64,000 nucleotides of DNA from the NCBI GenBank assembly GCA_965216565.1, contig OZ244170.1:320001-384000 (forward strand), written 5' to 3'. The position numbers and the translations under genes were made by a program. The notes beneath the pieces were generated by a model. The model saw only the letters and a program-made list of their open reading frames with translations. It made no database searches and had not been told where the DNA came from. Source of the DNA: Bythopirellula sp. (GTDB taxonomy: Bacteria > Planctomycetota > Planctomycetia > Pirellulales > Lacipirellulaceae). Below, one piece after another: positions 1 to 64,000 of the stretch. Each line of letters starts with the position of its first letter. Within the stretch, counting starts at the first letter, position 1.

Positions 1-5
1 GCTGC

Positions 6-1733
6 TTAGGCCGCGGGACGCTGAATTTTTCGGGTCGCAGCCAGTAGCTGTTGGATTTCGCGCTGATACTCGTCCTTTTCAGACTGCCAGCGTAGTTCCT
101 CGTCTGAAAACTGACGATGTTGCGTCTCGAGTTCCTTCTCTCGCGCCACCAGATGGGCAGCCCGTTGTTCCAAGTCGCGTTCCCGGCGGCCGAACCATTG
201 TTCGAGCTCAGCACGACGCGACTCCAATTGCTGATGCTCCTCCGACAATTCGCTGCGTACCGACTCCAATTGCCGGCGACGGTTTTGAACCTCGTCCGAG
301 GCGAGCTGAAAGTGCTCGGCTAGTTTTGTACGTTGCTGGGCAATAGACCGCGATAAGGTTGCTGGAGCGAGCGCACCCTGCAACTGAAGCCATACCTGCT
401 CGGCCGAGAGACGCATTTCTAGCACTTCTCGCTGCGCGGCACGCAGTTCTTCCTGCAACTGTTCGAGGGCCGTCTGGCGTTGCTCGAGCTCAGCTTCCCG
501 ACTGTCGAGTTGCTTGCTGCTATGTTCAAAGCGAGATAGCTGTTGCTGCTTCTCTTCGGTAAGCTGTCGCCGTTCGCGAGTTACCTGATTCTCGAAGCAA
601 AGTTGTTGATGCTCAAGCTCCCGTTGTGCGTCAGCCAATTGGACCTGTTGTTCAGCGAGAAGCGATTCGGCTTTCGTCAAATAGGCGTCGCGCTGCAGGT
701 ATTGGTGCTCTCTTTCCTGCAGCTCGACCATCTTCTGTTCCGTAACACCTAAGCGTTCAAAACGTTCGAGGGCGGTCTTGATTTCTTGTTCGCGGAATTC
801 GACGCGACGCTCTTTCTCTTTCCGCTGAGCATCTTCGCACTCTTGTGCCTGGATCTTCCGATCAAGCTCGACACGTTGGAATTCCGCCTCATTAGCGCGA
901 GAGTTGAGTCGCTCTTCCCACTCCTTCAAGTCTTGCTGCCGTTGGTCAAGTTCGTCCCCGGTTCCGGAGAGCGATTGCCTGTGTTCGACGAGTGCGACCA
1001 GATCGTTGGTTAGTTTCTCGGCTTCCTTATAAAGCTCGGCCTCGCGCTTGTCGAGTTCGCGCTGACGCTCTTCAAAGGAGTGGCGAACTTCTTCCAGCTC
1101 TTCCTGCTTAGTCTTGGCAATCGCTTGCTGAATGTCTAGCTCTTGCAGCTTCTCCCGCATTTGCGATTCGGCAAACTCTAGTTCGGTCTGCAGCGTTTCC
1201 AACTGCTGTTCTTTGCGGGCCAGCTCTTCGGTGAGCTCTTGAGAAGTTTCCTGCGACTGGCCAGTATTGCCTGAGTTGCTGTTTGCATCGAGCGATTCTG
1301 CCTGTTCGTTGAGTGCTTGTTCCCGCTGATCGAGTTCCGATTCGCGACTCTCCAACCAAACCTTCGCCTTCCGGAGTCGCGCCTCGAGTTCCGCTTCATG
1401 CGAATTGAGTTGCGCTTCGCGACGGTCAAGCTCTGAGAGTCGGCCTTGCAATCGATCGCCGAGTTGCTCCGCCTGTTTGGCTAAGGTCGCAGGCGAGGCA
1501 TCTGCGTCTAGCAGTTGTCCGAATAGGAGTTCCACGACTTCTTGATCTGCAACTCGCTCGGAGGAAGCACTGCTTTGCTGCTCTGCAGAACCCACCAGCG
1601 ACAAGGCCGGCTTCTGCTGGTCTGGCGAGGACGAATCACTCCGCTGTATATGGTGGGCGCCATCGATCCGTGTTTCACGCATCGGAGCGTCCTGGGAGGT
1701 CTCGGATTGTGGGTTTTGCTGTTCGTTATCCAT
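6..1733 (-). CDS. Long coiled-coil protein (SMC-like composition), function unknown
   Basis: 575-aa ORF, strongly E/Q/L/R-rich with heptad character over most of its length; no ATPase motif. Confidence 0.8.
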   Translation of the reverse strand: MDNEQQNPQSETSQDAPMRETRIDGAHHIQRSDSSSPDQQKPALSLVGSAEQQSSASSERVADQEVVELLFGQLLDADASPATLAKQAEQLGDRLQGRLSELDRREAQLNSHEAELEARLRKAKVWLESRESELDQREQALNEQAESLDANSNSGNTGQSQETSQELTEELARKEQQLETLQTELEFAESQMREKLQELDIQQAIAKTKQEELEEVRHSFEERQRELDKREAELYKEAEKLTNDLVALVEHRQSLSGTGDELDQRQQDLKEWEERLNSRANEAEFQRVELDRKIQAQECEDAQRKEKERRVEFREQEIKTALERFERLGVTEQKMVELQEREHQYLQRDAYLTKAESLLAEQQVQLADAQRELEHQQLCFENQVTRERRQLTEEKQQQLSRFEHSSKQLDSREAELEQRQTALEQLQEELRAAQREVLEMRLSAEQVWLQLQGALAPATLSRSIAQQRTKLAEHFQLASDEVQNRRRQLESVRSELSEEHQQLESRRAELEQWFGRRERDLEQRAAHLVAREKELETQHRQFSDEELRWQSEKDEYQREIQQLLAATRKIQRPAA

Positions 1734-1985
1734 GATCTTGCCGACCTAGGGATCGGAGCAGGTATCAAGGTTGCCGCAATCGGAAAAGTTTGCCTAAACG
1801 TCAAATCGGCAGTTGGGCTTGAGATATTCACCCTTCTCTCAGCAGAAGGGCGAAATGCTGGTGCCGCTAGCAGTGCTATTTGCGCCGGAGAAGCTTAACG
1901 GGCAGAGATTAATAGTTCAGCCGCGACTCGCAGTTTACCCGCCGTGGTGGGAGTCCTCGGGGCCCCGCAAATGACCTCGAAGCCC

Positions 1986-2020
1986 AAAAAAAGACCTCGG
2001 TACAAAAAGTACCGAGGCCT
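1986..2020 (-). terminator. Rho-independent terminator downstream of trxA
   Basis: Inverted repeat AGACCTCGGTAC-AAAAA-GTACCGAGGCCT preceded by an A-run on + (U-tail on -), 30 bp after the trxA stop. Confidence 0.8.
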
Positions 2021-2050
2021 GAGGATTTGTGATCTGGAGCCCGCCGACGC

Positions 2051-2374
2051 TTACGCTTTGGCAGCGTCGATGGCTTCTTGCAGTCGGGCTTTGGGCTGAG
2101 GACCCACAAAGCGGTCGACGACTTCGCCGTCCTTGAAGACCATCAACGTCGGAATGCTGCTGACGCCATAGTTTTGAGCGGCGCCGGGGGCTTCGTCGAC
2201 GTTGAGCTTAATCACTTTGGCTGAGCCATCGTTTTCGCCAGCCAACTCTTCTACGAGGGGAGCGATCTGCCGGCAGGGTCCGCACCAAGGAGCCCAGAAG
2301 TCGACGAGCACGGGCTCGCTGGACTGCAGGACCTCAGACTCAAAATTTGTGTCGTTAATTTCTTGAACACCCAT
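2051..2374 (-). CDS. trxA: Thioredoxin
   Basis: WAPWCGPC active site; ~107 aa from the ATG of MGVQEIND. Confidence 0.95.
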   Translation of the reverse strand: MGVQEINDTNFESEVLQSSEPVLVDFWAPWCGPCRQIAPLVEELAGENDGSAKVIKLNVDEAPGAAQNYGVSSIPTLMVFKDGEVVDRFVGPQPKARLQEAIDAAKA

Positions 2375-2806
2375 GACATTGTCTCCGTGAATAGGGGGGA
2401 GGGCCGCCGGCTGCCCCATTAATTTGTGGTCGAAAGCTCGGCGGGGAGGGATAGTGAAGTTCTATACGCACGTTCACTATAGAAGGTTCGCCAGCCGATG
2501 TGGAGTGATTATTGAAAATCTGGAAGATTCTGTCAACGAAGACCGTATTCTTTAAGGCCTTAGTAGAATTGCACTTAGAGGCCATTCCTGAAGTGTGCTA
2601 GGGCTTAAGGGGAGCTGAATTGGACCATTCTGGAACAAACCGCCGATTGTGCGGACATTCTCCGCTCTCCTAGCGATTCGACCCAGCGAATCGACATTAG
2701 GCATTCTGGCAATGAATCTTCACTGGCTCGCACATTCTCGAGCAGACTTGCTACGATGCCGTTTCTACGTCAATCCAATAAGCAACTCTTACGGATTTCG
2801 CTTGCC

Positions 2807-4279
2807 ATGTCCCGTGTTTTTACTCTGTTGCTGGTAGCGTTCTGTGCGACGCGACTCCATGCCGACGATAAGCCCAACATCATTGTTATTCTGACCGACG
2901 ATCAGGGTTGGGGAGATATTGGGTACAACAATCCCAAGGTCTACTCCCCAAACATGAACAAGTTGGCAGCGGCTGGTGCGACGTTATCTCAGCACTATGT
3001 CATGCCGCAATGCACGCCAACGCGCTTAGCACTCTTTACCGGACGATACCCTGGGCGGTTTGGTATATCCGGATTGCAAGCCGCGAATCGTCCGCTGATA
3101 CCTCACGGAACCTTAACGATGGCTTCATTTTTGAAAGCCAACGGGTACAAGACTTATCTCACCGGCAAATGGCACATGGGATCTTGGCCCGCACATGGGC
3201 CAAATCAACACGGCTTCGATTACTCGTACGGAGGATTCGCCGGCGCCGTTGGTGCCTATGTTCATCTATACCGAGCACCCATGGAGGAGCATGTCAATTC
3301 GATTACGTGGCATCGCAATCACAAAATCATTCCGGGCCACGAGAATGGTCGTCACGTCACCGATTTAGTGACCGAAGATGCGATCCGCGTAATCAAAGAA
3401 AATCGTGATAATCCGTTTTTTCTGTACCTGCCTTACTTTGCCCCTCATACTCCCCTTGACGAGCGCGGCAACAACGTGCGAGTTCCTACCCAACTCGATG
3501 CAGATAATCCCGGCCGCTGGTACCGCGAAGACAAGATCAAGTGGTTCAACGATCCTGAAGGAATCATCCAGCAGGAGGAAGACCCCGAGCGACGCCTGTT
3601 TTTGGCGGTCGTGCATCACCTTGACCACGCCATCGGACAGGTCGTCGATGCTCTTGAGGAGACAGGCCAGAGAGACAATACGGTCATCTTCTTTTCGTCG
3701 GATAACGGGCCCCAAGTCAACTGGAACGGCGGGGCATATCCCTCCGATCTTCGCCTGACAGACTTCAATCAGCCGATCCCTTTCCGCGGATCCAAGTCGC
3801 AAGTTTACGAAGGCGGCATCCGCGTTCCGGGGTTTGTGAATTGGCCAGGCAGAATTGTTCCGAAGAACATTGATTCGGTTTTGCACATCGTCGACTGGTT
3901 GCCCACCGTGGCTGGCATTCTCGAAGCAGACCTCACCGTGCCCAACGCGCAGCCCGTGGTTGATGGTTTAGACTTTTCGCCCCTGTTGCTGACGGATCAA
4001 CAATCACTCGACGAGGATCGCGACATCTATTCAATCCACCGTCCGAAACCAGACAAATGGGCGATTCGTTGGGGAGACTGGAAAATTGTCTCCTATCAAG
4101 AGCAGGAGCCAATCGCCGAGTCGTGGCAGCTTTACAATCTGAAAAACGATCCCGCAGAGACCACAGATGTCGCCGCTGCGAACCGTGAGATTGTCGAGAA
4201 GTTGCACGAGCGGTTTCTGGTTCATCGAGCCAAAGATCACAAGCAACACAATTTCCCTGACTTTGTGGGGCCCGATTGA
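2807..4279 (+). CDS. Secreted arylsulfatase (formylglycine-dependent S1 family)
   Basis: Signal peptide, PNIIVILTDDQG, CTPTR (CxPxR) signature, GKWHMG, SDNG, YEGGIRVP. Confidence 0.9.
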   Translation: MSRVFTLLLVAFCATRLHADDKPNIIVILTDDQGWGDIGYNNPKVYSPNMNKLAAAGATLSQHYVMPQCTPTRLALFTGRYPGRFGISGLQAANRPLIPHGTLTMASFLKANGYKTYLTGKWHMGSWPAHGPNQHGFDYSYGGFAGAVGAYVHLYRAPMEEHVNSITWHRNHKIIPGHENGRHVTDLVTEDAIRVIKENRDNPFFLYLPYFAPHTPLDERGNNVRVPTQLDADNPGRWYREDKIKWFNDPEGIIQQEEDPERRLFLAVVHHLDHAIGQVVDALEETGQRDNTVIFFSSDNGPQVNWNGGAYPSDLRLTDFNQPIPFRGSKSQVYEGGIRVPGFVNWPGRIVPKNIDSVLHIVDWLPTVAGILEADLTVPNAQPVVDGLDFSPLLLTDQQSLDEDRDIYSIHRPKPDKWAIRWGDWKIVSYQEQEPIAESWQLYNLKNDPAETTDVAAANREIVEKLHERFLVHRAKDHKQHNFPDFVGPD

Positions 4280-4325
4280 AATGGAGTCTTCGACGTGAGG
4301 CGAGTTTCAGCGATGCGAGCCCTAG

Positions 4326-6705
<2,380 letters not shown>

Positions 6706-6851
6706 AGAGCAGATTATATCACGATGGCCCCGCTTGTCATTTGCACGGGTCTACGTTGATGACTCACTAGAAGAACTACCGGCCTATGGGGTAAAATATC
6801 GGGTTTGGCTATTGGCCGCGAGAATCAATAGAGAGCACATCCTTGGCGAAC

Positions 6852-9728
6852 ATGGCACCATCAAAAGAATCACCGGCTAACGGAGCTCCGGCTACCTCGA
6901 TGATCCGCCTTCGCGGTGTTGCCGTGAACAATCTGCAGGAGGTGGACTTAGATCTACCTCACCGGCAGCTCATTGCCTTTTGCGGAGTTAGCGGCAGCGG
7001 CAAGAGTAGCCTGGCTTTAGACACGCTCTACGCCGAGGGACAGCGGCGATACATCGAGAGCTTTTCGACCTACACACGTCAGTTCTTAGAGCAGCTCGAC
7101 AAGCCTGACGCCGACAGCATCGAAGGCATCCCCCCTTCCATTGCAGTGACACGGCAAAACGTAAGCCGTTCGAGTCGTGCGACCGTTGGCAGCGCAACGC
7201 AGATTAACGAGCACTTACAGCTTCTCTTCTCGCGTATCGGCGAAGTGGTATGTCATGGCTGCGGCGAGATTGTCAGTCGCGACTCGGCAGAGTCAGCCGC
7301 CGAAGCGTTAGCCACTTTGCCGGAAAAGACTCGCCTGATGATCGGTTTCCCCTCTCAGTTAGGAAGCGAACGTACCTCAGAGGTATGGCTTGCGGACTTG
7401 TTGGCACTTGGGTACCGGCGGTGCCGCATCGGCGACAAGACGCTGGAATTGAGCTCCGGAATTGCCGGGCAACTAAGCGGCATCGAGCAAATCGACGTCG
7501 TACTCGATCGGCTCACTGCCACCGACGAGACAAGAACTCGGCTCCGAGATTCACTCGAATCGGCACTCGAAGCAGGACGAGGCAGTTGCGTTGTCTGGAC
7601 GCAGTTGTCCGAAGAATCGGGAAATCTAAGTGACGCAAGTACTGTTGAATTAGATGGGCGGCAGTGGCGCGAGCAGCGCTACAGCCAGTTCTTTCGCTGC
7701 GAAGCATGTGACATCGACTACCCCACACCTGAGCCACAGTTACTGAACTTCAATAATCCATTGGGCGCGTGTGCCGAATGCGAAGGCTTCGGCAACATCA
7801 TCGACGTCGACATGGACCGCGTGGTGCCCGACCCCAGCAAGTCGCTCCGTGAAGGGGCCATTGCCCCGTGGAATTCTCCCGCCTATGCGCACGAACTCGA
7901 AGAGCTGTTGGCCCTGGCCGACGATTACAAATTGCCGGTGGACGTGCCTTATCGAGAGCTCACCGACAAGCAGCAGGCTATCGTTCGTGAAGGTGTCCCG
8001 GAACGAGATTTCGGCGGGCTTAATGGTTTTTTCAGCTGGTTAGAACGGCGGAAGTACAAGATGCATCTGCGTGTCTTCTTAAGCCGCTGGCGGAGTTACT
8101 ATCCTTGCCCGAAGTGTGATGGCCAGCGTCTCAACGCCGACGCGTTGGCGGTTCGTGTGGCCGGCAAAAGCATGGGCAACCTGGCCTCGATGAAAATCCG
8201 CGAAGCGCTCGATTGGTTTGATTCGATCGAACTCTCTAACTGGCAGCGGCAGGTGGGGCGGCTGATGATGGAGCAGGTCGTCACGCGGCTCAGATATCTC
8301 GATCGAGTGGGCGTGGGGCACCTGACCGTCGAACGACCCTTACGAACACTCAGCGGCGGGGAGGCCCAGCGGGTTGCGCTGACTTCTGCATTAGGTTCGA
8401 ACCTGGTGGGAATGCTCTACGTGCTCGACGAGCCATGTGCTGGATTACACCAGGCCGATGTGCCCCGGCTGGTCGATGCCATCAGCGAACTCCGTGATCG
8501 CGGGAACTCTGTGGCCGTGGTGGAACACGAACCGCAGCTGATTCGAGCTGCCGACCAGGTCGTGGAACTCGGGCCGGGCGCTGGCGAGTTCGGCGGTCGC
8601 GTCATTTACCAAGGCAGTCCGAAGGAAATGGAGAACTGCACCGAAAGCCGCACTGCCGATTGGCTTGCCGGACGCCGTCGGCCCGAGCCCCGCGAAGACC
8701 GACGCCCCACCGATCAGGGCTGGCTCCGCATCGTTGGTGCCCGAGGAAATAATCTGCAGAACCTCACCGCCGAACTTCCGCTTGGTGTGCTTTGCGTTGT
8801 GACGGGTGTTAGCGGTGCTGGTAAGTCAACCCTCGTTCAGGAAACGCTGTTTCCCGCCGTTGCCCAAGGGCTGAGAATAGAGGGTCACAAGCCATTGCCG
8901 CTCGATGAAATTCTCGGCGTGGGGCAATTAGAAGATGCGATTCTGGTCGATCAAAGTCCCATCGGTCGCACACCGCGCTCCAATCCGGTGACGTACATCA
9001 AAGCGTTCGATCCGATTCGAGCTCTGTTTGCTGAGACCAATGAGGCCCAATCTCGCGGCTTCAAGGCGAGCCACTTCAGCTTCAACGTTGATGGCGGTCG
9101 CTGCGAAGCATGCCAGGGTGAAGGCTATACCCAGGTCGATATGCGTCTGATGGCCGATGTCTACATGCGCTGCGCAGAATGCCAAGGCCAACGCTATCGT
9201 CGCGAAGTGCTCGATGTGAAATACCGCAATTGCAATATCGCTGAGGTGCTGGAACTCTCAGTTCGCGAAGCCTTTACATTCTTTCGCGGGCAGAAACGCA
9301 TTCAATCCCGCCTCAAATGCCTGATGGATGTCGGGCTCGATTATCTGCGGCTGGGCCAGCCTGCCAACACGCTTTCGGGCGGCGAGGCACAACGGTTAAA
9401 GATGGCCACATTTATTGCCGCTCCGCGTAAAGGTCGAACGCTGTTTGTACTCGATGAACCCTGCACCGGGTTGCATTACTCGGACGTTTTGCAATTGCTC
9501 GATGCCTTCGATTTTCTGTTGGCTATGGGGCATTCCCTGATTGTGGTCGAACACAATCTGTTGATGATGCAGGCAGCCGACTACATTCTCGATCTCGGCC
9601 CGGGTGCGGCCGAGGAGGGTGGCAAAGTGGTTGCCCAGGGTACGCCTGAAGAAGTTGCCGCGTGTACTGATTCACTAACTGGCCAATATCTGGCTACGGA
9701 ATTTCAGTCAGTTCCTCCATTAGAATAA
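6852..9728 (+). CDS. uvrA: Excinuclease ABC subunit A
   Basis: Two Walker A motifs (GVSGSGKS, GVSGAGKS), two LSGGEAQR signatures, EGQRRYIES, CxxC zinc fingers, QSPIGRTPRSNP. Confidence 0.93.
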   Translation: MAPSKESPANGAPATSMIRLRGVAVNNLQEVDLDLPHRQLIAFCGVSGSGKSSLALDTLYAEGQRRYIESFSTYTRQFLEQLDKPDADSIEGIPPSIAVTRQNVSRSSRATVGSATQINEHLQLLFSRIGEVVCHGCGEIVSRDSAESAAEALATLPEKTRLMIGFPSQLGSERTSEVWLADLLALGYRRCRIGDKTLELSSGIAGQLSGIEQIDVVLDRLTATDETRTRLRDSLESALEAGRGSCVVWTQLSEESGNLSDASTVELDGRQWREQRYSQFFRCEACDIDYPTPEPQLLNFNNPLGACAECEGFGNIIDVDMDRVVPDPSKSLREGAIAPWNSPAYAHELEELLALADDYKLPVDVPYRELTDKQQAIVREGVPERDFGGLNGFFSWLERRKYKMHLRVFLSRWRSYYPCPKCDGQRLNADALAVRVAGKSMGNLASMKIREALDWFDSIELSNWQRQVGRLMMEQVVTRLRYLDRVGVGHLTVERPLRTLSGGEAQRVALTSALGSNLVGMLYVLDEPCAGLHQADVPRLVDAISELRDRGNSVAVVEHEPQLIRAADQVVELGPGAGEFGGRVIYQGSPKEMENCTESRTADWLAGRRRPEPREDRRPTDQGWLRIVGARGNNLQNLTAELPLGVLCVVTGVSGAGKSTLVQETLFPAVAQGLRIEGHKPLPLDEILGVGQLEDAILVDQSPIGRTPRSNPVTYIKAFDPIRALFAETNEAQSRGFKASHFSFNVDGGRCEACQGEGYTQVDMRLMADVYMRCAECQGQRYRREVLDVKYRNCNIAEVLELSVREAFTFFRGQKRIQSRLKCLMDVGLDYLRLGQPANTLSGGEAQRLKMATFIAAPRKGRTLFVLDEPCTGLHYSDVLQLLDAFDFLLAMGHSLIVVEHNLLMMQAADYILDLGPGAAEEGGKVVAQGTPEEVAACTDSLTGQYLATEFQSVPPLE

Positions 9729-9762
9729 GATCAAGACTTAAACAAGAATCGAGACCAATGGT

Positions 9763-10635
9763 TTGAATCATCAACTGGAGATCTTTGTGGATCGTGCCTC
9801 AGAGACGAGCGCCATTCTCACGGTCCGCAATCATTCACCGCGACAGATCACCCGGGTCTCTGGCATCTTAAACGGACCGCATTGCATTCGTGCACGAACA
9901 CTGTCCGCAAATTTCACTATTGCCTCGCAGCTCTCTGATTCCGACGAGCAAGAATCTGTCAGCACACTCATCACCGATCCGTGCTTCTGGACGCCCGCCC
10001 TCCCGTATCTCTACAAGATAGACCTGCAAGTCAACTGGAGCGATGGAACCGTTTTCCGTTGGAAGCAATCGATCGGGCTGCGTCGCTGGGAAGTTCTGGG
10101 CAGCAGCTTTTTTCAAGAGCGCCGTCGCGTAGTTTTACGCGGAGCCTGTATCGATCAACCTACTTCGGAGCAATTGACGTCTGCCGCCCAAGCCGAGATA
10201 GCAATCATTTCGCACAATCTTTCGGATGTCATGCTAGCCTCTGCCAGCGAGGTGGGAGCGAACTTGTTTATTGACTTACGTCAAGAGGATGAACAGATTG
10301 ACACAGAGCTACGACGTTTTAGTTGGTATCCCGCAGTCGCAGGAGTATTATTGACACCGAAATCGGTTGGCTATACGCGACTGCCCAACGGAACCAAGCT
10401 AGGATCGGTGGTTGGGCCCAACGATGTGGCGGAGAACCATTCTTCGGGTGACCTAATGGTCGTAGATTTGCAGCACGAAGAAACGCCACCCGTTTGGGCT
10501 TCGCAGAAGACAAAGCCGGCTATTGCCATCCGAAAACGGCAAGAACAGGTAGAGATAGCCGAAGTCAGAGCGCACTGCGACCAACTCCAGGCCGACCTCG
10601 CGCCGGACTTTGATTTGGCAGGGTACTTTGTTTAA
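9763..10635 (+). CDS. Hypothetical protein with weak GH2-like segment
   Basis: FWTPALPYLY...IGLR...VVLRG resembles the GH2 Ig-domain/TIM-barrel junction; no catalytic motif recognised. Confidence 0.55.
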   Translation: MNHQLEIFVDRASETSAILTVRNHSPRQITRVSGILNGPHCIRARTLSANFTIASQLSDSDEQESVSTLITDPCFWTPALPYLYKIDLQVNWSDGTVFRWKQSIGLRRWEVLGSSFFQERRRVVLRGACIDQPTSEQLTSAAQAEIAIISHNLSDVMLASASEVGANLFIDLRQEDEQIDTELRRFSWYPAVAGVLLTPKSVGYTRLPNGTKLGSVVGPNDVAENHSSGDLMVVDLQHEETPPVWASQKTKPAIAIRKRQEQVEIAEVRAHCDQLQADLAPDFDLAGYFV

Positions 10636-10656
10636 GACGACCAGCGGAATCGATTC

Positions 10657-11697
10657 ATGAGCGACCCCTCTAACAAACTCGATCGCTATCGGCGTCAAAT
10701 GCGATTTGCGCCGTTGGGAGAAGAGGGGCAGCACGAACTCGCCGCCGCACGGGTTCTCATCTGTGGTAGTGGTGCCCTCGGTTGCAGCGTTGCCGATATG
10801 TTAGTCCGCGCGGGAGTGGGCTCTGTTCGACTAGTCGACCGGGACTTTGTGGATCTCGACAACTTGCATCGACAGATTCTGTTTGACGAGAGCGATGCCG
10901 AGCAGCACATGCCCAAGGCAGTAGCGGCGTCCAAACGACTGGCGGAAATCAATTCCCAGGTGCAAGTGGAACCAATTGTTGCCGACGTGAACGCAGCGAA
11001 TATTCGCGATTTGGTCCAGGACGTCGCCGTAATCGTCGATGGCACGGATAATTTTGAAACACGGTATTTGCTCAATGACATCGCAGTGGAAGCCAAAATA
11101 CCTTGGGTCTTTGCAGGTTGTGTCGGTGCGGAGGGGCAGACCTTTGCCATCGTACCGGGGCAGACGCCTTGTCTCACTTGCATCATGTCGGAACCTCCAC
11201 CCGCAGAGGAAATGCCCACTTGCGAATCGGCTGGCGTTCTCTCGCCGATCGTCAACCTCATGGCATCGCTTCAAGCGACTGAGACACTCAAGCTGCTGAG
11301 CGGCAATGCCGAACGTCTCAACCCGATGATGACATTCGTCGATTTGTGGGACAACCGAATCCAAACGATTTCCATGGCCGGGAGCCGCAATTCGGAATGC
11401 TCCACTTGCGGCAAGCGAGAGTTTGTATGGCTCTCGGGCAACCGTGGCAGCAGTGCCACGCAACTCTGCGGTCGCAATTCGGTGCAGATCTCTCCGACTG
11501 CCGGTGGCGCGGTGGATTTGGAGTTGCTAGCAAGAAAACTGGATAGCGTTGGCACGATTTCGGCCAACCCCTATCTGCTGCGGGCCCAGGTGGAGGAGTA
11601 CTTGCTGACGGTGTTTGCCGATGGGCGAACTATTGTGGGGGGAACCGATGACCCGGCGAAGGCTCGCACGGTGCATGCAAAATACGTCGGGAACTAA
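10657..11697 (+). CDS. ThiF/MoeB family adenylyltransferase
   Basis: RYRRQ, GSGALG, DRDFVDLDNLHRQ, DGTDNF, CxxC...CxxC. Confidence 0.9.
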   Translation: MSDPSNKLDRYRRQMRFAPLGEEGQHELAAARVLICGSGALGCSVADMLVRAGVGSVRLVDRDFVDLDNLHRQILFDESDAEQHMPKAVAASKRLAEINSQVQVEPIVADVNAANIRDLVQDVAVIVDGTDNFETRYLLNDIAVEAKIPWVFAGCVGAEGQTFAIVPGQTPCLTCIMSEPPPAEEMPTCESAGVLSPIVNLMASLQATETLKLLSGNAERLNPMMTFVDLWDNRIQTISMAGSRNSECSTCGKREFVWLSGNRGSSATQLCGRNSVQISPTAGGAVDLELLARKLDSVGTISANPYLLRAQVEEYLLTVFADGRTIVGGTDDPAKARTVHAKYVGN

Positions 11698-11877
11698 CCG
11701 CAAATCTCGCCACGTTTCTCTAGCTTCCCACCCAGTCTGGGGAGTCTGTGGTTTTGGCTCGAAGTAGATAGAGTCTCCCGCCGTCGATGTCCGATGGACA
11801 ACAGTAGCCCCCCGCTTCTCTTCCCGTAAGCGTGCTGGCAAACCCAACGACCCAGACCCTTTTCCGCATCTTTCGAT

Positions 11878-12792
11878 ATGGCCACTGTTGAACACTCGCG
11901 ACCGGTACGCGCCAATTTCGCTCGCACCGATTCTCCTACACCTCAAATGGCCGTTGGCCGACTCGGGCCCTGGCAGCTTGTCCGATTGCTCTACGAGAGT
12001 GAACTGGCGCGAGTCTACTTATGCCGTCCTGCCGACTCCGCCGAGGATCAGCCCGCAAACTATGTAATCAAGGTATTGCGTAAGGAATGGTGGCGTGACC
12101 CGCAGGCAATAGAAATGCAACGTCGCGCTGCTTGGTTGGGTGGGACGATCTCGCATCCGCATTTGTTACCGGTCCTTTCTAGCAGTGTGAGTCAAGCGCC
12201 GTTTTTCTTCGTCTCTCCCAAGATCGAAGGCCGCACACTGGCCGAATTGCTCGCCAATGGCAGCCTGACGCTCCCGATAGTGTTATGGATTGGTCGCCAG
12301 GTCGCCGAAGCACTCTCAGCGCTACACGAGTCGACCGGCATGGTACATGCCGATGTAAAACCAGCAAACATCCTGGTCTCAGCGGAGGGCCATACCACGT
12401 TGATCGATCTTGGATTTGCCCACTCACCCGACGAACAGCGTCATTGGTCGTCGCGACCGGTGATGGGTACCTTGGCATACATTGCCCCAGAATCGATCAC
12501 GTCGTCGCTGTCTTCGCAGCTCAGCAGCGATCTGTATAGCTTGGGGGTGACGCTTTACGAAATGATTTGCGGTCATTTACCCTTCCAAGCAGAATCGCCC
12601 GCTGACCTCATTCGCATGCACCGCGAGAGCAAACCCAACTGCATTCGCCTCGAAAAACCAGAGACGCCCAAGTCAGTGGCTTCGCTCGTTCATCGTTTGC
12701 TATCGAAAGAAGCAATGCGTCGGCCAACGTCAGCCGCTGCAGTCGCTGAGGAATTGATGCGCCTGGAAATCGAATGTTTTACTTGTCGGTGA
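11878..12792 (+). CDS. Stand-alone Hanks-type Ser/Thr protein kinase
   Basis: VIK lysine, HADVKPANIL, DLG, GTLAYIAPE, SDLYSLG. Confidence 0.88.
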   Translation: MATVEHSRPVRANFARTDSPTPQMAVGRLGPWQLVRLLYESELARVYLCRPADSAEDQPANYVIKVLRKEWWRDPQAIEMQRRAAWLGGTISHPHLLPVLSSSVSQAPFFFVSPKIEGRTLAELLANGSLTLPIVLWIGRQVAEALSALHESTGMVHADVKPANILVSAEGHTTLIDLGFAHSPDEQRHWSSRPVMGTLAYIAPESITSSLSSQLSSDLYSLGVTLYEMICGHLPFQAESPADLIRMHRESKPNCIRLEKPETPKSVASLVHRLLSKEAMRRPTSAAAVAEELMRLEIECFTCR

Positions 12793-13000
12793 ATCAGGAT
12801 GAACACCGGATTTCTGACGCAGCGATCGCCACGAACGAATAAGTTGCTGAGGTTGAAACGTAGCGTGAACAGCAGCGAAGTGGATTCGCTACCTCAGAGC
12901 AGTACATTCTTGGGTTTTGTTTTCGATCATCAACTGCCATAAATCCCCTCTATTCCTGTGCGGGAACTACTCATCGGATGTGCAGGAATCAGAATTCTTG

Positions 13001-13045
13001 TTGACGTTGTCTAGTGTCACTCGATAATTGAAATAGGACTATTTC
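13001..13045 (+). promoter_or_regulatory. Candidate sigma70 promoter and operator palindrome for xdhABC
   Basis: TTGACG (13001), 16-bp spacer, GATAAT (13023), then the palindrome GAAATAG-GA-CTATTTC (13030-13045). Confidence 0.4.
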
Positions 13046-13119
13046 GGCGGCTTCTGCAAAGGCACCGTTTGATTCCTTTCCCCCACTTTCCCTAGGCGGT
13101 GCGTAAGGCAATTTGTTCA

Positions 13120-14562
13120 ATGCGCGATCAGGTACTTCTCTATCTTAATGGCCGTCGTCACATGGTTGATTCGGCCGATGCCGCGCTTTCGCTGTCGGAT
13201 TATCTGCGTTACAGGCAAAGACTCACCGGCACCAAGATTGTCTGTAGCGAGGGCGACTGCGGTGCCTGTAGCGTCCTGGTAGGACGGCCTAAGAACGGTC
13301 GTCTGGAATATCAAAGTGTCGACTCTTGTATCTTGTTTGTCTTTCAACTCGAAGGGGCCCATGTGGTTTCGATCGAGGGGCTCCAGCAGGATGGTCAGTT
13401 AACGCCCGTACAACAAGCGATGGTCGACTGCCATGGTTCGCAATGCGGTTTCTGCACGCCCGGCTTCGTGACCACAATGACCGGCATGCTGGAAAATCGA
13501 CCGCAACTCGACGATGCCGACATGCGCTGCGGACTCACTGGTAACCTCTGCCGTTGTACTGGCTACACATCGATCCTCGATGCGGGTCGGGCCGTGGCGC
13601 AGGACGAGCATAAACGGCTGGAAGAGCTTTATCCCTCCGCAGAAATGATTGCCGACTTTGAGCAACATGCCGACGACGAAATTGCCTTGAGTCATACTTC
13701 GCCTGAGACTGCGCACAAAATTAATCTGCCGCGAACGCTCTCCGAAGCTCTTAAGACGTTGGCAGATCACCCCAAGTCGACCATCATCGCAGGGGCGACG
13801 GATTTGGGTGTACGAATTAATAAAACACGCAATTTCCCCACTACGGTTCTGGACCTAAACCGAGTGAGCGAACTACAGCAAATCACCGTTGCAGACCATC
13901 AGTTAGAGCTTGGTGCTCGTGTCAGTTGGACTGCGATGGAAGAGATTTGTGCGGCGAACATTCCACAGTTCGAAGGAATCGTTTCAGTCTTTGGTTCGCC
14001 CCAGATTCGAAACATGGGCACCCTGGGTGGCAACATCATTAATGCCTCTCCCATTGCCGATTCACTACCTTTACTCCACGTGATGCATGCCGAGCTAGAG
14101 TTGGCGTCGGCCGACGGAACCCGGCGAGTCGATATCAACGATTTCTACCAGGATTACAAACAGTTTGATCTTCATCCAGGCGAGATGCTTACCAAAATCG
14201 TCTTGCCACTGCCTGACGAATCAGAACTACTCAGGCTCTACAAAATCTCCCGTCGGCGGGATTTGGATATCTCCAGCTTTACCGCCGCCATCCGGATGCA
14301 GGTCGAGGGCGGCACGATTTCGTCCGTTGCGATCGCCTACGGTGCGGTGGGGCCCATCATCCTCCGTTTATCACAGACTGAAGCCTTCCTCACCGGGCAA
14401 TCCTTTTCTGAAGAGACTATGTATGCGGCGGGCGATATTGCGGTTTCAGAAATTACACCCATCAGTGATGTCCGCGGGTCGGCCGACTATCGCTATCAAC
14501 TCGCACGCAATGTATTGCTAAAATTTTATCACGAACATCAGCCAGCCGTGTTGGTTGCCTAA
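13120..14562 (+). CDS. xdhA: Xanthine dehydrogenase small subunit (2Fe-2S + FAD)
   Basis: GTKIVCSEGDCGAC, QCGFCTPG, GNLCRCTGY, AGATD, QIRNMGTLGGN, SPIADS, DVRGSADYR. Confidence 0.93.
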   Translation: MRDQVLLYLNGRRHMVDSADAALSLSDYLRYRQRLTGTKIVCSEGDCGACSVLVGRPKNGRLEYQSVDSCILFVFQLEGAHVVSIEGLQQDGQLTPVQQAMVDCHGSQCGFCTPGFVTTMTGMLENRPQLDDADMRCGLTGNLCRCTGYTSILDAGRAVAQDEHKRLEELYPSAEMIADFEQHADDEIALSHTSPETAHKINLPRTLSEALKTLADHPKSTIIAGATDLGVRINKTRNFPTTVLDLNRVSELQQITVADHQLELGARVSWTAMEEICAANIPQFEGIVSVFGSPQIRNMGTLGGNIINASPIADSLPLLHVMHAELELASADGTRRVDINDFYQDYKQFDLHPGEMLTKIVLPLPDESELLRLYKISRRRDLDISSFTAAIRMQVEGGTISSVAIAYGAVGPIILRLSQTEAFLTGQSFSEETMYAAGDIAVSEITPISDVRGSADYRYQLARNVLLKFYHEHQPAVLVA

Positions 14563-14590
14563 CCCCATTTAGATTGAAGAGCCAGAATTA

Positions 14591-16936
14591 ATGCCCTCCG
14601 TCGGATCCCCATTGCCGCACGATGCTGCCCATGGCCATGTTACCGGGCAGGCGCCTTACTTGGACGATCTTCGTTGCCTTGAAGGTGAATTGCACGTGGG
14701 TTTTGTCGGGAGCCCTGTGGCCTGTGGCGATCTGCTGGGTATCGATCTCACCGAAGCCGCAGCAGTGCCCGGCGTGGTGGGGTGCTACACGGCCGAAGAT
14801 GTCGAAGGTCACAACATTTTTGGTCTGGTCGTGGCAGACGAACCGTTCCTAGCCCAAGGCAATCTGCTGTATATGGGGCAGCCAGTGGCGATTATCGCTG
14901 CTGAAACGCGCGATGCTCTAGATCGTGCTCGCAAACTGGCGAAGGTTGACTATCGCGAGACGAAGCCGCTTCTCGACTTGGAAGAAGCAATCCGCAACGA
15001 ACGGTTCCTAGGATCCGTGCTTCGCATTGCTCGGGGCGACGCCGACCAGGCCCTGGAAAATTCGGAGCACCGCATTTCCGGCACGTTCACCAGCGGCGGA
15101 CAAGAACAGTTTTATCTGGAGTCGCAAGCCGCGATTGCCTATCCCGGCGAGCAAGGGCAGATGGTTGTTCACTCGTCCACTCAGAATCCCACCGAGATTC
15201 AAATTGTGGTGGCGGAGGTTTTGGGCCTGGGGCAACACGAAGTTGTTTGCATCTGCAAGCGAATGGGGGGGGCATTCGGCGGCAAGGAAACGCAGGCCGC
15301 CATTCCTGCCCTAATGGCCGCACTGGTGGCCCAAAAGACGGGCCGGCCCGCACGTGTAATTTACAACAAAGACGACGACATGTGCGTCACCGGCAAACGG
15401 CACCAATATCTGACCCGTTGGGAAGTAGGCTTCGATGGCGAGGGGCGGATTCAAGCGTTACGCTGCAATTACTTCTCCAACGGCGGAGCTTCCACGGACC
15501 TCTCGCCTCCGGTCATGGAGCGTACTTTGCTCCACGCCGATAATGCCTATTATTTTCCGAACGTCGAACTGAATGGTCGGATTTGCTTTACCAATATCCC
15601 CCCGAATACCGCGTTCCGCGGATTTGGTGGTCCTCAGTCGATGGCCGTTACGGAGAACGTCCTCGAATCGATCGCCCAACATTTGGGCCGCGACCCCTAC
15701 GACATCCGACTGGCGAATCTCTACGGCGTCGGCGAACGCAACATCACACCTTATGGGCAGGTTTTTGAGAAAAACCATTTGCCGGAAATCTTCGCTACTC
15801 TCGCCGCCCAGTCGCACTACAAGCAACGGCGGAAAGAGATCGCAAACTTCAATGCAAACTCGCAGCTACAATTGCGGGGCTTAGCAATGACTGGGGTGAA
15901 ATTTGGGATTTCGTTCACCACCAAATTTCTGAACCAAGGGAACGCCTTAGTCAATATTTACACCGACGGTACAATTCAAGTTTCCACTGGTGCCACGGAG
16001 ATGGGGCAGGGCGTGAATGTCAAGATTCGCCAATTGGTGGCGGATGAGTTTGGCATCGATCCCCACTTTGTCGTGGTGATGCCCACGAGTACAGAGAAGA
16101 ACAACAACACCTCGCCGACCGCCGCATCAGCCAGTACCGATCTCAACGGTGCCGCGGCAGTCAATGCATGTCAGCAAATCCGCAATCGTTTAGAAGAGTT
16201 CGCCGCCGAACGTCTGTCCGATATCGATGCCGGATTGCAGGCATCTCCCCGCCACATTGAGTTTGTCGGTGGTGAAGTTTACGACAGTCGCCGGCCCCAG
16301 GTGAAAGTACCATTCCCCCAGCTGTGTGCTGACGCTCGATGCGCACGCGTGGACTTAGGAGCCCGCGGATTCTTCGCCACACCAGGCGTCGATTTCAATC
16401 GAGAAACGGGACGTGGAACACCGTTCTTCTATTACACTCAGGGAGCAGCAGCCGCAGAGGTTGTGATTGATCGCTTTACCGGCGAATTGCAAGTCAAACG
16501 CGTTGATCTCTTGATCGACATTGGCGAGTCGATCAACCCGGGTGTCGATCGCGGACAGGTAATTGGTGGATTTGTCCAAGGCATGGGCTGGGTCACTACC
16601 GAAGCGCTTATTTACGGTGATGGCGGGGAACTGCTGTCCCACTCGCCAACGACCTACAAAATTCCTGCCATTACCGATGTGCCCACAGAATTCAATGTTG
16701 CCACGTTCGACAACCCAGATAACGTGCGGAACATCCGCCGCAGCAAGGCGGTGGGTGAACCACCACTGATGATGGGCATCTGCGTCTGGGCCGCCGTGAA
16801 AGATGCGCTCTGGCATCTTGGGGCAGAGAACATGGACGATCTGCAGCTTCCCGCCACAGGAGAAGAAATACTGCGCTGCCTCTCCTCGGCCACAAACACA
16901 ACTGCCCCTTCGGAATCGAATATCGCGACTAAATAG
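14591..16936 (+). CDS. xdhB: Xanthine dehydrogenase molybdopterin-binding subunit
   Basis: GGQEQFYLE, RMGGAFGGKETQ, AFRGFGGPQ, TEMGQG, SPTAAS, SKAVGEPP. Confidence 0.95.
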   Translation: MPSVGSPLPHDAAHGHVTGQAPYLDDLRCLEGELHVGFVGSPVACGDLLGIDLTEAAAVPGVVGCYTAEDVEGHNIFGLVVADEPFLAQGNLLYMGQPVAIIAAETRDALDRARKLAKVDYRETKPLLDLEEAIRNERFLGSVLRIARGDADQALENSEHRISGTFTSGGQEQFYLESQAAIAYPGEQGQMVVHSSTQNPTEIQIVVAEVLGLGQHEVVCICKRMGGAFGGKETQAAIPALMAALVAQKTGRPARVIYNKDDDMCVTGKRHQYLTRWEVGFDGEGRIQALRCNYFSNGGASTDLSPPVMERTLLHADNAYYFPNVELNGRICFTNIPPNTAFRGFGGPQSMAVTENVLESIAQHLGRDPYDIRLANLYGVGERNITPYGQVFEKNHLPEIFATLAAQSHYKQRRKEIANFNANSQLQLRGLAMTGVKFGISFTTKFLNQGNALVNIYTDGTIQVSTGATEMGQGVNVKIRQLVADEFGIDPHFVVVMPTSTEKNNNTSPTAASASTDLNGAAAVNACQQIRNRLEEFAAERLSDIDAGLQASPRHIEFVGGEVYDSRRPQVKVPFPQLCADARCARVDLGARGFFATPGVDFNRETGRGTPFFYYTQGAAAAEVVIDRFTGELQVKRVDLLIDIGESINPGVDRGQVIGGFVQGMGWVTTEALIYGDGGELLSHSPTTYKIPAITDVPTEFNVATFDNPDNVRNIRRSKAVGEPPLMMGICVWAAVKDALWHLGAENMDDLQLPATGEEILRCLSSATNTTAPSESNIATK

Positions 16937-16987
16937 GTTAGATTTCTGTCGCACCGTTTCCCCACTCTGTCCCTCGGACTCTCACGT

Positions 16988-17800
16988 ATGCCAGCAGGTC
17001 ATGGATTTGTCGAACGGCTTGCCGAACTCACTCGGACCGGCGTCCCCTGCGCCAGCGTCACTCTAGTTCAGGCAATTGGCAGCACACCCCAGGACGCAGG
17101 AAGCAAGATGCTGGTCACCGCCGCGGGGCTTTCCAGTGGTACCGTTGGTGGCGGCAAGGTCGAGTTCAAAGCCTTGGAGCATGCCCAGCAAATGCTCGCC
17201 CACACGGGTCCCGAAGCACTTGCCAACGAACTGGTCGAGTGGAACCTGCAAAACGATGTTGGCATGACTTGTGGTGGCGTCGTGAAACTTTACTTCGAGA
17301 CTTACAATCTTTGCGATTGGCAGATCGTTGTGTTTGGTGCGGGCCACGTTGCGGCAGCGCTCATTCACTGTCTAGCACAGCTAGATTGCCGAGTGACCTG
17401 CATCGACCCCAGGCAAGAGTGGCTCGAAAAAATCCCCGAGCATCCCTCGCTCACCAAACTATGCGAACCCGATACGCGCTCGCGAGTCGCAGAGTTGCAG
17501 GACAGATCATTCGTCCTCTGCATGACGATGGGCCATGGCACCGACCGGCCCATTTTGGAAGAAATCTTTCAGCAAGAGCGAAAGTTCCCGTTCCTGGGAG
17601 TCATCGGCAGCAAGGCCAAACGCTCTGTCCTCAAGCGAGAATTGCTCGAGGCTAAGATTCCTGAACAGTCCATCGACACCATCCACTGCCCCATTGGTTT
17701 GCCGATTGGCACTAATCAGCCTGGGGAAATCGCGGTAAGTATTACCGCCCAACTAATCCAGCAACGCGACCAATGGCGCGCCACTGCCGATAAGGTGTAG
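16988..17800 (+). CDS. xdhC: Xanthine dehydrogenase accessory (Moco insertion) protein
   Basis: GSTPQDAGSKM, GTVGGG, MTCGG, FGAGHV, GVIGSKAK, CPIGL; follows xdhAB. Confidence 0.92.
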   Translation: MPAGHGFVERLAELTRTGVPCASVTLVQAIGSTPQDAGSKMLVTAAGLSSGTVGGGKVEFKALEHAQQMLAHTGPEALANELVEWNLQNDVGMTCGGVVKLYFETYNLCDWQIVVFGAGHVAAALIHCLAQLDCRVTCIDPRQEWLEKIPEHPSLTKLCEPDTRSRVAELQDRSFVLCMTMGHGTDRPILEEIFQQERKFPFLGVIGSKAKRSVLKRELLEAKIPEQSIDTIHCPIGLPIGTNQPGEIAVSITAQLIQQRDQWRATADKV

Positions 17801-17955
17801 CGGACAGGCAAGATTTGCCCGTCGATACCACAAACATCTTGTGCAGTTAGGTTCCGCAGGCGCTTCTCATTGCTAGCGAAGCCAGTTAGAATCGGTGATA
17901 GTCTCGCACACCGCTTTTTCACTCCCCAATCTGGCCCTCATTCCGGAGCATTCAG

Positions 17956-18651
17956 ATGGCGACCCAAGCGCCCATGGCTTCACCGAAATCCGACTCTCAG
18001 GCGAAGGATAATTTTGTGTCTGGTGTAGTTCCCGTCGATCATCCGTTAGTCCAATACCACGTCACAAAGTTGCGCGATCAAGCGACAAAGCCGGCCGAAT
18101 TTCGAAATTCGGTACGCTGCTTGGCTGAGTTGATGGCCTACGAAGCGACGAAAGATTTGCCAATCGTCACCAAGAAGGTGCAAACTCCGCTTGCCGAAAC
18201 CGATGGTGCCAAGATCGACGGTCGTGTCGGCATCGTTCCTATTTTGCGAGCTGGACTTAGCATGGTCGATCCAGTGCTCGACCTTGTGCCTACCTCCGAA
18301 GTTTGGCATTTAGGTTTGTACCGCGACGAGGAAACTGCCCGCCCAGTTCGTTACTATGACAAACTGCCCGAGAAGCGCCCCGTAGATATCGCACTGATCG
18401 TCGATCCGATGCTAGCCACCGGTGGTTCAGTGACTGCGGCGTTGCAGTCGCTCCGCGAGTGGGGAGTGCCGCGTGTGAAGGTGCTCTCGCTAATTGCCTC
18501 GCAAGAAGGTGTCGACGTTGTCTCTTCTCAGTTCCCCGAGGCACAGATCTACGTCTGTCAGATCGATCCAGTCTTGAACGAGAACAAATTCATCGTGCCC
18601 GGTCTCGGCGATGCGGGTGACCGAATTTTCAACACGGTCGATCCGAGCTAG
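17956..18651 (+). CDS. upp: Uracil phosphoribosyltransferase
   Basis: VPILRAGL, VDPMLATGGS, IVPGLGDAGDR. Confidence 0.96.
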   Translation: MATQAPMASPKSDSQAKDNFVSGVVPVDHPLVQYHVTKLRDQATKPAEFRNSVRCLAELMAYEATKDLPIVTKKVQTPLAETDGAKIDGRVGIVPILRAGLSMVDPVLDLVPTSEVWHLGLYRDEETARPVRYYDKLPEKRPVDIALIVDPMLATGGSVTAALQSLREWGVPRVKVLSLIASQEGVDVVSSQFPEAQIYVCQIDPVLNENKFIVPGLGDAGDRIFNTVDPS

Positions 18652-18656
18652 GCAAC

Positions 18657-19964
18657 ATGGAACTCAACTTTCCCATCTTGTTAGCCGCAGCAGACGATGT
18701 CGCGGCTACCACCGAATCGATCCCACTCTCCGAACGTCTTGTTAGCGTTCTGGGTTTAATTGTGATTATCGGCCTGGCTTGGCTGATGAGTTCCAATAAG
18801 AAGCGTTTTCCTATGCGGATTGTGCTCTCTGGGCTTGCTCTGCAATTCGCTTTTGCGGTGATCATCCTCCGCACGAAGCCAGGGAAATGGATTTTTCAAG
18901 GCGTAAATACCGTTTTCGTCAGCTTGCTCGATTGCGTGCAAGCCGGTTCTGAGTTTGTCTTCGGAGAGAACTTCTACGAGCACTTTTTCGCTTTCAAAGT
19001 TTTGCCGACGATTATCTTTTTCTCGGCGCTGATGTCTGTATTTTACTATTACGGCGTCATTCAGAAGGTGGTTGGGGTATTTGCCACGGTCATGCAGAAA
19101 ACACTGGGCACTTCGGGGGCGGAGACGCTCTCTGCGGCGGCCAACGTGTTTGTAGGACAAACGGAGGCCCCGCTCGTAATTCGCCCGTATATCAGCTCGA
19201 TGACCACGTCAGAGCTCAATGCCGTCATGGTCGGCGGATTTGCCACCATGGCCGGTGGCGTGCTGGGAGCGCTTTCTGAAATGGGCATTCCCGCGGGGCA
19301 CTTGCTCTCGGCCTCGGTGATCTCTGCACCAGGAGCGTTACTACTCGCAAAAGTCATGCAGCCAGAAACAGAGACTCCCAAAACAATGGGCACCGTCTCT
19401 ATCGATGTCGAAGAGAAAAGCACCAACGTGCTGGAAGCGATTGCCGTCGGCACCACCGGGGGAATGAAGCTGGCCCTCAACGTCGGTGCCATGCTCATAG
19501 TTTTCTTGGCGATGATTACGCTGGTGAATATGATCGTTGGCTGGGTGGGAGTTCAACTCAATCAAGTTGCCGATGATGGCACGAGCCTGTGGTCGTTGGA
19601 GGCCGCCTTGAGCTATCTGTTCTATCCCATGGCTTGGCTGATTGGCATTGAGTCGGGCGACTGCAAACGGGCCGGCGAATTGATGGGTCTCAAGATGGCC
19701 ACCAACGAATTCGTCGCCTACGGACGTCTTGCCGAATGGGGAACCGAGGACAGCACCGTTCAAATTAGCCAACGCACTCGAGACATCATGACTTATGCCC
19801 TGTGCGGTTTCGCCAACTTCAGCTCGATCGGTATCCAACTGGGCGGCATCGGCGGCATCGCTCCCGATCGTCAGGGCGACCTCGCTCGGTTAGGACTGCG
19901 GGCAATGCTGGGGGGAACTATGGCCGCATTTATGACTGCCTGCATTGCGGGCTTATTACTATAA
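18657..19964 (+). CDS. nupC: Concentrative nucleoside transporter (CNT/NupC family)
   Basis: FAFKVLPTIIFFS, NVFVGQTEAP, NEFVAY, LCGFANFSSIGIQ; multiple TM helices. Confidence 0.92.
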   Translation: MELNFPILLAAADDVAATTESIPLSERLVSVLGLIVIIGLAWLMSSNKKRFPMRIVLSGLALQFAFAVIILRTKPGKWIFQGVNTVFVSLLDCVQAGSEFVFGENFYEHFFAFKVLPTIIFFSALMSVFYYYGVIQKVVGVFATVMQKTLGTSGAETLSAAANVFVGQTEAPLVIRPYISSMTTSELNAVMVGGFATMAGGVLGALSEMGIPAGHLLSASVISAPGALLLAKVMQPETETPKTMGTVSIDVEEKSTNVLEAIAVGTTGGMKLALNVGAMLIVFLAMITLVNMIVGWVGVQLNQVADDGTSLWSLEAALSYLFYPMAWLIGIESGDCKRAGELMGLKMATNEFVAYGRLAEWGTEDSTVQISQRTRDIMTYALCGFANFSSIGIQLGGIGGIAPDRQGDLARLGLRAMLGGTMAAFMTACIAGLLL

Positions 19965-20024
19965 TTCAATTGACTAAGCTCGATTGATTTGCATTCACAT
20001 TCCTGGGAAAGGATCATATTCCAG

Positions 20025-20579
20025 ATGAAAATCTTGCTAGACAAAGAGGCTCTCCACGATGGCGTTTCTCGCATGGCACAAAATATCGAAACCGACTACG
20101 AGGGTCGCCACCTGACCATCGTCGGCGTACTCACCGGTAGTGTCGTCTTGCTAGCCGACTTGATCCGCCTCATCGATCAGCCAATGCGAGTGGGAGTGAT
20201 TCAGGCCAGCAGCTATCGGGGCGCAACTACCGAACGTGGCGAACTTATCATCAATTCCGAGCTGATGCTCGACATCAAGGGCCGCGATGTGCTACTGGTC
20301 GACGATATTTTCGATACCGGCCATACGCTTTCTCAGGTAGTAGAGAAGCTACAAGAGTTTGAGCCTTCGTCCGTTCGCTCGGCGGTTTTGCTTCGCAAAG
20401 AAGGTCGCCAGGAAGTCGAGTACGAACCCGACTTTGCGGCATTCCATATTCCAGATGAGTTTGTTGTCGGCTATGGCCTCGATTACGAAGACATGTACCG
20501 CAATCTGCCTTATCTGGGGTCGTTGGAAGACGAGGACCTCAAACGCCACGCCGCCGAGCACGCCACAGCCCAACAGTAG
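20025..20579 (+). CDS. hpt: Hypoxanthine phosphoribosyltransferase
   Basis: VLLVDDIFDTGHTL PRPP loop, FVVGYGLDY...YRNLPY. Confidence 0.95.
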   Translation: MKILLDKEALHDGVSRMAQNIETDYEGRHLTIVGVLTGSVVLLADLIRLIDQPMRVGVIQASSYRGATTERGELIINSELMLDIKGRDVLLVDDIFDTGHTLSQVVEKLQEFEPSSVRSAVLLRKEGRQEVEYEPDFAAFHIPDEFVVGYGLDYEDMYRNLPYLGSLEDEDLKRHAAEHATAQQ

Positions 20580-20728
20580 CTGAACGTGGGCTCTTGGCTT
20601 CCAGGGCAGAGGCTAGGAGTCTCCGCAGGCGGAACGCCGGGACTAAGGGGAAGTTGTTAGCCATTGAGTTAGGCTCTGAAACGAGGCCGTGTCAGTCCCG
20701 ACATCGGGGTGCCATGAGGAACACAGCA

Positions 20729-20917
20729 CCAACCTAATGGGGGCGGGATTGACCTCAGCCCCAATGGAGCCGGCATTCACCTCAGCTCTGATGAAGACGG
20801 CAATCACCTCAGCCCAGATAGGGGCGTCATTTACCCCATCTCTGATCGGAGCGGTATTCACCTCAGCCCCGATGGAGGTGACATTCACCTGAGCCCCGAT
20901 AGGGGCGGCATTCAATA
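20729..20917. repeat. Tandem array of 7 x 27-bp degenerate units, consensus ~CAGCCCCGATGGGGGCGGCATTCACCT
   Basis: Units start at 20729, 20756, 20783, 20810, 20837, 20864 and 20891, an exact 27-bp period with no spacers. Confidence 0.9.
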
Positions 20918-20978
20918 GCCCAGGGCGCAAGCCCTGGGTCTAGAATCTCGATAGTAAAAAAGCCCTGAAGGGGCGACA
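20892..20978. repeat. REP-like three-hairpin element
   Basis: GCCCC-GATA-GGGGC, CCCAGGGC-GCAA-GCCCTGGG and GCCCT-GAA-GGGGC hairpins between the convergent hpt and endonuclease genes. Confidence 0.7.
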
Positions 20979-20994
20979 CACTCTCCCTCTCCGA

Positions 20995-22854
20995 TCACGC
21001 GCGGCGACGCCCCCAAACACACAAGCCCACAAGCATCAGCAACGCTGATGCGGGTTCGGGTACCGTGGCAACTGCGGCCACCAGCGGAGCACTCTGCCCT
21101 CGCTGCTCCTGCCACATAAGAAAATCCATGCCATCGGTAACTCCATCGCCATTGGCATCCGATTCATCGTTCAGGCCGTAGTCGCCTTCCCATTGGGCAA
21201 GGTCGAGGTGGTCAACGAACGTGTCTTCGTTAAAGTCAGCCTCCAAAAAGTTGGGAGCTTCCACGACTCCAAACAATTGTAGTGATAGGGCGACAATCGA
21301 ATTCGCGCCGGAGAGGTCTTCGTCCGAGAATTGCAACACATAAGTGGCCGCGTAATTACCTGCAACTGAGGCATCGAACATGGCGTTGTAATCGTTGTTC
21401 AATCCAGGGGAAAGCGCAGATCCGCCGGTGAATGTGGTCAGGTCGGTGGTGAGAACGCCGCTATCGCCAAAGGGTATGATTGCATCGAGTTCTAAATCCG
21501 CAGTGAATCCCGCGGTCGATTCGAGGTTGAAAACATCGAAATCAATCGTAGGCACAGTACTGCCGAGAGTGACGGTGCCAAAATCGACCATTAGCGAAGC
21601 GCTGCTGGTCGTGCTGGTCCAGGAAGGGGTGGCGTGATCGAGCACTTCGAAATTGAGATTGATCGTGTCGTTGCCATCATTGGCCCCGCGGCCCGTGCCG
21701 CCGGATGTGGTCACGTCCAGGTTATCAATTACTACGCTCCCTGACTGCGCGCCTGCGGATGCCGTCGAAACGTTATCCAGCCCAACCGTGAGGCTACGGC
21801 TGTCTGTGCCGGAACCGTTGATAGCAAACGCGTTGTAGCGTCCTGTGACCGACGAAGTGGCGTCGCCCGAAGCGGTGATTTCGTAGTAAGTGCCATCGTT
21901 GCCATTCTTGTTGAGCGTTACATTCTGAGTGCCAGAAGGAGCGCTTCCTCCGACTATGACCGACCCAAAATCTAGGTCCAATGTCGAACTTCCATCGGAC
22001 GCCGGCGAGCCACCCACATAGAGCTGGCTGTCATTTTGCTGATCTTTAAAAACAGACCAAACGAATTCGGGACGATCGACATAGGGAATGCGATTGCCTT
22101 GGTAGTTGTCGTAAATGATGTCATTGCGACGAAGTTCAAAATCGTCGGGCACAGCTTCGTAGTGCCATTCAACAAGTCGATCGAGATTGCCGAGAAAACG
22201 ATCGTTGGTGGAAGGATTCCCGGAGACCAACTCCAAGTCTTCCGTGGAAGAGTCAGACCCATCGTAACGTGTGGCGACATAGAACTGTTGCCTCGCGATC
22301 ATGCCCGCATCTGCGTCACCTGGGTACCAATAGTCGTTGCCGGATTCACTTATCTCTCCGAACGACTGGCCAAACGCACCACCAAAGTTGAGATTGCCCC
22401 GATTACTATTCACTTGGGGATCGGAGGGTCGCAGTTGATGCAGGTCGCTGTTGTCGTCACCTGAGGAACCGATACCTCGGCTCCTGGGCCAGGTGTGCTC
22501 GCGGTTCCAAGAGCTACCGCTATCCCAGCCAGGGATACTTCCACCCGGGTTGATGGCAGAGACATCCAAGGAAACTCGATCGTATACCAACAACATCCGA
22601 TCGGAGTCGCTGGGATCTTCGTCTGTCACTTGCAGGATCGATCGAGCAGCATTGTACGAGAAAAACGTATGGTTATCGATGATGTTATGCAGTTGGCTCT
22701 TTAGCGTTGAGCCCGTCCCGGTCGCCGAATTGTAGTAGTTGGCGGGCGGGTCGTAGGGACCAGCTAGGGCATGGCTAGAAAGCAGCACTATGCTACTCAA
22801 GACCCCGAATCCTAAGGTTCGAATGCTAAGCGAGTGTCGCCTGTATTTTGTCAT
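20995..22854 (-). CDS. Surface endonuclease I (His-Me finger) with dockerin-like domain and PEP-CTERM anchor
   Basis: Signal peptide; WNREHTWPRSRG...DLHQLRPSDPQVNSNRGN; RRNDIIY..YQGNRIPYVDRPE; ADFNED...DANGDG; VPEP + TM + RRR. Confidence 0.9.
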   Translation of the reverse strand: MTKYRRHSLSIRTLGFGVLSSIVLLSSHALAGPYDPPANYYNSATGTGSTLKSQLHNIIDNHTFFSYNAARSILQVTDEDPSDSDRMLLVYDRVSLDVSAINPGGSIPGWDSGSSWNREHTWPRSRGIGSSGDDNSDLHQLRPSDPQVNSNRGNLNFGGAFGQSFGEISESGNDYWYPGDADAGMIARQQFYVATRYDGSDSSTEDLELVSGNPSTNDRFLGNLDRLVEWHYEAVPDDFELRRNDIIYDNYQGNRIPYVDRPEFVWSVFKDQQNDSQLYVGGSPASDGSSTLDLDFGSVIVGGSAPSGTQNVTLNKNGNDGTYYEITASGDATSSVTGRYNAFAINGSGTDSRSLTVGLDNVSTASAGAQSGSVVIDNLDVTTSGGTGRGANDGNDTINLNFEVLDHATPSWTSTTSSASLMVDFGTVTLGSTVPTIDFDVFNLESTAGFTADLELDAIIPFGDSGVLTTDLTTFTGGSALSPGLNNDYNAMFDASVAGNYAATYVLQFSDEDLSGANSIVALSLQLFGVVEAPNFLEADFNEDTFVDHLDLAQWEGDYGLNDESDANGDGVTDGMDFLMWQEQRGQSAPLVAAVATVPEPASALLMLVGLCVWGRRRA

Positions 22855-22881
22855 TTGTACCGATCCTACTTGAATGGGTGC

Positions 22882-25173
22882 TTACCGGAAGCGTAATGTG
22901 CGAGTACCTATCCATGGTAAGACACCCAGCACAAGAAGAATTGCATTTGGTTCTGGAACAGAGGCAACTGCCGACAATGGCGGTGGGAATTGGCCAAATT
23001 GTTCCTGCCAGACGAGAAAGTCGAGCCCGTTGGAAAGGCCGTCGCCATTGGCATCCGATTCGTCATTGATGCCGTAGTCGCCTTCCCACTGCGCCAGATC
23101 GAGGGCGTCGACGAACCCATCTTCGTTAAAATCTGCTTCGAGGAATGAACCGCCCGAGAAACCTTCGACGATGATATTATCAAAGGCATAGGACCTGGAG
23201 GTCGAACCACTGTCGTCGTCGGTGATCGCGTTAAACTCAAGAGTTAGCGTATTGCCAGTACCAACGAGGCTCGAAGTGAGGGTTTGGAATAGATTAGAAA
23301 GCTCAATCGTCTGGGCATCGGTGGTTGTCATTTCCAGAGGATCATCGAGCGTAAACTGGTCGCCATCCGCCAGGGTGTAAGTAGCGGAGCCGCTGCTATC
23401 TACCGAGGAAGTAAACAACGGCGATGAGGCCCCTCCATCGATGGAGTAGGTCCAGTCGAAGACGTCTGCCAGTGCATCGAAATCTCCCATGGCAGCCATG
23501 TCGATGGAGACTTCCAGACCGCTGGTGGCAGTAGAAATGTCAAATTCCCAAGTGGCGGTTCCGGTACCTGATGGATTTTGGGCATTGTTGATGTCGACCA
23601 CACCAAACCAGGCGTCCGTCTTCACGTTGCTATCAACGAGCCCGTGGGTATCAGCCGGAAAAGCAACCGCGGAATCATCGAGGAGTGCGAATGGAATTGT
23701 GCTGCTTACCCCAACTTGAAAGGTTTCAAAGCCGTCAGCAGGACTCGAAAACGTTCCAGCTGTTGGTGTTTGACTAAAGCTATTGCGATTGAGCGTCGAG
23801 TCGAAATCATCCTTGGCAATCACACCAAACACCGGGCCTCCACCGCTGCCCACCGTGAAGTTCACGGGAAGATTGAACACGGTATTCATCGCACTTTGGC
23901 TAGAGGTCGTGACTGTGATAGTGCCCGATTGTGCTCCGAGCGTGGAAGTATCGAGTCCGATTTGGTGCGTGTTGCCACCACCGAGGGCATTGTCGAATGA
24001 ACTCAATCCCCCCGATAACGCTCCAGATACGCTGATTGTGTAATCCAGCTCGTCCGCTCCGCTGGGGATTAGCGCGTTGGCAATGTTTTCCACCAACACA
24101 TCGACATTGACCGAAGCCCCCATCGGCACGCTTGAAGGAATACTACCGAGCGAGGCCATCATAATCGCAGGGACCTGGTAATCGGCAACAACCGGGAGGT
24201 GATCGCTGGCGGTGGTCAATGCGTTTAGCACCGTGGGCGAGGCCCCATTGCCAGAAGTGATGGGGCTGCCGCAGCAGGAATGCGAACCGTTATTCCCAAA
24301 CGCACGATATGAGTTGTTAATGTAGCTGAGGCCCTCGTTATCCAGCAGTTCTCCAGTGACTAGCTGGAAATCGAACCGATCGTCGACGCCACCAAGAACT
24401 TGTCCAGGAAATGCCGAAGATGTTGCTGGACTTTGGGTATGCGTAATGCGAAGGCTCGAGTTGTTATTCCAGGTGCCCGGTGTACTGATGGGATCAAATG
24501 CCTGACCGTTACCAGCGGCGAGAAGTGTTTGATAGCTGTTTTCAAAACTGGACTGGATGTTGTAGTCGCCCGCCAGGATTGCACTAGTTCCCTGCCCCAA
24601 CCCATCTAAGTCGGCGCGGAGGACGGTCGCTTCGTGATCGCGACGATTCTTATCCGAGGTCGACGTGCCGGATTTGTAGTGGTTGGAATAGACATAAAAA
24701 TCCGCGGACGAATCGTAGCCCACCGGACGCAGTTGATAACGCGACGTTTGCCGTGCTTGCTCCGTGCCGCTAACCGATCCGAAGGCCACACGCGAAATTA
24801 GCGACACCGTGTTCGTATTGTAAATCAACCCCGGACGGCCCGCACCCGCAGTGATTCCATTAAGAAGTGCGTAGTTGTAGGTGCCTGCGCCGTAGATGGC
24901 ATTCAAATCACTCACGATATTAAATGTCGTAGTGGACCAGCTCTCCTGCTCTTGAAGAGCAAGTACATCAATCGGTTTAGAAAAACCGTTGACGATTTCG
25001 TCACCGATGGCTTCAAGAACTGTGTCGAGTCCGGTGCGCGGGGTCGATGTACTCCCCGTGGCGGTGTTGTAGGAGACAACCCGCAGCTGCGCATAAACTC
25101 GACTCGAACTCGTTGCTAGGGTGAATAGCAGCAAGCAAAGTGCGAACGTCTTGCCTAATTGTCTTAGTGCCAT
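22882..25173 (-). CDS. Endonuclease/exonuclease/phosphatase (EEP, DNase I-like) protein with dockerin-like domain and PEP-CTERM anchor
   Basis: Signal peptide; VSYNT, ALQEQ, AGDYN, RFDF, SDHLPV; VPEP + TM + basic tail. Confidence 0.88.
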   Translation of the reverse strand: MALRQLGKTFALCLLLFTLATSSSRVYAQLRVVSYNTATGSTSTPRTGLDTVLEAIGDEIVNGFSKPIDVLALQEQESWSTTTFNIVSDLNAIYGAGTYNYALLNGITAGAGRPGLIYNTNTVSLISRVAFGSVSGTEQARQTSRYQLRPVGYDSSADFYVYSNHYKSGTSTSDKNRRDHEATVLRADLDGLGQGTSAILAGDYNIQSSFENSYQTLLAAGNGQAFDPISTPGTWNNNSSLRITHTQSPATSSAFPGQVLGGVDDRFDFQLVTGELLDNEGLSYINNSYRAFGNNGSHSCCGSPITSGNGASPTVLNALTTASDHLPVVADYQVPAIMMASLGSIPSSVPMGASVNVDVLVENIANALIPSGADELDYTISVSGALSGGLSSFDNALGGGNTHQIGLDTSTLGAQSGTITVTTSSQSAMNTVFNLPVNFTVGSGGGPVFGVIAKDDFDSTLNRNSFSQTPTAGTFSSPADGFETFQVGVSSTIPFALLDDSAVAFPADTHGLVDSNVKTDAWFGVVDINNAQNPSGTGTATWEFDISTATSGLEVSIDMAAMGDFDALADVFDWTYSIDGGASSPLFTSSVDSSGSATYTLADGDQFTLDDPLEMTTTDAQTIELSNLFQTLTSSLVGTGNTLTLEFNAITDDDSGSTSRSYAFDNIIVEGFSGGSFLEADFNEDGFVDALDLAQWEGDYGINDESDANGDGLSNGLDFLVWQEQFGQFPPPLSAVASVPEPNAILLVLGVLPWIGTRTLRFR

Positions 25174-25251
25174 TATTTGTGTTCCGTAACGTTTACCTGG
25201 AGTAAGGCAAAAGCCCGCAATCCTTCATTAGACTTTGAAGCCGAAAGTCGC

Positions 25252-27090
25252 TCAACCAATTCGGAGGCTTCTGCGGCAATCCACTACAGGAGTAGGGGAG
25301 AAAACTCGTTTTCGTGAGAAATTTAAGCAGACGCCCAAGACGCCGATCAAAGTGAAAAGTGTTGGCTCTGGTACTGACGACAAGTTCGGAGCGGAAAGCG
25401 TTGTTCCGTAGGCAGCCTCCCACGCCGGCAGAGTGGTATTTCCATCCCCGATTTGCCAAGCAAGGAAGTCCAAACCATCCACAAGGCCATCGCCGTTAAT
25501 GTCAGGTGTCATCGCGGGGATCGAGGCTACCGCAGGGTATTGCGACTCCCACACTGCCAAATCTGAGCTATTCACCGCGGCATCGCTATTCGTGTCCCCG
25601 GTGGCATTCGTCGAGCCAATTCCGAAGCCCTGCTGCCAGATGAGAAAATCGAGCCCTGTCACGAGTCCGTCGCCATCAAAGTCGGCATCGTTCGCAATAG
25701 AGCTAGGATCGATGATGCCCGGGCTTCCAACGTCGCCTCCAGCGTGGATCTCTACGCCTCCCGTTACGGCAGTGGCGGAAAAGGAATTTGGGTCGGTTGG
25801 CAGATTCGGATCACTCACTTCCCAATTGAACTCGTCGGTAGGATCTAGGCCAAGATTCGTCAGGTAGATCGACTCGCGACCAAACGGGGAAGTTGGCCAT
25901 TGTGAATTGTATTGAAGGGTGAACTCCGTGTTGGCAAACACCCTGGCAGAGTTGGGATCGCTGTCTGTCGTGTAGTCGTTGAAATCGCTCCAAATCCCCA
26001 ATCTCTCCGCGGATGGGTTGGGAATGTTATCCAGGCTTGGGAAATTCACTACGGGTATGAAATTGATCGCGTTCGGATCACCACCGCCCCAGGCGTTGAT
26101 CATGTCTTGCTGGGTAATGGCGTCTGCATTGAATAATACAGCAACTTGGCCGGTTTTGAGCTCACCCGAAGTAATATTTGCCGCTGGTAGGTTGTCTCCT
26201 TCGCCGTCGTCGAAAACAAAGTTAGTGCTACTAAAATCAATGTCAGCGCCGCTGTTAAGAATTTCAACCCATTCCCAATCGGGCTCCGTCGAGGCAGGGT
26301 CGATCATCAATTCGGTAATGATCAAGTCGTCGATTGGCGACCCTTCCGGTAGTCGCCCGGGATTGGCAAAGTCATTTGGGTTATTCACTGATCCTGAACC
26401 AAATGATGCCGCGACGCTAGTTTGTGCCCCGAAGATGTCTGGGAGGCTTGCCGTCCAATTCACACCGTTGTGATAGGTACCGGTTCCATTCCAATAGATC
26501 GAGGAACCCACAGGCGTGGGGAAGTTGGAACGAAAATCAAGCCCTGCCAAACTGTTGTCAAAGCTGCCGACGACCGACTGCCCCGGACCCGACAGATCGG
26601 CTTCATAGTTGATAAAGTCAGACCAAATTCCTATCGATGATCCAGCATTCTCCAGAGTAGGAAAGTTGTTCACTGCGATTAGATTAAGACCGTTCGGGTC
26701 GCCCGCACCCCACGCATCGCGGAATACTTGATCGCCCGCCGCAAGATTCGGAATCCCTGGTGTCTGACCGTTGTACAAAATGGCCGTTCCACCTGCGGGT
26801 ATTTTGGTATTGTTGGCTTGGCCCGCATCGATGTTCGGCGGCGTGCCGTTCAATAGTCGAAAGTCATCGAGACTATCCAAATAAGCCCCATCAAGATCGA
26901 CCATGGCGTTGGGATCAAGATTTCGCACCTCGATCCATTCCCAGGCAGTCTCATCCAACGGATCAAACATCACCTCGGTGATTTGCAATTGGGCGAATGC
27001 CAATTGGTTGCCTGCGGATAAGATCAAGCAGGCAAGCATCAACGCCAAAGCTTTGCTGTAGCGCCACCCGGGCTCTCGGTCGCTGATCAT
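25252..27090 (-). CDS. Double lamin-tail-domain (LTD) protein with dockerin-like repeats and PEP-CTERM
   Basis: LQITEVMFDP...WEWIEVRN and LIITELMIDP...WEWVEILN; ADFDGDG; VPEP + TM. Confidence 0.8.
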   Translation of the reverse strand: MISDREPGWRYSKALALMLACLILSAGNQLAFAQLQITEVMFDPLDETAWEWIEVRNLDPNAMVDLDGAYLDSLDDFRLLNGTPPNIDAGQANNTKIPAGGTAILYNGQTPGIPNLAAGDQVFRDAWGAGDPNGLNLIAVNNFPTLENAGSSIGIWSDFINYEADLSGPGQSVVGSFDNSLAGLDFRSNFPTPVGSSIYWNGTGTYHNGVNWTASLPDIFGAQTSVAASFGSGSVNNPNDFANPGRLPEGSPIDDLIITELMIDPASTEPDWEWVEILNSGADIDFSSTNFVFDDGEGDNLPAANITSGELKTGQVAVLFNADAITQQDMINAWGGGDPNAINFIPVVNFPSLDNIPNPSAERLGIWSDFNDYTTDSDPNSARVFANTEFTLQYNSQWPTSPFGRESIYLTNLGLDPTDEFNWEVSDPNLPTDPNSFSATAVTGGVEIHAGGDVGSPGIIDPSSIANDADFDGDGLVTGLDFLIWQQGFGIGSTNATGDTNSDAAVNSSDLAVWESQYPAVASIPAMTPDINGDGLVDGLDFLAWQIGDGNTTLPAWEAAYGTTLSAPNLSSVPEPTLFTLIGVLGVCLNFSRKRVFSPTPVVDCRRSLRIG

Positions 27091-27195
27091 CTAGATTAGA
27101 CTCTCCCTCTCAGTCCGTCACATCAGCGGCCAGCCCCCTTATCGGTCGCTATCTATATTCTACTCAGTAGCTGCAAATGGGACAAACCAGCGCAT

Positions 27196-27231
27196 AAAAA
27201 ACGGTCGGTCACCAAATGGGCGACCGACCGT
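27196..27231 (-). terminator. Rho-independent terminator after the small PEP-CTERM gene
   Basis: ACGGTCGGTC...GACCGACCGT stem preceded by an A-run on + (U-tail on -). Confidence 0.75.
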
Positions 27232-27275
27232 CTATAAAACGCTATATCTGAGGATCTACCTCAGTCTCACATCGT

Positions 27276-28010
27276 CTAGCTGCGACGTCGGCTAGCACCA
27301 ATACCAGCCAACCCGAACAGCATCAGAGCCAAAGTCGCTGGCTCTGGAACGTGGGAGACAACCAAGTTGTCAACGAAAATCGTCTCGTCGGACGATGAAT
27401 TCGATTGACGTAGGTTGAACGAGTCGAGAGTCTCGCCAAGTAGAACTGTTGTGCTTACGACCGTGTTACCACCAGCGGTAACAGATGCCAAGCCGGTGCT
27501 GAAGTCCCAAGAAAGCTCGACGGGAACAGTAGCTCCGAAAGCAAAGTCAACTGGCAAGGCAACCTCGTTGGTACTGCTTGAAGACGCCAAACCAAGAGTA
27601 TAGTCACCACCTGCAGTTGGTGCGACTACATCGAGTCGTCCGCGGAAATTAAAGCTTGTGTCGTTCGAGAAATGAGCAAAGTACTCAAAGTCGGTTCCTG
27701 TGATACCTACGTTTGGATCATCAACCTCAACGCGGATATCAAAAGTGGCAGAATACACACCGGAACTGAATTCTGGACCAGCTACAAGTTCGGCGTCTTC
27801 CGAACCGGAATCTTGAGAAACTACCGCTTCTCCACTGGCAACCAGGAGTGTACCAGCGGTACCGCTTTGGTTTGCCCAACCACCATTGGGCACAAGGGCA
27901 CCATCAGGATAACTGAAATCTTCGGAAGCCAAGACAGCGGCAGAAGCCGATGACCCAACCACCATCAACAAGCCGCATACTGCGGCCATCAGGCCAAACT
28001 TAACAGACAT
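27276..28010 (-). CDS. Small PEP-CTERM protein (beta-rich domain, unknown function)
   Basis: Signal peptide MSVKFGLMAAVCG...ASA; C-terminal VPEPATLALMLFGLAGIGASRRRS. Confidence 0.85.
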   Translation of the reverse strand: MSVKFGLMAAVCGLLMVVGSSASAAVLASEDFSYPDGALVPNGGWANQSGTAGTLLVASGEAVVSQDSGSEDAELVAGPEFSSGVYSATFDIRVEVDDPNVGITGTDFEYFAHFSNDTSFNFRGRLDVVAPTAGGDYTLGLASSSSTNEVALPVDFAFGATVPVELSWDFSTGLASVTAGGNTVVSTTVLLGETLDSFNLRQSNSSSDETIFVDNLVVSHVPEPATLALMLFGLAGIGASRRRS

Positions 28011-28125
28011 TAGCGTTTCCCCTTTCAAAAGGTGCAAAAACTCCTGAGCGATCCTCGTTGATACGCTCAATGAAATAAAAAAGTAAAACGAACGAAAAGC
28101 GTGGGTTCCTAATTCTTATTGCAAG

Positions 28126-29874
28126 TTAACTCTTGCGCCGCCGCTGAAGCCCCAACGGTGCGAGAGCAATCATGGTTAGTAGTACAGTGGAAGGCTCAGG
28201 AACAGCTGCCACGTTCGCGGTGACTGGCGAAGTGCCATATTGACCTTCGTAGATCGCCAGATCTGCGGCGTCAACCACACCATCACCATTGGCATCGCCA
28301 TTGCTGTTATCCGTTTGGCCTGTAGCACCAAAGTTCTGTTGATAGATCAAGAAGTCCAAACCAGTCACCACGCCATCGCCATCGAAGTCGGCGTCGTCGT
28401 TAGCGATGACAAACGGAGTGAACGATCCTGGGCTTCCTTGGTCGCCACCTTCATGGTAGTTCGATCCATTGGGATCAAAGACCTCGGTAGCATTGTAAGA
28501 CCCGCCGAAGTCCGACAGCACAGCGCCTACCCAGTTACCAGGAGTGTTCGGGTCGGTAAGATCACCTAGGTGGATGGACTGACCTTGTCCTTCAATTGGG
28601 AAACCTGTGGTTCCATAGTCTTGCTCTGCAGCAGCAAGATCAAAATTTGGAGCTCCAGCATTGGGGTCAAAGTAGGTGTTGAAGGTACTCCAAAGACCTA
28701 CATGGTCGTTTCCGTTATTTAGTCCCATGTTCGCCCAACCAGTAACTTCCAGCAAGTTCAAGCCAGCACCATTCGGGTCCCAGGCTGCTAGGAAATTCGC
28801 GGCTGAAATGTCATCGATGTTGAATAGAATGCCAACTTCACCGGCACCCAGGGTACCCGTGATATTCGGAGCGGCTTGCGGCGTTCCGTTGCTGTCGTCA
28901 ATTACCCAACCATTGTTGGGGTCGGCACCAAAATCGATGGCCGATCCGGTGTTGTTGAATACCTCTACCCATTCCCATTGCGGCTCGTTGCCAGCTGGAT
29001 TGTAAAGAATTTCTGTGACGATTAGACCCGAAGCAGCAGGCCCAGCAGGGACATTACCTGGGTTTCCTAAATCGGCCGGATCGTTGAGAGAGGCTGTGCC
29101 CTCAGCGGCGACAGTAGAACTTGTAATTGCACCGCTGGCATCTCCGGCAGTGCTCACAGCCCAATTGGCACCGTCTGTGATAGAGCCGTTGCCACTATAT
29201 GTAACCGACTGGCCTTGGCTTCCGCCAGGAAAGCCATTGAAGTCCACGCTAAACGCTGCGTTCGCAAACGAAGCAATTTCTGGATCATTTGGATCTCCAT
29301 TGGAATCCAAAAGATAGGTAGGCCAACGATCTGCCACTCGAATTCCATCCAGCGTGCTATTGAAATTTGGGTCAGGAGCATAAAAGCCGATAGTTTGACC
29401 GTTGCCACCACCATTGCTCAACCCGGGCCAGAAGGTTGCAGGCATTACCGGTGCATTGGAGGGGAGACCCCAAGCTTGCAGAAACCCGTTCGGGTCAAAA
29501 TTCTCTTCTGGGAACGTGAAATCGAAACCGTCGTAGATGACGCCCACACCACCGGCTGGGATTACCGTATTAATCGCGTGTCCGTTGCCGAAATCGTCAA
29601 ACACGGTCGCATCGACGAAAGTCGCGTTGGGGTCGAATACGTTGTCACCTAAGTTGGCGCCCAGGTAACCCTTGAGGTCGATAGGAGAACCACTGGTGTT
29701 TCTTACTTCAATCCATTCCCAGATGTTGTCCCCAGGGCCACTGGGGTTGTTCATGTACTCTGTAATTTCAAGCTGAGCAAAAGCGTTTCCAATGGTCGCA
29801 AGAGAAAGAATTACGACTGCGAATGTCTGACAGACAACTCGTAAGTTCCGACTTCCAAGAAGGTTCATGTTCAT
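28126..29874 (-). CDS. Double lamin-tail-domain protein with dockerin-like domain and PEP-CTERM (paralogue of 25252-27090)
   Basis: LEITEYMNNP...WEWIEVRN and LIVTEILYNP...WEWVEVFN; ADFDGDG...DANGDG; VPEP + TM + RRRK; start uncertain (ORF extends to 29913). Confidence 0.8.
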   Translation of the reverse strand: MNMNLLGSRNLRVVCQTFAVVILSLATIGNAFAQLEITEYMNNPSGPGDNIWEWIEVRNTSGSPIDLKGYLGANLGDNVFDPNATFVDATVFDDFGNGHAINTVIPAGGVGVIYDGFDFTFPEENFDPNGFLQAWGLPSNAPVMPATFWPGLSNGGGNGQTIGFYAPDPNFNSTLDGIRVADRWPTYLLDSNGDPNDPEIASFANAAFSVDFNGFPGGSQGQSVTYSGNGSITDGANWAVSTAGDASGAITSSTVAAEGTASLNDPADLGNPGNVPAGPAASGLIVTEILYNPAGNEPQWEWVEVFNNTGSAIDFGADPNNGWVIDDSNGTPQAAPNITGTLGAGEVGILFNIDDISAANFLAAWDPNGAGLNLLEVTGWANMGLNNGNDHVGLWSTFNTYFDPNAGAPNFDLAAAEQDYGTTGFPIEGQGQSIHLGDLTDPNTPGNWVGAVLSDFGGSYNATEVFDPNGSNYHEGGDQGSPGSFTPFVIANDDADFDGDGVVTGLDFLIYQQNFGATGQTDNSNGDANGDGVVDAADLAIYEGQYGTSPVTANVAAVPEPSTVLLTMIALAPLGLQRRRKS

Positions 29875-30450
29875 TTGCCTTTTCGTTGTGTCTGTGAATG
29901 TGGTCAATTTCATGAGAACTAGAATGATTCGATAGACAGAAGGTTAGATGCAAAACTCAAGTTGATGAGATGAGTAGTGGAACGAATTCGATTGTGGTTG
30001 CGTTCCCCAAACAATTCTGGCGAGTTACCGCGTTCCAAAAACTTCCTCAGGCAAATCTCCAATCACCATGCTGGCAGATCTTCGGATTAACCCGTGAAGA
30101 TATCATGCTTCTATTATTATGATTAAGAGAAGAATTCCAACTAAGTCGTGTATTCAGAGTGGGTTATTGCGGCAATCCCCTATTCTAAACTAAATTTCCA
30201 TCATTAAAAGCACTTAAACTAAGCGAACCCGTTGCCCAGGCTTGATTTATGGGCCGGCAGCCGAGAAATTTCTAGCCGGTTGCCGGACCAGGTTAACTGC
30301 CCCCGCAGATTGAATCTCCCTTGAGCGTAACGACTTACAGTCTTCCATCACTCCTCATACGGCCAGACATCCACTTTTTAGAGCTACCGTCCTAGCCTTG
30401 CGAACATCCCGGGCTACCCGGATCGCCTCACACGCGTATCATTGCCTGCT

Positions 30451-31767
30451 ATGAATACCCAACCGCAAGCATTATCAAACGTCGCACTCATATTCCTAGG
30501 CCTACTGGGTTCTTTTGGTTTTGAGGCGGCTCGTGCGGAGACCGAAAACGGGCAAACAGTCCGCTTTGCGACATTCAACGTCTCTTTCTATGGCAATCGG
30601 GCGGGCGAAGTGTCCGAGCGTCTTGCCGAGCCCAACGACCCCCAAGCGGCTGCTGTAGCAGAGATTGTCCAACGGGTACGTCCCGATGTACTTCTATTAA
30701 ATGAAGTCGACTACGATATTGGCGTTGATCCCAATCATCAGCTTATCCATCGATTCCTTCAGAACTACTTGGCACACCCGCAGCACCTCTCGAAGAGCGA
30801 GAGCGGGCCGGCAGAGCCGATTTCTTACCCGTTTGTCTATTCCGCGCCTTCCAATACAGGTATTCATTCTGGGTTTGATCTCGACCGCAATGGCAAGATC
30901 GATCCAGCTCCTGGCAGCATCACCTACGGCGGCGATAGTTGGGGGTTTGGCCGTTATCCAGGACAGTATGGCATGGTAGTTCTTTCCCGCTATCCAATAC
31001 GAGAATCGGAAATCAGAACCTTTAAAAACTTCAAGTGGCAAGATATGCCGGAGTCGCGACTGCCGAGCGATCCCAATACAGACGTCCCCGCAGACTGGTA
31101 TTCCGACAAAATACTCGCCAAGTTTCCGCTTTCTTCGAAGAGTCATTGGGACGTACCCATCGATATCAACGGCCAAGTCGTCCATCTTCTCGCATCGCAC
31201 CCCACGCCGCCGACCTACGACGGAGCAGAAGACCGCAATGGCCGCCGTAACCACGATGAGATTCGATTTTGGGTGGATTACATTGCTGGTGGGGACCAGG
31301 CCGAATACATCTACGACGATCGGGGCCAGCGGGGAGGGCTCGATAATCACGCTTTATTCGTCGTGGCGGGCGACCTCAATGGCGATCCAGAAGACGGCCA
31401 GGGCCGCGAAGGAATTGAGCGTTTGCTCGCCTCACCCCGCTTGGCAAAGACTCCGATTCCGGCAAGTCAAGGTGGGGAAGAGCAGTCGAGTTTGCAGGGC
31501 GGCGCCAATGCCACGCATCGAGGCAAGCCACGATACGACACTCTCGATGCCGCCGACAACGGGGGGCCCGGAAACCTGCGAGTCGACTATGTATTACCCG
31601 CAAGTGGTCTGAATTGTGTTGCGTCAGAAGTATTTTGGCCCAATAATGACAGCAAGTTATTCGCTCTCGTGGGCACCCACCCATTTCCCAGCAGCGATCA
31701 TCGCCTAGTTTGGATTGATGTAGCGTTCGGAGATGCAGCGGGGATAGATGTCCAGCGGGAGAAATAG
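30451..31767 (+). CDS. Exported EEP-family phosphoesterase/nuclease
   Basis: Signal peptide; ATFNV, LLNEVD, SSKSHWDVP, SHPTPP, AGDLN, RVDYV, SDHRLVW. Confidence 0.88.
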   Translation: MNTQPQALSNVALIFLGLLGSFGFEAARAETENGQTVRFATFNVSFYGNRAGEVSERLAEPNDPQAAAVAEIVQRVRPDVLLLNEVDYDIGVDPNHQLIHRFLQNYLAHPQHLSKSESGPAEPISYPFVYSAPSNTGIHSGFDLDRNGKIDPAPGSITYGGDSWGFGRYPGQYGMVVLSRYPIRESEIRTFKNFKWQDMPESRLPSDPNTDVPADWYSDKILAKFPLSSKSHWDVPIDINGQVVHLLASHPTPPTYDGAEDRNGRRNHDEIRFWVDYIAGGDQAEYIYDDRGQRGGLDNHALFVVAGDLNGDPEDGQGREGIERLLASPRLAKTPIPASQGGEEQSSLQGGANATHRGKPRYDTLDAADNGGPGNLRVDYVLPASGLNCVASEVFWPNNDSKLFALVGTHPFPSSDHRLVWIDVAFGDAAGIDVQREK

Positions 31768-31939
31768 CACTTGCTAAGAAGGCAATTTCATTCCTCCTCG
31801 TACTACCCGGGGTTATGCGGGCGTATTTTGCAGAACGGAATCTTCACAATCGTTTTCTATGATAGCCCGCATCCGGTAAAATCTTGTATTGCCTTCCCAG
31901 CTAGTCCCGACCCAAATGCGTCGATGGAGTATTAATAAA

Positions 31940-33112
31940 ATGAATCGTAAGTCCTCTGGATTCACACTTGTTGAACTCTTAGTGGTGATCGCCATTATCG
32001 GCGTACTTGTCGCCCTCCTGCTTCCCGCGGTCCAAGCCGCCCGTGAAGCGGCCCGCCGTACGCAGTGCGTGAACAACATCAAGCAAATGGGTTTAGGAGC
32101 AGTCAACTACGAGAGCGGCAATGGAGCCTTTCCGCCGGGACGACTCTACCCGGACTGGGCGAATTCCAATGGCGTACAAAAGACTGGCTACACCAATTAC
32201 GAGGGGGGAATCAAGGCTAACGATAAGACAGGTTTCTATTCTGTTCACATTTGGCTATTGCCTTACATGGAAGCAGGCAATGTTTATGACTTGATCGATT
32301 TCAACAGGGCTCAAGTCAAGAAGATGCTCGATCCTCGCAATCCACATTTCGACGCCTACTCGACCGCTCAAGGTATCTTTCTGTGTCCCAGTGATGGCAA
32401 TGTCGGAAACATTATTTCTGAGAACAACTACCGTTCCAACTTCGGTGGCGATACGCCTGGTGCAGGAGCTAGTAGTGCAGGAGCAAAACCGGGAGATGTT
32501 GGAAGGTTCGATGCCTGGGATGGGTCGGGGAATGGAGCTTTCAGCTATTCCATCAAACGTACAGGGCTTAAGGCTGGGGAATTTACCGATGGCCTTTCTA
32601 ATACTGCTTTTTTCTCTGAGCGGGTTAAGGGGAGTGGCGACGAAAACGCAGACATTCCTGTTAGATCTTCGATAATAAGATGTCCCACCGGGCCCGCAGT
32701 TGGAGGCCTATTTGACGATCCTGATTCTACAAACGATGGGTACTCAAAGGCCCTAGCAGCAGGACAGAATCCCACAGGTACCAAAGGATATACGTTTAAT
32801 GCGGCAGGTCGCTGGATAGGCGAATGGTCCAACGGGTGGCCGTTTGCCGGATACGACTCTACTCAATACAACCATGTCGCTCCTCCTAATTGGGAAGGGC
32901 AAGATTGTGGTACTAACTTCATTCCAGATACCCCGGGTGAACATGCCGTAATCGGTGCTCGTAGCGATCATCCGGGCGTCGTCGTCGTCTGCTTTGGTGA
33001 TGGCCATACGTCCATCGTTTCCGATGACGTCGACATTTGGGTGTGGCGTGCTGCCGGTACACGGAATGGGCCCTCCTATAATGGCGTTGAGCCCACGGGC
33101 TTTGATTTCTAA
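31940..33112 (+). CDS. DUF1559 prepilin-type N-terminal cleavage/methylation protein
   Basis: [48 protein letters not shown]9-DG ([12 protein letters not shown]). Confidence 0.95.
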
Positions 33113-33253
33113 TCGACCGAATCACTCCTCTTGATTTTGGCACCCGGTGCGATAGGTTAGAGTATTCGATCAAATGGTTTTGGACTCCTTGGCAGGTCCA
33201 ATTCCCTTCGGCTACCGTCTTCTAATCTTCAATTCCCAATAAGGGGTATTGCC

Positions 33254-34348
33254 GTGGTCAGTTCTCAGTCTGTGGTTCCCGTCACGCCAGCCTCTCGCAG
33301 AGGGTTAGTTCGTCCCCAGATGATGATGGCCCTGGTCCTCATTGGGCTATTGGCCGCGTTCCTGTGGATGCGTGCGAGCAATCTCGAAACGCAAGCCCGG
33401 CAGGACGACGTGCAGCGGACGATGAGCACGTTCATGAGCAATCTGGCTCCGATGAGCAAGCTCGACCCGCTCTACACCGATAGCGACGGCGACCTGCTAG
33501 CCGACCCACCAGAAAATGCAGACCTGGCCGTTGAACCCACCGAGCTAACCTTCGCATTCATCGCCTCGCGCGATTCCACAAACAACGAGGATGTGTGGAA
33601 GCCAGTTCTCGAATCGATTTCCGAAACGACCGGCGTGCCCTGCAAGTATCTCCGGCTCACAAGTACGAAAGACCAGCTTCAAGCTCTGCGCAGTGGGCGC
33701 CTCCATGTCACGGCCTTCAGTTCTGGTGAAGTACCCACGGCAGTGAATCTCTGCGGCTTCAACCCGGTTTGCACCATCGGCGATGACGATGGTAATTTCG
33801 GCTACAAGATGCAGTTTATTGCCAATTCGAAAAGCGAGTTGAAAGATTTGGCAGATCTTCGCGGTAAGAAAATTGTGTTCGTGCGCCCTCGATCGAACTC
33901 GGGTTACAAAGCGGCGCTCGTAGAACTAATGGGTGGGCAGAAAATGTGGCCGGAACGCGACTACCAATGGAGTTGGTCCTACGGTCACGTCGATTCGATC
34001 AATGCGATCGCCTCCGGTCAAGCCGATGCCGCCCCGGTTGCCAGTGACGTGTTCGCACGAGAAGTCGCCAAGGGCGAACTGAAGGCTGACGATTTCCGCG
34101 TGATTTATGAGTCGGAGCGTTTTCCACCCATGGCCTTCGGTTACACCTACAATCTGACCGAAGAGCTGCGAGAGAAAATTCAGACCGCGTTACTCGATCT
34201 TGAGTGGGATGGAACCCCACTCGAGAAAGAATTCGGCGGCGACGGTTCGAGCAAGTTTGTGGCCCTAACCTACAAAGACGACTGGGCGAATATCCGCCGT
34301 ATCGATCGTGCTGCAATGGATGCGAAGCGAGAAATCCAAGGCAACTAA
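33254..34348 (+). CDS. Phosphate/phosphite/phosphonate ABC substrate-binding protein (PhnD-like), membrane anchored
   Basis: N-terminal TM, DSDGDLLAD, DLRGKKIVF...SNSGY, GHVDSI...DAA, YESERFP. Confidence 0.8.
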   Translation: MVSSQSVVPVTPASRRGLVRPQMMMALVLIGLLAAFLWMRASNLETQARQDDVQRTMSTFMSNLAPMSKLDPLYTDSDGDLLADPPENADLAVEPTELTFAFIASRDSTNNEDVWKPVLESISETTGVPCKYLRLTSTKDQLQALRSGRLHVTAFSSGEVPTAVNLCGFNPVCTIGDDDGNFGYKMQFIANSKSELKDLADLRGKKIVFVRPRSNSGYKAALVELMGGQKMWPERDYQWSWSYGHVDSINAIASGQADAAPVASDVFAREVAKGELKADDFRVIYESERFPPMAFGYTYNLTEELREKIQTALLDLEWDGTPLEKEFGGDGSSKFVALTYKDDWANIRRIDRAAMDAKREIQGN

Positions 34349-36363
34349 TTCTCTGTCAAGGCGTCATTCTCAGCCAGCAGCGGTGTGTTCACGGCGTGAA
34401 TCCGCGCAGAATTAGAAATTCCGGAAAGCAAAATACACAAGGCGTGGTATCGACCCATGTCGACCGACACAACATCTTCGATTTCACTTTTTAATTGTGG
34501 CTTCTGCTCGGCATCGAAGGCGAGTGTCAATTTTGGAGTTTCGTAGACGATTTGATCGCCGGATTGATTCAGGATCGAGATCTCGCCTTCGATTCTGGCT
34601 GTCAAAGTCAATGCATTCTGAGCTGCTTCGACGAGAAATCCGTCATGCGGCGTTCCCGCCTCAAAGGCTTCGCGGCTGCCAAAAAACGTAGGCTTCTTCA
34701 AGTAGGGGCCATCATACTCCGGGCAAAAAGTGTCGCAGTTCCCGCAATGGTTACAATAGTCGGCAAAATTAGCAATTTGCTCGCTCTGTTCCAGCTTGAA
34801 TGTCTTCTCCTCGCCAATGGTTTGTATTCGACCATCGGGAGAGACTTCGAGATCCTGATAGAAGAATTCCACTTTGCCAGTATGGTAAGCAAAGTTCGCA
34901 TCGTTAGGGCAAACGGGGATGCACTTATCGCAGGTGATGCAGTCGAACGTCGTAAGATGCGAATCGATCTTTTTGGGGACCGATCGATTCCGATCGGCGT
35001 AGTAGCGAGAATCAGCCTGTGTTTCTTCAACGATCAGGGGCGTGTTTAAAAACCCAGCAACAATAGGGTCACCGCCTGCGGCTTCGCGTTGTCCGCGACA
35101 GTCAAGAATGTAGTCCCCAATCGTCTTTGCCCCGACGGCATCCATGGCCTTGGTGAGCTCCTTGAAATACGGCGGCAAACGGCCATACCCGCCTGTTTTC
35201 AATAAGTCAGTACAGGTTGTGATCGGCACAAACCCACAGGCGACCATCGCTGCTACGTTCTTCCGATCGATACCAGCTGAAAATGAGATTGGAGTCTGCG
35301 AGCCCATCGACTGCCGGTATTCGTTTGCCAAAGTTAGCGTAATCACGTGGAGCGGAAGACCGGAGAGGTACATGACTTTCTCCTCGGGGGAGAAGAAATC
35401 CTTATGGTTCGAGACTTCCAGCGTATTGGAAAATTTTGCTCCATACCCCAGGCCATTCTCCTCAGCCAATGTGGCTAATCGCTGGCTCATGGCGATCGAT
35501 TCGTCAAATTGCAATCCATTGGTATAGGCTTCAGCATGGACGGTGACTTCGTGATAGCCCATCACTTCGTAGAGTAAGTGCTCCAGTCGTTCTTTGCCAA
35601 GCATGGGGGGATTCATTTTCACGATGACATCTACGCCCATCTCCTGAAGAAGGAATTCACAGATGCGTTCGATTTCGTCCGCCGGGCAGCCGTGGAAAGT
35701 GGAAAGGGTAATGCTGCGACTGAGATTTGTCGGATAGTCGAGATCTTTCAGTCTAGAGAGACGAGCCGGAATCTGATCTCGCAATCTTTCGACAATCTTG
35801 CTCGCATCCATCATGCCACGGATGAACTGACAAACCTTTTCCGTTTGAATCCCTTCGAGGTCGTAACCGATTGACATGTCTAAAATGGTTTCAAAGGCGG
35901 CACTTTCCGGAGAGTAATTACCAAGTGGCTCCGCAAATTCCTCTGGAGCGTGACGCAGCATATGAATGAGCATTGCCCCTTGAACATATTGGTCGAGGGA
36001 TTCTTCAACGAGCAGTTCCTGCGACCATTCGATGTTATAGCCCACATTTGTGGCGTCGATGCAAGGGCGTCCGATGTCGAGCCGATCATTCACCTGCACA
36101 GTTTTCAGTTCCATGATCCGAGAACCTGCCAACCACGAGAGAACCAGGTTCTGGGCCATTTGAGATTGGGGGCCAGAAGCCGGGCCAACAGGATTGCCTG
36201 CCCTTTGACCATGAAAGTCGACCGACAAGTCGTGTGTCGCACCTTCGTTGGAAGGCAGATACCACTTCCGCGCAGGCAAGTCGAAGATGGATTGCTGATT
36301 CGCATACTCTAGTCGCATGCGATCGATGAGTTCGACAAACGGTGTGCAGAAGAGGTCGACCAT
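34345..36363 (-). CDS. YgfK-like oxidoreductase, short form (DHODH-like barrel + 2x4Fe-4S, no FAD/NAD domain)
   Basis: GPASGPQSQMAQN...ELKTVQ, PCIDA, NIEWSQEL, STFHGCP..EIE, KFSNTL, MYLSG, CTDLLK.GGY; CITCDKCIPVCPN and CNHCGNCDTFCP. Confidence 0.8.
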   Translation of the reverse strand: MVDLFCTPFVELIDRMRLEYANQQSIFDLPARKWYLPSNEGATHDLSVDFHGQRAGNPVGPASGPQSQMAQNLVLSWLAGSRIMELKTVQVNDRLDIGRPCIDATNVGYNIEWSQELLVEESLDQYVQGAMLIHMLRHAPEEFAEPLGNYSPESAAFETILDMSIGYDLEGIQTEKVCQFIRGMMDASKIVERLRDQIPARLSRLKDLDYPTNLSRSITLSTFHGCPADEIERICEFLLQEMGVDVIVKMNPPMLGKERLEHLLYEVMGYHEVTVHAEAYTNGLQFDESIAMSQRLATLAEENGLGYGAKFSNTLEVSNHKDFFSPEEKVMYLSGLPLHVITLTLANEYRQSMGSQTPISFSAGIDRKNVAAMVACGFVPITTCTDLLKTGGYGRLPPYFKELTKAMDAVGAKTIGDYILDCRGQREAAGGDPIVAGFLNTPLIVEETQADSRYYADRNRSVPKKIDSHLTTFDCITCDKCIPVCPNDANFAYHTGKVEFFYQDLEVSPDGRIQTIGEEKTFKLEQSEQIANFADYCNHCGNCDTFCPEYDGPYLKKPTFFGSREAFEAGTPHDGFLVEAAQNALTLTARIEGEISILNQSGDQIVYETPKLTLAFDAEQKPQLKSEIEDVVSVDMGRYHALCILLSGISNSARIHAVNTPLLAENDALTEN

Positions 36364-36533
36364 AATAAAGTATTGTCAATTTCAGGTGTCTGCGGAATAG
36401 AGAGTCCCCTACTTACCAGCTTGAGGACTGTCCGCAATTCTAACAACCACAACCGTTAGGCTCTAGCTAGGGTGAGTTGGTTGAGATAGATTTCAAGTAA
36501 CAAAATAATGCCAAGTGTAGGGAGAATCCATAT

Positions 36534-37799
36534 TTGAGTCGCTCGCTAGTGACCGAGCTGGAATGTGTTACGTGTGCTCGAATCGAACGTGCGGATGATG
36601 CGGCTGCGCCTGAGCAGGTCGCCATGACCTGCCCGTCCTGCGAAGGCTTCGAGGGCGTGCTCGATTTCCACTACGATTTGGACGCCGTTGCCGCCGCTTG
36701 GCAAGCGAATCCCTTATCCTCTCGGCCCACGAATCACTGGCGTTACGCCGAGCTATTGCCCCTGGCCCCGCAATCCATTCCTCAGCAGTGGCAAGTGGGT
36801 TGGACGCCTGTAATCGACGCGAAACGATTGGCCGATGAACTCGGATTAGGGCAGATACTGCTGAAAGACGAAGGCCGCAACCCGTCGGGTTCTTTCAAAG
36901 ATCGCGCCAGTTCAGTGGGCGTCGCGCATGCCCTGCAAGTTGGTGCCACAACCATCGCCTGTTCTTCCACGGGCAATGCTGCTACTAGCTTGGCTTGTCA
37001 TGCGGCATTAGCCGGATTGCCGGCGAGAATATTCGTGCCGCACACGGCACCCGAACCCAAGTTGGCTCAGTTGCTTCTTTACGGTGCGACGGTCTATTCG
37101 GTCCAGGGAACCTACGATCAAGCCTATCAGCTTTGCTCAGCCGCCTGTGAAGAGTTCGGCTGGTACAATCGGAATTGCGCGATCAATCCAGTGCTAGTGG
37201 AAGGCAAAAAGACGGCAGGCTTGGAAATCGCCGAACAATCGCTGTCGATGGGTGGAATCCCCGATTGGGTTGCGGTTAGTGTGGGAGACGGTTGCACTAT
37301 CGCAGGCATTTGGAAGGGACTCATCGAAATGAAAGCGTTGGGCGTGATTGATCGAGTGCCCAAGCTGCTGGGAGTTCAAGCAGAAGAGGTCGCCCCGATT
37401 GGGCAGGCGCTGCAAACAGGCAAATTGCCTGCTCCGGGCGATGGCGAAACAATGGCCGACAGCATTGATGTGCAGGCCCCTCGCAATTGGCAGAAGGCAG
37501 TGCGTGCGCTCCGTCAGGCAGAGGGCCAGGTGATCCTCGTTTCCGATGAGCAAATTTACGAAGCGATGCGGTTAGGTGGACGGCACGGTGTATTCGCTGA
37601 ACCCGCTGCGGCGGCAGCCCTGGCTGGCGTCGTGGCCGCGGTAGAATCCAAGGTGATTGGCCCCAAGGAGCGAGTGCTGGCAATGGTCACCGGCAGTGGG
37701 CTCAAAGACATTCGCAGTGCCATCCAAGCAGGCGGCAATCCATTCAAAATCGAGCCAAGCCTTTCGGCATTGGCCGACGCAGAAAAAGCAGTTAGTTGA
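36534..37799 (+). CDS. Threonine-synthase-like PLP enzyme (fold type II)
   Basis: N-terminal CxxC...CxxC, NPSGSFKDR, SSTGNAA, EGKKT, VGDG, TGSGLKD. Confidence 0.85.
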   Translation: MSRSLVTELECVTCARIERADDAAAPEQVAMTCPSCEGFEGVLDFHYDLDAVAAAWQANPLSSRPTNHWRYAELLPLAPQSIPQQWQVGWTPVIDAKRLADELGLGQILLKDEGRNPSGSFKDRASSVGVAHALQVGATTIACSSTGNAATSLACHAALAGLPARIFVPHTAPEPKLAQLLLYGATVYSVQGTYDQAYQLCSAACEEFGWYNRNCAINPVLVEGKKTAGLEIAEQSLSMGGIPDWVAVSVGDGCTIAGIWKGLIEMKALGVIDRVPKLLGVQAEEVAPIGQALQTGKLPAPGDGETMADSIDVQAPRNWQKAVRALRQAEGQVILVSDEQIYEAMRLGGRHGVFAEPAAAAALAGVVAAVESKVIGPKERVLAMVTGSGLKDIRSAIQAGGNPFKIEPSLSALADAEKAVS

Positions 37800-37819
37800 G
37801 ATAGTTGGAAAGGTGTAGT

Positions 37820-39271
37820 ATGGCAGTTGAGCAGCAGGTAACCGATCAAACAATAGAGCGTTTTCGTGAGCGAAAAATTCTATTGCCCACGTTTGCGCAG
37901 ATGCAGAATCCCGACCTAATTCCGGAGAAAATCAAATCGCGTCTAAAAGAAGTCGGTCTCTGGGACGTCGATCCGGTCAATCTCTTTCGGATTAGTTGGA
38001 AAAACGAGGCGGTGGAGAAGGGCGGACTATTTGGAGAAGGGAATTGGGTCGAGTTTCCTTCAGAATTCACCGGCGTCGACGCCCGGATTATTGGTTTGGT
38101 TGGCAAATATTTTCCCACCGGGGCCCATAAAGTGGGGGCTGCTTACGGCTGTCTGGTGCCGCGGCTCGTTAGTGGTGAGTTCGATCCTACTAAGCACAAA
38201 GCCGTTTGGCCGAGCACGGGCAATTACTGTCGGGGCGGAGCGTTCGATTCGGCACTTGTCGGTTGCACGGCAGTTGCGATTTTGCCGGAGGAAATGAGCC
38301 GCGAGCGTTTTGAATGGCTCAAAGACATCGGTGCCGAGGTGATTGCCACGCCCGGCTGCGAATCGAATGTGAAGGAAATCTACGACAAATGCTGGGATAT
38401 CCGAGAAAACCGGCCTGAATGCGTGATCTTCAATCAGTTTGAAGAATTCGGCAATCCCACGTGGCACTATCATGTAACCGGCTCGATGATCGAAGATATC
38501 TTCGACAGCCTGCCCGAGGGACATCGTTTGGCAGGTTACATTTCGGCCACTGGAAGTGCCGGGACAATTGGTGCCGGAGATCGCCTCCGCGTTAATCATC
38601 CAGGTGTCCGAGTGGTTGCTACCGAGGCTCTGCAATGTCCGACCTTGTATCAACTTGGTTTCGGCGGTCATCGAATTGAGGGAATCGGCGATAAGCATGT
38701 TCCCTGGGTTCACAACGTTCGTAATACCGACGTGGTGGCGGCTATCGACGACGAACAATGTATGGCACTGTTCCGATTGTTCAACGAAGATGCCGGGAAA
38801 GAGTTTCTCGCGAAGTCGCTGTCCGAGGAATTTATCTCACAACTGCCGCAATTAGGCATCTCGGCAATTTGCAACATGATTGGCGCGATCAAGACGGCCA
38901 AACACTTTGAAATGGATAGCAAGGACGTCATTTTCACTTGCTTAACTGATGGGGCTGAACTGTACGCCAGCCGACTCGAGGAACTGAGCGCTGAGCACGG
39001 TAGTTTTTCTGCCGACGATGCCCTCTATACAAAAGCCCGATACTTGGATGGGACCGCGGTGGATCACTATCGTGAGTTGACTTATCACGATCGCAAAGCA
39101 CTGCACAACTTCAAATACTTCACTTGGGTAGAACAGCAGGGCCGCACGGCAGACGAATTACGGGAGCTATGGCAACCGGAGTTCTGGCAGCAGACCTTTG
39201 CCCAGGCAGAGCAGTGGGACCAGGAGATTGAAGCCTTCAACAAACGTACTGGCGTGCTGGAACTGCTCTGA
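37820..39271 (+). CDS. PLP-dependent enzyme (fold type II), substrate unknown
   Basis: PTGAHKVG PLP-lysine motif, WPSTGNY, NQF, TGSAGT, IEGIG. Confidence 0.82.
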   Translation: MAVEQQVTDQTIERFRERKILLPTFAQMQNPDLIPEKIKSRLKEVGLWDVDPVNLFRISWKNEAVEKGGLFGEGNWVEFPSEFTGVDARIIGLVGKYFPTGAHKVGAAYGCLVPRLVSGEFDPTKHKAVWPSTGNYCRGGAFDSALVGCTAVAILPEEMSRERFEWLKDIGAEVIATPGCESNVKEIYDKCWDIRENRPECVIFNQFEEFGNPTWHYHVTGSMIEDIFDSLPEGHRLAGYISATGSAGTIGAGDRLRVNHPGVRVVATEALQCPTLYQLGFGGHRIEGIGDKHVPWVHNVRNTDVVAAIDDEQCMALFRLFNEDAGKEFLAKSLSEEFISQLPQLGISAICNMIGAIKTAKHFEMDSKDVIFTCLTDGAELYASRLEELSAEHGSFSADDALYTKARYLDGTAVDHYRELTYHDRKALHNFKYFTWVEQQGRTADELRELWQPEFWQQTFAQAEQWDQEIEAFNKRTGVLELL

Positions 39272-40581
39272 TGCCCATCTGTTTCACTAATGCGAAGCTG
39301 GTACAACTCGAACCTCCGCTAGTTCTTGACGGTGGATTGCGAGTTGAAGAAGGTGCCATTGTTGAATTGGGGGAGTCGATTGCTCCGGCCGAGGGCGATG
39401 AGATCGTCGATTGCCAGGGAGCGGTTCTTATGCCGGGGTTGGTCAATGGGCACACGCACCTCTATTCGGCGTTGGCAGCGGGTATGCCGGCCCCGCCGCG
39501 TGAACCGAAGAATTTTCACGAGATCCTAGAATTGGTCTGGTGGCGGCTCGATCTGGCCCATTCGCTGGAAAGCGTGAAGGTCAGCGGCCAGATTGGGGCT
39601 CTGGCGGCACTCCGCTGCGGGACGACGACGCTCATCGACCACCATGCTTCTCCGTCAGTCATTGAAGGCTCATTGACGCACTTGCAGGATGGCATCGCGC
39701 AAGTTGGTTCTCGCGGCGTGTTGTGCTACGAGGTGACCGATCGCAACGCGCCGGACGAAGGGCAGCAGGGACTCATGGAGAATGTCCGCTATGCTGAGTC
39801 GTGTGTAGATAGCCAACAGTTTGCTGCGATGATTGGTGCCCATGCGAGTTTCACATTGGAGGAGACTTCGCTCGCTTCTTGTGTTGATGTGGCAAAACGC
39901 CTGAAGTTGGGCGTGCATATCCATGTGGCTGAGGACCCAGTCGACAAAAAGGTCACGCAAGAAAAGTTCGGAATGGGGCTGTTGGACCGCTTTGAAAAAC
40001 ATGGCTTGCTGGATGTGCCGAATACAATTTTCGCACACTGCACCCATCTGGATGAAGACCAAATGGCGCGTCTGAGCGAGCACAAGAATTCGATTCGACT
40101 CGCCCACAATCCCAATTCAAATATGAATAACGGGGTCGGCTACACGCCGGTCGCCAAGTGGCCGCAGACGCCGCTGCTGGGGACCGATGGCATCGGGGCC
40201 GACATGTGGCGGGAAGCACGGACCGCCCAGTTCAAGAGCCACGATGCCGGGTTGCCCGTGCCGTTTGGCCAGCCCCTGAAGATGATCGCCCAATCCGCCG
40301 AGTTTGCATCAAACGCCTTGGGCACACGAGTAGGTGTTCTTGAAAAGGGCGCCGCCGCAGATTTGGTGGTAACCAGCTACACCCCCGCCACACCGCTCGA
40401 TGCCACCAACCTCGCCGGGCATTTTCTCTATGCCATGGGACCCGAATTCGTACGGCACGTAATGATCGACGGTCGTTGGTGCCTGAAAGAAGGCAAAGTC
40501 ACCAGTTGCGACGAACAATCAATTCGCGCTCATTCGGTGGATGTCGCCCATGGGTTGCACGAGCGGATGTCGGCTTTGTAG
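39271..40581 (+). CDS. ssnA: SsnA-like amidohydrolase
   Basis: PGLVNGHTHLYS, GTTTLIDHHASP, CYEVTDR, GAHASFTL, HIHVAE, SNMNNGVG, GTDG. Confidence 0.82.
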   Translation: MPICFTNAKLVQLEPPLVLDGGLRVEEGAIVELGESIAPAEGDEIVDCQGAVLMPGLVNGHTHLYSALAAGMPAPPREPKNFHEILELVWWRLDLAHSLESVKVSGQIGALAALRCGTTTLIDHHASPSVIEGSLTHLQDGIAQVGSRGVLCYEVTDRNAPDEGQQGLMENVRYAESCVDSQQFAAMIGAHASFTLEETSLASCVDVAKRLKLGVHIHVAEDPVDKKVTQEKFGMGLLDRFEKHGLLDVPNTIFAHCTHLDEDQMARLSEHKNSIRLAHNPNSNMNNGVGYTPVAKWPQTPLLGTDGIGADMWREARTAQFKSHDAGLPVPFGQPLKMIAQSAEFASNALGTRVGVLEKGAAADLVVTSYTPATPLDATNLAGHFLYAMGPEFVRHVMIDGRWCLKEGKVTSCDEQSIRAHSVDVAHGLHERMSAL

Positions 40582-40616
40582 GATGTCGTGAGGCCTACCC
40601 TACGGTGGCAATTGCA

Positions 40617-41576
40617 TCAAAGCACGATCCGCGTACCGCTCGTGCCGGCCAGAATCTCTGTGAACTTATTCACGTGGCCAATCAAGACTTGGGAGTTCGG
40701 CTGTTTCGAATGTTGCAGAAACTCGATTGCGGCGCCGATTTTGGGGCCCATGGAGCCGGCACCGAATTCGCCTTGCTTCGCATATTCTTCAGCGTCGGCC
40801 AGTGAGAGTTCCTTGAGTTCTTTTTCAGCGGGTGTACCGAATCCCAGGCAGACGCGCTCGACGCCGGTGAGAATCACTACGGTGGAGATTCCCAGGCCAC
40901 GAGCCAGCAGTGCGGTGGTGAGATCCTTGTCGATCACTGCCGCGGCGCCTTGGTAGAGTCCTTGTTCGTCTCGGTAGACGGGAATGCCACCGCCCCCGCA
41001 GCAGACGACGTGCCCGCCGGCGTCGACGAGGCCTGCGATAGTTTCCACCTCGAGAATTTCTTGAGGCAATGGCGAGGGCACGATGCGGCGATAGGCATCC
41101 TCGGCAACTTTTTGGATGTGCCAATCATCTTCGCGCTGGTGTGCCTCGGCGATGGAACGCAAGAGGCGGGGACCGATGGGCTTGGTGGGATTGTTGAACG
41201 CGGGATCGTCGCGGGCAACCAGAACCGAAGTAACAATGGTGGTTGCTTTGCCGGGTTGGCCCCGGCGATGCAGATCGTTGGTGAGACACTGGGCGATCAT
41301 GTAGCCCATACCGGCTTGGGTGTCTGCGACGCAGACCTCAAGTGGAATCGGATAAAGCTCGGTGCGGGCGATCTCCACGCGTCGCAGCACGTTGCCTACT
41401 TGGGGGCCGTTGCCGTGGGTGATGATGAGCTGATGCCCATCGGCGATGGCAGCCCCCAACTGCTGGGCGGTTTCGTTTGTTTGGGCGAACTGTTCCTCAA
41501 TGGTCCCCTGACTATCGGGGCTGCTGATCGCATTGCCGCCGAGGGCGACGACTAGTTTTTCTGTTGCCTTGGGCAT
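40617..41576 (-). CDS. arcC: Carbamate kinase
   Basis: VVALGGNAI, THGNGPQVG, PTKPIGP, RRIVPSP, GGGGIPV, AVIDKD, GSMGPK. Confidence 0.95.
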   Translation of the reverse strand: MPKATEKLVVALGGNAISSPDSQGTIEEQFAQTNETAQQLGAAIADGHQLIITHGNGPQVGNVLRRVEIARTELYPIPLEVCVADTQAGMGYMIAQCLTNDLHRRGQPGKATTIVTSVLVARDDPAFNNPTKPIGPRLLRSIAEAHQREDDWHIQKVAEDAYRRIVPSPLPQEILEVETIAGLVDAGGHVVCCGGGGIPVYRDEQGLYQGAAAVIDKDLTTALLARGLGISTVVILTGVERVCLGFGTPAEKELKELSLADAEEYAKQGEFGAGSMGPKIGAAIEFLQHSKQPNSQVLIGHVNKFTEILAGTSGTRIVL

Positions 41577-41595
41577 AGAAGTCTTCAACTAGGGT

Positions 41596-41695
41596 TGAAT
41601 CGAGAAAAAACAACTTCCGATTTTTTTAGTCCCCTCACCTAGCCTCTCCCCAAGGGGGCGAGGGAATTGGGGAGAAGTTGTTTTTTCTCGATTCA
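41596..41695. repeat. ~100-bp structured repeat, copy 1: perfect 22-bp terminal inverted repeat enclosing a REP-like core
   Basis: TGAATCGAGAAAAAACAACTTC (41596-41617) / GAAGTTGTTTTTTCTCGATTCA (41674-41695); core CCTCACCTAGCCTCTCCCCAAGGGGGCGAGGGA. Confidence 0.85.
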
Positions 41696-41783
41696 TATGT
41701 TTTCCCTCGGTAGGGTAGGTGCGGTACCTATGTCCCTCTTGAGTTCATTCGTGCAGATTCGTGACATTCGTGGTCAACAACTC

Positions 41784-42815
41784 CTAGAACGGCCGCTCCC
41801 GCATCGTGCAGGACATGATGGCTTTGGCGGTATGCAACCGGTTTTCTGCTTCGGGGAATACCACCGATTGCGGGCCGTCGATCACTGCGTCGGTCACCTC
41901 CGAGCCACGGTCGGCAGGCAGGCAGTGCATGTAAACTGCCGACTTCTTGGCGAGTCCCATGCGCCGTTCGTCGCAGATCCAATCTTTGAACTGATCGTTC
42001 TTGTCGAGGCAGGCCCGTTGGTTGTCGTCGATTTCCTTTTGGCTCGTCGCATTCTGGCGTTCGAGCATCAGGTCGTACACGCCCCAACTCTTTGGATAGA
42101 CAATGTCGGCGTCGGCAAAAGCGGCGTCCATGTCGTCGACAATCTCGAACTTCCCACCGGAAGCCTCGGCATTGGCCTGGGCAGCTTCAACCGTCCGACC
42201 AATCAGGTTGTAACCGGGCGGGTGCGCGAGCGACACGTGCATTCCAAAGCGAGTCATCAAGGTGATGAGCCCCTGCGGAACGCTTAACGGTTTGGCGTAC
42301 GAAGGAGCGTAGGCCCAACTAACAGCGATCTTAAGCTCCGAAAGATCTTTGCCAAACGTTTCGCGGATGGTTTGCAGGTCAGCCAGCGTTTGCGTGGGAT
42401 GATCGACGTCGCATTGCATGTTGATAATCGGCACGTCGGTGGCCTCAGCCATCTCGCGCATGTAGCGATTGCCTTCGTTGAGTACCAAATCGTGGCGGAT
42501 GCAAATCCCATGACCCATCGAGGCAAGAATCTTGCCGGTGTCGGCAGGTGTTTCGCCGTGGCTAATTTGGGTGACGTCGGCGTCCAGGAAATGGGCGTGC
42601 CCGCCGAGTTGTGTCATGCCTGCTTCGAAGGCATTCCGGGTGCGCGTAGATTTATCGAAGAACAGCAAGTAGGCAGTCTGATGGGGTAGTAGTTGAGTTG
42701 GTTCCCCACGATGGAACTTTTCTTTGAGTTCCGTCGTAGTATCAAGCAGCAATTCAAGCTCCTCGGAGCTCAAGTCTTGTGTTTCGATATAGTTCTTGCC
42801 CTTCAAATTAGCCAT
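41784..42815 (-). CDS. ygeW: YgeW-type (knotted) carbamoyltransferase
   Basis: STRTR, HGET, HPTQ, SWAYAPSYAKPLSVPQG, YPKSW, HCLPA, EAENRLH. Confidence 0.85.
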   Translation of the reverse strand: MANLKGKNYIETQDLSSEELELLLDTTTELKEKFHRGEPTQLLPHQTAYLLFFDKSTRTRNAFEAGMTQLGGHAHFLDADVTQISHGETPADTGKILASMGHGICIRHDLVLNEGNRYMREMAEATDVPIINMQCDVDHPTQTLADLQTIRETFGKDLSELKIAVSWAYAPSYAKPLSVPQGLITLMTRFGMHVSLAHPPGYNLIGRTVEAAQANAEASGGKFEIVDDMDAAFADADIVYPKSWGVYDLMLERQNATSQKEIDDNQRACLDKNDQFKDWICDERRMGLAKKSAVYMHCLPADRGSEVTDAVIDGPQSVVFPEAENRLHTAKAIMSCTMRERPF

Positions 42816-42817
42816 GC

Positions 42818-44083
42818 TTAGCCTTTCTTGCGTTTGAAATTCATCGGTGTTTTGTTCTCGCGACCCTCTGCCAGATCGCAGTAGGACTGGCCATAGCCAG
42901 CGTAGAATGCGGCACAATCGACTAGGTGCTTAATCGGCACAGAGTCGTTCACCGTGTGGGCGACGTTCTCCGCAGCTGGCCCAAAGCCGACGCAAGGAAT
43001 ACCAAACATGCCGGCGATTGAAACTGCGTTAGTGCTGAATGTCCAGCGATGGACCGTTGGAGCTTTGCCCAGTGTTTCGCGATGCGCCTTGATGGCCGCT
43101 TGTACTTGGAGATCGTCTTCTTCCTCGCACCACGTGGGGAAGTATTTTTCAGTTTCATAGGTGAGCCCCGTGTAGCTGGGGCGGGCGTAAACGGGCACGG
43201 CGACTTTAGCTTTGACCCCGGCACGCTTTACGGCATCTTTCACTTCGGCGACGGCCGAGCGTTTCGTATCGCCGATCGTGAGCCGTCGATCAAGATGCAA
43301 GTAGGCCTGCCCCGGTACGGCACAGAGACTGGGTGTCTTGCAGTCTACGTAGCTGACAGTGATGGTGCCTTTGCCGAGGAATTTATCTTCTTTCAATCGT
43401 TCGTTCAGTTTTTCAATTTCAACGGCAATCTTCGATGCCTTGTAAATCGCGTTGTCGCCCTTGTGCGGCATCGAACCGTGGCACGACTTGCCTTTGCAGG
43501 TGACGCCGATTTCCATCCGACCGCGATGGCCTCGCAGGATGGTGCAGTTGGTAGAGTCGGTCACCACGACAGCATCGGGGCGAATCTTGCCTTCGTTAAC
43601 AATGTACTGCCAGCAGAGGCCGTCGCAATCTTCTTCCATCACGGTGAAAGTAAGCAATAGACAATATTCGGACGTATCGAGCCCAAGATCGCGAATGATT
43701 TTAGCGGCGTAAACCATCGCAGGTACGGCGCCTTCCTGATCGCCTGCCCCGCGGCCCCAGACTTTGCCATCGGCCACCTTGCCCTTGTAGGGATCGTGTT
43801 TCCATTCAGAGCGGTCTCCCACACCGACGGTATCGATGTGGGCATCGATGGCGATCAGCTTTTTACCTTTCCCGGGTTTTCCCACTTGTCCGAACAGGTT
43901 GCCCATTTTGTCTGTCCAGATCTTGTCGAACGCACCGGTCGATTTCATCTCGGCACGGATGCGCTCGATAACACCCTTTTCCTCGGCAGATTCCGAGGGA
44001 ATTGCGATCAGGTCGCGCAGAAAGCGGACCATCTTTTTTTCGTATTTTTTGGCAGCTTGGTGAAGCGAAGTTTGTTTTTTCAT
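42818..44083 (-). CDS. ygeY: YgeY-family M20 metallohydrolase
   Basis: DAHIDTVG, GRGAGDQEG, VMEEDCDGLCWQY, GHRGRMEI, SCHGSMP, WTFSTN. Confidence 0.9.
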   Translation of the reverse strand: MKKQTSLHQAAKKYEKKMVRFLRDLIAIPSESAEEKGVIERIRAEMKSTGAFDKIWTDKMGNLFGQVGKPGKGKKLIAIDAHIDTVGVGDRSEWKHDPYKGKVADGKVWGRGAGDQEGAVPAMVYAAKIIRDLGLDTSEYCLLLTFTVMEEDCDGLCWQYIVNEGKIRPDAVVVTDSTNCTILRGHRGRMEIGVTCKGKSCHGSMPHKGDNAIYKASKIAVEIEKLNERLKEDKFLGKGTITVSYVDCKTPSLCAVPGQAYLHLDRRLTIGDTKRSAVAEVKDAVKRAGVKAKVAVPVYARPSYTGLTYETEKYFPTWCEEEDDLQVQAAIKAHRETLGKAPTVHRWTFSTNAVSIAGMFGIPCVGFGPAAENVAHTVNDSVPIKHLVDCAAFYAGYGQSYCDLAEGRENKTPMNFKRKKG

Positions 44084-44313
44084 GGAGAGTCTAATTTAAC
44101 AAAGCCTATTGGGAGCCGAAATGGAAGCTTGCGCTTGCAAAGGCTCCGATGGTGTGTGAAAATCGAAGGCGGTGGAAGGATAGTCTGGCAGTTGCAAAAT
44201 ATACTGATGCCAGGCACGAGTTGGCCACCAAAATTTCTTAGCTCGTGACGTTGCGTCGGCGGCGTGGCGGTGCGAGATGTTTTGGAATCTTTTCCCACTG
44301 GAGGCCAACCGAA

Positions 44314-46983
44314 GTGTCGACTGTCACTGAGTCTTCTCATCTTCTGTCCTGTTTCGTCAATGGGGATGCCGTCGAATTGCGGATACCCGAAGCCGACGAC
44401 CTCACTTTGCTCGACGTCCTGCGTGATTATTTGGGCATCACGTCACCCAAGAATGGGTGCCAGCCGCAAGCACAATGCGGGTGCTGCACGGTCTTGATCG
44501 ACGGCAAGCCGGTGCTTTCCTGCGCGCTAAAACCGAAAAAAGTGGAAGGCAAATCCATCACCACGCTGGAGGGTCTGGACGAAGAACACCGGGCACAAAT
44601 CTCAAATTCGTTTGTCCAATGCGGCGGTGTGCAGTGTGGATTCTGCATTCCTGGCATGGCGATGCGAGCGGTTGGATTGTGCGACAAAAAACCAGAGCCT
44701 ACGCGGGAAGAAATCGCCACAAGTTTGAAACCACACCTGTGCCGCTGCACCGGTTACGCCCAAATTGTCGATAGCGTCGAAGAGTATGCCCGCGTTCGCC
44801 GCGGTGGTGAAGCACAGCCTGTTGAAGAAGCTGATTTGAGTGGCAAAGTCGGCACCAGTTTGCCTCGTTACACGGGGCACGACGCCGTGTTGGGTGACCG
44901 TAAGTTTGTCGATGACATGACCGTGCCAGAGATGCTCTATGGGGCGGTGAAATTGTCGGACCATCCGCGGGCGACCGTGAAATCGATCGATGGAACTGCG
45001 GCACTTGAATTGGCGGGCGTCCATCGCGTAGTGACTGCAGCCGACATCCCAGGGGATCCGTATGTTGGATTGATCGAAAACGATTGGCCGACGTTCATCG
45101 CCATCGGGGAAACCTCGCGCTGCACGGGCGACGTGATCGCCGCCGTGGTAGCCGACGACCAGCGACTGGCCCGTCGCGCGGCGGAGCTTATTCAGGTCGA
45201 ATACGAAGTGCTTGAGCCGGTAACCGACCCGCGCAAGGCGTTGGAGCCAGACGCACCACTAGTGCATCCGCAACGCGATAGCAATCTGCTCAGCAAGTCG
45301 TCGCTCAAACGGGGCGACATCGAAGCCGGGTTTGCCAACTCCGCTCATATTTTGGAAGACACCTACCGCACGCAGCACATCGAGCATTTGTTCCTGGAGC
45401 CAGAAAGTTGTATCGCAGTTCCGTCAGACGAGAATGGCGAACGATCGTTGTATATCTACAGCCAAGGTCAGGGTGTATTTGACGATCAGCGTCAGATTTC
45501 GTCCGTGCTGGGCGTCGACAAAGATCGCGTGCAAGTTGAGCTAGTCTCTAACGGTGGGGCATTTGGCGGCAAAGAGGATATGTCGATTCAAGCTCAGACC
45601 GCACTCATGGCTTGGATTGTTGGCAAACCCGTCAAGCTTACATTGACGCGTCCCGAGAGTTTCCGAATTCACCCCAAGCGGCATCCTATTGAACTCAGCT
45701 ACAAAATTGGCTGCGATGCCGAGGGGCACATCATGGCCGTCCAGGCTCGAATTATTGGCGACAAGGGTGCCTATGCCTCAGTGGGAGCGAAAGTGCTGGA
45801 ACGTGCCGGTGGCCACGCAACAGGGCCGTATCGGGTGCCAGCCATCGACATGGAATCGCTCGCCGTCTACACCAACAATCCGCCCTGCGGAGCGATGCGA
45901 GGCTTTGGCGCGAATCAGGCCGCTTTTGCCATCGAGGGCTTGCTTGATCGTCTCGCCGAGAAGTGTGGCATCGATGGCTACGACATCCGCGAGCGAAACA
46001 TCCTGGGGCCAAATGAACAATTCGCTACGGGGCAGGTCCTCGATAAACCTTTCGGTTTGCGGAAGACCTTAGAATCAGTCCGCGATCAATACAAGGCGGC
46101 GAAGTTCGCTGGAATCGCTTGTGGTATTAAGAACGTAGGCATTGGTAACGGGATGCCCGACATTGGCCGGGCAGCGCTCTCCGTGGAAGACGATGGCACC
46201 GTACACATCCGTACCGGCTTCACCGAAATGGGGCAGGGGCTGTTTACCATCTGCATTCAGTTTGCGGTGGAGGCCACAGGCCTGAAGCCGGAACAGTTCG
46301 AGTGCTCCACCGACACCAGCTTAATGCTCAACTGCGGTCAGACGACGGCCAGTCGTGCGACGGTGCTCGCCGGCAATGCGATTGCCGAGGCGGGCAAGGG
46401 GCTCAAGGCGGCGCTCGACTCGGGTAAGAGTTTGGCAGACCTTGCCGGCCAGGATTTTCACGGCGAATGGATCTGCGATTACACTAGCAAGCTCGGCAAG
46501 GATATCGATAAGCCGGGCGGTCCCAAGACGCATCTGACCTATGGCTTCGCGACTCAAGTGGCGATTCTCGACGACGATGGCCGTTTGGAAAAGATGATTG
46601 CCTCGCACGATGTGGGCCGCGTAATCAATCCGGTGCATCTCGACGGTCAGATGTACGGTTCGCTGCACATGGGTATCGGTTATGCACTAACCGAGGATTT
46701 TCCCGTCGAAGGGGGACAGATTCAGGCCAAGAAGATGAACGACTGCGGCGTGCTGCGTTCGCATCAAATGCCGGAGATGGAGCTGATTTACGTCGAAGAA
46801 GAAGATCCCGAGTGCCCATTTGGTGCCCGGGGTGTCGGCGAGATTGGTCTCGTTCCCACCGCTCCAGCGATTGCCGGGGCCCTGTATAAGTTCGACGGTG
46901 TGGTACGTCGGCAACTGCCAATGAGCGATTCGCCGGCTGCCTTGGCTATCACCAAGCCTAATGCGCGACGCAATGGCAAGTAG
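44314..46983 (+). CDS. Selenium-dependent-type xanthine dehydrogenase family protein (2Fe-2S + Moco fusion)
   Basis: GGAGG RBS at 44300 then GTG; KNGCQPQAQCGCC, QCGFCIPG, LCRCTGY, EHLFLEPE, GGAFGGKED, AMRGFG, GVGEIG; no FAD domain. Confidence 0.85.
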   Translation: MSTVTESSHLLSCFVNGDAVELRIPEADDLTLLDVLRDYLGITSPKNGCQPQAQCGCCTVLIDGKPVLSCALKPKKVEGKSITTLEGLDEEHRAQISNSFVQCGGVQCGFCIPGMAMRAVGLCDKKPEPTREEIATSLKPHLCRCTGYAQIVDSVEEYARVRRGGEAQPVEEADLSGKVGTSLPRYTGHDAVLGDRKFVDDMTVPEMLYGAVKLSDHPRATVKSIDGTAALELAGVHRVVTAADIPGDPYVGLIENDWPTFIAIGETSRCTGDVIAAVVADDQRLARRAAELIQVEYEVLEPVTDPRKALEPDAPLVHPQRDSNLLSKSSLKRGDIEAGFANSAHILEDTYRTQHIEHLFLEPESCIAVPSDENGERSLYIYSQGQGVFDDQRQISSVLGVDKDRVQVELVSNGGAFGGKEDMSIQAQTALMAWIVGKPVKLTLTRPESFRIHPKRHPIELSYKIGCDAEGHIMAVQARIIGDKGAYASVGAKVLERAGGHATGPYRVPAIDMESLAVYTNNPPCGAMRGFGANQAAFAIEGLLDRLAEKCGIDGYDIRERNILGPNEQFATGQVLDKPFGLRKTLESVRDQYKAAKFAGIACGIKNVGIGNGMPDIGRAALSVEDDGTVHIRTGFTEMGQGLFTICIQFAVEATGLKPEQFECSTDTSLMLNCGQTTASRATVLAGNAIAEAGKGLKAALDSGKSLADLAGQDFHGEWICDYTSKLGKDIDKPGGPKTHLTYGFATQVAILDDDGRLEKMIASHDVGRVINPVHLDGQMYGSLHMGIGYALTEDFPVEGGQIQAKKMNDCGVLRSHQMPEMELIYVEEEDPECPFGARGVGEIGLVPTAPAIAGALYKFDGVVRRQLPMSDSPAALAITKPNARRNGK

Positions 46984-47572
46984 TGCCAAACAGATAATCG
47001 GCGTTCTCCTGGCTGCGGGGCGGGGACGGCGGATGAATGGCCGCAAGCAATTCCATCCTTGGCCAACGTCCCAGGGGGAGAAACCCCTAGTGGCCGCTGC
47101 GTACGATGCTGTTGTGGACGCGTGTACGGAAATGGTCGTCGTCCTCGGACATCGGGGCGACGAGGTGGCAGCCGCGCTGGAGCCCCGCCAGTTTCACCGT
47201 TGTCCCAGCGATCCCGACGCACCCATGTTTGCCTCGGTCCAGGCAGGGATTCGTGCGGCTCGGGAAATTGACGATCGGTTCTCTGTTCTGTTGCACCCCG
47301 CCGATCATCCAGAAGTGGCCCCGTTAACGCTAACTTTGCTCATGCAACAAGTGGAGGAGCATCCCGATCTGGTTGTTATTCCGGAATACGAATCGCGAGG
47401 CGGCCACCCAGTAGTGATTCCCGCGGCAATAGCCGAAAGCCTACTGTCAGCCGAATGTCCTCAAGGCTTGGGAGAATACTGGAACCAGCATCCCGAGCTT
47501 TGCCATCGTTTTGCGGTAGAAGACAAGAGCATCGTACGCGACATAGATCACGCTAAGGGCGAAAAGAGCTGA
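46973..47572 (+). CDS. MocA-like molybdenum cofactor cytidylyltransferase
   Basis: LLAAGRGRRM, PADHP, GGHPV, DID; overlaps the Xdh stop. Confidence 0.8.
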   Translation: MASSAKQIIGVLLAAGRGRRMNGRKQFHPWPTSQGEKPLVAAAYDAVVDACTEMVVVLGHRGDEVAAALEPRQFHRCPSDPDAPMFASVQAGIRAAREIDDRFSVLLHPADHPEVAPLTLTLLMQQVEEHPDLVVIPEYESRGGHPVVIPAAIAESLLSAECPQGLGEYWNQHPELCHRFAVEDKSIVRDIDHAKGEKS

Positions 47573-47595
47573 ACTAGCCATTCTCAGCGCAATAC

Positions 47596-47621
47596 AAAGC
47601 CCCGTTGTCTTCGGGGCTTTT
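47596..47621. terminator. Probable bidirectional terminator between mocA and tRNA-Ser
   Basis: AAAGCCCCG-TTGTCTT-CGGGGCTTT(T). Confidence 0.75.
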
Positions 47622-47640
47622 GTCAATCGAGCGCATGAAG

Positions 47641-47729
47641 CGGAGAGGACAGGATTCGAACCTGCGGACCAGCGTTAACCAGTCACCGATTTAGCAAACC
47701 GGCGCTTTCGACCACTCAGCCACCTCTCC
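47641..47729 (-). tRNA. tRNA-Ser (GCT), CCA not encoded
   Basis: Reverse complement GGAGAGGTGGCTGAGTGGTCGAAAGCG-CCGGT-TTGCTAA-ATCGG, long variable arm, GCAGGTTCGAATCCTGT-CCTCTCCG. Confidence 0.97.
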
Positions 47730-47831
47730 GGAGGGACTGCCGTTAGGCTTCCCAGTATTTTAGGGCAACATGTCTTTGCTGCAAGGCCGAGCTTTCTTAG
47801 GCTGCAGGCAGTTCAGGCTTAGGGCCGAGCG

Positions 47832-50051
47832 TTAGCCGAAGTGAATGGCATACAGCAGCGGGGCGATGATCATTGCTACCACGCTGATGAGCTTGATCAG
47901 GATATTCAGCGAGGGACCGGAGGTGTCCTTGAACGGGTCGCCCACGGTGTCGCCGGTGACCGAGGCCTTATGCATCTCTTCCAGCTCCTCGCCCCATTTA
48001 TCGTGACCCTCATCCTTCACCTGTTTCTTGGCATTGTCCCAGGCTCCGCCGGCGTTGGATTGGAAAATCGCCAGGCACACGCCGGAGATGGTAACTCCCA
48101 CCAACAAACCGCCTAGCATGTTGACGTCGATCAATCCCACGACCACGGGTACCACGACCGCCATAAGTCCGGGAGCAATCATTTTCTTGATGGCTGCGGC
48201 TGTGGCAATGCTTACACAGTGCGAGTAGTCGGCCTTGCCGTCAGCAGCTTGGATGATCTTCGCTTCCTCGTCGGTGGGGTCGCGTTCTTCACTTTCTGCT
48301 CTTTGAGCAGCAACTAGAGCAGGTCGAAGTTCGACGATTTCATTGAATTGTCGGCGAACCTCTTGGATCATATCTTGGGCCGCGTGTCCCACCGCAACCA
48401 TAGCCATGGCCGAGAAGCGGAACGGCAGCATACAACCGATTAACAATCCAACGAGCACGTAGGGGTCTGCCGCGTCGATGTCGACTTCGCCACGCATCTT
48501 GGTGAGATAGGCAGCCGTGAGACTCAATGCGGTCAAAGCCGCTGATCCAATGGCAAAGCCTTTTCCGATGGCAGCGGTGGTGTTTCCTACGGCATCGAGT
48601 TTGTCGGTGCGTGCCCTCACGTCGCGACCAAGCTGGGCCATTTCGGCGACCCCGCCGGCGTTGTCGGCAATTGGTCCGTATGCATCGGTGGCAAGTTGGA
48701 TAGCAATGGTGGAGAGCATTCCCAAAGCCGCCATGGCGATACCATAGAGGCCCGCAAAGTGATAAGCCACGAGGATCGCTCCACTAATCACCAAGATGGG
48801 CATCGTGGTGGAATTCATACCCACTGCAACGCCTTGGATGATTGTCGTTGCGTGTCCCGTACGAGAAGACTCGACAATGGTTTCCACAGGTTCTCGATTG
48901 CAGGCGGTGTACCATTCGGTGATCATGCCCACGGCGAGCCCAGCAATCAGTCCGGCCGCGACTGCCGCGGCAACACCCCACCACTGAAACACTTGTGGTG
49001 AATCGGCAATGATGTCCTGAGCACTGACTCCTGCGGCAGGAATCATGTAATAGATCGCAGCTATGGTGCCGGCAACCATCAAGACTCCCGATACGAAAGA
49101 GCCACGGTTAAGTCCCTTCTGGGGATCGCCTCCTTCGCTTGTATTGACGAAGAAGAAGCCGATGATCGAAGCGACAATGCCGACAATTGCCACGACCAGC
49201 GGCAAATAGATGGCGTTCATTCCCGCCCCAGCTTCGGCAGCTTCTAGGCCTTCGTACCACACCACACCGAGCACCATCGAGGAGATGATCGCCCCGACGT
49301 AAGATTCGAACAAGTCGGCACCCATGCCCGCGACATCGCCGACGTTGTCGCCCACGTTGTCGGCAATTGTGGCAGGGTTGAGCGGATGATCTTCGGGAAT
49401 GCCAGCTTCCACTTTTCCGACCAAGTCAGCACCTACATCTGCCGCCTTCGTAAAGATACCGCCACCCACGCGCGCAAACAGCGCAATGGATGAAGCCCCT
49501 AGCGAGAAGCCGGAGAGAATATTCAGAACCAATAAGGTTGTATCGCCACCTTCGGTAGCAGCCGGATACATCCGCATATAGAGAATTAGTAGCGACCCCA
49601 GGCCAAGTAAAGCTAGTCCTGCCACGGACAAGCCCATGACCGATCCACCCGCAAAGGCTACTTGCAGTGCTTTGTTGAGACCGTCGCGAGCAGCCGATGC
49701 GGTGCGAGTGTTGGCCGCCGTGGCAGTCTTCATTCCAAAGAAGCCCGCTAGTGCAGAGCACAGGGCACCTAGAACGAATGACAAGGCAATCCAGGCATTG
49801 GTATTTTGACCAGAGCTGACTTGGTTATTGGCCACTCCCAATATGATGGCAACCAGTACGACAAAAAGGGTTAACATGCGATACTCGCGCGATAGAAACG
49901 CCATCGCCCCATCCGCAATCCAACCACCAATCATTTTCATGCGGTCGTTGCCTGCGTCTTGGGACTGAACCCATTTCGCTCTGACTAGTGCGTAAGCGAG
50001 CGCCAAGAGTGCGACGCCCGGGACCACGTAGATCACCTTACTTGTATCCAC
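47832..50051 (-). CDS. hppA: Membrane-bound pyrophosphatase, K+-dependent type (likely Na+-translocating)
   Basis: [47 protein letters not shown] (Ala at the K+-determinant position), [10 protein letters not shown]. Confidence 0.95.
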
Positions 50052-50294
50052 TTGTTTAGTTCCTAAGAGAATGAATCAGCTGGAAGTAACTCAGCCTATG
50101 ATGCAAATGTAGGTTGCGGTTTGTAATGAGAGAGCCTCTGAAGGACCAGTGCCCGACTGGTCGCTAAAACCGCTACTTGTGTGCCAATTGGAGAACGTCC
50201 GATAACCACTCTAAAAAAATGTGAAACCTCTAATGCCGAGAGTCTATTACAGGGACCAGTTCTTGAAAACCGGAATTCTGACAGGTTCCGAAAC

Positions 50295-51380
50295 CTAAGA
50301 ACGGGCGACCTGGAGATCTGTCATGGCCCGGGAAAGGTCGTCGATCCAACATTCTACGAGAGTCGCCAGGTTGGCATTGCGGTCGATTTCGGTTTCAGCC
50401 TCTATGCAGCGGTCGAGGGCAGCAAGGGCAACGTCCTGGGCAGCAGGGCCGAGCTCCGCAAGCAAGCGTTGGGCGATAGAATCGCTGCCGGATAGCTCCT
50501 CTCTGGGAGCTTCGGACCCTGCGCTTTGGCAAGAGGCTCGTACGACTTTCGAATACAAATCGGCGATGAATTGAAAGATTGTCCGTAGGCTCTGGCGGCG
50601 AGTCGCGGCATCTTTGCCTGAGGCATTGACGAAATCTTGCACCTCCTTGGCGATTCTCGAGCCATTGAATTGGCTGGGCAATAGTTGAGGCAGCAGCGAG
50701 TTGCGTAGTTCCCACAGCTCAGCACCTCCCAAATCGCGGGCTCGTTGCAGGCTGCCCTGGGATATCAGGGCTAGCTGGCTTGCGTGTTGGCTGTCGCTCG
50801 CAAGGCCATGCTCCACGAGTAGCTGGGATAGGTGTTCGGGTGAAAGCTCAGAGAACCTCACGACCTGAGCACGAGACAGTATCGTCGGCAACAGGCGACT
50901 CCGGCTGGTCGCCAGCAAGATGAGCACTGCACCCGGTGGGGGTTCTTCGAGAGTCTTAAGCAAACAGTTGGAGCTTTCTATCGATAGATAGTCGGCATCG
51001 TCGATCACCGCGACCCGGCGACGACCGAGCATGGGTCGCATCGAAATCTCATGGCACAGGCCTTCTTGATTCCGATGATCTCGATCTCCCAGAAAGAGAT
51101 CTACAGGCAGTTTGCTCTTGCCGGCGGGAAGGCTCACCAACGACAAATCAGGATGAGTTCCTGCTTCGGCCTGCCGACACGAATCACAATTGCCGCATGC
51201 TTCCAATTCGGTTGGCGCGCACATTTGGCAGAGCAGGGCCTTCGCCAACTTCACAGCCAACGTGCGTTTTCCCACTCCCGGAGGTCCCAGGAAGACGTAG
51301 CTTGAGGCAAGCCGACCTTCAGCAAGACTTTGCCGAAAGCGATTCACTACGTCGTCGTGACCGACAATTTCTTGCCACAT
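50295..51380 (-). CDS. holB: DNA polymerase III subunit delta-prime
   Basis: GPPGVGK, C..CGNCDSC, HPDL, NCLLKTLEEPP, LPTILSR. Confidence 0.92.
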   Translation of the reverse strand: MWQEIVGHDDVVNRFRQSLAEGRLASSYVFLGPPGVGKRTLAVKLAKALLCQMCAPTELEACGNCDSCRQAEAGTHPDLSLVSLPAGKSKLPVDLFLGDRDHRNQEGLCHEISMRPMLGRRRVAVIDDADYLSIESSNCLLKTLEEPPPGAVLILLATSRSRLLPTILSRAQVVRFSELSPEHLSQLLVEHGLASDSQHASQLALISQGSLQRARDLGGAELWELRNSLLPQLLPSQFNGSRIAKEVQDFVNASGKDAATRRQSLRTIFQFIADLYSKVVRASCQSAGSEAPREELSGSDSIAQRLLAELGPAAQDVALAALDRCIEAETEIDRNANLATLVECWIDDLSRAMTDLQVARS

Positions 51381-51567
51381 ATGCTAATCTGCTGATGTAA
51401 GTTTCGCCTAGAATTCTCTATCTCCCCCACCTCGTTACCAATCGTAGCAGGACTTCTTGCCGTGGTACAAGGTGACGGCTTAACCTGGCGAGATAGCTTT
51501 GCTCTAGGCTGCCCATGGTTCTAGAATGGAATTAGCCGCAACTTCACCCCTATCCTCCGGGGCTTTC

Positions 51568-52971
51568 ATGCCAACGCCTTTGTCTCCTACCAAGCTCTTG
51601 AATTGTGGTGGTTGTGGAGCCGTTTTGCCGTTAGGCAACGCCAAGGCTGGGCAGAAGTGCCGTTGCGGTCGGTGCGGGAAGGTGATGGTCGTTCCTGGGG
51701 GGAAGGGAAAACGATCCAAGCCGAAGAATCAGGCTCAGCCCCTGGGGTTCAACTGCCTGCTATGCAGCACACGTTTGACTGTAACAACAGCCGACGTCGG
51801 ACGAAAAGCCCGTTGCCCCGATTGTGGAAGGATCAATGTGGTCCCTCAACCTCCGCAGCCAAAGCCCAAACAAACTCCTGCCGCGATGCATGGAGAGCAA
51901 TACGAGATGTGGGATGCCGGAGAAGCACCTGACAATGCTGAATTACTCGCCAAGCAACCAAAGTTCTTTCCCGTTTACTGCCAGGTGTGCAATACGTTGA
52001 TGCATGCTCAGCCAAATCAAGTGGGCTCGCAACTGACGTGCCCAGACTGCGGCGGAAGCACTCGAGTTCGCCAGCCACCGGTTGAGAAAGAAAAGGGATC
52101 GGCGCTGGTGCAGGACGGTGAGGAGTATCAGCTCGACGAGTCTGAGCAACTTCCCGAACGACCCGACTATGTGCCGTACCAAATTCGGCAGATGGAAGAG
52201 CGAAATGAGTACGAGGCCAAGCTCGAAGAACGTCCCTACGAAGACAATGCCTTGCCTCCGAACCCATTAATCGAGGGTGTTTGGTCAATGCTGGGACGCA
52301 CGCCTTTGCCTGCCTCGATCTTTGCGTTTTCGTTTGCATTGCTCCTGGAGGCTTGGTTTCTATCCAATGCCATGGCAAATGTCGACGGCATGGCGTTGAT
52401 GATCGTACTAGTTGCCTACGGCACAACGGCGGTGTTCGGATTCTTGATTTTGCTGGGTGTCTCGGCGATGTGGCTGGCGGTACTGAAAGAAAGTTCCGAG
52501 GGTAACAACAAGCTCTATGATCCGCCCGGGATGATGTTTCTCGATTGGGTAGGCGAGAGTTTCTATGTGGTGTTTGCTACGGCAATCGCCATTGCACCGG
52601 GGATGCTCGTCTGGCGGTTCGTGCCGAACCTACCCGAATGGGCCGGTCCCGCGGCGGCCCTTGTAAGTTGGATGGCGTTGTTTCCGATATTTCTACTCTC
52701 TCAACTACAGAACGGGACGCCACTGGAGTTCTTCTCGCCGCGGTTGGGGAGTTCGATTGGGAAATGCCCCGGCCCCTGGCTGCTGTTCTACGCGGAGTCG
52801 GTCTTGGTGGTCGGCGGTTGCGTCGGTGCGGTGATCGGTTTGCAAATGACGTCTCCCTGGTTAGTCGTCGTTTCTGTGTTGCTTGTCTCTTTGGCCAGCT
52901 TTCTCTATTTCCGGCTCCTGGGCCGACTAGCTTGGTGGCTGGCGGAACGCACGCCCGCTGAGGATGAGTGA
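51568..52971 (+). CDS. Membrane protein with three N-terminal zinc-ribbon repeats
   Basis: CGGC..CGRC, CLLC..CPDC and CQVC..CPDC followed by about 6 TM helices. Confidence 0.78.
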   Translation: MPTPLSPTKLLNCGGCGAVLPLGNAKAGQKCRCGRCGKVMVVPGGKGKRSKPKNQAQPLGFNCLLCSTRLTVTTADVGRKARCPDCGRINVVPQPPQPKPKQTPAAMHGEQYEMWDAGEAPDNAELLAKQPKFFPVYCQVCNTLMHAQPNQVGSQLTCPDCGGSTRVRQPPVEKEKGSALVQDGEEYQLDESEQLPERPDYVPYQIRQMEERNEYEAKLEERPYEDNALPPNPLIEGVWSMLGRTPLPASIFAFSFALLLEAWFLSNAMANVDGMALMIVLVAYGTTAVFGFLILLGVSAMWLAVLKESSEGNNKLYDPPGMMFLDWVGESFYVVFATAIAIAPGMLVWRFVPNLPEWAGPAAALVSWMALFPIFLLSQLQNGTPLEFFSPRLGSSIGKCPGPWLLFYAESVLVVGGCVGAVIGLQMTSPWLVVVSVLLVSLASFLYFRLLGRLAWWLAERTPAEDE

Positions 52972-53007
52972 GATCTCCAGCGGCAAGGTGCTAGCGGTCT
53001 ATTGGCC

Positions 53008-53036
53008 TAGCCGGAGGCACACCTGCCTCCGGCTAC
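53008..53036. repeat. Perfect 12-bp hairpin, GTAG-type REP-like (or terminator)
   Basis: TAGCCGGAGGCA-CACC-TGCCTCCGGCTA followed by C (reads GTAG... on the - strand). Confidence 0.6.
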
Positions 53037-53059
53037 TGAGCGTGCTGCCAGCATGGGGA

Positions 53060-53156
53060 GAATTCAGGAAGAATCACTTCCGTTTTTTCTTATCTCCTCA
53101 CCTAGCCTCTCCCCAAAGGGGCGAGGGACCGAGGAGAAGTGATTCCTCCTGAATTC
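53060..53156. repeat. ~100-bp structured repeat, copy 2
   Basis: GAATTCAGGAAGAATCACTTC (53060-53080) / GAAGTGATTCCTCCTGAATTC (53136-53156), 20/21 paired; core CCTCACCTAGCCTCTCCCCAAAGGGGCGAGGGA. Confidence 0.85.
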
Positions 53157-53251
53157 GTTCGCAACCCGAAATGCACTAGGAACTCTGAGTAGATTTCGCT
53201 AAAAGAGCCGCCGTAACTTATGCCCGAAGCGCATCCATCGGAGGCCTCGAC

Positions 53252-53587
53252 GTGTTCTTACGATTCAATTCCAAAGGAGCCAGGCGTGCCGACGACGGGA
53301 AGTTTCATCGCCGTGCAAAATTTGGGGCCGAGGCAAGCCCCGGCGGTAAGCATCGCGAATGGACCTACAATCTAATCAGCCATCAGATCGGCACGAGCGT
53401 CAGTCGCACGATCTATCACGCCGAGATAAGAGACCCCCACAACAATCAACTCGCATTCCTGCGGGATTTTTCTAGCTTGGATCAGGCTGCCAAAGCGGCC
53501 CGGGCGTGGATCGATGAGCGGCTCAATCTGGTCGCTAAGCTGCGTGCTGCAGGTTCAGTAGGCCAAGTTCCGCCGCCACCTTCTTAG
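53252..53587 (+). CDS. Small hypothetical protein
   Basis: 111-aa ORF with GGAGG upstream of the GTG; fills the gap before the convergent purQ. Confidence 0.6.
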   Translation: MFLRFNSKGARRADDGKFHRRAKFGAEASPGGKHREWTYNLISHQIGTSVSRTIYHAEIRDPHNNQLAFLRDFSSLDQAAKAARAWIDERLNLVAKLRAAGSVGQVPPPPS

Positions 53588-53602
53588 CCGTAGTAGCCGG
53601 CA

Positions 53603-54367
53603 TCAGGTAAAGTAACTCACCGCGTTGCGGAACATTTGCAGCCCGTCGGGCTCAGGCATTTCTTGCTGCCGAGTCCACTGCGGATGGTGCGTGGGATCGA
53701 TGTAACGCTCAGGATGGGGCATCAGCCCCAACACATGGCCGGAGCTATCGCACATGCCTGCCACATCTGCGGCAGAGCCGTTGGGATTGTGAGGCTCACT
53801 CGAATTTGCGCCTGGAGCATATTGGAGCACCAGTTGCTTGTTTGATTGGAATCGATCGAGAACTGCGTCGTCGCGAAACACAATCCGCCCCTCAGCATGG
53901 GCGATCGGAAGGAACATCGATTCGATGCCTTGCAGAAAGGGGCACTTCGAACTCTGCACTTGCAAGTGAACCCAGCGATCGATGTAACAGCCCGACTCGT
54001 TCCAGCACAGCGAAACGGCGGGACCTGTTTCGTCATCGGAGTCCAAAAGGCCAGACTTCATCAGCACCTGAAACCCATTGCAGATTCCTAGGATCAGCTT
54101 GCCCGCAGCGCGGAACTCTTGGAGCACCTCTGCCAGATGGTGACGGATTTGATTGCCGAATACCCGCCCAGCTGAGATATCGTCGCCGTAGCTGAAACCA
54201 CCAGGAATGCACAGAACTTGGAATTCGGCGGCTTGCTGCGGATTCTCAAGCAGACTGTTCAAGTGCAAGACTTCCGACTGCCCGCCTACTTTTTGGAAGG
54301 CAAAAGCCGTTTCAGCATCGCAATTGGTACCGGGCGCTCGGAGGATGAGAATACGGGGCTGGGCCAT
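53603..54367 (-). CDS. purQ: Phosphoribosylformylglycinamidine synthase glutaminase subunit
   Basis: PGTNCD, PGGFSYGD, GICNGFQ, AHAEG, NPNGS, MPHPER. Confidence 0.96.
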   Translation of the reverse strand: MAQPRILILRAPGTNCDAETAFAFQKVGGQSEVLHLNSLLENPQQAAEFQVLCIPGGFSYGDDISAGRVFGNQIRHHLAEVLQEFRAAGKLILGICNGFQVLMKSGLLDSDDETGPAVSLCWNESGCYIDRWVHLQVQSSKCPFLQGIESMFLPIAHAEGRIVFRDDAVLDRFQSNKQLVLQYAPGANSSEPHNPNGSAADVAGMCDSSGHVLGLMPHPERYIDPTHHPQWTRQQEMPEPDGLQMFRNAVSYFT

Positions 54368-54417
54368 AGTGAATTTGGTCTTTGAGGCTTATTGGGTATT
54401 TTTGCCGAGGAGGGGGG

Positions 54418-57339
54418 TTACCAATCGAGAGGCTTTTGCCAGTGCTCTTTTAACTCGCGAAGCTCGCGTTCTACCAACGGCTTTTCATCGGATTGATTTC
54501 GAATAACCAGTTTGGAACTGCCAGTAGTTTGACCGATGCGATGGCAAGTGAGGTTGGCGAACTTCTCGGCAAATGATTCGCAATGTTCAGGAGGAACTTC
54601 GCAGAGAAACCTTGTATTGGATTCGCTGAACAATTTAGCGGTTACGGAGACCGATTCCATAACCGAAAGTTCCAGCTCGGCTCCGACATCCCCGGCGAAG
54701 GCCATTTCGGCGGCTGCGACGGCAAGCCCCCCCTCGCTAAGGTCATGGCAAGCACGGACCAGCCCACCAGAGATGGCTGCATGCATTGCCGCAAAGATTT
54801 GTTTGGCGGTTTGTCCGTCGACGGTAGGAACTTGCCCTCCCTGCAGATTATTGACGAGAGCAAAGTGTGACCCGCCAAGCTCGTCCTTGGTTTCCCCAAT
54901 GAGGAATAGGACGTTACCTGGCGATTTAAGATCCATTGTCACACAGCGACTTACGTCTTCAACCTGGCCCATCGCACTAATCAGCAACGTGGCGGGGATG
55001 GCTATGGTTTGCTTTTGATCAGCCGAGTCGACATAGGTGAATTCGTTATTGAGGCTGTCTTTGCCACTGATGAACGGTGTTTCGAGCGTCAGCGAAAGAT
55101 CGTGGCAAGCCAGGGCAGCCCGTACCAGCGATCCTAGAGTCTCGCTTTTCTCGCAGTCTCCCCAGCAGAAGTTGTCCAGGATCGCAATTCTCGCAGGGTC
55201 TCCGCCAACCGCCACACAGTTGCGGACCGCCTCATCGATGGCACTGGTAGCCATGTGGTACGTGTCGATGTCGCCGTAGTGCGGGTTCATGCCGCAAGAA
55301 ATCACAACTCCCCGCCGCGAATCGAGCACAGGACGAATGACCGCCGCATCGCCTGGACCATCCATCAGAGCTCCCACCAGAGGCTTGATGACGCTTCCCC
55401 CCTGTACCTCGTGATCGTATTGCCGAACTATCCAATGCTTGCTCGCGACGTTGTAGGATCCAAGAATGCGGTTTAGATCGTCGCTATAATCGGAACGCTT
55501 TGGTTCTGGCTGAGTTGTATTGGGTTGGGGTTCGTAAATTGCCTCGCGGATCACCGGGGGTCGACCGTTGTGGAGCAAATCCATGGAGAGGTCCGCCACC
55601 GTCTCGCCATCGTACTTGAGCACAAGCCTGCCAGTGGGCTCGAATTTACCGATGACTGTGGCCTCTACACTTTCTTGTTGGCAAAGGGCAAAGACTTCCT
55701 CCCACGAATCGCTCGGAACACTTAGCACCATGCGCTCTTGGGCTTCGGATATCCAGATTTCCGTGTAAGTGAGTCCCTCGTACTTCACTGGAGCCCGTTC
55801 GAGCCAGACTTCCGCTCCGATCTTCTCACCCATTTCGCCGACGGCGCTGCTGAATCCGCCTGCTCCGCAATCGGTAATCGCTGTGTATAGTCCGCGATCG
55901 CGTATCTTAAGCAGAACGTCCAGGACCTTCTTCTCTTCGATGGCGTTGCCGATTTGAACGGCACCGCCAGAAAGCGATTCGCTCTCACTGGTAAGTTCCG
56001 CACTAGAGAATGTCGCCCCGTGGATTCCATCGCGACCGGTGCGGCCTCCCACGCTCACAATCAGATCGCCCGGTTGTGGCTCTTTGAAAGATTTGTCATG
56101 GGGAATCAGACCGACATTGCCGGCATAAACTAATGGATTCCCCAAGTAACGAGGATCGAAGTAGACCGCACCATTGACGGTAGGAATGCCCATGCGATTG
56201 CCATAATCGCGGACGCCGCTGACAACACCTCGCATCACTTGCTTGGGGGGCAGCACACCCTGAGGCAAGTTTTCGCTGGGTGTATCGGGTGGGGCAAAGC
56301 AAAACACGTCGGTGTTGCAAATCGGTTTGGCACCCATTCCGGTGCCAATAGTGTCGCGGATCACTCCACCGATGCCGGTGTTGGCACCGCCATAGGGTTC
56401 GAGGGCAGAGGGGTGATTGTGCGTTTCGACTTTGAACGCGAGGTTTTGGGTTTCGTCAAAACGAACGATGCCTGCGTTGTCTTGAAACACGCTCACGCAC
56501 CAATCGTCTGCTCCCCACCTCTTACGCAGCTCAACTGTGGCGGCGAAGATTGTCTCTTTCAGCATGTTTTCGAATTGGCGCTCGCCTTGCTCGTCGCGAT
56601 AGGCAATCCGACCGGCAAGAGTCTTGTGGCTGCAATGTTCGCTCCAAGTTTGTGCCAGTGTTTCCAATTCGATATCGGTAGGTTCGCGGCCAAGGTCGGC
56701 AAAGTACTGCTGGATTGTCTGCATTTCAGCCAATTGCAAATAAAGCTGGCCCTCGCGGCTCAGCTGCATCAGCCCTTTGTCATCGAGCCCTGCGATCGGC
56801 GTGTGACGCAAGTCGAACTGATATTCGCTACCAAGCTGCAAGCGATCGAAGGGCAGGGGGCCCAGGGCAATCTGCTCGATTGCATCATTAGCCAAGATGC
56901 GGCTGCAAACGGCTCGCAATTTTTTTTCGTCTGTAGTACCGATCCAATACTTACGCAGTGTTCGCACGGCATCCACTTCGAATCCGAAGTCTCGAACGGC
57001 GGCTTCGGCACTTTGGGCAACGGGGTCCATGACACCCGGTTTTAATAGGACATGCACTAATGCCCCGGCCGATCCGTTGGATGCAAACGGGGGAGAGTCC
57101 AATTTGGAGTCGCCCACCGGAGCGGTGACGGCCTGCTCCGCCAAGGTATCGGTAAAGAGTTCACTGGCGAGCCTCTCAAATTGCGGTGAGTCGAGGCTAG
57201 CTCCTTGCACAAGAAAGCCTCGCGCCGAGGCAACTTTCAAATCGTTGTCGATCCCCAAATCACGGGCATCAGCTGCTACCTGCAAGGCTTCGCGATCGGG
57301 CAGTCCGTTGCGGGGGTGAAGATCAATTTCCCAAAGCAT
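54418..57339 (-). CDS. purL: Phosphoribosylformylglycinamidine synthase subunit PurL with N-terminal PurS-like extension
   Basis: QTWSEHCSHK, KVETHNHPS, GRDGIHGATFSS, SEAQERM, SGKDSLNN, HDLSEGG; N-terminal KPGVMDP. Confidence 0.95.
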   Translation of the reverse strand: MLWEIDLHPRNGLPDREALQVAADARDLGIDNDLKVASARGFLVQGASLDSPQFERLASELFTDTLAEQAVTAPVGDSKLDSPPFASNGSAGALVHVLLKPGVMDPVAQSAEAAVRDFGFEVDAVRTLRKYWIGTTDEKKLRAVCSRILANDAIEQIALGPLPFDRLQLGSEYQFDLRHTPIAGLDDKGLMQLSREGQLYLQLAEMQTIQQYFADLGREPTDIELETLAQTWSEHCSHKTLAGRIAYRDEQGERQFENMLKETIFAATVELRKRWGADDWCVSVFQDNAGIVRFDETQNLAFKVETHNHPSALEPYGGANTGIGGVIRDTIGTGMGAKPICNTDVFCFAPPDTPSENLPQGVLPPKQVMRGVVSGVRDYGNRMGIPTVNGAVYFDPRYLGNPLVYAGNVGLIPHDKSFKEPQPGDLIVSVGGRTGRDGIHGATFSSAELTSESESLSGGAVQIGNAIEEKKVLDVLLKIRDRGLYTAITDCGAGGFSSAVGEMGEKIGAEVWLERAPVKYEGLTYTEIWISEAQERMVLSVPSDSWEEVFALCQQESVEATVIGKFEPTGRLVLKYDGETVADLSMDLLHNGRPPVIREAIYEPQPNTTQPEPKRSDYSDDLNRILGSYNVASKHWIVRQYDHEVQGGSVIKPLVGALMDGPGDAAVIRPVLDSRRGVVISCGMNPHYGDIDTYHMATSAIDEAVRNCVAVGGDPARIAILDNFCWGDCEKSETLGSLVRAALACHDLSLTLETPFISGKDSLNNEFTYVDSADQKQTIAIPATLLISAMGQVEDVSRCVTMDLKSPGNVLFLIGETKDELGGSHFALVNNLQGGQVPTVDGQTAKQIFAAMHAAISGGLVRACHDLSEGGLAVAAAEMAFAGDVGAELELSVMESVSVTAKLFSESNTRFLCEVPPEHCESFAEKFANLTCHRIGQTTGSSKLVIRNQSDEKPLVERELRELKEHWQKPLDW

Positions 57340-58171
57340 CTCGAATCCGTTTCGCGTTGTGGAGTGTCGCTTGCAATTTATCCCAATCCTCTTCCTCTAA
57401 ATTTGAGGTGAGCTTTTCCAGTTCGGCGGTTACCTGGCGGATGGCCTCGAGAACGGCGGACTTATTTTGGGCGAAAATCTGAGTCCATAATTCGGGGTCA
57501 GCGGCTGCTACCCGCGTCGTATCTTGCCAACCACCGGCAGTCAGGGGCAGCCACTCTTGGGGGGTAATGCTTGCCAAAGCCGAAGCCACCATATGAGGCA
57601 GATGGCTGGTTGTTGCCAGCGCTCGGTCGTGCTCTGCAGCTTTCATGTTGACGACCCGCGCCCCCAAATTTTGCCAGAAGGATTCCACTTTGGCGATGGC
57701 CTCTGGCGACGAACTCTCGAGGGGAGTCGTCACAACCGTCCGATCCTCAAAAAGATTCGCCAGGGCGAACTCTGGGCCCGTCCGATGGTCTCCCGCTAGG
57801 GGGTGGCTCCCGACGAACCGTGCAGAAGCGGAGTCGAGACTGTTGGAGAGGACACTAGATATTTCTGCCTTGGTGCTGCCCGCATCAGTCACAACAGCGG
57901 ATTGGGGGGCTGCGGCAAGGGCCCTGCGAGCAAATTCTGCAATCGTCGAGACCGGCGAAGCGATGACCACCACCTCGGCAGATTCAACGCCCGCTTCAAG
58001 ATCAATCGAATCCATATCAATGGCGCCAACAGCTAGCGCCTTGTCCAAGCTTTCCTGTCGTCGACCTATGCCGACAACCTGTCGCGCCAGTCCGCGCTCT
58101 TTTAAGGCTAGGCCGATCGAACCTCCGATCAACCCCACTCCAACTATCGCAACTTGCTCGTAGTGACTCAT
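57323..58171 (-). CDS. tyrA: Prephenate/arogenate dehydrogenase
   Basis: GVGLIGGS, DAGSTK, GSHPLAG, HDRALATTSHLPH, DTTRVA. Confidence 0.9.
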   Translation of the reverse strand: MSHYEQVAIVGVGLIGGSIGLALKERGLARQVVGIGRRQESLDKALAVGAIDMDSIDLEAGVESAEVVVIASPVSTIAEFARRALAAAPQSAVVTDAGSTKAEISSVLSNSLDSASARFVGSHPLAGDHRTGPEFALANLFEDRTVVTTPLESSSPEAIAKVESFWQNLGARVVNMKAAEHDRALATTSHLPHMVASALASITPQEWLPLTAGGWQDTTRVAAADPELWTQIFAQNKSAVLEAIRQVTAELEKLTSNLEEEDWDKLQATLHNAKRIRDALGN

Positions 58172-58558
58172 TGGGATGGGGCTCTAGATGGGGAGAAAGT
58201 GCGAGGATGGCCGGTTTCGAACCCGCATTCTAGCAAACGTGCTGCAAAAATCAGGGCCCTAGATCGATAGGGTGTGGATCGGGAATTTGGGCCTCGCAGA
58301 TGCAAAATCGCTATAGCCGTCAAACTGCGCCGAGGTCGCGCAGCTTTGTCGAACGGAAATGGCCTTTCCAGATATCGGTCAAAAGAGTGAAAATGGGTAT
58401 CTCGGCGATTGATCGATGAACAAACTACGCTCTATTGCAGTAGAATACCGCATACCACTTGCAGTTGTGTGCTAGATTGAAATCGAAGGCACACCGTGTT
58501 TTCAAAAAGCGAAGGGATTTGCGCAAACATGCCATTTTGTGATCGAGAGCTAACTCCC

Positions 58559-59650
58559 ATGTTGCGCTTTACAGGATTCCTACTATTCTTTCTCAGCCTT
58601 GTGGCTTCTCCGGCAGCGGCTCAAGAGTGGGCCGAGCGAATGTTTAACAAAGTCGAACACGACTTTGGCACTGTGGCCCGTGGTGCAAACACCGTCTACA
58701 AGTTCGAAGTCACGAACATCTACAAACAGACGATGAAAATCACGGGAGTCACTTCCAGTTGTGGCTGCACGACTCCGACCATTGAGAATGCCACTATCGG
58801 TACGCACAAGAAGGCGTTTATCGTTGCCAAATTCAATACTCGTACTTTTGTCGGACGTCACGGGGCGACGCTGACGGTATCATTTGCACCGCCGTTCTCG
58901 GCTAAAGTTCAAGTTCGCGTTCACGGCAACATTCGCAGCGACGTTGTGTTTTCGCCTGGCTCAGTGAACTTTGGAACCGTTGATGAGGGGGTAGCGAAAG
59001 AGCAGAAAGTGCAGGTCACCTATGCGGGCCGCAGTAACTGGAGCATCACCGATGTCACGAACGATAATGACCATTTTGAAGTGGAACTGAACGAGCTGAC
59101 TCGGCAGTCCGGAAAAGTAACTTACGATTTGCTAGTGCGGCTCAAGGACAATATTCCTGCTGGTTACATCAAAGACGAACTCACGGTAGTGACGAACGAT
59201 CAAAGAGCCGAAAGTCAGCGGATCCCACTCTATGTCGAAGGACACATCATTCCAGAGATCTCCGTCACGCCTGAGACCTTGGTTCTTGGAGATGTGCTGA
59301 CGGGTGAGACCGTCACTCGCAAAATTGTAGTGCGTGGGAAAAAGCCGTTCCGCATCCTCGATGTTTCTTGTGAGGACGATTGCTTTACCTTCAAGTCATC
59401 TGGGGAACAAAAGCAGATCCACTTGGTCGAACTCATTTATCTGCCGAAAGATTACTCGGGTGCGATCAAAGCACCGGTTACGATCACCACGGATGTGAGC
59501 AATCGCCCAGCGACTATCAACGTCTCTGCTAGCGTTACTGACATCCAGGCAGAGGCGTCTGGTGAGCCAGTCGAAGCAGCGAAGGAGAAGGACGATCAGT
59601 CGCGAGATACAGAGTCAGCAGACCAAGTAGTCGAATCTGCTAGCAGCTAA
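58559..59650 (+). CDS. DUF1573 domain exported protein
   Basis: Signal peptide, HDFGTVARG, SSCGCT, Ig-like repeats. Confidence 0.85.
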   Translation: MLRFTGFLLFFLSLVASPAAAQEWAERMFNKVEHDFGTVARGANTVYKFEVTNIYKQTMKITGVTSSCGCTTPTIENATIGTHKKAFIVAKFNTRTFVGRHGATLTVSFAPPFSAKVQVRVHGNIRSDVVFSPGSVNFGTVDEGVAKEQKVQVTYAGRSNWSITDVTNDNDHFEVELNELTRQSGKVTYDLLVRLKDNIPAGYIKDELTVVTNDQRAESQRIPLYVEGHIIPEISVTPETLVLGDVLTGETVTRKIVVRGKKPFRILDVSCEDDCFTFKSSGEQKQIHLVELIYLPKDYSGAIKAPVTITTDVSNRPATINVSASVTDIQAEASGEPVEAAKEKDDQSRDTESADQVVESASS

Positions 59651-59800
59651 GACTCAGTGCATGCTTGAGGGTTGGCCTCTCTGTTGACAACATTCAGGGC
59701 TTTTTGCATACTTCCCGCCCAATTTCCGATCTGCAGCACCTCATTGTGAGCTGCTGGTCGACACTCTTCTACCAACTCCTTTTGCTGCGAAACCAACGGC

Positions 59801-60712
59801 ATGGTCAGAGACCTACGTCTACCGTTCGGCCAAATCTGCGTTGCGCAGACGGTCCGCGTGTTCGCGTTGCTGCTTTGCTTTATTAGCGTTTCCCGAGTTC
59901 AGAGCGAACAGCTAGACTTCGCGAGCGAAGCCGACGCCGCCTTTGCCGAACTCCATTTGGGACAGGGTGATTGTGAGGCGTGCGGGCCCGATGCAGCGGA
60001 CTTTGGCGAGTGGGAAACGATCGTCGAAAGATCACCATCGCACATGCATGTGCCTCAAGAGGAATTGCTCCCCTTCGATTGGTTTCGCCATTTTGGGTTT
60101 CGACATTCTTCCTCTCATGGACGCAACGTTGGCAAAGGCTTGCCGTTGGACAAAACGAGCTGGCTCAATCGACCTATCCACGCGGATTGGTTTATTGGCC
60201 CCTTGTTGGGGGACGACCTGATCACGGATCGTGTGACCCAAACCAATGTGTTGCTGGGAGGGTTCAGATTGGGATTCGATTTCGATCACTATTGGGGAGC
60301 GGAGTGGCGCTTCGGATGGGCCAACCCCAATGCCGACTTTGCGTCGCCCCTAGCCGAGGCCAACGATGTTAGCTACGTGGTGAGCGACGTCGATCTGATG
60401 TACTACCCCTGGGGCGACTCCAAGGTGCGTCCCTACGGGCTTATTGGTTTTGGCGTTACGCAGCTCGATTTCCAAGACGATGTCGGGCTTAACCTGCATA
60501 CAACATTAGCCACCTTGCCTTTCGGCGCGGGAATAAAATTTCAGCACAATCCGTGGATGGCTTGGCGGCTGGAAGCGCTCAACAACCTCGCCTTTGGCGA
60601 CGATCGCGTCTCGACGATGAACAACATTTCTTTGACGGCCGGAGTGGAAATGCGTTTTGGCGCGAAGCCTGCTACTTACTGGCCCTGGCGAACGAGCCGT
60701 AGGGTTTGGTAG
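59801..60712 (+). CDS. Outer-membrane beta-barrel-like protein
   Basis: Signal-like N-terminus; alternating aromatic strands (GFDFDHYWGAEW, VRPYGLIGFG, GAGIKF, LTAGVEMRF). Confidence 0.65.
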   Translation: MVRDLRLPFGQICVAQTVRVFALLLCFISVSRVQSEQLDFASEADAAFAELHLGQGDCEACGPDAADFGEWETIVERSPSHMHVPQEELLPFDWFRHFGFRHSSSHGRNVGKGLPLDKTSWLNRPIHADWFIGPLLGDDLITDRVTQTNVLLGGFRLGFDFDHYWGAEWRFGWANPNADFASPLAEANDVSYVVSDVDLMYYPWGDSKVRPYGLIGFGVTQLDFQDDVGLNLHTTLATLPFGAGIKFQHNPWMAWRLEALNNLAFGDDRVSTMNNISLTAGVEMRFGAKPATYWPWRTSRRVW

Positions 60713-60761
60713 CATAGGCTGAGTATTCGCCTCTCCCAACCAAAGCGCTCGGATTACTCTC

Positions 60762-62204
60762 TTGTCGCTGCCCCAGCCATCGAATCTTCGACTTGCCGTA
60801 TTGGGGGGAGGTATCTCGGGACTTACCGCTGCCTATCGGCTTACAAAGCTTCTCCCCGCAGCGCGGATTGAGTTATTCGAAGCGTCTGATCGCCTGGGTG
60901 GGGTGCTGGAAACCCATCAGCCACCTGGGTTGCTGGTGGAACGCGGTGCAGACAGTTTCCAGAACAAGCTCTGCTGGGGTGTCGAACTCTGTGAAGAACT
61001 GGGGATCGCAGAAGAGTTGATTCACACCAATTCGGAAAATCGTCGGGCATTGATCCTGAAAGGCGACCAACTTCATCCAGTGCCAGAAGGCTTTGTGATT
61101 ATCTGCCCGCACAGCATGTCTTCCATAATGAAAACCCCTTTGCTTTCCTGGCGGGGAAAATTGCGTGTGTTCGCCGAATCCTCAGTACCTGTGCATCCTG
61201 AAATTGATCGTCCAGATTTTGACGAGAGCGTAGCCTCGTTTGCCAAGCGTCGGCTGGGGGCAGAGTGCTTCGAACGTCTTGTGCAGCCCTTGCTCGCCGG
61301 AATTTATACTGCCGACCCAGAAAAACTAAGCATGGCCGCCACCATGCCCAATGCCATTGCTGACGAACGCGTTCATGGTAGCCTGTACCGAGGTGCCAAG
61401 AAAAGATCTGGTGAGGCGAGCCAAACGGCCAGTGGTGCCCGCTATGGCACTTTTCAAACTTTAAGGGGTGGGCTTAGTCGATTAGTGCAAGAGCTTGCGG
61501 AACAAATCGGCGTACAGAATATTCGAATGAATCAAGGCGTCAACAGTCTTCGAAGGCAAACCCTAGACCAATGGGTGCTGGAGACGGATGCTGAGGAAGT
61601 TGGTCCATTCGATGGTGTAGTCGTAGCACTGCCCACTCCGCGAGCAGCAAACATCTTGGAAACTACGGACGAGGCACTAGCAGGGGAGTTGGCACGAATT
61701 CCCTATGCGAGTAGTGCAATCGTGTCGCTTGCCTACCGAACGAACCAGATCTCGAAGCTACCCACTGGATTTGGAATCGTGGTACCATCAGTTGAAAATC
61801 GACCATTTATCGCAGCGAGTTTTTCTAGCGTCAAATTTCCAGGGCGTGCCCCTGACGATCAGCTTCTCGTGAGAGTCTTTCTAGGTGGAGCCACACTACC
61901 AGAGCAAATGAAGCTTTCGGATCTGGAGCTAGAGTCTATCGCCCTTGGTGAGATGAAAAAGCACCTTGGCACAGAAGCGTCACCGCTATGGTCGGATATC
62001 GTGCGCTGGAATGAAAAGATGCCTCAATACCATGTTGGGCATCTGCAATTGGTGGAAAGAATCGAACGTCGAGTTCGCGAGATATCAGGTTTGGAATTAG
62101 CAGGCAATGCTTACCGTGGCGTGGGGATTCCCCAGTGCATCCACAGTGGGGATGAAGCCGCGCATCGATTGGCTGAGACTATCGGAGTGGCTAAAGAGAG
62201 TTAG
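60762..62204 (+). CDS. hemG: Protoporphyrinogen/coproporphyrinogen oxidase (HemY-type)
   Basis: GGGISGL, EASDRLGG, ERGADSF, PLLAGIY, MPQYHVGH, AGNAYRGVGIPQCI. Confidence 0.92.
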   Translation: MSLPQPSNLRLAVLGGGISGLTAAYRLTKLLPAARIELFEASDRLGGVLETHQPPGLLVERGADSFQNKLCWGVELCEELGIAEELIHTNSENRRALILKGDQLHPVPEGFVIICPHSMSSIMKTPLLSWRGKLRVFAESSVPVHPEIDRPDFDESVASFAKRRLGAECFERLVQPLLAGIYTADPEKLSMAATMPNAIADERVHGSLYRGAKKRSGEASQTASGARYGTFQTLRGGLSRLVQELAEQIGVQNIRMNQGVNSLRRQTLDQWVLETDAEEVGPFDGVVVALPTPRAANILETTDEALAGELARIPYASSAIVSLAYRTNQISKLPTGFGIVVPSVENRPFIAASFSSVKFPGRAPDDQLLVRVFLGGATLPEQMKLSDLELESIALGEMKKHLGTEASPLWSDIVRWNEKMPQYHVGHLQLVERIERRVREISGLELAGNAYRGVGIPQCIHSGDEAAHRLAETIGVAKES

Positions 62205-62847
62205 TGTGGGTTGGCTCGAATCGGATTTCCGTGGCGAACTCGGTGCGCAGTAGGCTTGCCTCGTCACTCCTATCCAAAAGGGAACCGAATTGAGTAATAG
62301 CTTGATACGGATCTCTTTCGTAGGCGTCAGCAAACTCGGTGCTCTTCTCTGCAGCGGCGACGAGCGACCGTAATGAAGACAAGCGTCTGAAGTCTGCAGC
62401 CAGCGTGGGGTCGGCGGAGAGTGCTTTTTCGATAGCGGCCCTTTCCGGCGAGTCGCTGAGAACCTCCAGAGAACCATCATGGCGAGAGATTCCAAGTTTG
62501 ATCTCGCCAGATGGTTTGATTCCTGCCTGGCTCAGCGCGGCTTCCAATCGCCGTCCCAGTTCGTCCTGCAAATTCTCTGCATGATGTGAGATGTCCTCGA
62601 TGCGGAGTGCTGTCTCATCGCCTACCAAGGGATGGCCAGTTAGGACTTCGCTCAGCAATCGGGTGTGGGGATTTTCGTGTGCAGCGACGGAGCTTCCTTC
62701 AATCTCTGCAAGCTCTTCCTCTTGAAACAAGGACTCAGCGGCATCCAACGCAGCAGAAAAAGGCTGTGTGATCTTCCGAGCAGCTTGGCTCAGATTCGAG
62801 ATTAGGGAAGGCGCGGCAGCACCAAGCCAAAGAGGTTCCATTTGCAA
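62191..62847 (-). CDS. Hypothetical protein
   Basis: 218-aa ORF with GGAG upstream; convergent overlap with hemG. Confidence 0.65.
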   Translation of the reverse strand: MQMEPLWLGAAAPSLISNLSQAARKITQPFSAALDAAESLFQEEELAEIEGSSVAAHENPHTRLLSEVLTGHPLVGDETALRIEDISHHAENLQDELGRRLEAALSQAGIKPSGEIKLGISRHDGSLEVLSDSPERAAIEKALSADPTLAADFRRLSSLRSLVAAAEKSTEFADAYERDPYQAITQFGSLLDRSDEASLLRTEFATEIRFEPTHTNSL

Positions 62848-62936
62848 CAGCTCCGACTACGAAAAGCACAACGTCTTACGCTACGCTTCATCGTCGGACC
62901 ATTGAGTGGAAGATTAGAGGAACCAGCGAAAGTTTA

Positions 62937-62961
62937 CCGGGGCTAGCACCGCTAGCCCCGG
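62937..62961. terminator. 11-bp GC-rich hairpin downstream of the SHD1 gene (terminator or REP)
   Basis: CCGGGGCTAGC-ACC-GCTAGCCCCGG. Confidence 0.5.
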
Positions 62962-62988
62962 ACTTTGCTCGTATATCTTGATGTTATG

Positions 62989-64000
62989 CTACTTAGCGAG
63001 CTGGCTTACCAGTTTCTTGGAATTGCCTTGTTTCGCTAGCATCTCTTGCTGCGCCACGTCCTGCCCCCGAACAAACTGGACATCACTTTTGCTCAACCGA
63101 CGCAGCGGCACACGCTTCATCGAGCCATTTGCCTTTTCAATCACGATGGCGTCTGTGTCAAGGCTGACCAAGCGTGCTTCGCAATGGTATCGGGCTGTGT
63201 TGTCTGTCCAGTGTCGCGTCTGCGTGCTGTGCAATCCGCCAGCAATGCGTAGTTTGGCAGGAATCGAATCGGAGCCAAACAAATCGTCGAAGTCATCTTC
63301 GCTGTCGTCGCTTTCGGCTGGCTCCTCCGCTTCTTCTGGCGCAGATTCTTCAGCAGGCTCCTCAGCCGACTCAGTGGAGCTGCTGTCTGGCTCTTCTGTC
63401 TCGGTAGGTTCGGCTGGTTCGTCGAACATGTCATCGAATAGATTTTCTTCAGGCTCCTCGGCAGTTTCGTTTTCTTCAACAATGGGTTCAGATTCCTCAG
63501 CAGAGGCAGCTTCTGGCTCATCGAAGATGGAACCGAACTCGTCGCCGCTATCCTCGGCCTCGGCGGGCTGGGGATCAGTGGCAGGCTCGATTTGGGCAGG
63601 TTCAGCTGCCGGAGTCGTTTCAGGTTCAACCAGGGTATTGTTTACGATGTCATCCTCGGCATCGTCATTGGCCACAGGTTCAGCAAATGTTTCCTGAGCT
63701 GGGATCGGTTTCGGATCGGCCAACTGCTCCTCTGGTTCCAAGGCTGGCTGAGGGGTGACGCTCTCGTAAATCTCAGGAACTTTTTCGACCGAGGGCTTGG
63801 CGACCTCAGTGTGCTGGTGCTCGTGGACCGTCACGCTTCCTGAGCTACTGCAACCGCAAGACTCGCTTTGTACTGCTGCGACCTCTGAGCCACCACAGTT
63901 GCTGCAGCCACAAGACTCACTATGTGCCATCGTGGCCTCAGAGCTGGAACAGCCGCACGATTGGTCACCGCAAGCCGATCCGCAATCTGCACAACCACAG
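62989..64000 (-). CDS. Cys-rich, acidic low-complexity protein with C-terminal SHD1 domain (5' end outside window)
   Basis: Frame stays open to the window edge (CGCADCGSACGDQSCGCSS...); RHWTDNTARY..EARLV...VPLRRLSKSDVQFV is an SHD1 pattern. Confidence 0.8.
   Translation of the reverse strand, partial: CGCADCGSACGDQSCGCSSSEATMAHSESCGCSNCGGSEVAAVQSESCGCSSSGSVTVHEHQHTEVAKPSVEKVPEIYESVTPQPALEPEEQLADPKPIPAQETFAEPVANDDAEDDIVNNTLVEPETTPAAEPAQIEPATDPQPAEAEDSGDEFGSIFDEPEAASAEESEPIVEENETAEEPEENLFDDMFDEPAEPTETEEPDSSSTESAEEPAEESAPEEAEEPAESDDSEDDFDDLFGSDSIPAKLRIAGGLHSTQTRHWTDNTARYHCEARLVSLDTDAIVIEKANGSMKRVPLRRLSKSDVQFVRGQDVAQQEMLAKQGNSKKLVSQLAK

Follow-up and report, generated by a model that had tools for sequence, protein, structure and literature searches.

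The 34-kb block of nuclease, nucleoside and purine genes at positions 13,120 to 47,572 of the Bythopirellula sp. window (the whole stretch of 64,000 nucleotides that was analysed) raises the question of whether it is one inherited system for the use of nucleic acids or a neighborhood of separable modules. In sediments, extracellular DNA counts as a major source of both phosphorus and nitrogen, and Ca. Izemoplasmatales have 'DNA-degradation loci' and 'xanthine-degradation loci' for which the authors draw the PUL comparison (PMC8289736, in its available part). The idea of a 'DNA-degradation locus' is thus already published, for Izemoplasmatales; planctomycetes go unmentioned in the available part of that main text, and our literature searches found no planctomycete system for extracellular DNA use described. 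An earlier reading of the window, made from the sequence only (the sequence-only reading), had proposed a PUL-like system here. Pfam/NCBIfam searches recovered all the genes that it named, in place, although it had omitted three, viz., a 264-aa PEP-CTERM protein and two PLP enzymes. The 34 kb fall into three modules and do not form a single fixed PUL-like unit. We consider it probable that the block serves nucleic-acid scavenging as a modular neighborhood and feeds a uricase-free urate reduction gated by a leader RNA; its modules would travel separately and would have been joined or split more than once.

The modules are the surface cassette (B), upp-nupC-hpt (S), and xdhABC with a 2,8-dioxopurine-type reductive module (A+C). 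XdhA/B/C, Upp, NupC, Hpt, YgeY, and the TIGR03311 molybdoenzyme scored over the NCBIfam cut-offs, and SsnA, YgeW, YgfK, and MocA were best matches with scores below the family cut-off. Module A consists of xdhA (13099/13120-14562, +; TIGR02963), xdhB (14591-16936, +; TIGR02965), and xdhC (16988-17800, +; TIGR02964), which together (13099..17800, +) encode an NAD-type xanthine dehydrogenase predicted to convert hypoxanthine/xanthine to urate. Module S (17956..20579, +; TIGR01091, TIGR00804, and TIGR01203, all over cut-off) is predicted to serve nucleoside uptake and base salvage: NupC would import nucleosides, phosphorylases encoded elsewhere would free the bases, Upp and Hpt would salvage them, and surplus purines would pass to urate via XdhABC. 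A 27-nt tandem repeat of 6.6 copies (20737..20938) lies between the convergent hpt and endA and overlaps an Acido-Lenti-1 RNA on the minus strand. The genome background includes ~250 PEP-CTERM-like ORFs and 64 DUF1559 genes; the clustering nevertheless goes beyond mere background because this genome (G000) has only one copy each of the EndA domain, EEP2, the binder, upp, hpt, xdhC, and arcC, and every one of them is inside the block. A horizontally acquired island was also considered and is unsupported (GC 0.50-0.58 near flanks, no tRNA-end repeat among the listed repeats).

Cassette B comprises EndA, two EEPs, two LTD proteins, one DUF1559 ortholog, and an orphan GpxB-like binder. EndA (20995..22854, -) has a signal-like N-terminus, an endonuclease I domain covering the full PF04231 model (1-235/235, E 5e-29), an Ig-like stalk, and a PEP-CTERM anchor. 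Its residues R118, E119, H120, N149, R152, and E240 are invariant in 20 homologs; we take the REH and the downstream Asn/Arg/Glu to be the functional residues of endonuclease I (PF04231). The structural model of EndA has pLDDT <50 over residues 63-230 and the fold search returned the Ig-like stalk only, while PDB sequence searches with the EndA domain, EEP1, and EEP2 gave no match. EEP1 (22882..25173, -; PF03372, E 2e-7) is a secreted DNase I-fold phosphoesterase, also with beta-sandwich domains and a PEP-CTERM-type tail, in which E75, H165, D203, N205, D265, D324, and H325, residues of catalytic type, are invariant in 12 homologs; in the fold search it resembles DNase I, Tdp2, and sugar or lipid phosphatases equally. 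LTD1 (25252-27090, -; PF00932 x2), the small 264-aa PEP-CTERM protein (27276-28070, -), and LTD2 (28126-29913, -; PF00932 x2) follow; no catalytic domain was recognized in these three, and a Dockerin-like repeat and PF07589 were also matched in the region 25252..29913 (-). On the plus strand are EEP2 (30442-31767, +; E 2e-26) and a DUF1559 prepilin-like protein (31889-33112, +), which is 54-69% identical among relatives versus 44% for the closest paralog examined in this genome; the gene order EEP2-DUF1559-binder is kept in relatives. An exosortase gene is present in the genome. In an Atlas search with a 700-aa protein that belongs to the cassette in relatives, the only matches were look-alikes of Dockerin/NHL type. 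From these domains, the PEP-CTERM-anchored EndA and EEP1 would be the surface enzymes that cut DNA or RNA, with periplasmic EEP2 trimming the products; holding substrate or products may fall to the LTD proteins, the DUF1559 protein, and the orphan binder.

The sequence-only reading had called the binder (33254-34348, +) PhnD-like. It is indeed a PF12974 protein, membrane-anchored and without a permease of its own, but it is closest to the glycerol-phosphate binder GpxB (E 1.6e-61; next match 2.8e-10) and not to phosphite/phosphonate binders, and no PhnE-type permease scored over cut-off in the five genomes searched (5/5). GpxB is a glycerol-1/3-phosphate binding protein of known structure (PDB 9LF9; available part of PMC12718374), and its phosphate-binding residues G112, Y138, S168, N169, S170, and H199 are invariant in 12/12 homologs of the binder, T111 being Thr or Ser and R223 being Arg in 11 and Lys in one. 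However, Thr247, which with Arg223 contacts the hydroxyl in GpxB in the same source, is replaced by Ala, Val, Met or Phe in 12/12 homologs, which also carry an extra invariant Arg211, and the binder has an N-terminal hydrophobic anchor. The replacement of Thr247 and the invariant Arg point to a different phosphorylated ligand, as judged from aligned residues. The likeness to GpxB, the non-specific EEP fold, and an alkaline phosphatase following the cassette in G005, G007, G008, and G012 would suit general organophosphate/phospholipid scavenging for phosphorus with incidental purine neighbors; we hold this to be decidedly unlikely, as the cassette includes a full nuclease domain in EndA, recurrent links to nupC, upp, PNP, and deoC are found, and Thr247 of GpxB is replaced in 12/12 homologs.

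Across relatives, the nuclease cassette shows recurrent linkage to genes for nucleoside uptake or for purines, including in two other families, as the sequence-only reading would have it. EEP1, EEP2, upp, nupC, pdp, two PNPs, and deoC are linked in G046 and EEP2, EEP1, and nupC in G349, each of another family; two PNPs, pdp, upp, an EEP, nupC, allantoin genes, and xdhAB are linked in G035, and an EEP, deoC, PNPs, hpt, nupC, and upp in G009. Nucleic-acid scavenging is supported by the nuclease genes that again neighbor nupC in two other families. Against it, nupC or EEP1 was near EEP2 in only 1/19 other-family EEP2 loci. Surface nucleases serve biofilm remodeling or extracellular DNA removal in other bacteria, and a lineage with ~250 PEP-CTERM-like proteins could well employ them so rather than in nutrition; the recurring linkage with uptake, salvage, and catabolic genes makes this very improbable.

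The linkage is far from fixed. Modules A, B, and C are contiguous in G000 and in 2/7 informative relatives, and split in 5/7. From the flanks read, cassette B is kept in 12 of the 22 endA-bearing relatives; it lies apart from xdh in G004, G005, G007, G008, G009, G012, G016, and G029, endA occurs without cassette B in seven genomes of other genera, and upp-nupC-hpt is within the block only in G000 and G020. Synteny thus did not overturn the sequence-only reading, since the sub-blocks are linked in some relatives and not unlinked in all of them. The stronger claim, that a single PUL-like system under common regulation was inherited as one stretch of 34 kb, is unlikely in our estimate. The module order is identical in G000 and G025, which fall in different RpoB clades (FastTree tree, no bootstraps, G023 absent), A+B+C are also contiguous in G010, and A+B in G022 and G023, all of which would suit such a unit. 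Against it stand the splits in relatives and the at least eight switches of gene direction across the block, which imply several transcription units. Footprinting upstream of EEP2, PALP1, and xdhA found no strong motif and none common to the modules, and over 27000-37000 the scans for sigma-70 promoters and terminators did no better than chance. Further, required steps are encoded elsewhere: the nucleoside phosphorylases and deoC are ~640 kb from the block, and hyuA, the alkaline phosphatase, and a third EEP lie outside it.

Bacteroidota PULs group genes for surface hydrolases, binding proteins, and uptake with SusC/SusD, a TonB-dependent receptor, and a local regulator. The block shares the neighboring hydrolase, putative binding-protein, and uptake genes, but no SusC/SusD pair, TonB receptor, ABC permease, or transcription factor was found among its ORFs (Pfam, NCBIfam). 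The reading as a self-contained fixed PUL is not supported. A closer parallel is with Izemoplasmatales, in which extracellular nucleases, a lamin-tail protein, phosphohydrolases, and transport genes occur together (PMC8289736, available part); the block, too, combines predicted secreted nucleases, LTD proteins, phosphohydrolases, and transporters. However, Izemoplasmatales are wall-less Bacillota relatives with ABC and phosphate transporters, and their xanthine loci are shown separately in that part of the paper, whereas the planctomycete block has PEP-CTERM anchors, NupC, DUF1559, and the orphan GpxB-like binder, with purine catabolism attached in some genomes. In essence, we favor modular scavenging over a fixed locus.

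The purine end of the block resembles the 2,8-dioxopurine pathway, the roles of which come from gut anaerobes and which is selenium-dependent for urate reduction in C. sporogenes (10.1101/2025.04.24.650524; 10.1101/2025.05.19.654654). A FAD-less DOPDH-like molybdoenzyme, YgfK, SsnA, YgeW, YgeY, and carbamate kinase are all present. YgfK (34345..36363, -; TIGR03315 below cut-off) is short (672 aa; FMN barrel and Fe-S), 38% identical to E. coli YgfK, and lacks the FAD domain, because it aligns to residues 9-412 and 904-995 only; C. difficile UacX likewise has no FAD domain. YgfK is 666-746 aa in most planctomycete loci versus 1066-1124 aa in Bacteroidales loci, and by its domains the short form is predicted to be a 2,8-dioxopurine reductase with a ferredoxin-like donor. 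The threonine-synthase-like PALP1, the cysteine-synthase-like PALP2, and ssnA (37% identical to E. coli) follow at 36534..40581 (+); within the genome, YgfK and SsnA are clearly the best matches to their E. coli counterparts. The carbamate kinase gene arcC (40617-41588, -; PRK12352 over cut-off, failing TIGR00746), the ygeW-like carbamoyltransferase gene (41784-42917, -; TIGR03316 below cut-off), and ygeY (42818-44083, -; TIGR03526 over cut-off) encode proteins 45%, 44%, and 52% identical to those of E. coli, respectively; the YgeW-like protein is the best match of E. coli YgeW (E 7e-72), and a separate OTC-like gene is elsewhere in the genome. The DOPDH-like molybdoenzyme (44314-46983, +; TIGR03311, 959 bits versus a cut-off of 830) has Fe-S and Mo domains without FAD and most likely starts at GTG 44314, giving 889 aa, and a MocA-like cytidylyltransferase (46961-47572, +; TIGR03310 below cut-off) closes the block.

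Unlike the gut pathway, the planctomycete version is without YgeX, YqeC, and a linked HyuA, and its locus has a conserved PLP pair. YgeX had no match in this genome and was found in 0/5 genomes with TIGR01747 and in 0/80 PALP2 loci, of which 55 hold the PLP pair; PALP1/PALP2 are a candidate stand-in for YgeX. YqeC was absent from 5/5 genomes searched, E. coli YqeB matched nothing but XdhC in G000, and SelD among 13 ygeY carriers was over cut-off in four, weak in one, and missing in eight. The TIGR03311 enzyme that had been named 'Se-Xdh' is present, but its selenium dependence is doubtful. A hyuA homolog (34% identical) is at C1:800529, within a reductive pyrimidine cluster outside the block. 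This variant pathway, which would need no oxygen and stand in for uricase, would reduce urate and open the rings to yield ammonium, with the HyuA step probably supplied by the distant pyrimidine-cluster hydantoinase, pyruvate probably formed via one or both PLP enzymes, and ATP from YgeW and carbamate kinase.

That the variant handles urate is suggested because the lineage has no uricase: uricase, OHCU decarboxylase, and allC are all absent from G000. Among the 27 xdhB genomes of the family (Lacipirellulaceae), 15 have uricase and 12 have the ygeY reductive module, with zero overlap, and the two kinds of carriers are interspersed on the RpoB tree; this exclusivity may be imperfect because G024 (76% complete) carries a uricase-type xdhB. 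In contrast to the gut anaerobes, the host encodes a heme-copper oxidase subunit and its relatives use uricase. The YqeC-/YgeX-less version, exchanged for uricase in close relatives, would offer a natural comparison for how the molybdoenzyme functions in the absence of selenium, and through it two widespread families of PLP enzymes would gain assigned functions. The main texts of 10.1101/2025.04.24.650524 and 10.1101/2025.05.19.654654 mention neither planctomycetes, riboswitches, nor threonine/cysteine synthase.

Upstream of the DOPDH-like gene lies a candidate riboswitch aptamer of 59 nt (44171..44229, +) with a 5-bp P1, a conserved asymmetric internal loop (AAGGAHA / AHGAGUUGG), and a variable P2 hairpin, followed by an expression platform (44300..44316, +) in which the Shine-Dalgarno GGAGG overlaps GGCCAAC ahead of the GTG start at 44314. 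The motif precedes the same gene, that of the urate-reducing dehydrogenase, in 26/26 distinct copies, and in all of these the invariant GUUGGCC of the aptamer complements a GGCCAA overlapping the ribosome-binding site; RGGCCAA occurs at that site in 26/26 copies versus 165/4354 ORFs of this genome and 0/25 motif-less homolog rows. In the alignment, 98.6% of cells are paired and 5/12 pairs show double changes, and 0/500 shuffles were as high in percent paired and covariation score, a control that ignores relatedness and a structure drawn from the same 26 sequences; RNAalifold recovers identical helices. The computed pairing probability of GUUGGCC with the ribosome-binding site is >=0.74 in 20/26 leaders and <=0.31 in 4/26. 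By computation, two mutually exclusive pairings are conserved while P2 length is free to vary, and folding without ligand favors the sequestered state. The leader is consistent with a riboswitch that turns translation ON, perhaps in response to an oxidized purine: in the unbound leader the GUUGGCC strand would cover the ribosome-binding site of the urate-reducing enzyme, and the ligand, most likely an oxidized purine, would stabilize P1 and the internal loop and free the site.

The closest known element is xanthine-I (NMT1, RF03054), which in the available parts of PMC7373994 and PMC8266621 is a small two-stem hairpin with a conserved internal loop, under translational control and in purine-catabolic context. 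The planctomycete GAAG and UUG stand in the ligand-clamp register of its G7-A8-A9-G10 and U40-U41-G42 (PMC8266621, available part). However, A6, C11, G12, and A39 differ here, P1 is in another register, and NMT1 is, in those parts, proteobacterial and switches OFF, whereas the planctomycete motif is predicted ON. No Rfam match was found at E up to 10 in 44000-44400, the sole weak match of the RF03054 covariance model in G000 lies elsewhere, and the element is apparently uncatalogued.

A cis-regulatory leader other than a purine riboswitch, viz., a protein/sRNA target, a molybdenum-cofactor sensor or a static translation brake, is a real possibility that falls somewhat short of even: with a single downstream gene family the context cannot separate substrate from cofactor, the sequestered state needs no ligand in computed folding, and RF03054 is unmatched, though the clamp register and the conserved mutually exclusive pairings with variable P2 argue otherwise. 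We tentatively put forward, as more doubtful than probable, that the leader is an undescribed riboswitch class for urate, xanthine or 2,8-dioxopurine, turning ON the entry enzyme of a selenium-independent, YgeX-less pathway that replaced uricase in several oxygen-respiring, nucleic-acid-foraging planctomycete lineages with a PEP-CTERM nuclease cassette. The motif is short and its predicted mechanism is specific; if it proves to be an ON switch for urate, it would be of use as a sensor part in probiotics related to gout. By exact pattern the motif was absent from 400 other Planctomycetota genomes, and one weak covariance-model match among 149 genomes searched (in G105) was rejected, being inside a coding region. 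A looser pattern gave thirteen matches on viral contigs, which were left out of all counts.

Profile searches recovered from the block (window 13120..47572) every gene named in the sequence-only reading, together with three genes absent from its list, one for a small PEP-CTERM protein and two for the PLP enzymes PALP1 and PALP2. The window lies at C1:320001-384000 of a single-contig genome (G000; 5.21 Mb, 94% complete), which has 64 DUF1559 genes and, by a crude pattern, about 250 PEP-CTERM-like ORFs. The EndA domain, EEP2, the orphan binder, upp, hpt, xdhC, and arcC are each single copy in this genome and are all inside the block. The locus joins two known kinds, a DNA-scavenging cassette (EndA, the DNase I-fold phosphoesterases EEP1 and EEP2, two LTD proteins, a DUF1559 protein, and the binder) and a reductive urate pathway (ygfK, PALP1, PALP2, ssnA, ygeW, ygeY, arcC, a DOPDH-like molybdoenzyme, and mocA), along with xdhABC and upp-nupC-hpt. 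The YgfK of the block is the short form without the FAD domain.

We searched 60 relatives with endA, ygeY, xdhB, and nupC and read 20-80 kb around the matches. Full-length or nearly full-length endA was found in 23 relatives, and the flanks were read in 22 (G006 was left out). Of these, 12 carry the surface cassette (G004, G005, G007, G008, G009, G010, G012, G016, G020, G022, G025, and G029), which is rearranged in G010, has endA shifted by about 40 kb in G020, and lacks EEP2 in G029. Parts of it can be seen in G023 and G024, the region could not be read in G017, and seven genomes of other genera lack it around endA. The cassettes of relatives frequently have extras: a 700-aa protein in 12 genomes, a third EEP in 10, and alkaline phosphatase in four. 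The 700-aa secreted protein (e.g., L030 1359-3431, and 11 other loci), for which no Pfam family was found at E 1e-7, also occurs in G349 and is absent from G000. Eleven relatives carry ygeY, and seven were informative for linkage. The xdhABC genes, cassette, and reductive module form a single run in G010 and G025; the reductive module adjoins xdhABC with the cassette elsewhere in G005, G007, G008, and G012; and G020 has xdhABC, upp-nupC-hpt, and the cassette together with the reductive module elsewhere. On the short contigs of G022 and G023, xdh adjoins cassette genes, and the contigs of G017 and G024 are too fragmented for linkage to be read. Because module linkage differs among the informative relatives, the block is, as judged from gene order, modular.

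A role in nucleic acid use is supported by linkages in other genomes. G046, from another family, carries EEP1, EEP2, upp, nupC, pyrimidine-nucleoside phosphorylase, two PNPs, and deoC within 17 kb; G035 links PNPs, pdp, upp, EEP, nupC, allantoin genes, and xdhAB; and G009 links EEP, deoC, PNPs, hpt, nupC, and upp. EEP2, the 700-aa protein, EEP1, and nupC are linked in G349, from a third family, alone among 19 EEP2 loci from other families. Catalytic-type residues are invariant in EndA and EEP1, both proteins have a hydrophobic N-terminus and a PEP tail, and the genome encodes an exosortase. The fold of EEP1 matches DNase I but matches other phosphoesterases equally, and therefore a nuclease substrate is not assignable from the fold. 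Elsewhere in G000, a 1097-aa EEP1 paralog fused to LTD (L085 8626-11919; C1 2845626-2848919) is a candidate second surface nuclease, and a second nupC adjoining Indigoidine_A (PsuG-like) and PfkB genes (L084 9736-12909; C1 about 233.7-236.9 kb) likely marks a pseudouridine salvage unit, pointing to RNA use.

The closest solved relative of the binder is GpxB (9LF9, E 1.6e-61), whose ligands are glycerol phosphates (PMC12718374). The binder keeps the phosphate contacts of GpxB, whereas the hydroxyl-binding Thr is replaced by a hydrophobic residue in 12 of 12 homologs, which also have an extra, invariant Arg. No PhnE-type permease exceeded the cut-off in five genomes. We infer that the binder takes some other phosphoester, possibly a nucleotide.

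Several steps are encoded outside the block: pdp, two PNPs, and deoC at C1:979-983 kb, a third EEP at 105 kb, alkaline phosphatase at 4.74 Mb, and a hyuA homolog inside a reductive pyrimidine cluster at about 791-802 kb. This cluster (L082 11525 to L083 2019) has an aldehyde dehydrogenase, CN-hydrolase, NCS2 permease, class III aminotransferase, PreA-like protein, and dihydropyrimidinase. The earlier proposal of a single PUL-like system is partly supported. The genes it names are present, and the repeated linkage with nucleoside genes favors it, but its unity is countered by the modularity, the steps encoded elsewhere, and the lack of SusC/D, TonB receptor, or regulator among the block genes. 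The term 'PUL-like' is apt as an analogy only, one already drawn for Izemoplasmatales DNA-degradation loci (PMC8289736). In the literature searched (mostly open-access, main texts), we found no report of such planctomycete nuclease loci.

The reductive module matches the 2,8-dioxopurine pathway described in 10.1101/2025.04.24.650524 and 10.1101/2025.05.19.654654. Of 37 genomes sampled from the family, G000 among them, 27 have xdhB. Uricase occurs in 15 of these and ygeY in the remaining 12, never together; these genomes are kin rather than independent, and the completeness of G024 is only 76%. In a quick RpoB tree, from which G023 is missing, the ygeY genomes form three supported groups plus G024, interspersed with uricase lineages, which suggests more than one swap or loss. 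The module departs from the gut version in that no YgeX was found in G000 or in five genomes searched, and YqeC was found in none of five. Around the best 80 of 579 PALP2 loci, many of them short, the neighbors include PALP1 (55), ygfK (35), ssnA (34), the molybdoenzyme (32), hyuA (10), and ygeX (0). The two PLP enzymes resemble threonine synthase and cysteine synthase, and we infer that one or both perform the final beta-elimination. Of 13 carriers, only four have SelD above the cut-off; in G000 it lies within a 747-aa frame (C1:688407-689324), a fused form that does not track the module in its distribution. The YgeX-less module is apparently selenium-independent and stands in for uricase; this and the candidate ON riboswitch described below are the features of most interest. 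Oxygen respiration is likely, since a heme-copper oxidase subunit I, scoring below the CtaD cut-off, is encoded in G000. A 5-kb contig of a record titled Granulosicoccus (L101) has ygfK, ssnA, and the two PLP genes, 71-83% identical to those of the block, which would reflect mis-binning or transfer.

Alignment of upstream regions revealed a strongly conserved element before the molybdoenzyme gene (window 44171-44229), with 8-mers common to 16 of 18 sequences. Its fold has a P1 of 5 bp, separated by an asymmetric internal loop from a P2 hairpin whose length varies freely; RNAalifold, run independently, gave the same helices. Across the 18 sequences, 98.6% of cells are paired with double changes at 5 of 12 pairs, slid partners pair at 29-55%, and none of 500 shuffles matched the pairing or covariation score, a control that ignores relatedness for a structure drawn from the same alignment. 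Metagenomes gave 13 matches, eight of them new after duplicates were collapsed, making 26 distinct copies with 12 from the family, covering all 12 ygeY genomes, and six from genomes of other planctomycetes, two of them Phycisphaeraceae. The gene downstream is the molybdoenzyme gene for each of the 26, and G000 has one copy. The motif was absent before the molybdoenzyme homologs of G043 and L132 and, by exact pattern, from 400 other genomes of the phylum, and it had no Rfam match. TTG...AAACT-like elements are conserved just 5' of the motif in the alignment consensus (window about 44135-44165), from which a transcription start would fall at the motif.

RGGCCAA occurs 36-142 nt 3' of the motif in 26 of 26 copies, overlapping the Shine-Dalgarno a few bases before the start codon; the background is 165 of 4354 ORFs in G000, counted over 255-nt windows from crude starts, and none of 25 motif-less homolog rows. 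The computed pairing of the motif's invariant GUUGGCC with the ribosome site is at least 0.74 in 20 of 26 copies, 0.56-0.57 in two, and at most 0.31 in four. Since this pairing excludes P1, stabilization of the aptamer should keep P1, free the ribosome site, and turn translation ON. The motif is very probably a cis-acting translational element and reasonably likely to be a metabolite riboswitch, with an oxidized purine as a tentative ligand. The plan is similar to that of the xanthine-I riboswitch, which switches OFF (PMC7373994). The xanthine-I residues G7-A8-A9-G10 and U40-U41-G42 (PMC8266621) have counterparts in the loop of the motif, whereas A6, C11, G12, A39, and the P1 register differ; the resemblance may serve as a lead, not as membership. 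No report of a riboswitch tied to the reductive urate pathway was found in the literature searched (mostly open-access, main texts); the clusters or the motif could already be in neighborhood tables of the two pathway papers or in catalogues of motifs other than Rfam 15.

Other elements were observed in and beside the block. A 27-nt tandem repeat of 6.6 copies lies between the convergent hpt and endA, where it overlaps a match to Acido-Lenti-1 RNA (window 20737-20938), and a perfect 22-nt inverted repeat with arms 56 nt apart lies between arcC and ygeW (window 41596-41695), possibly a small mobile or terminator-like element. At the block end, a minus-strand tRNA-Ser(GCT) (window 47640-47729) has its 3' end toward the block, the orientation usual for an integration site, with neither flanking repeat nor GC shift seen around it. 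A membrane pyrophosphatase gene is directly 3' of the block (window 47832-50051), and purQ/purL are located 6 kb beyond it (window 53603-57339).
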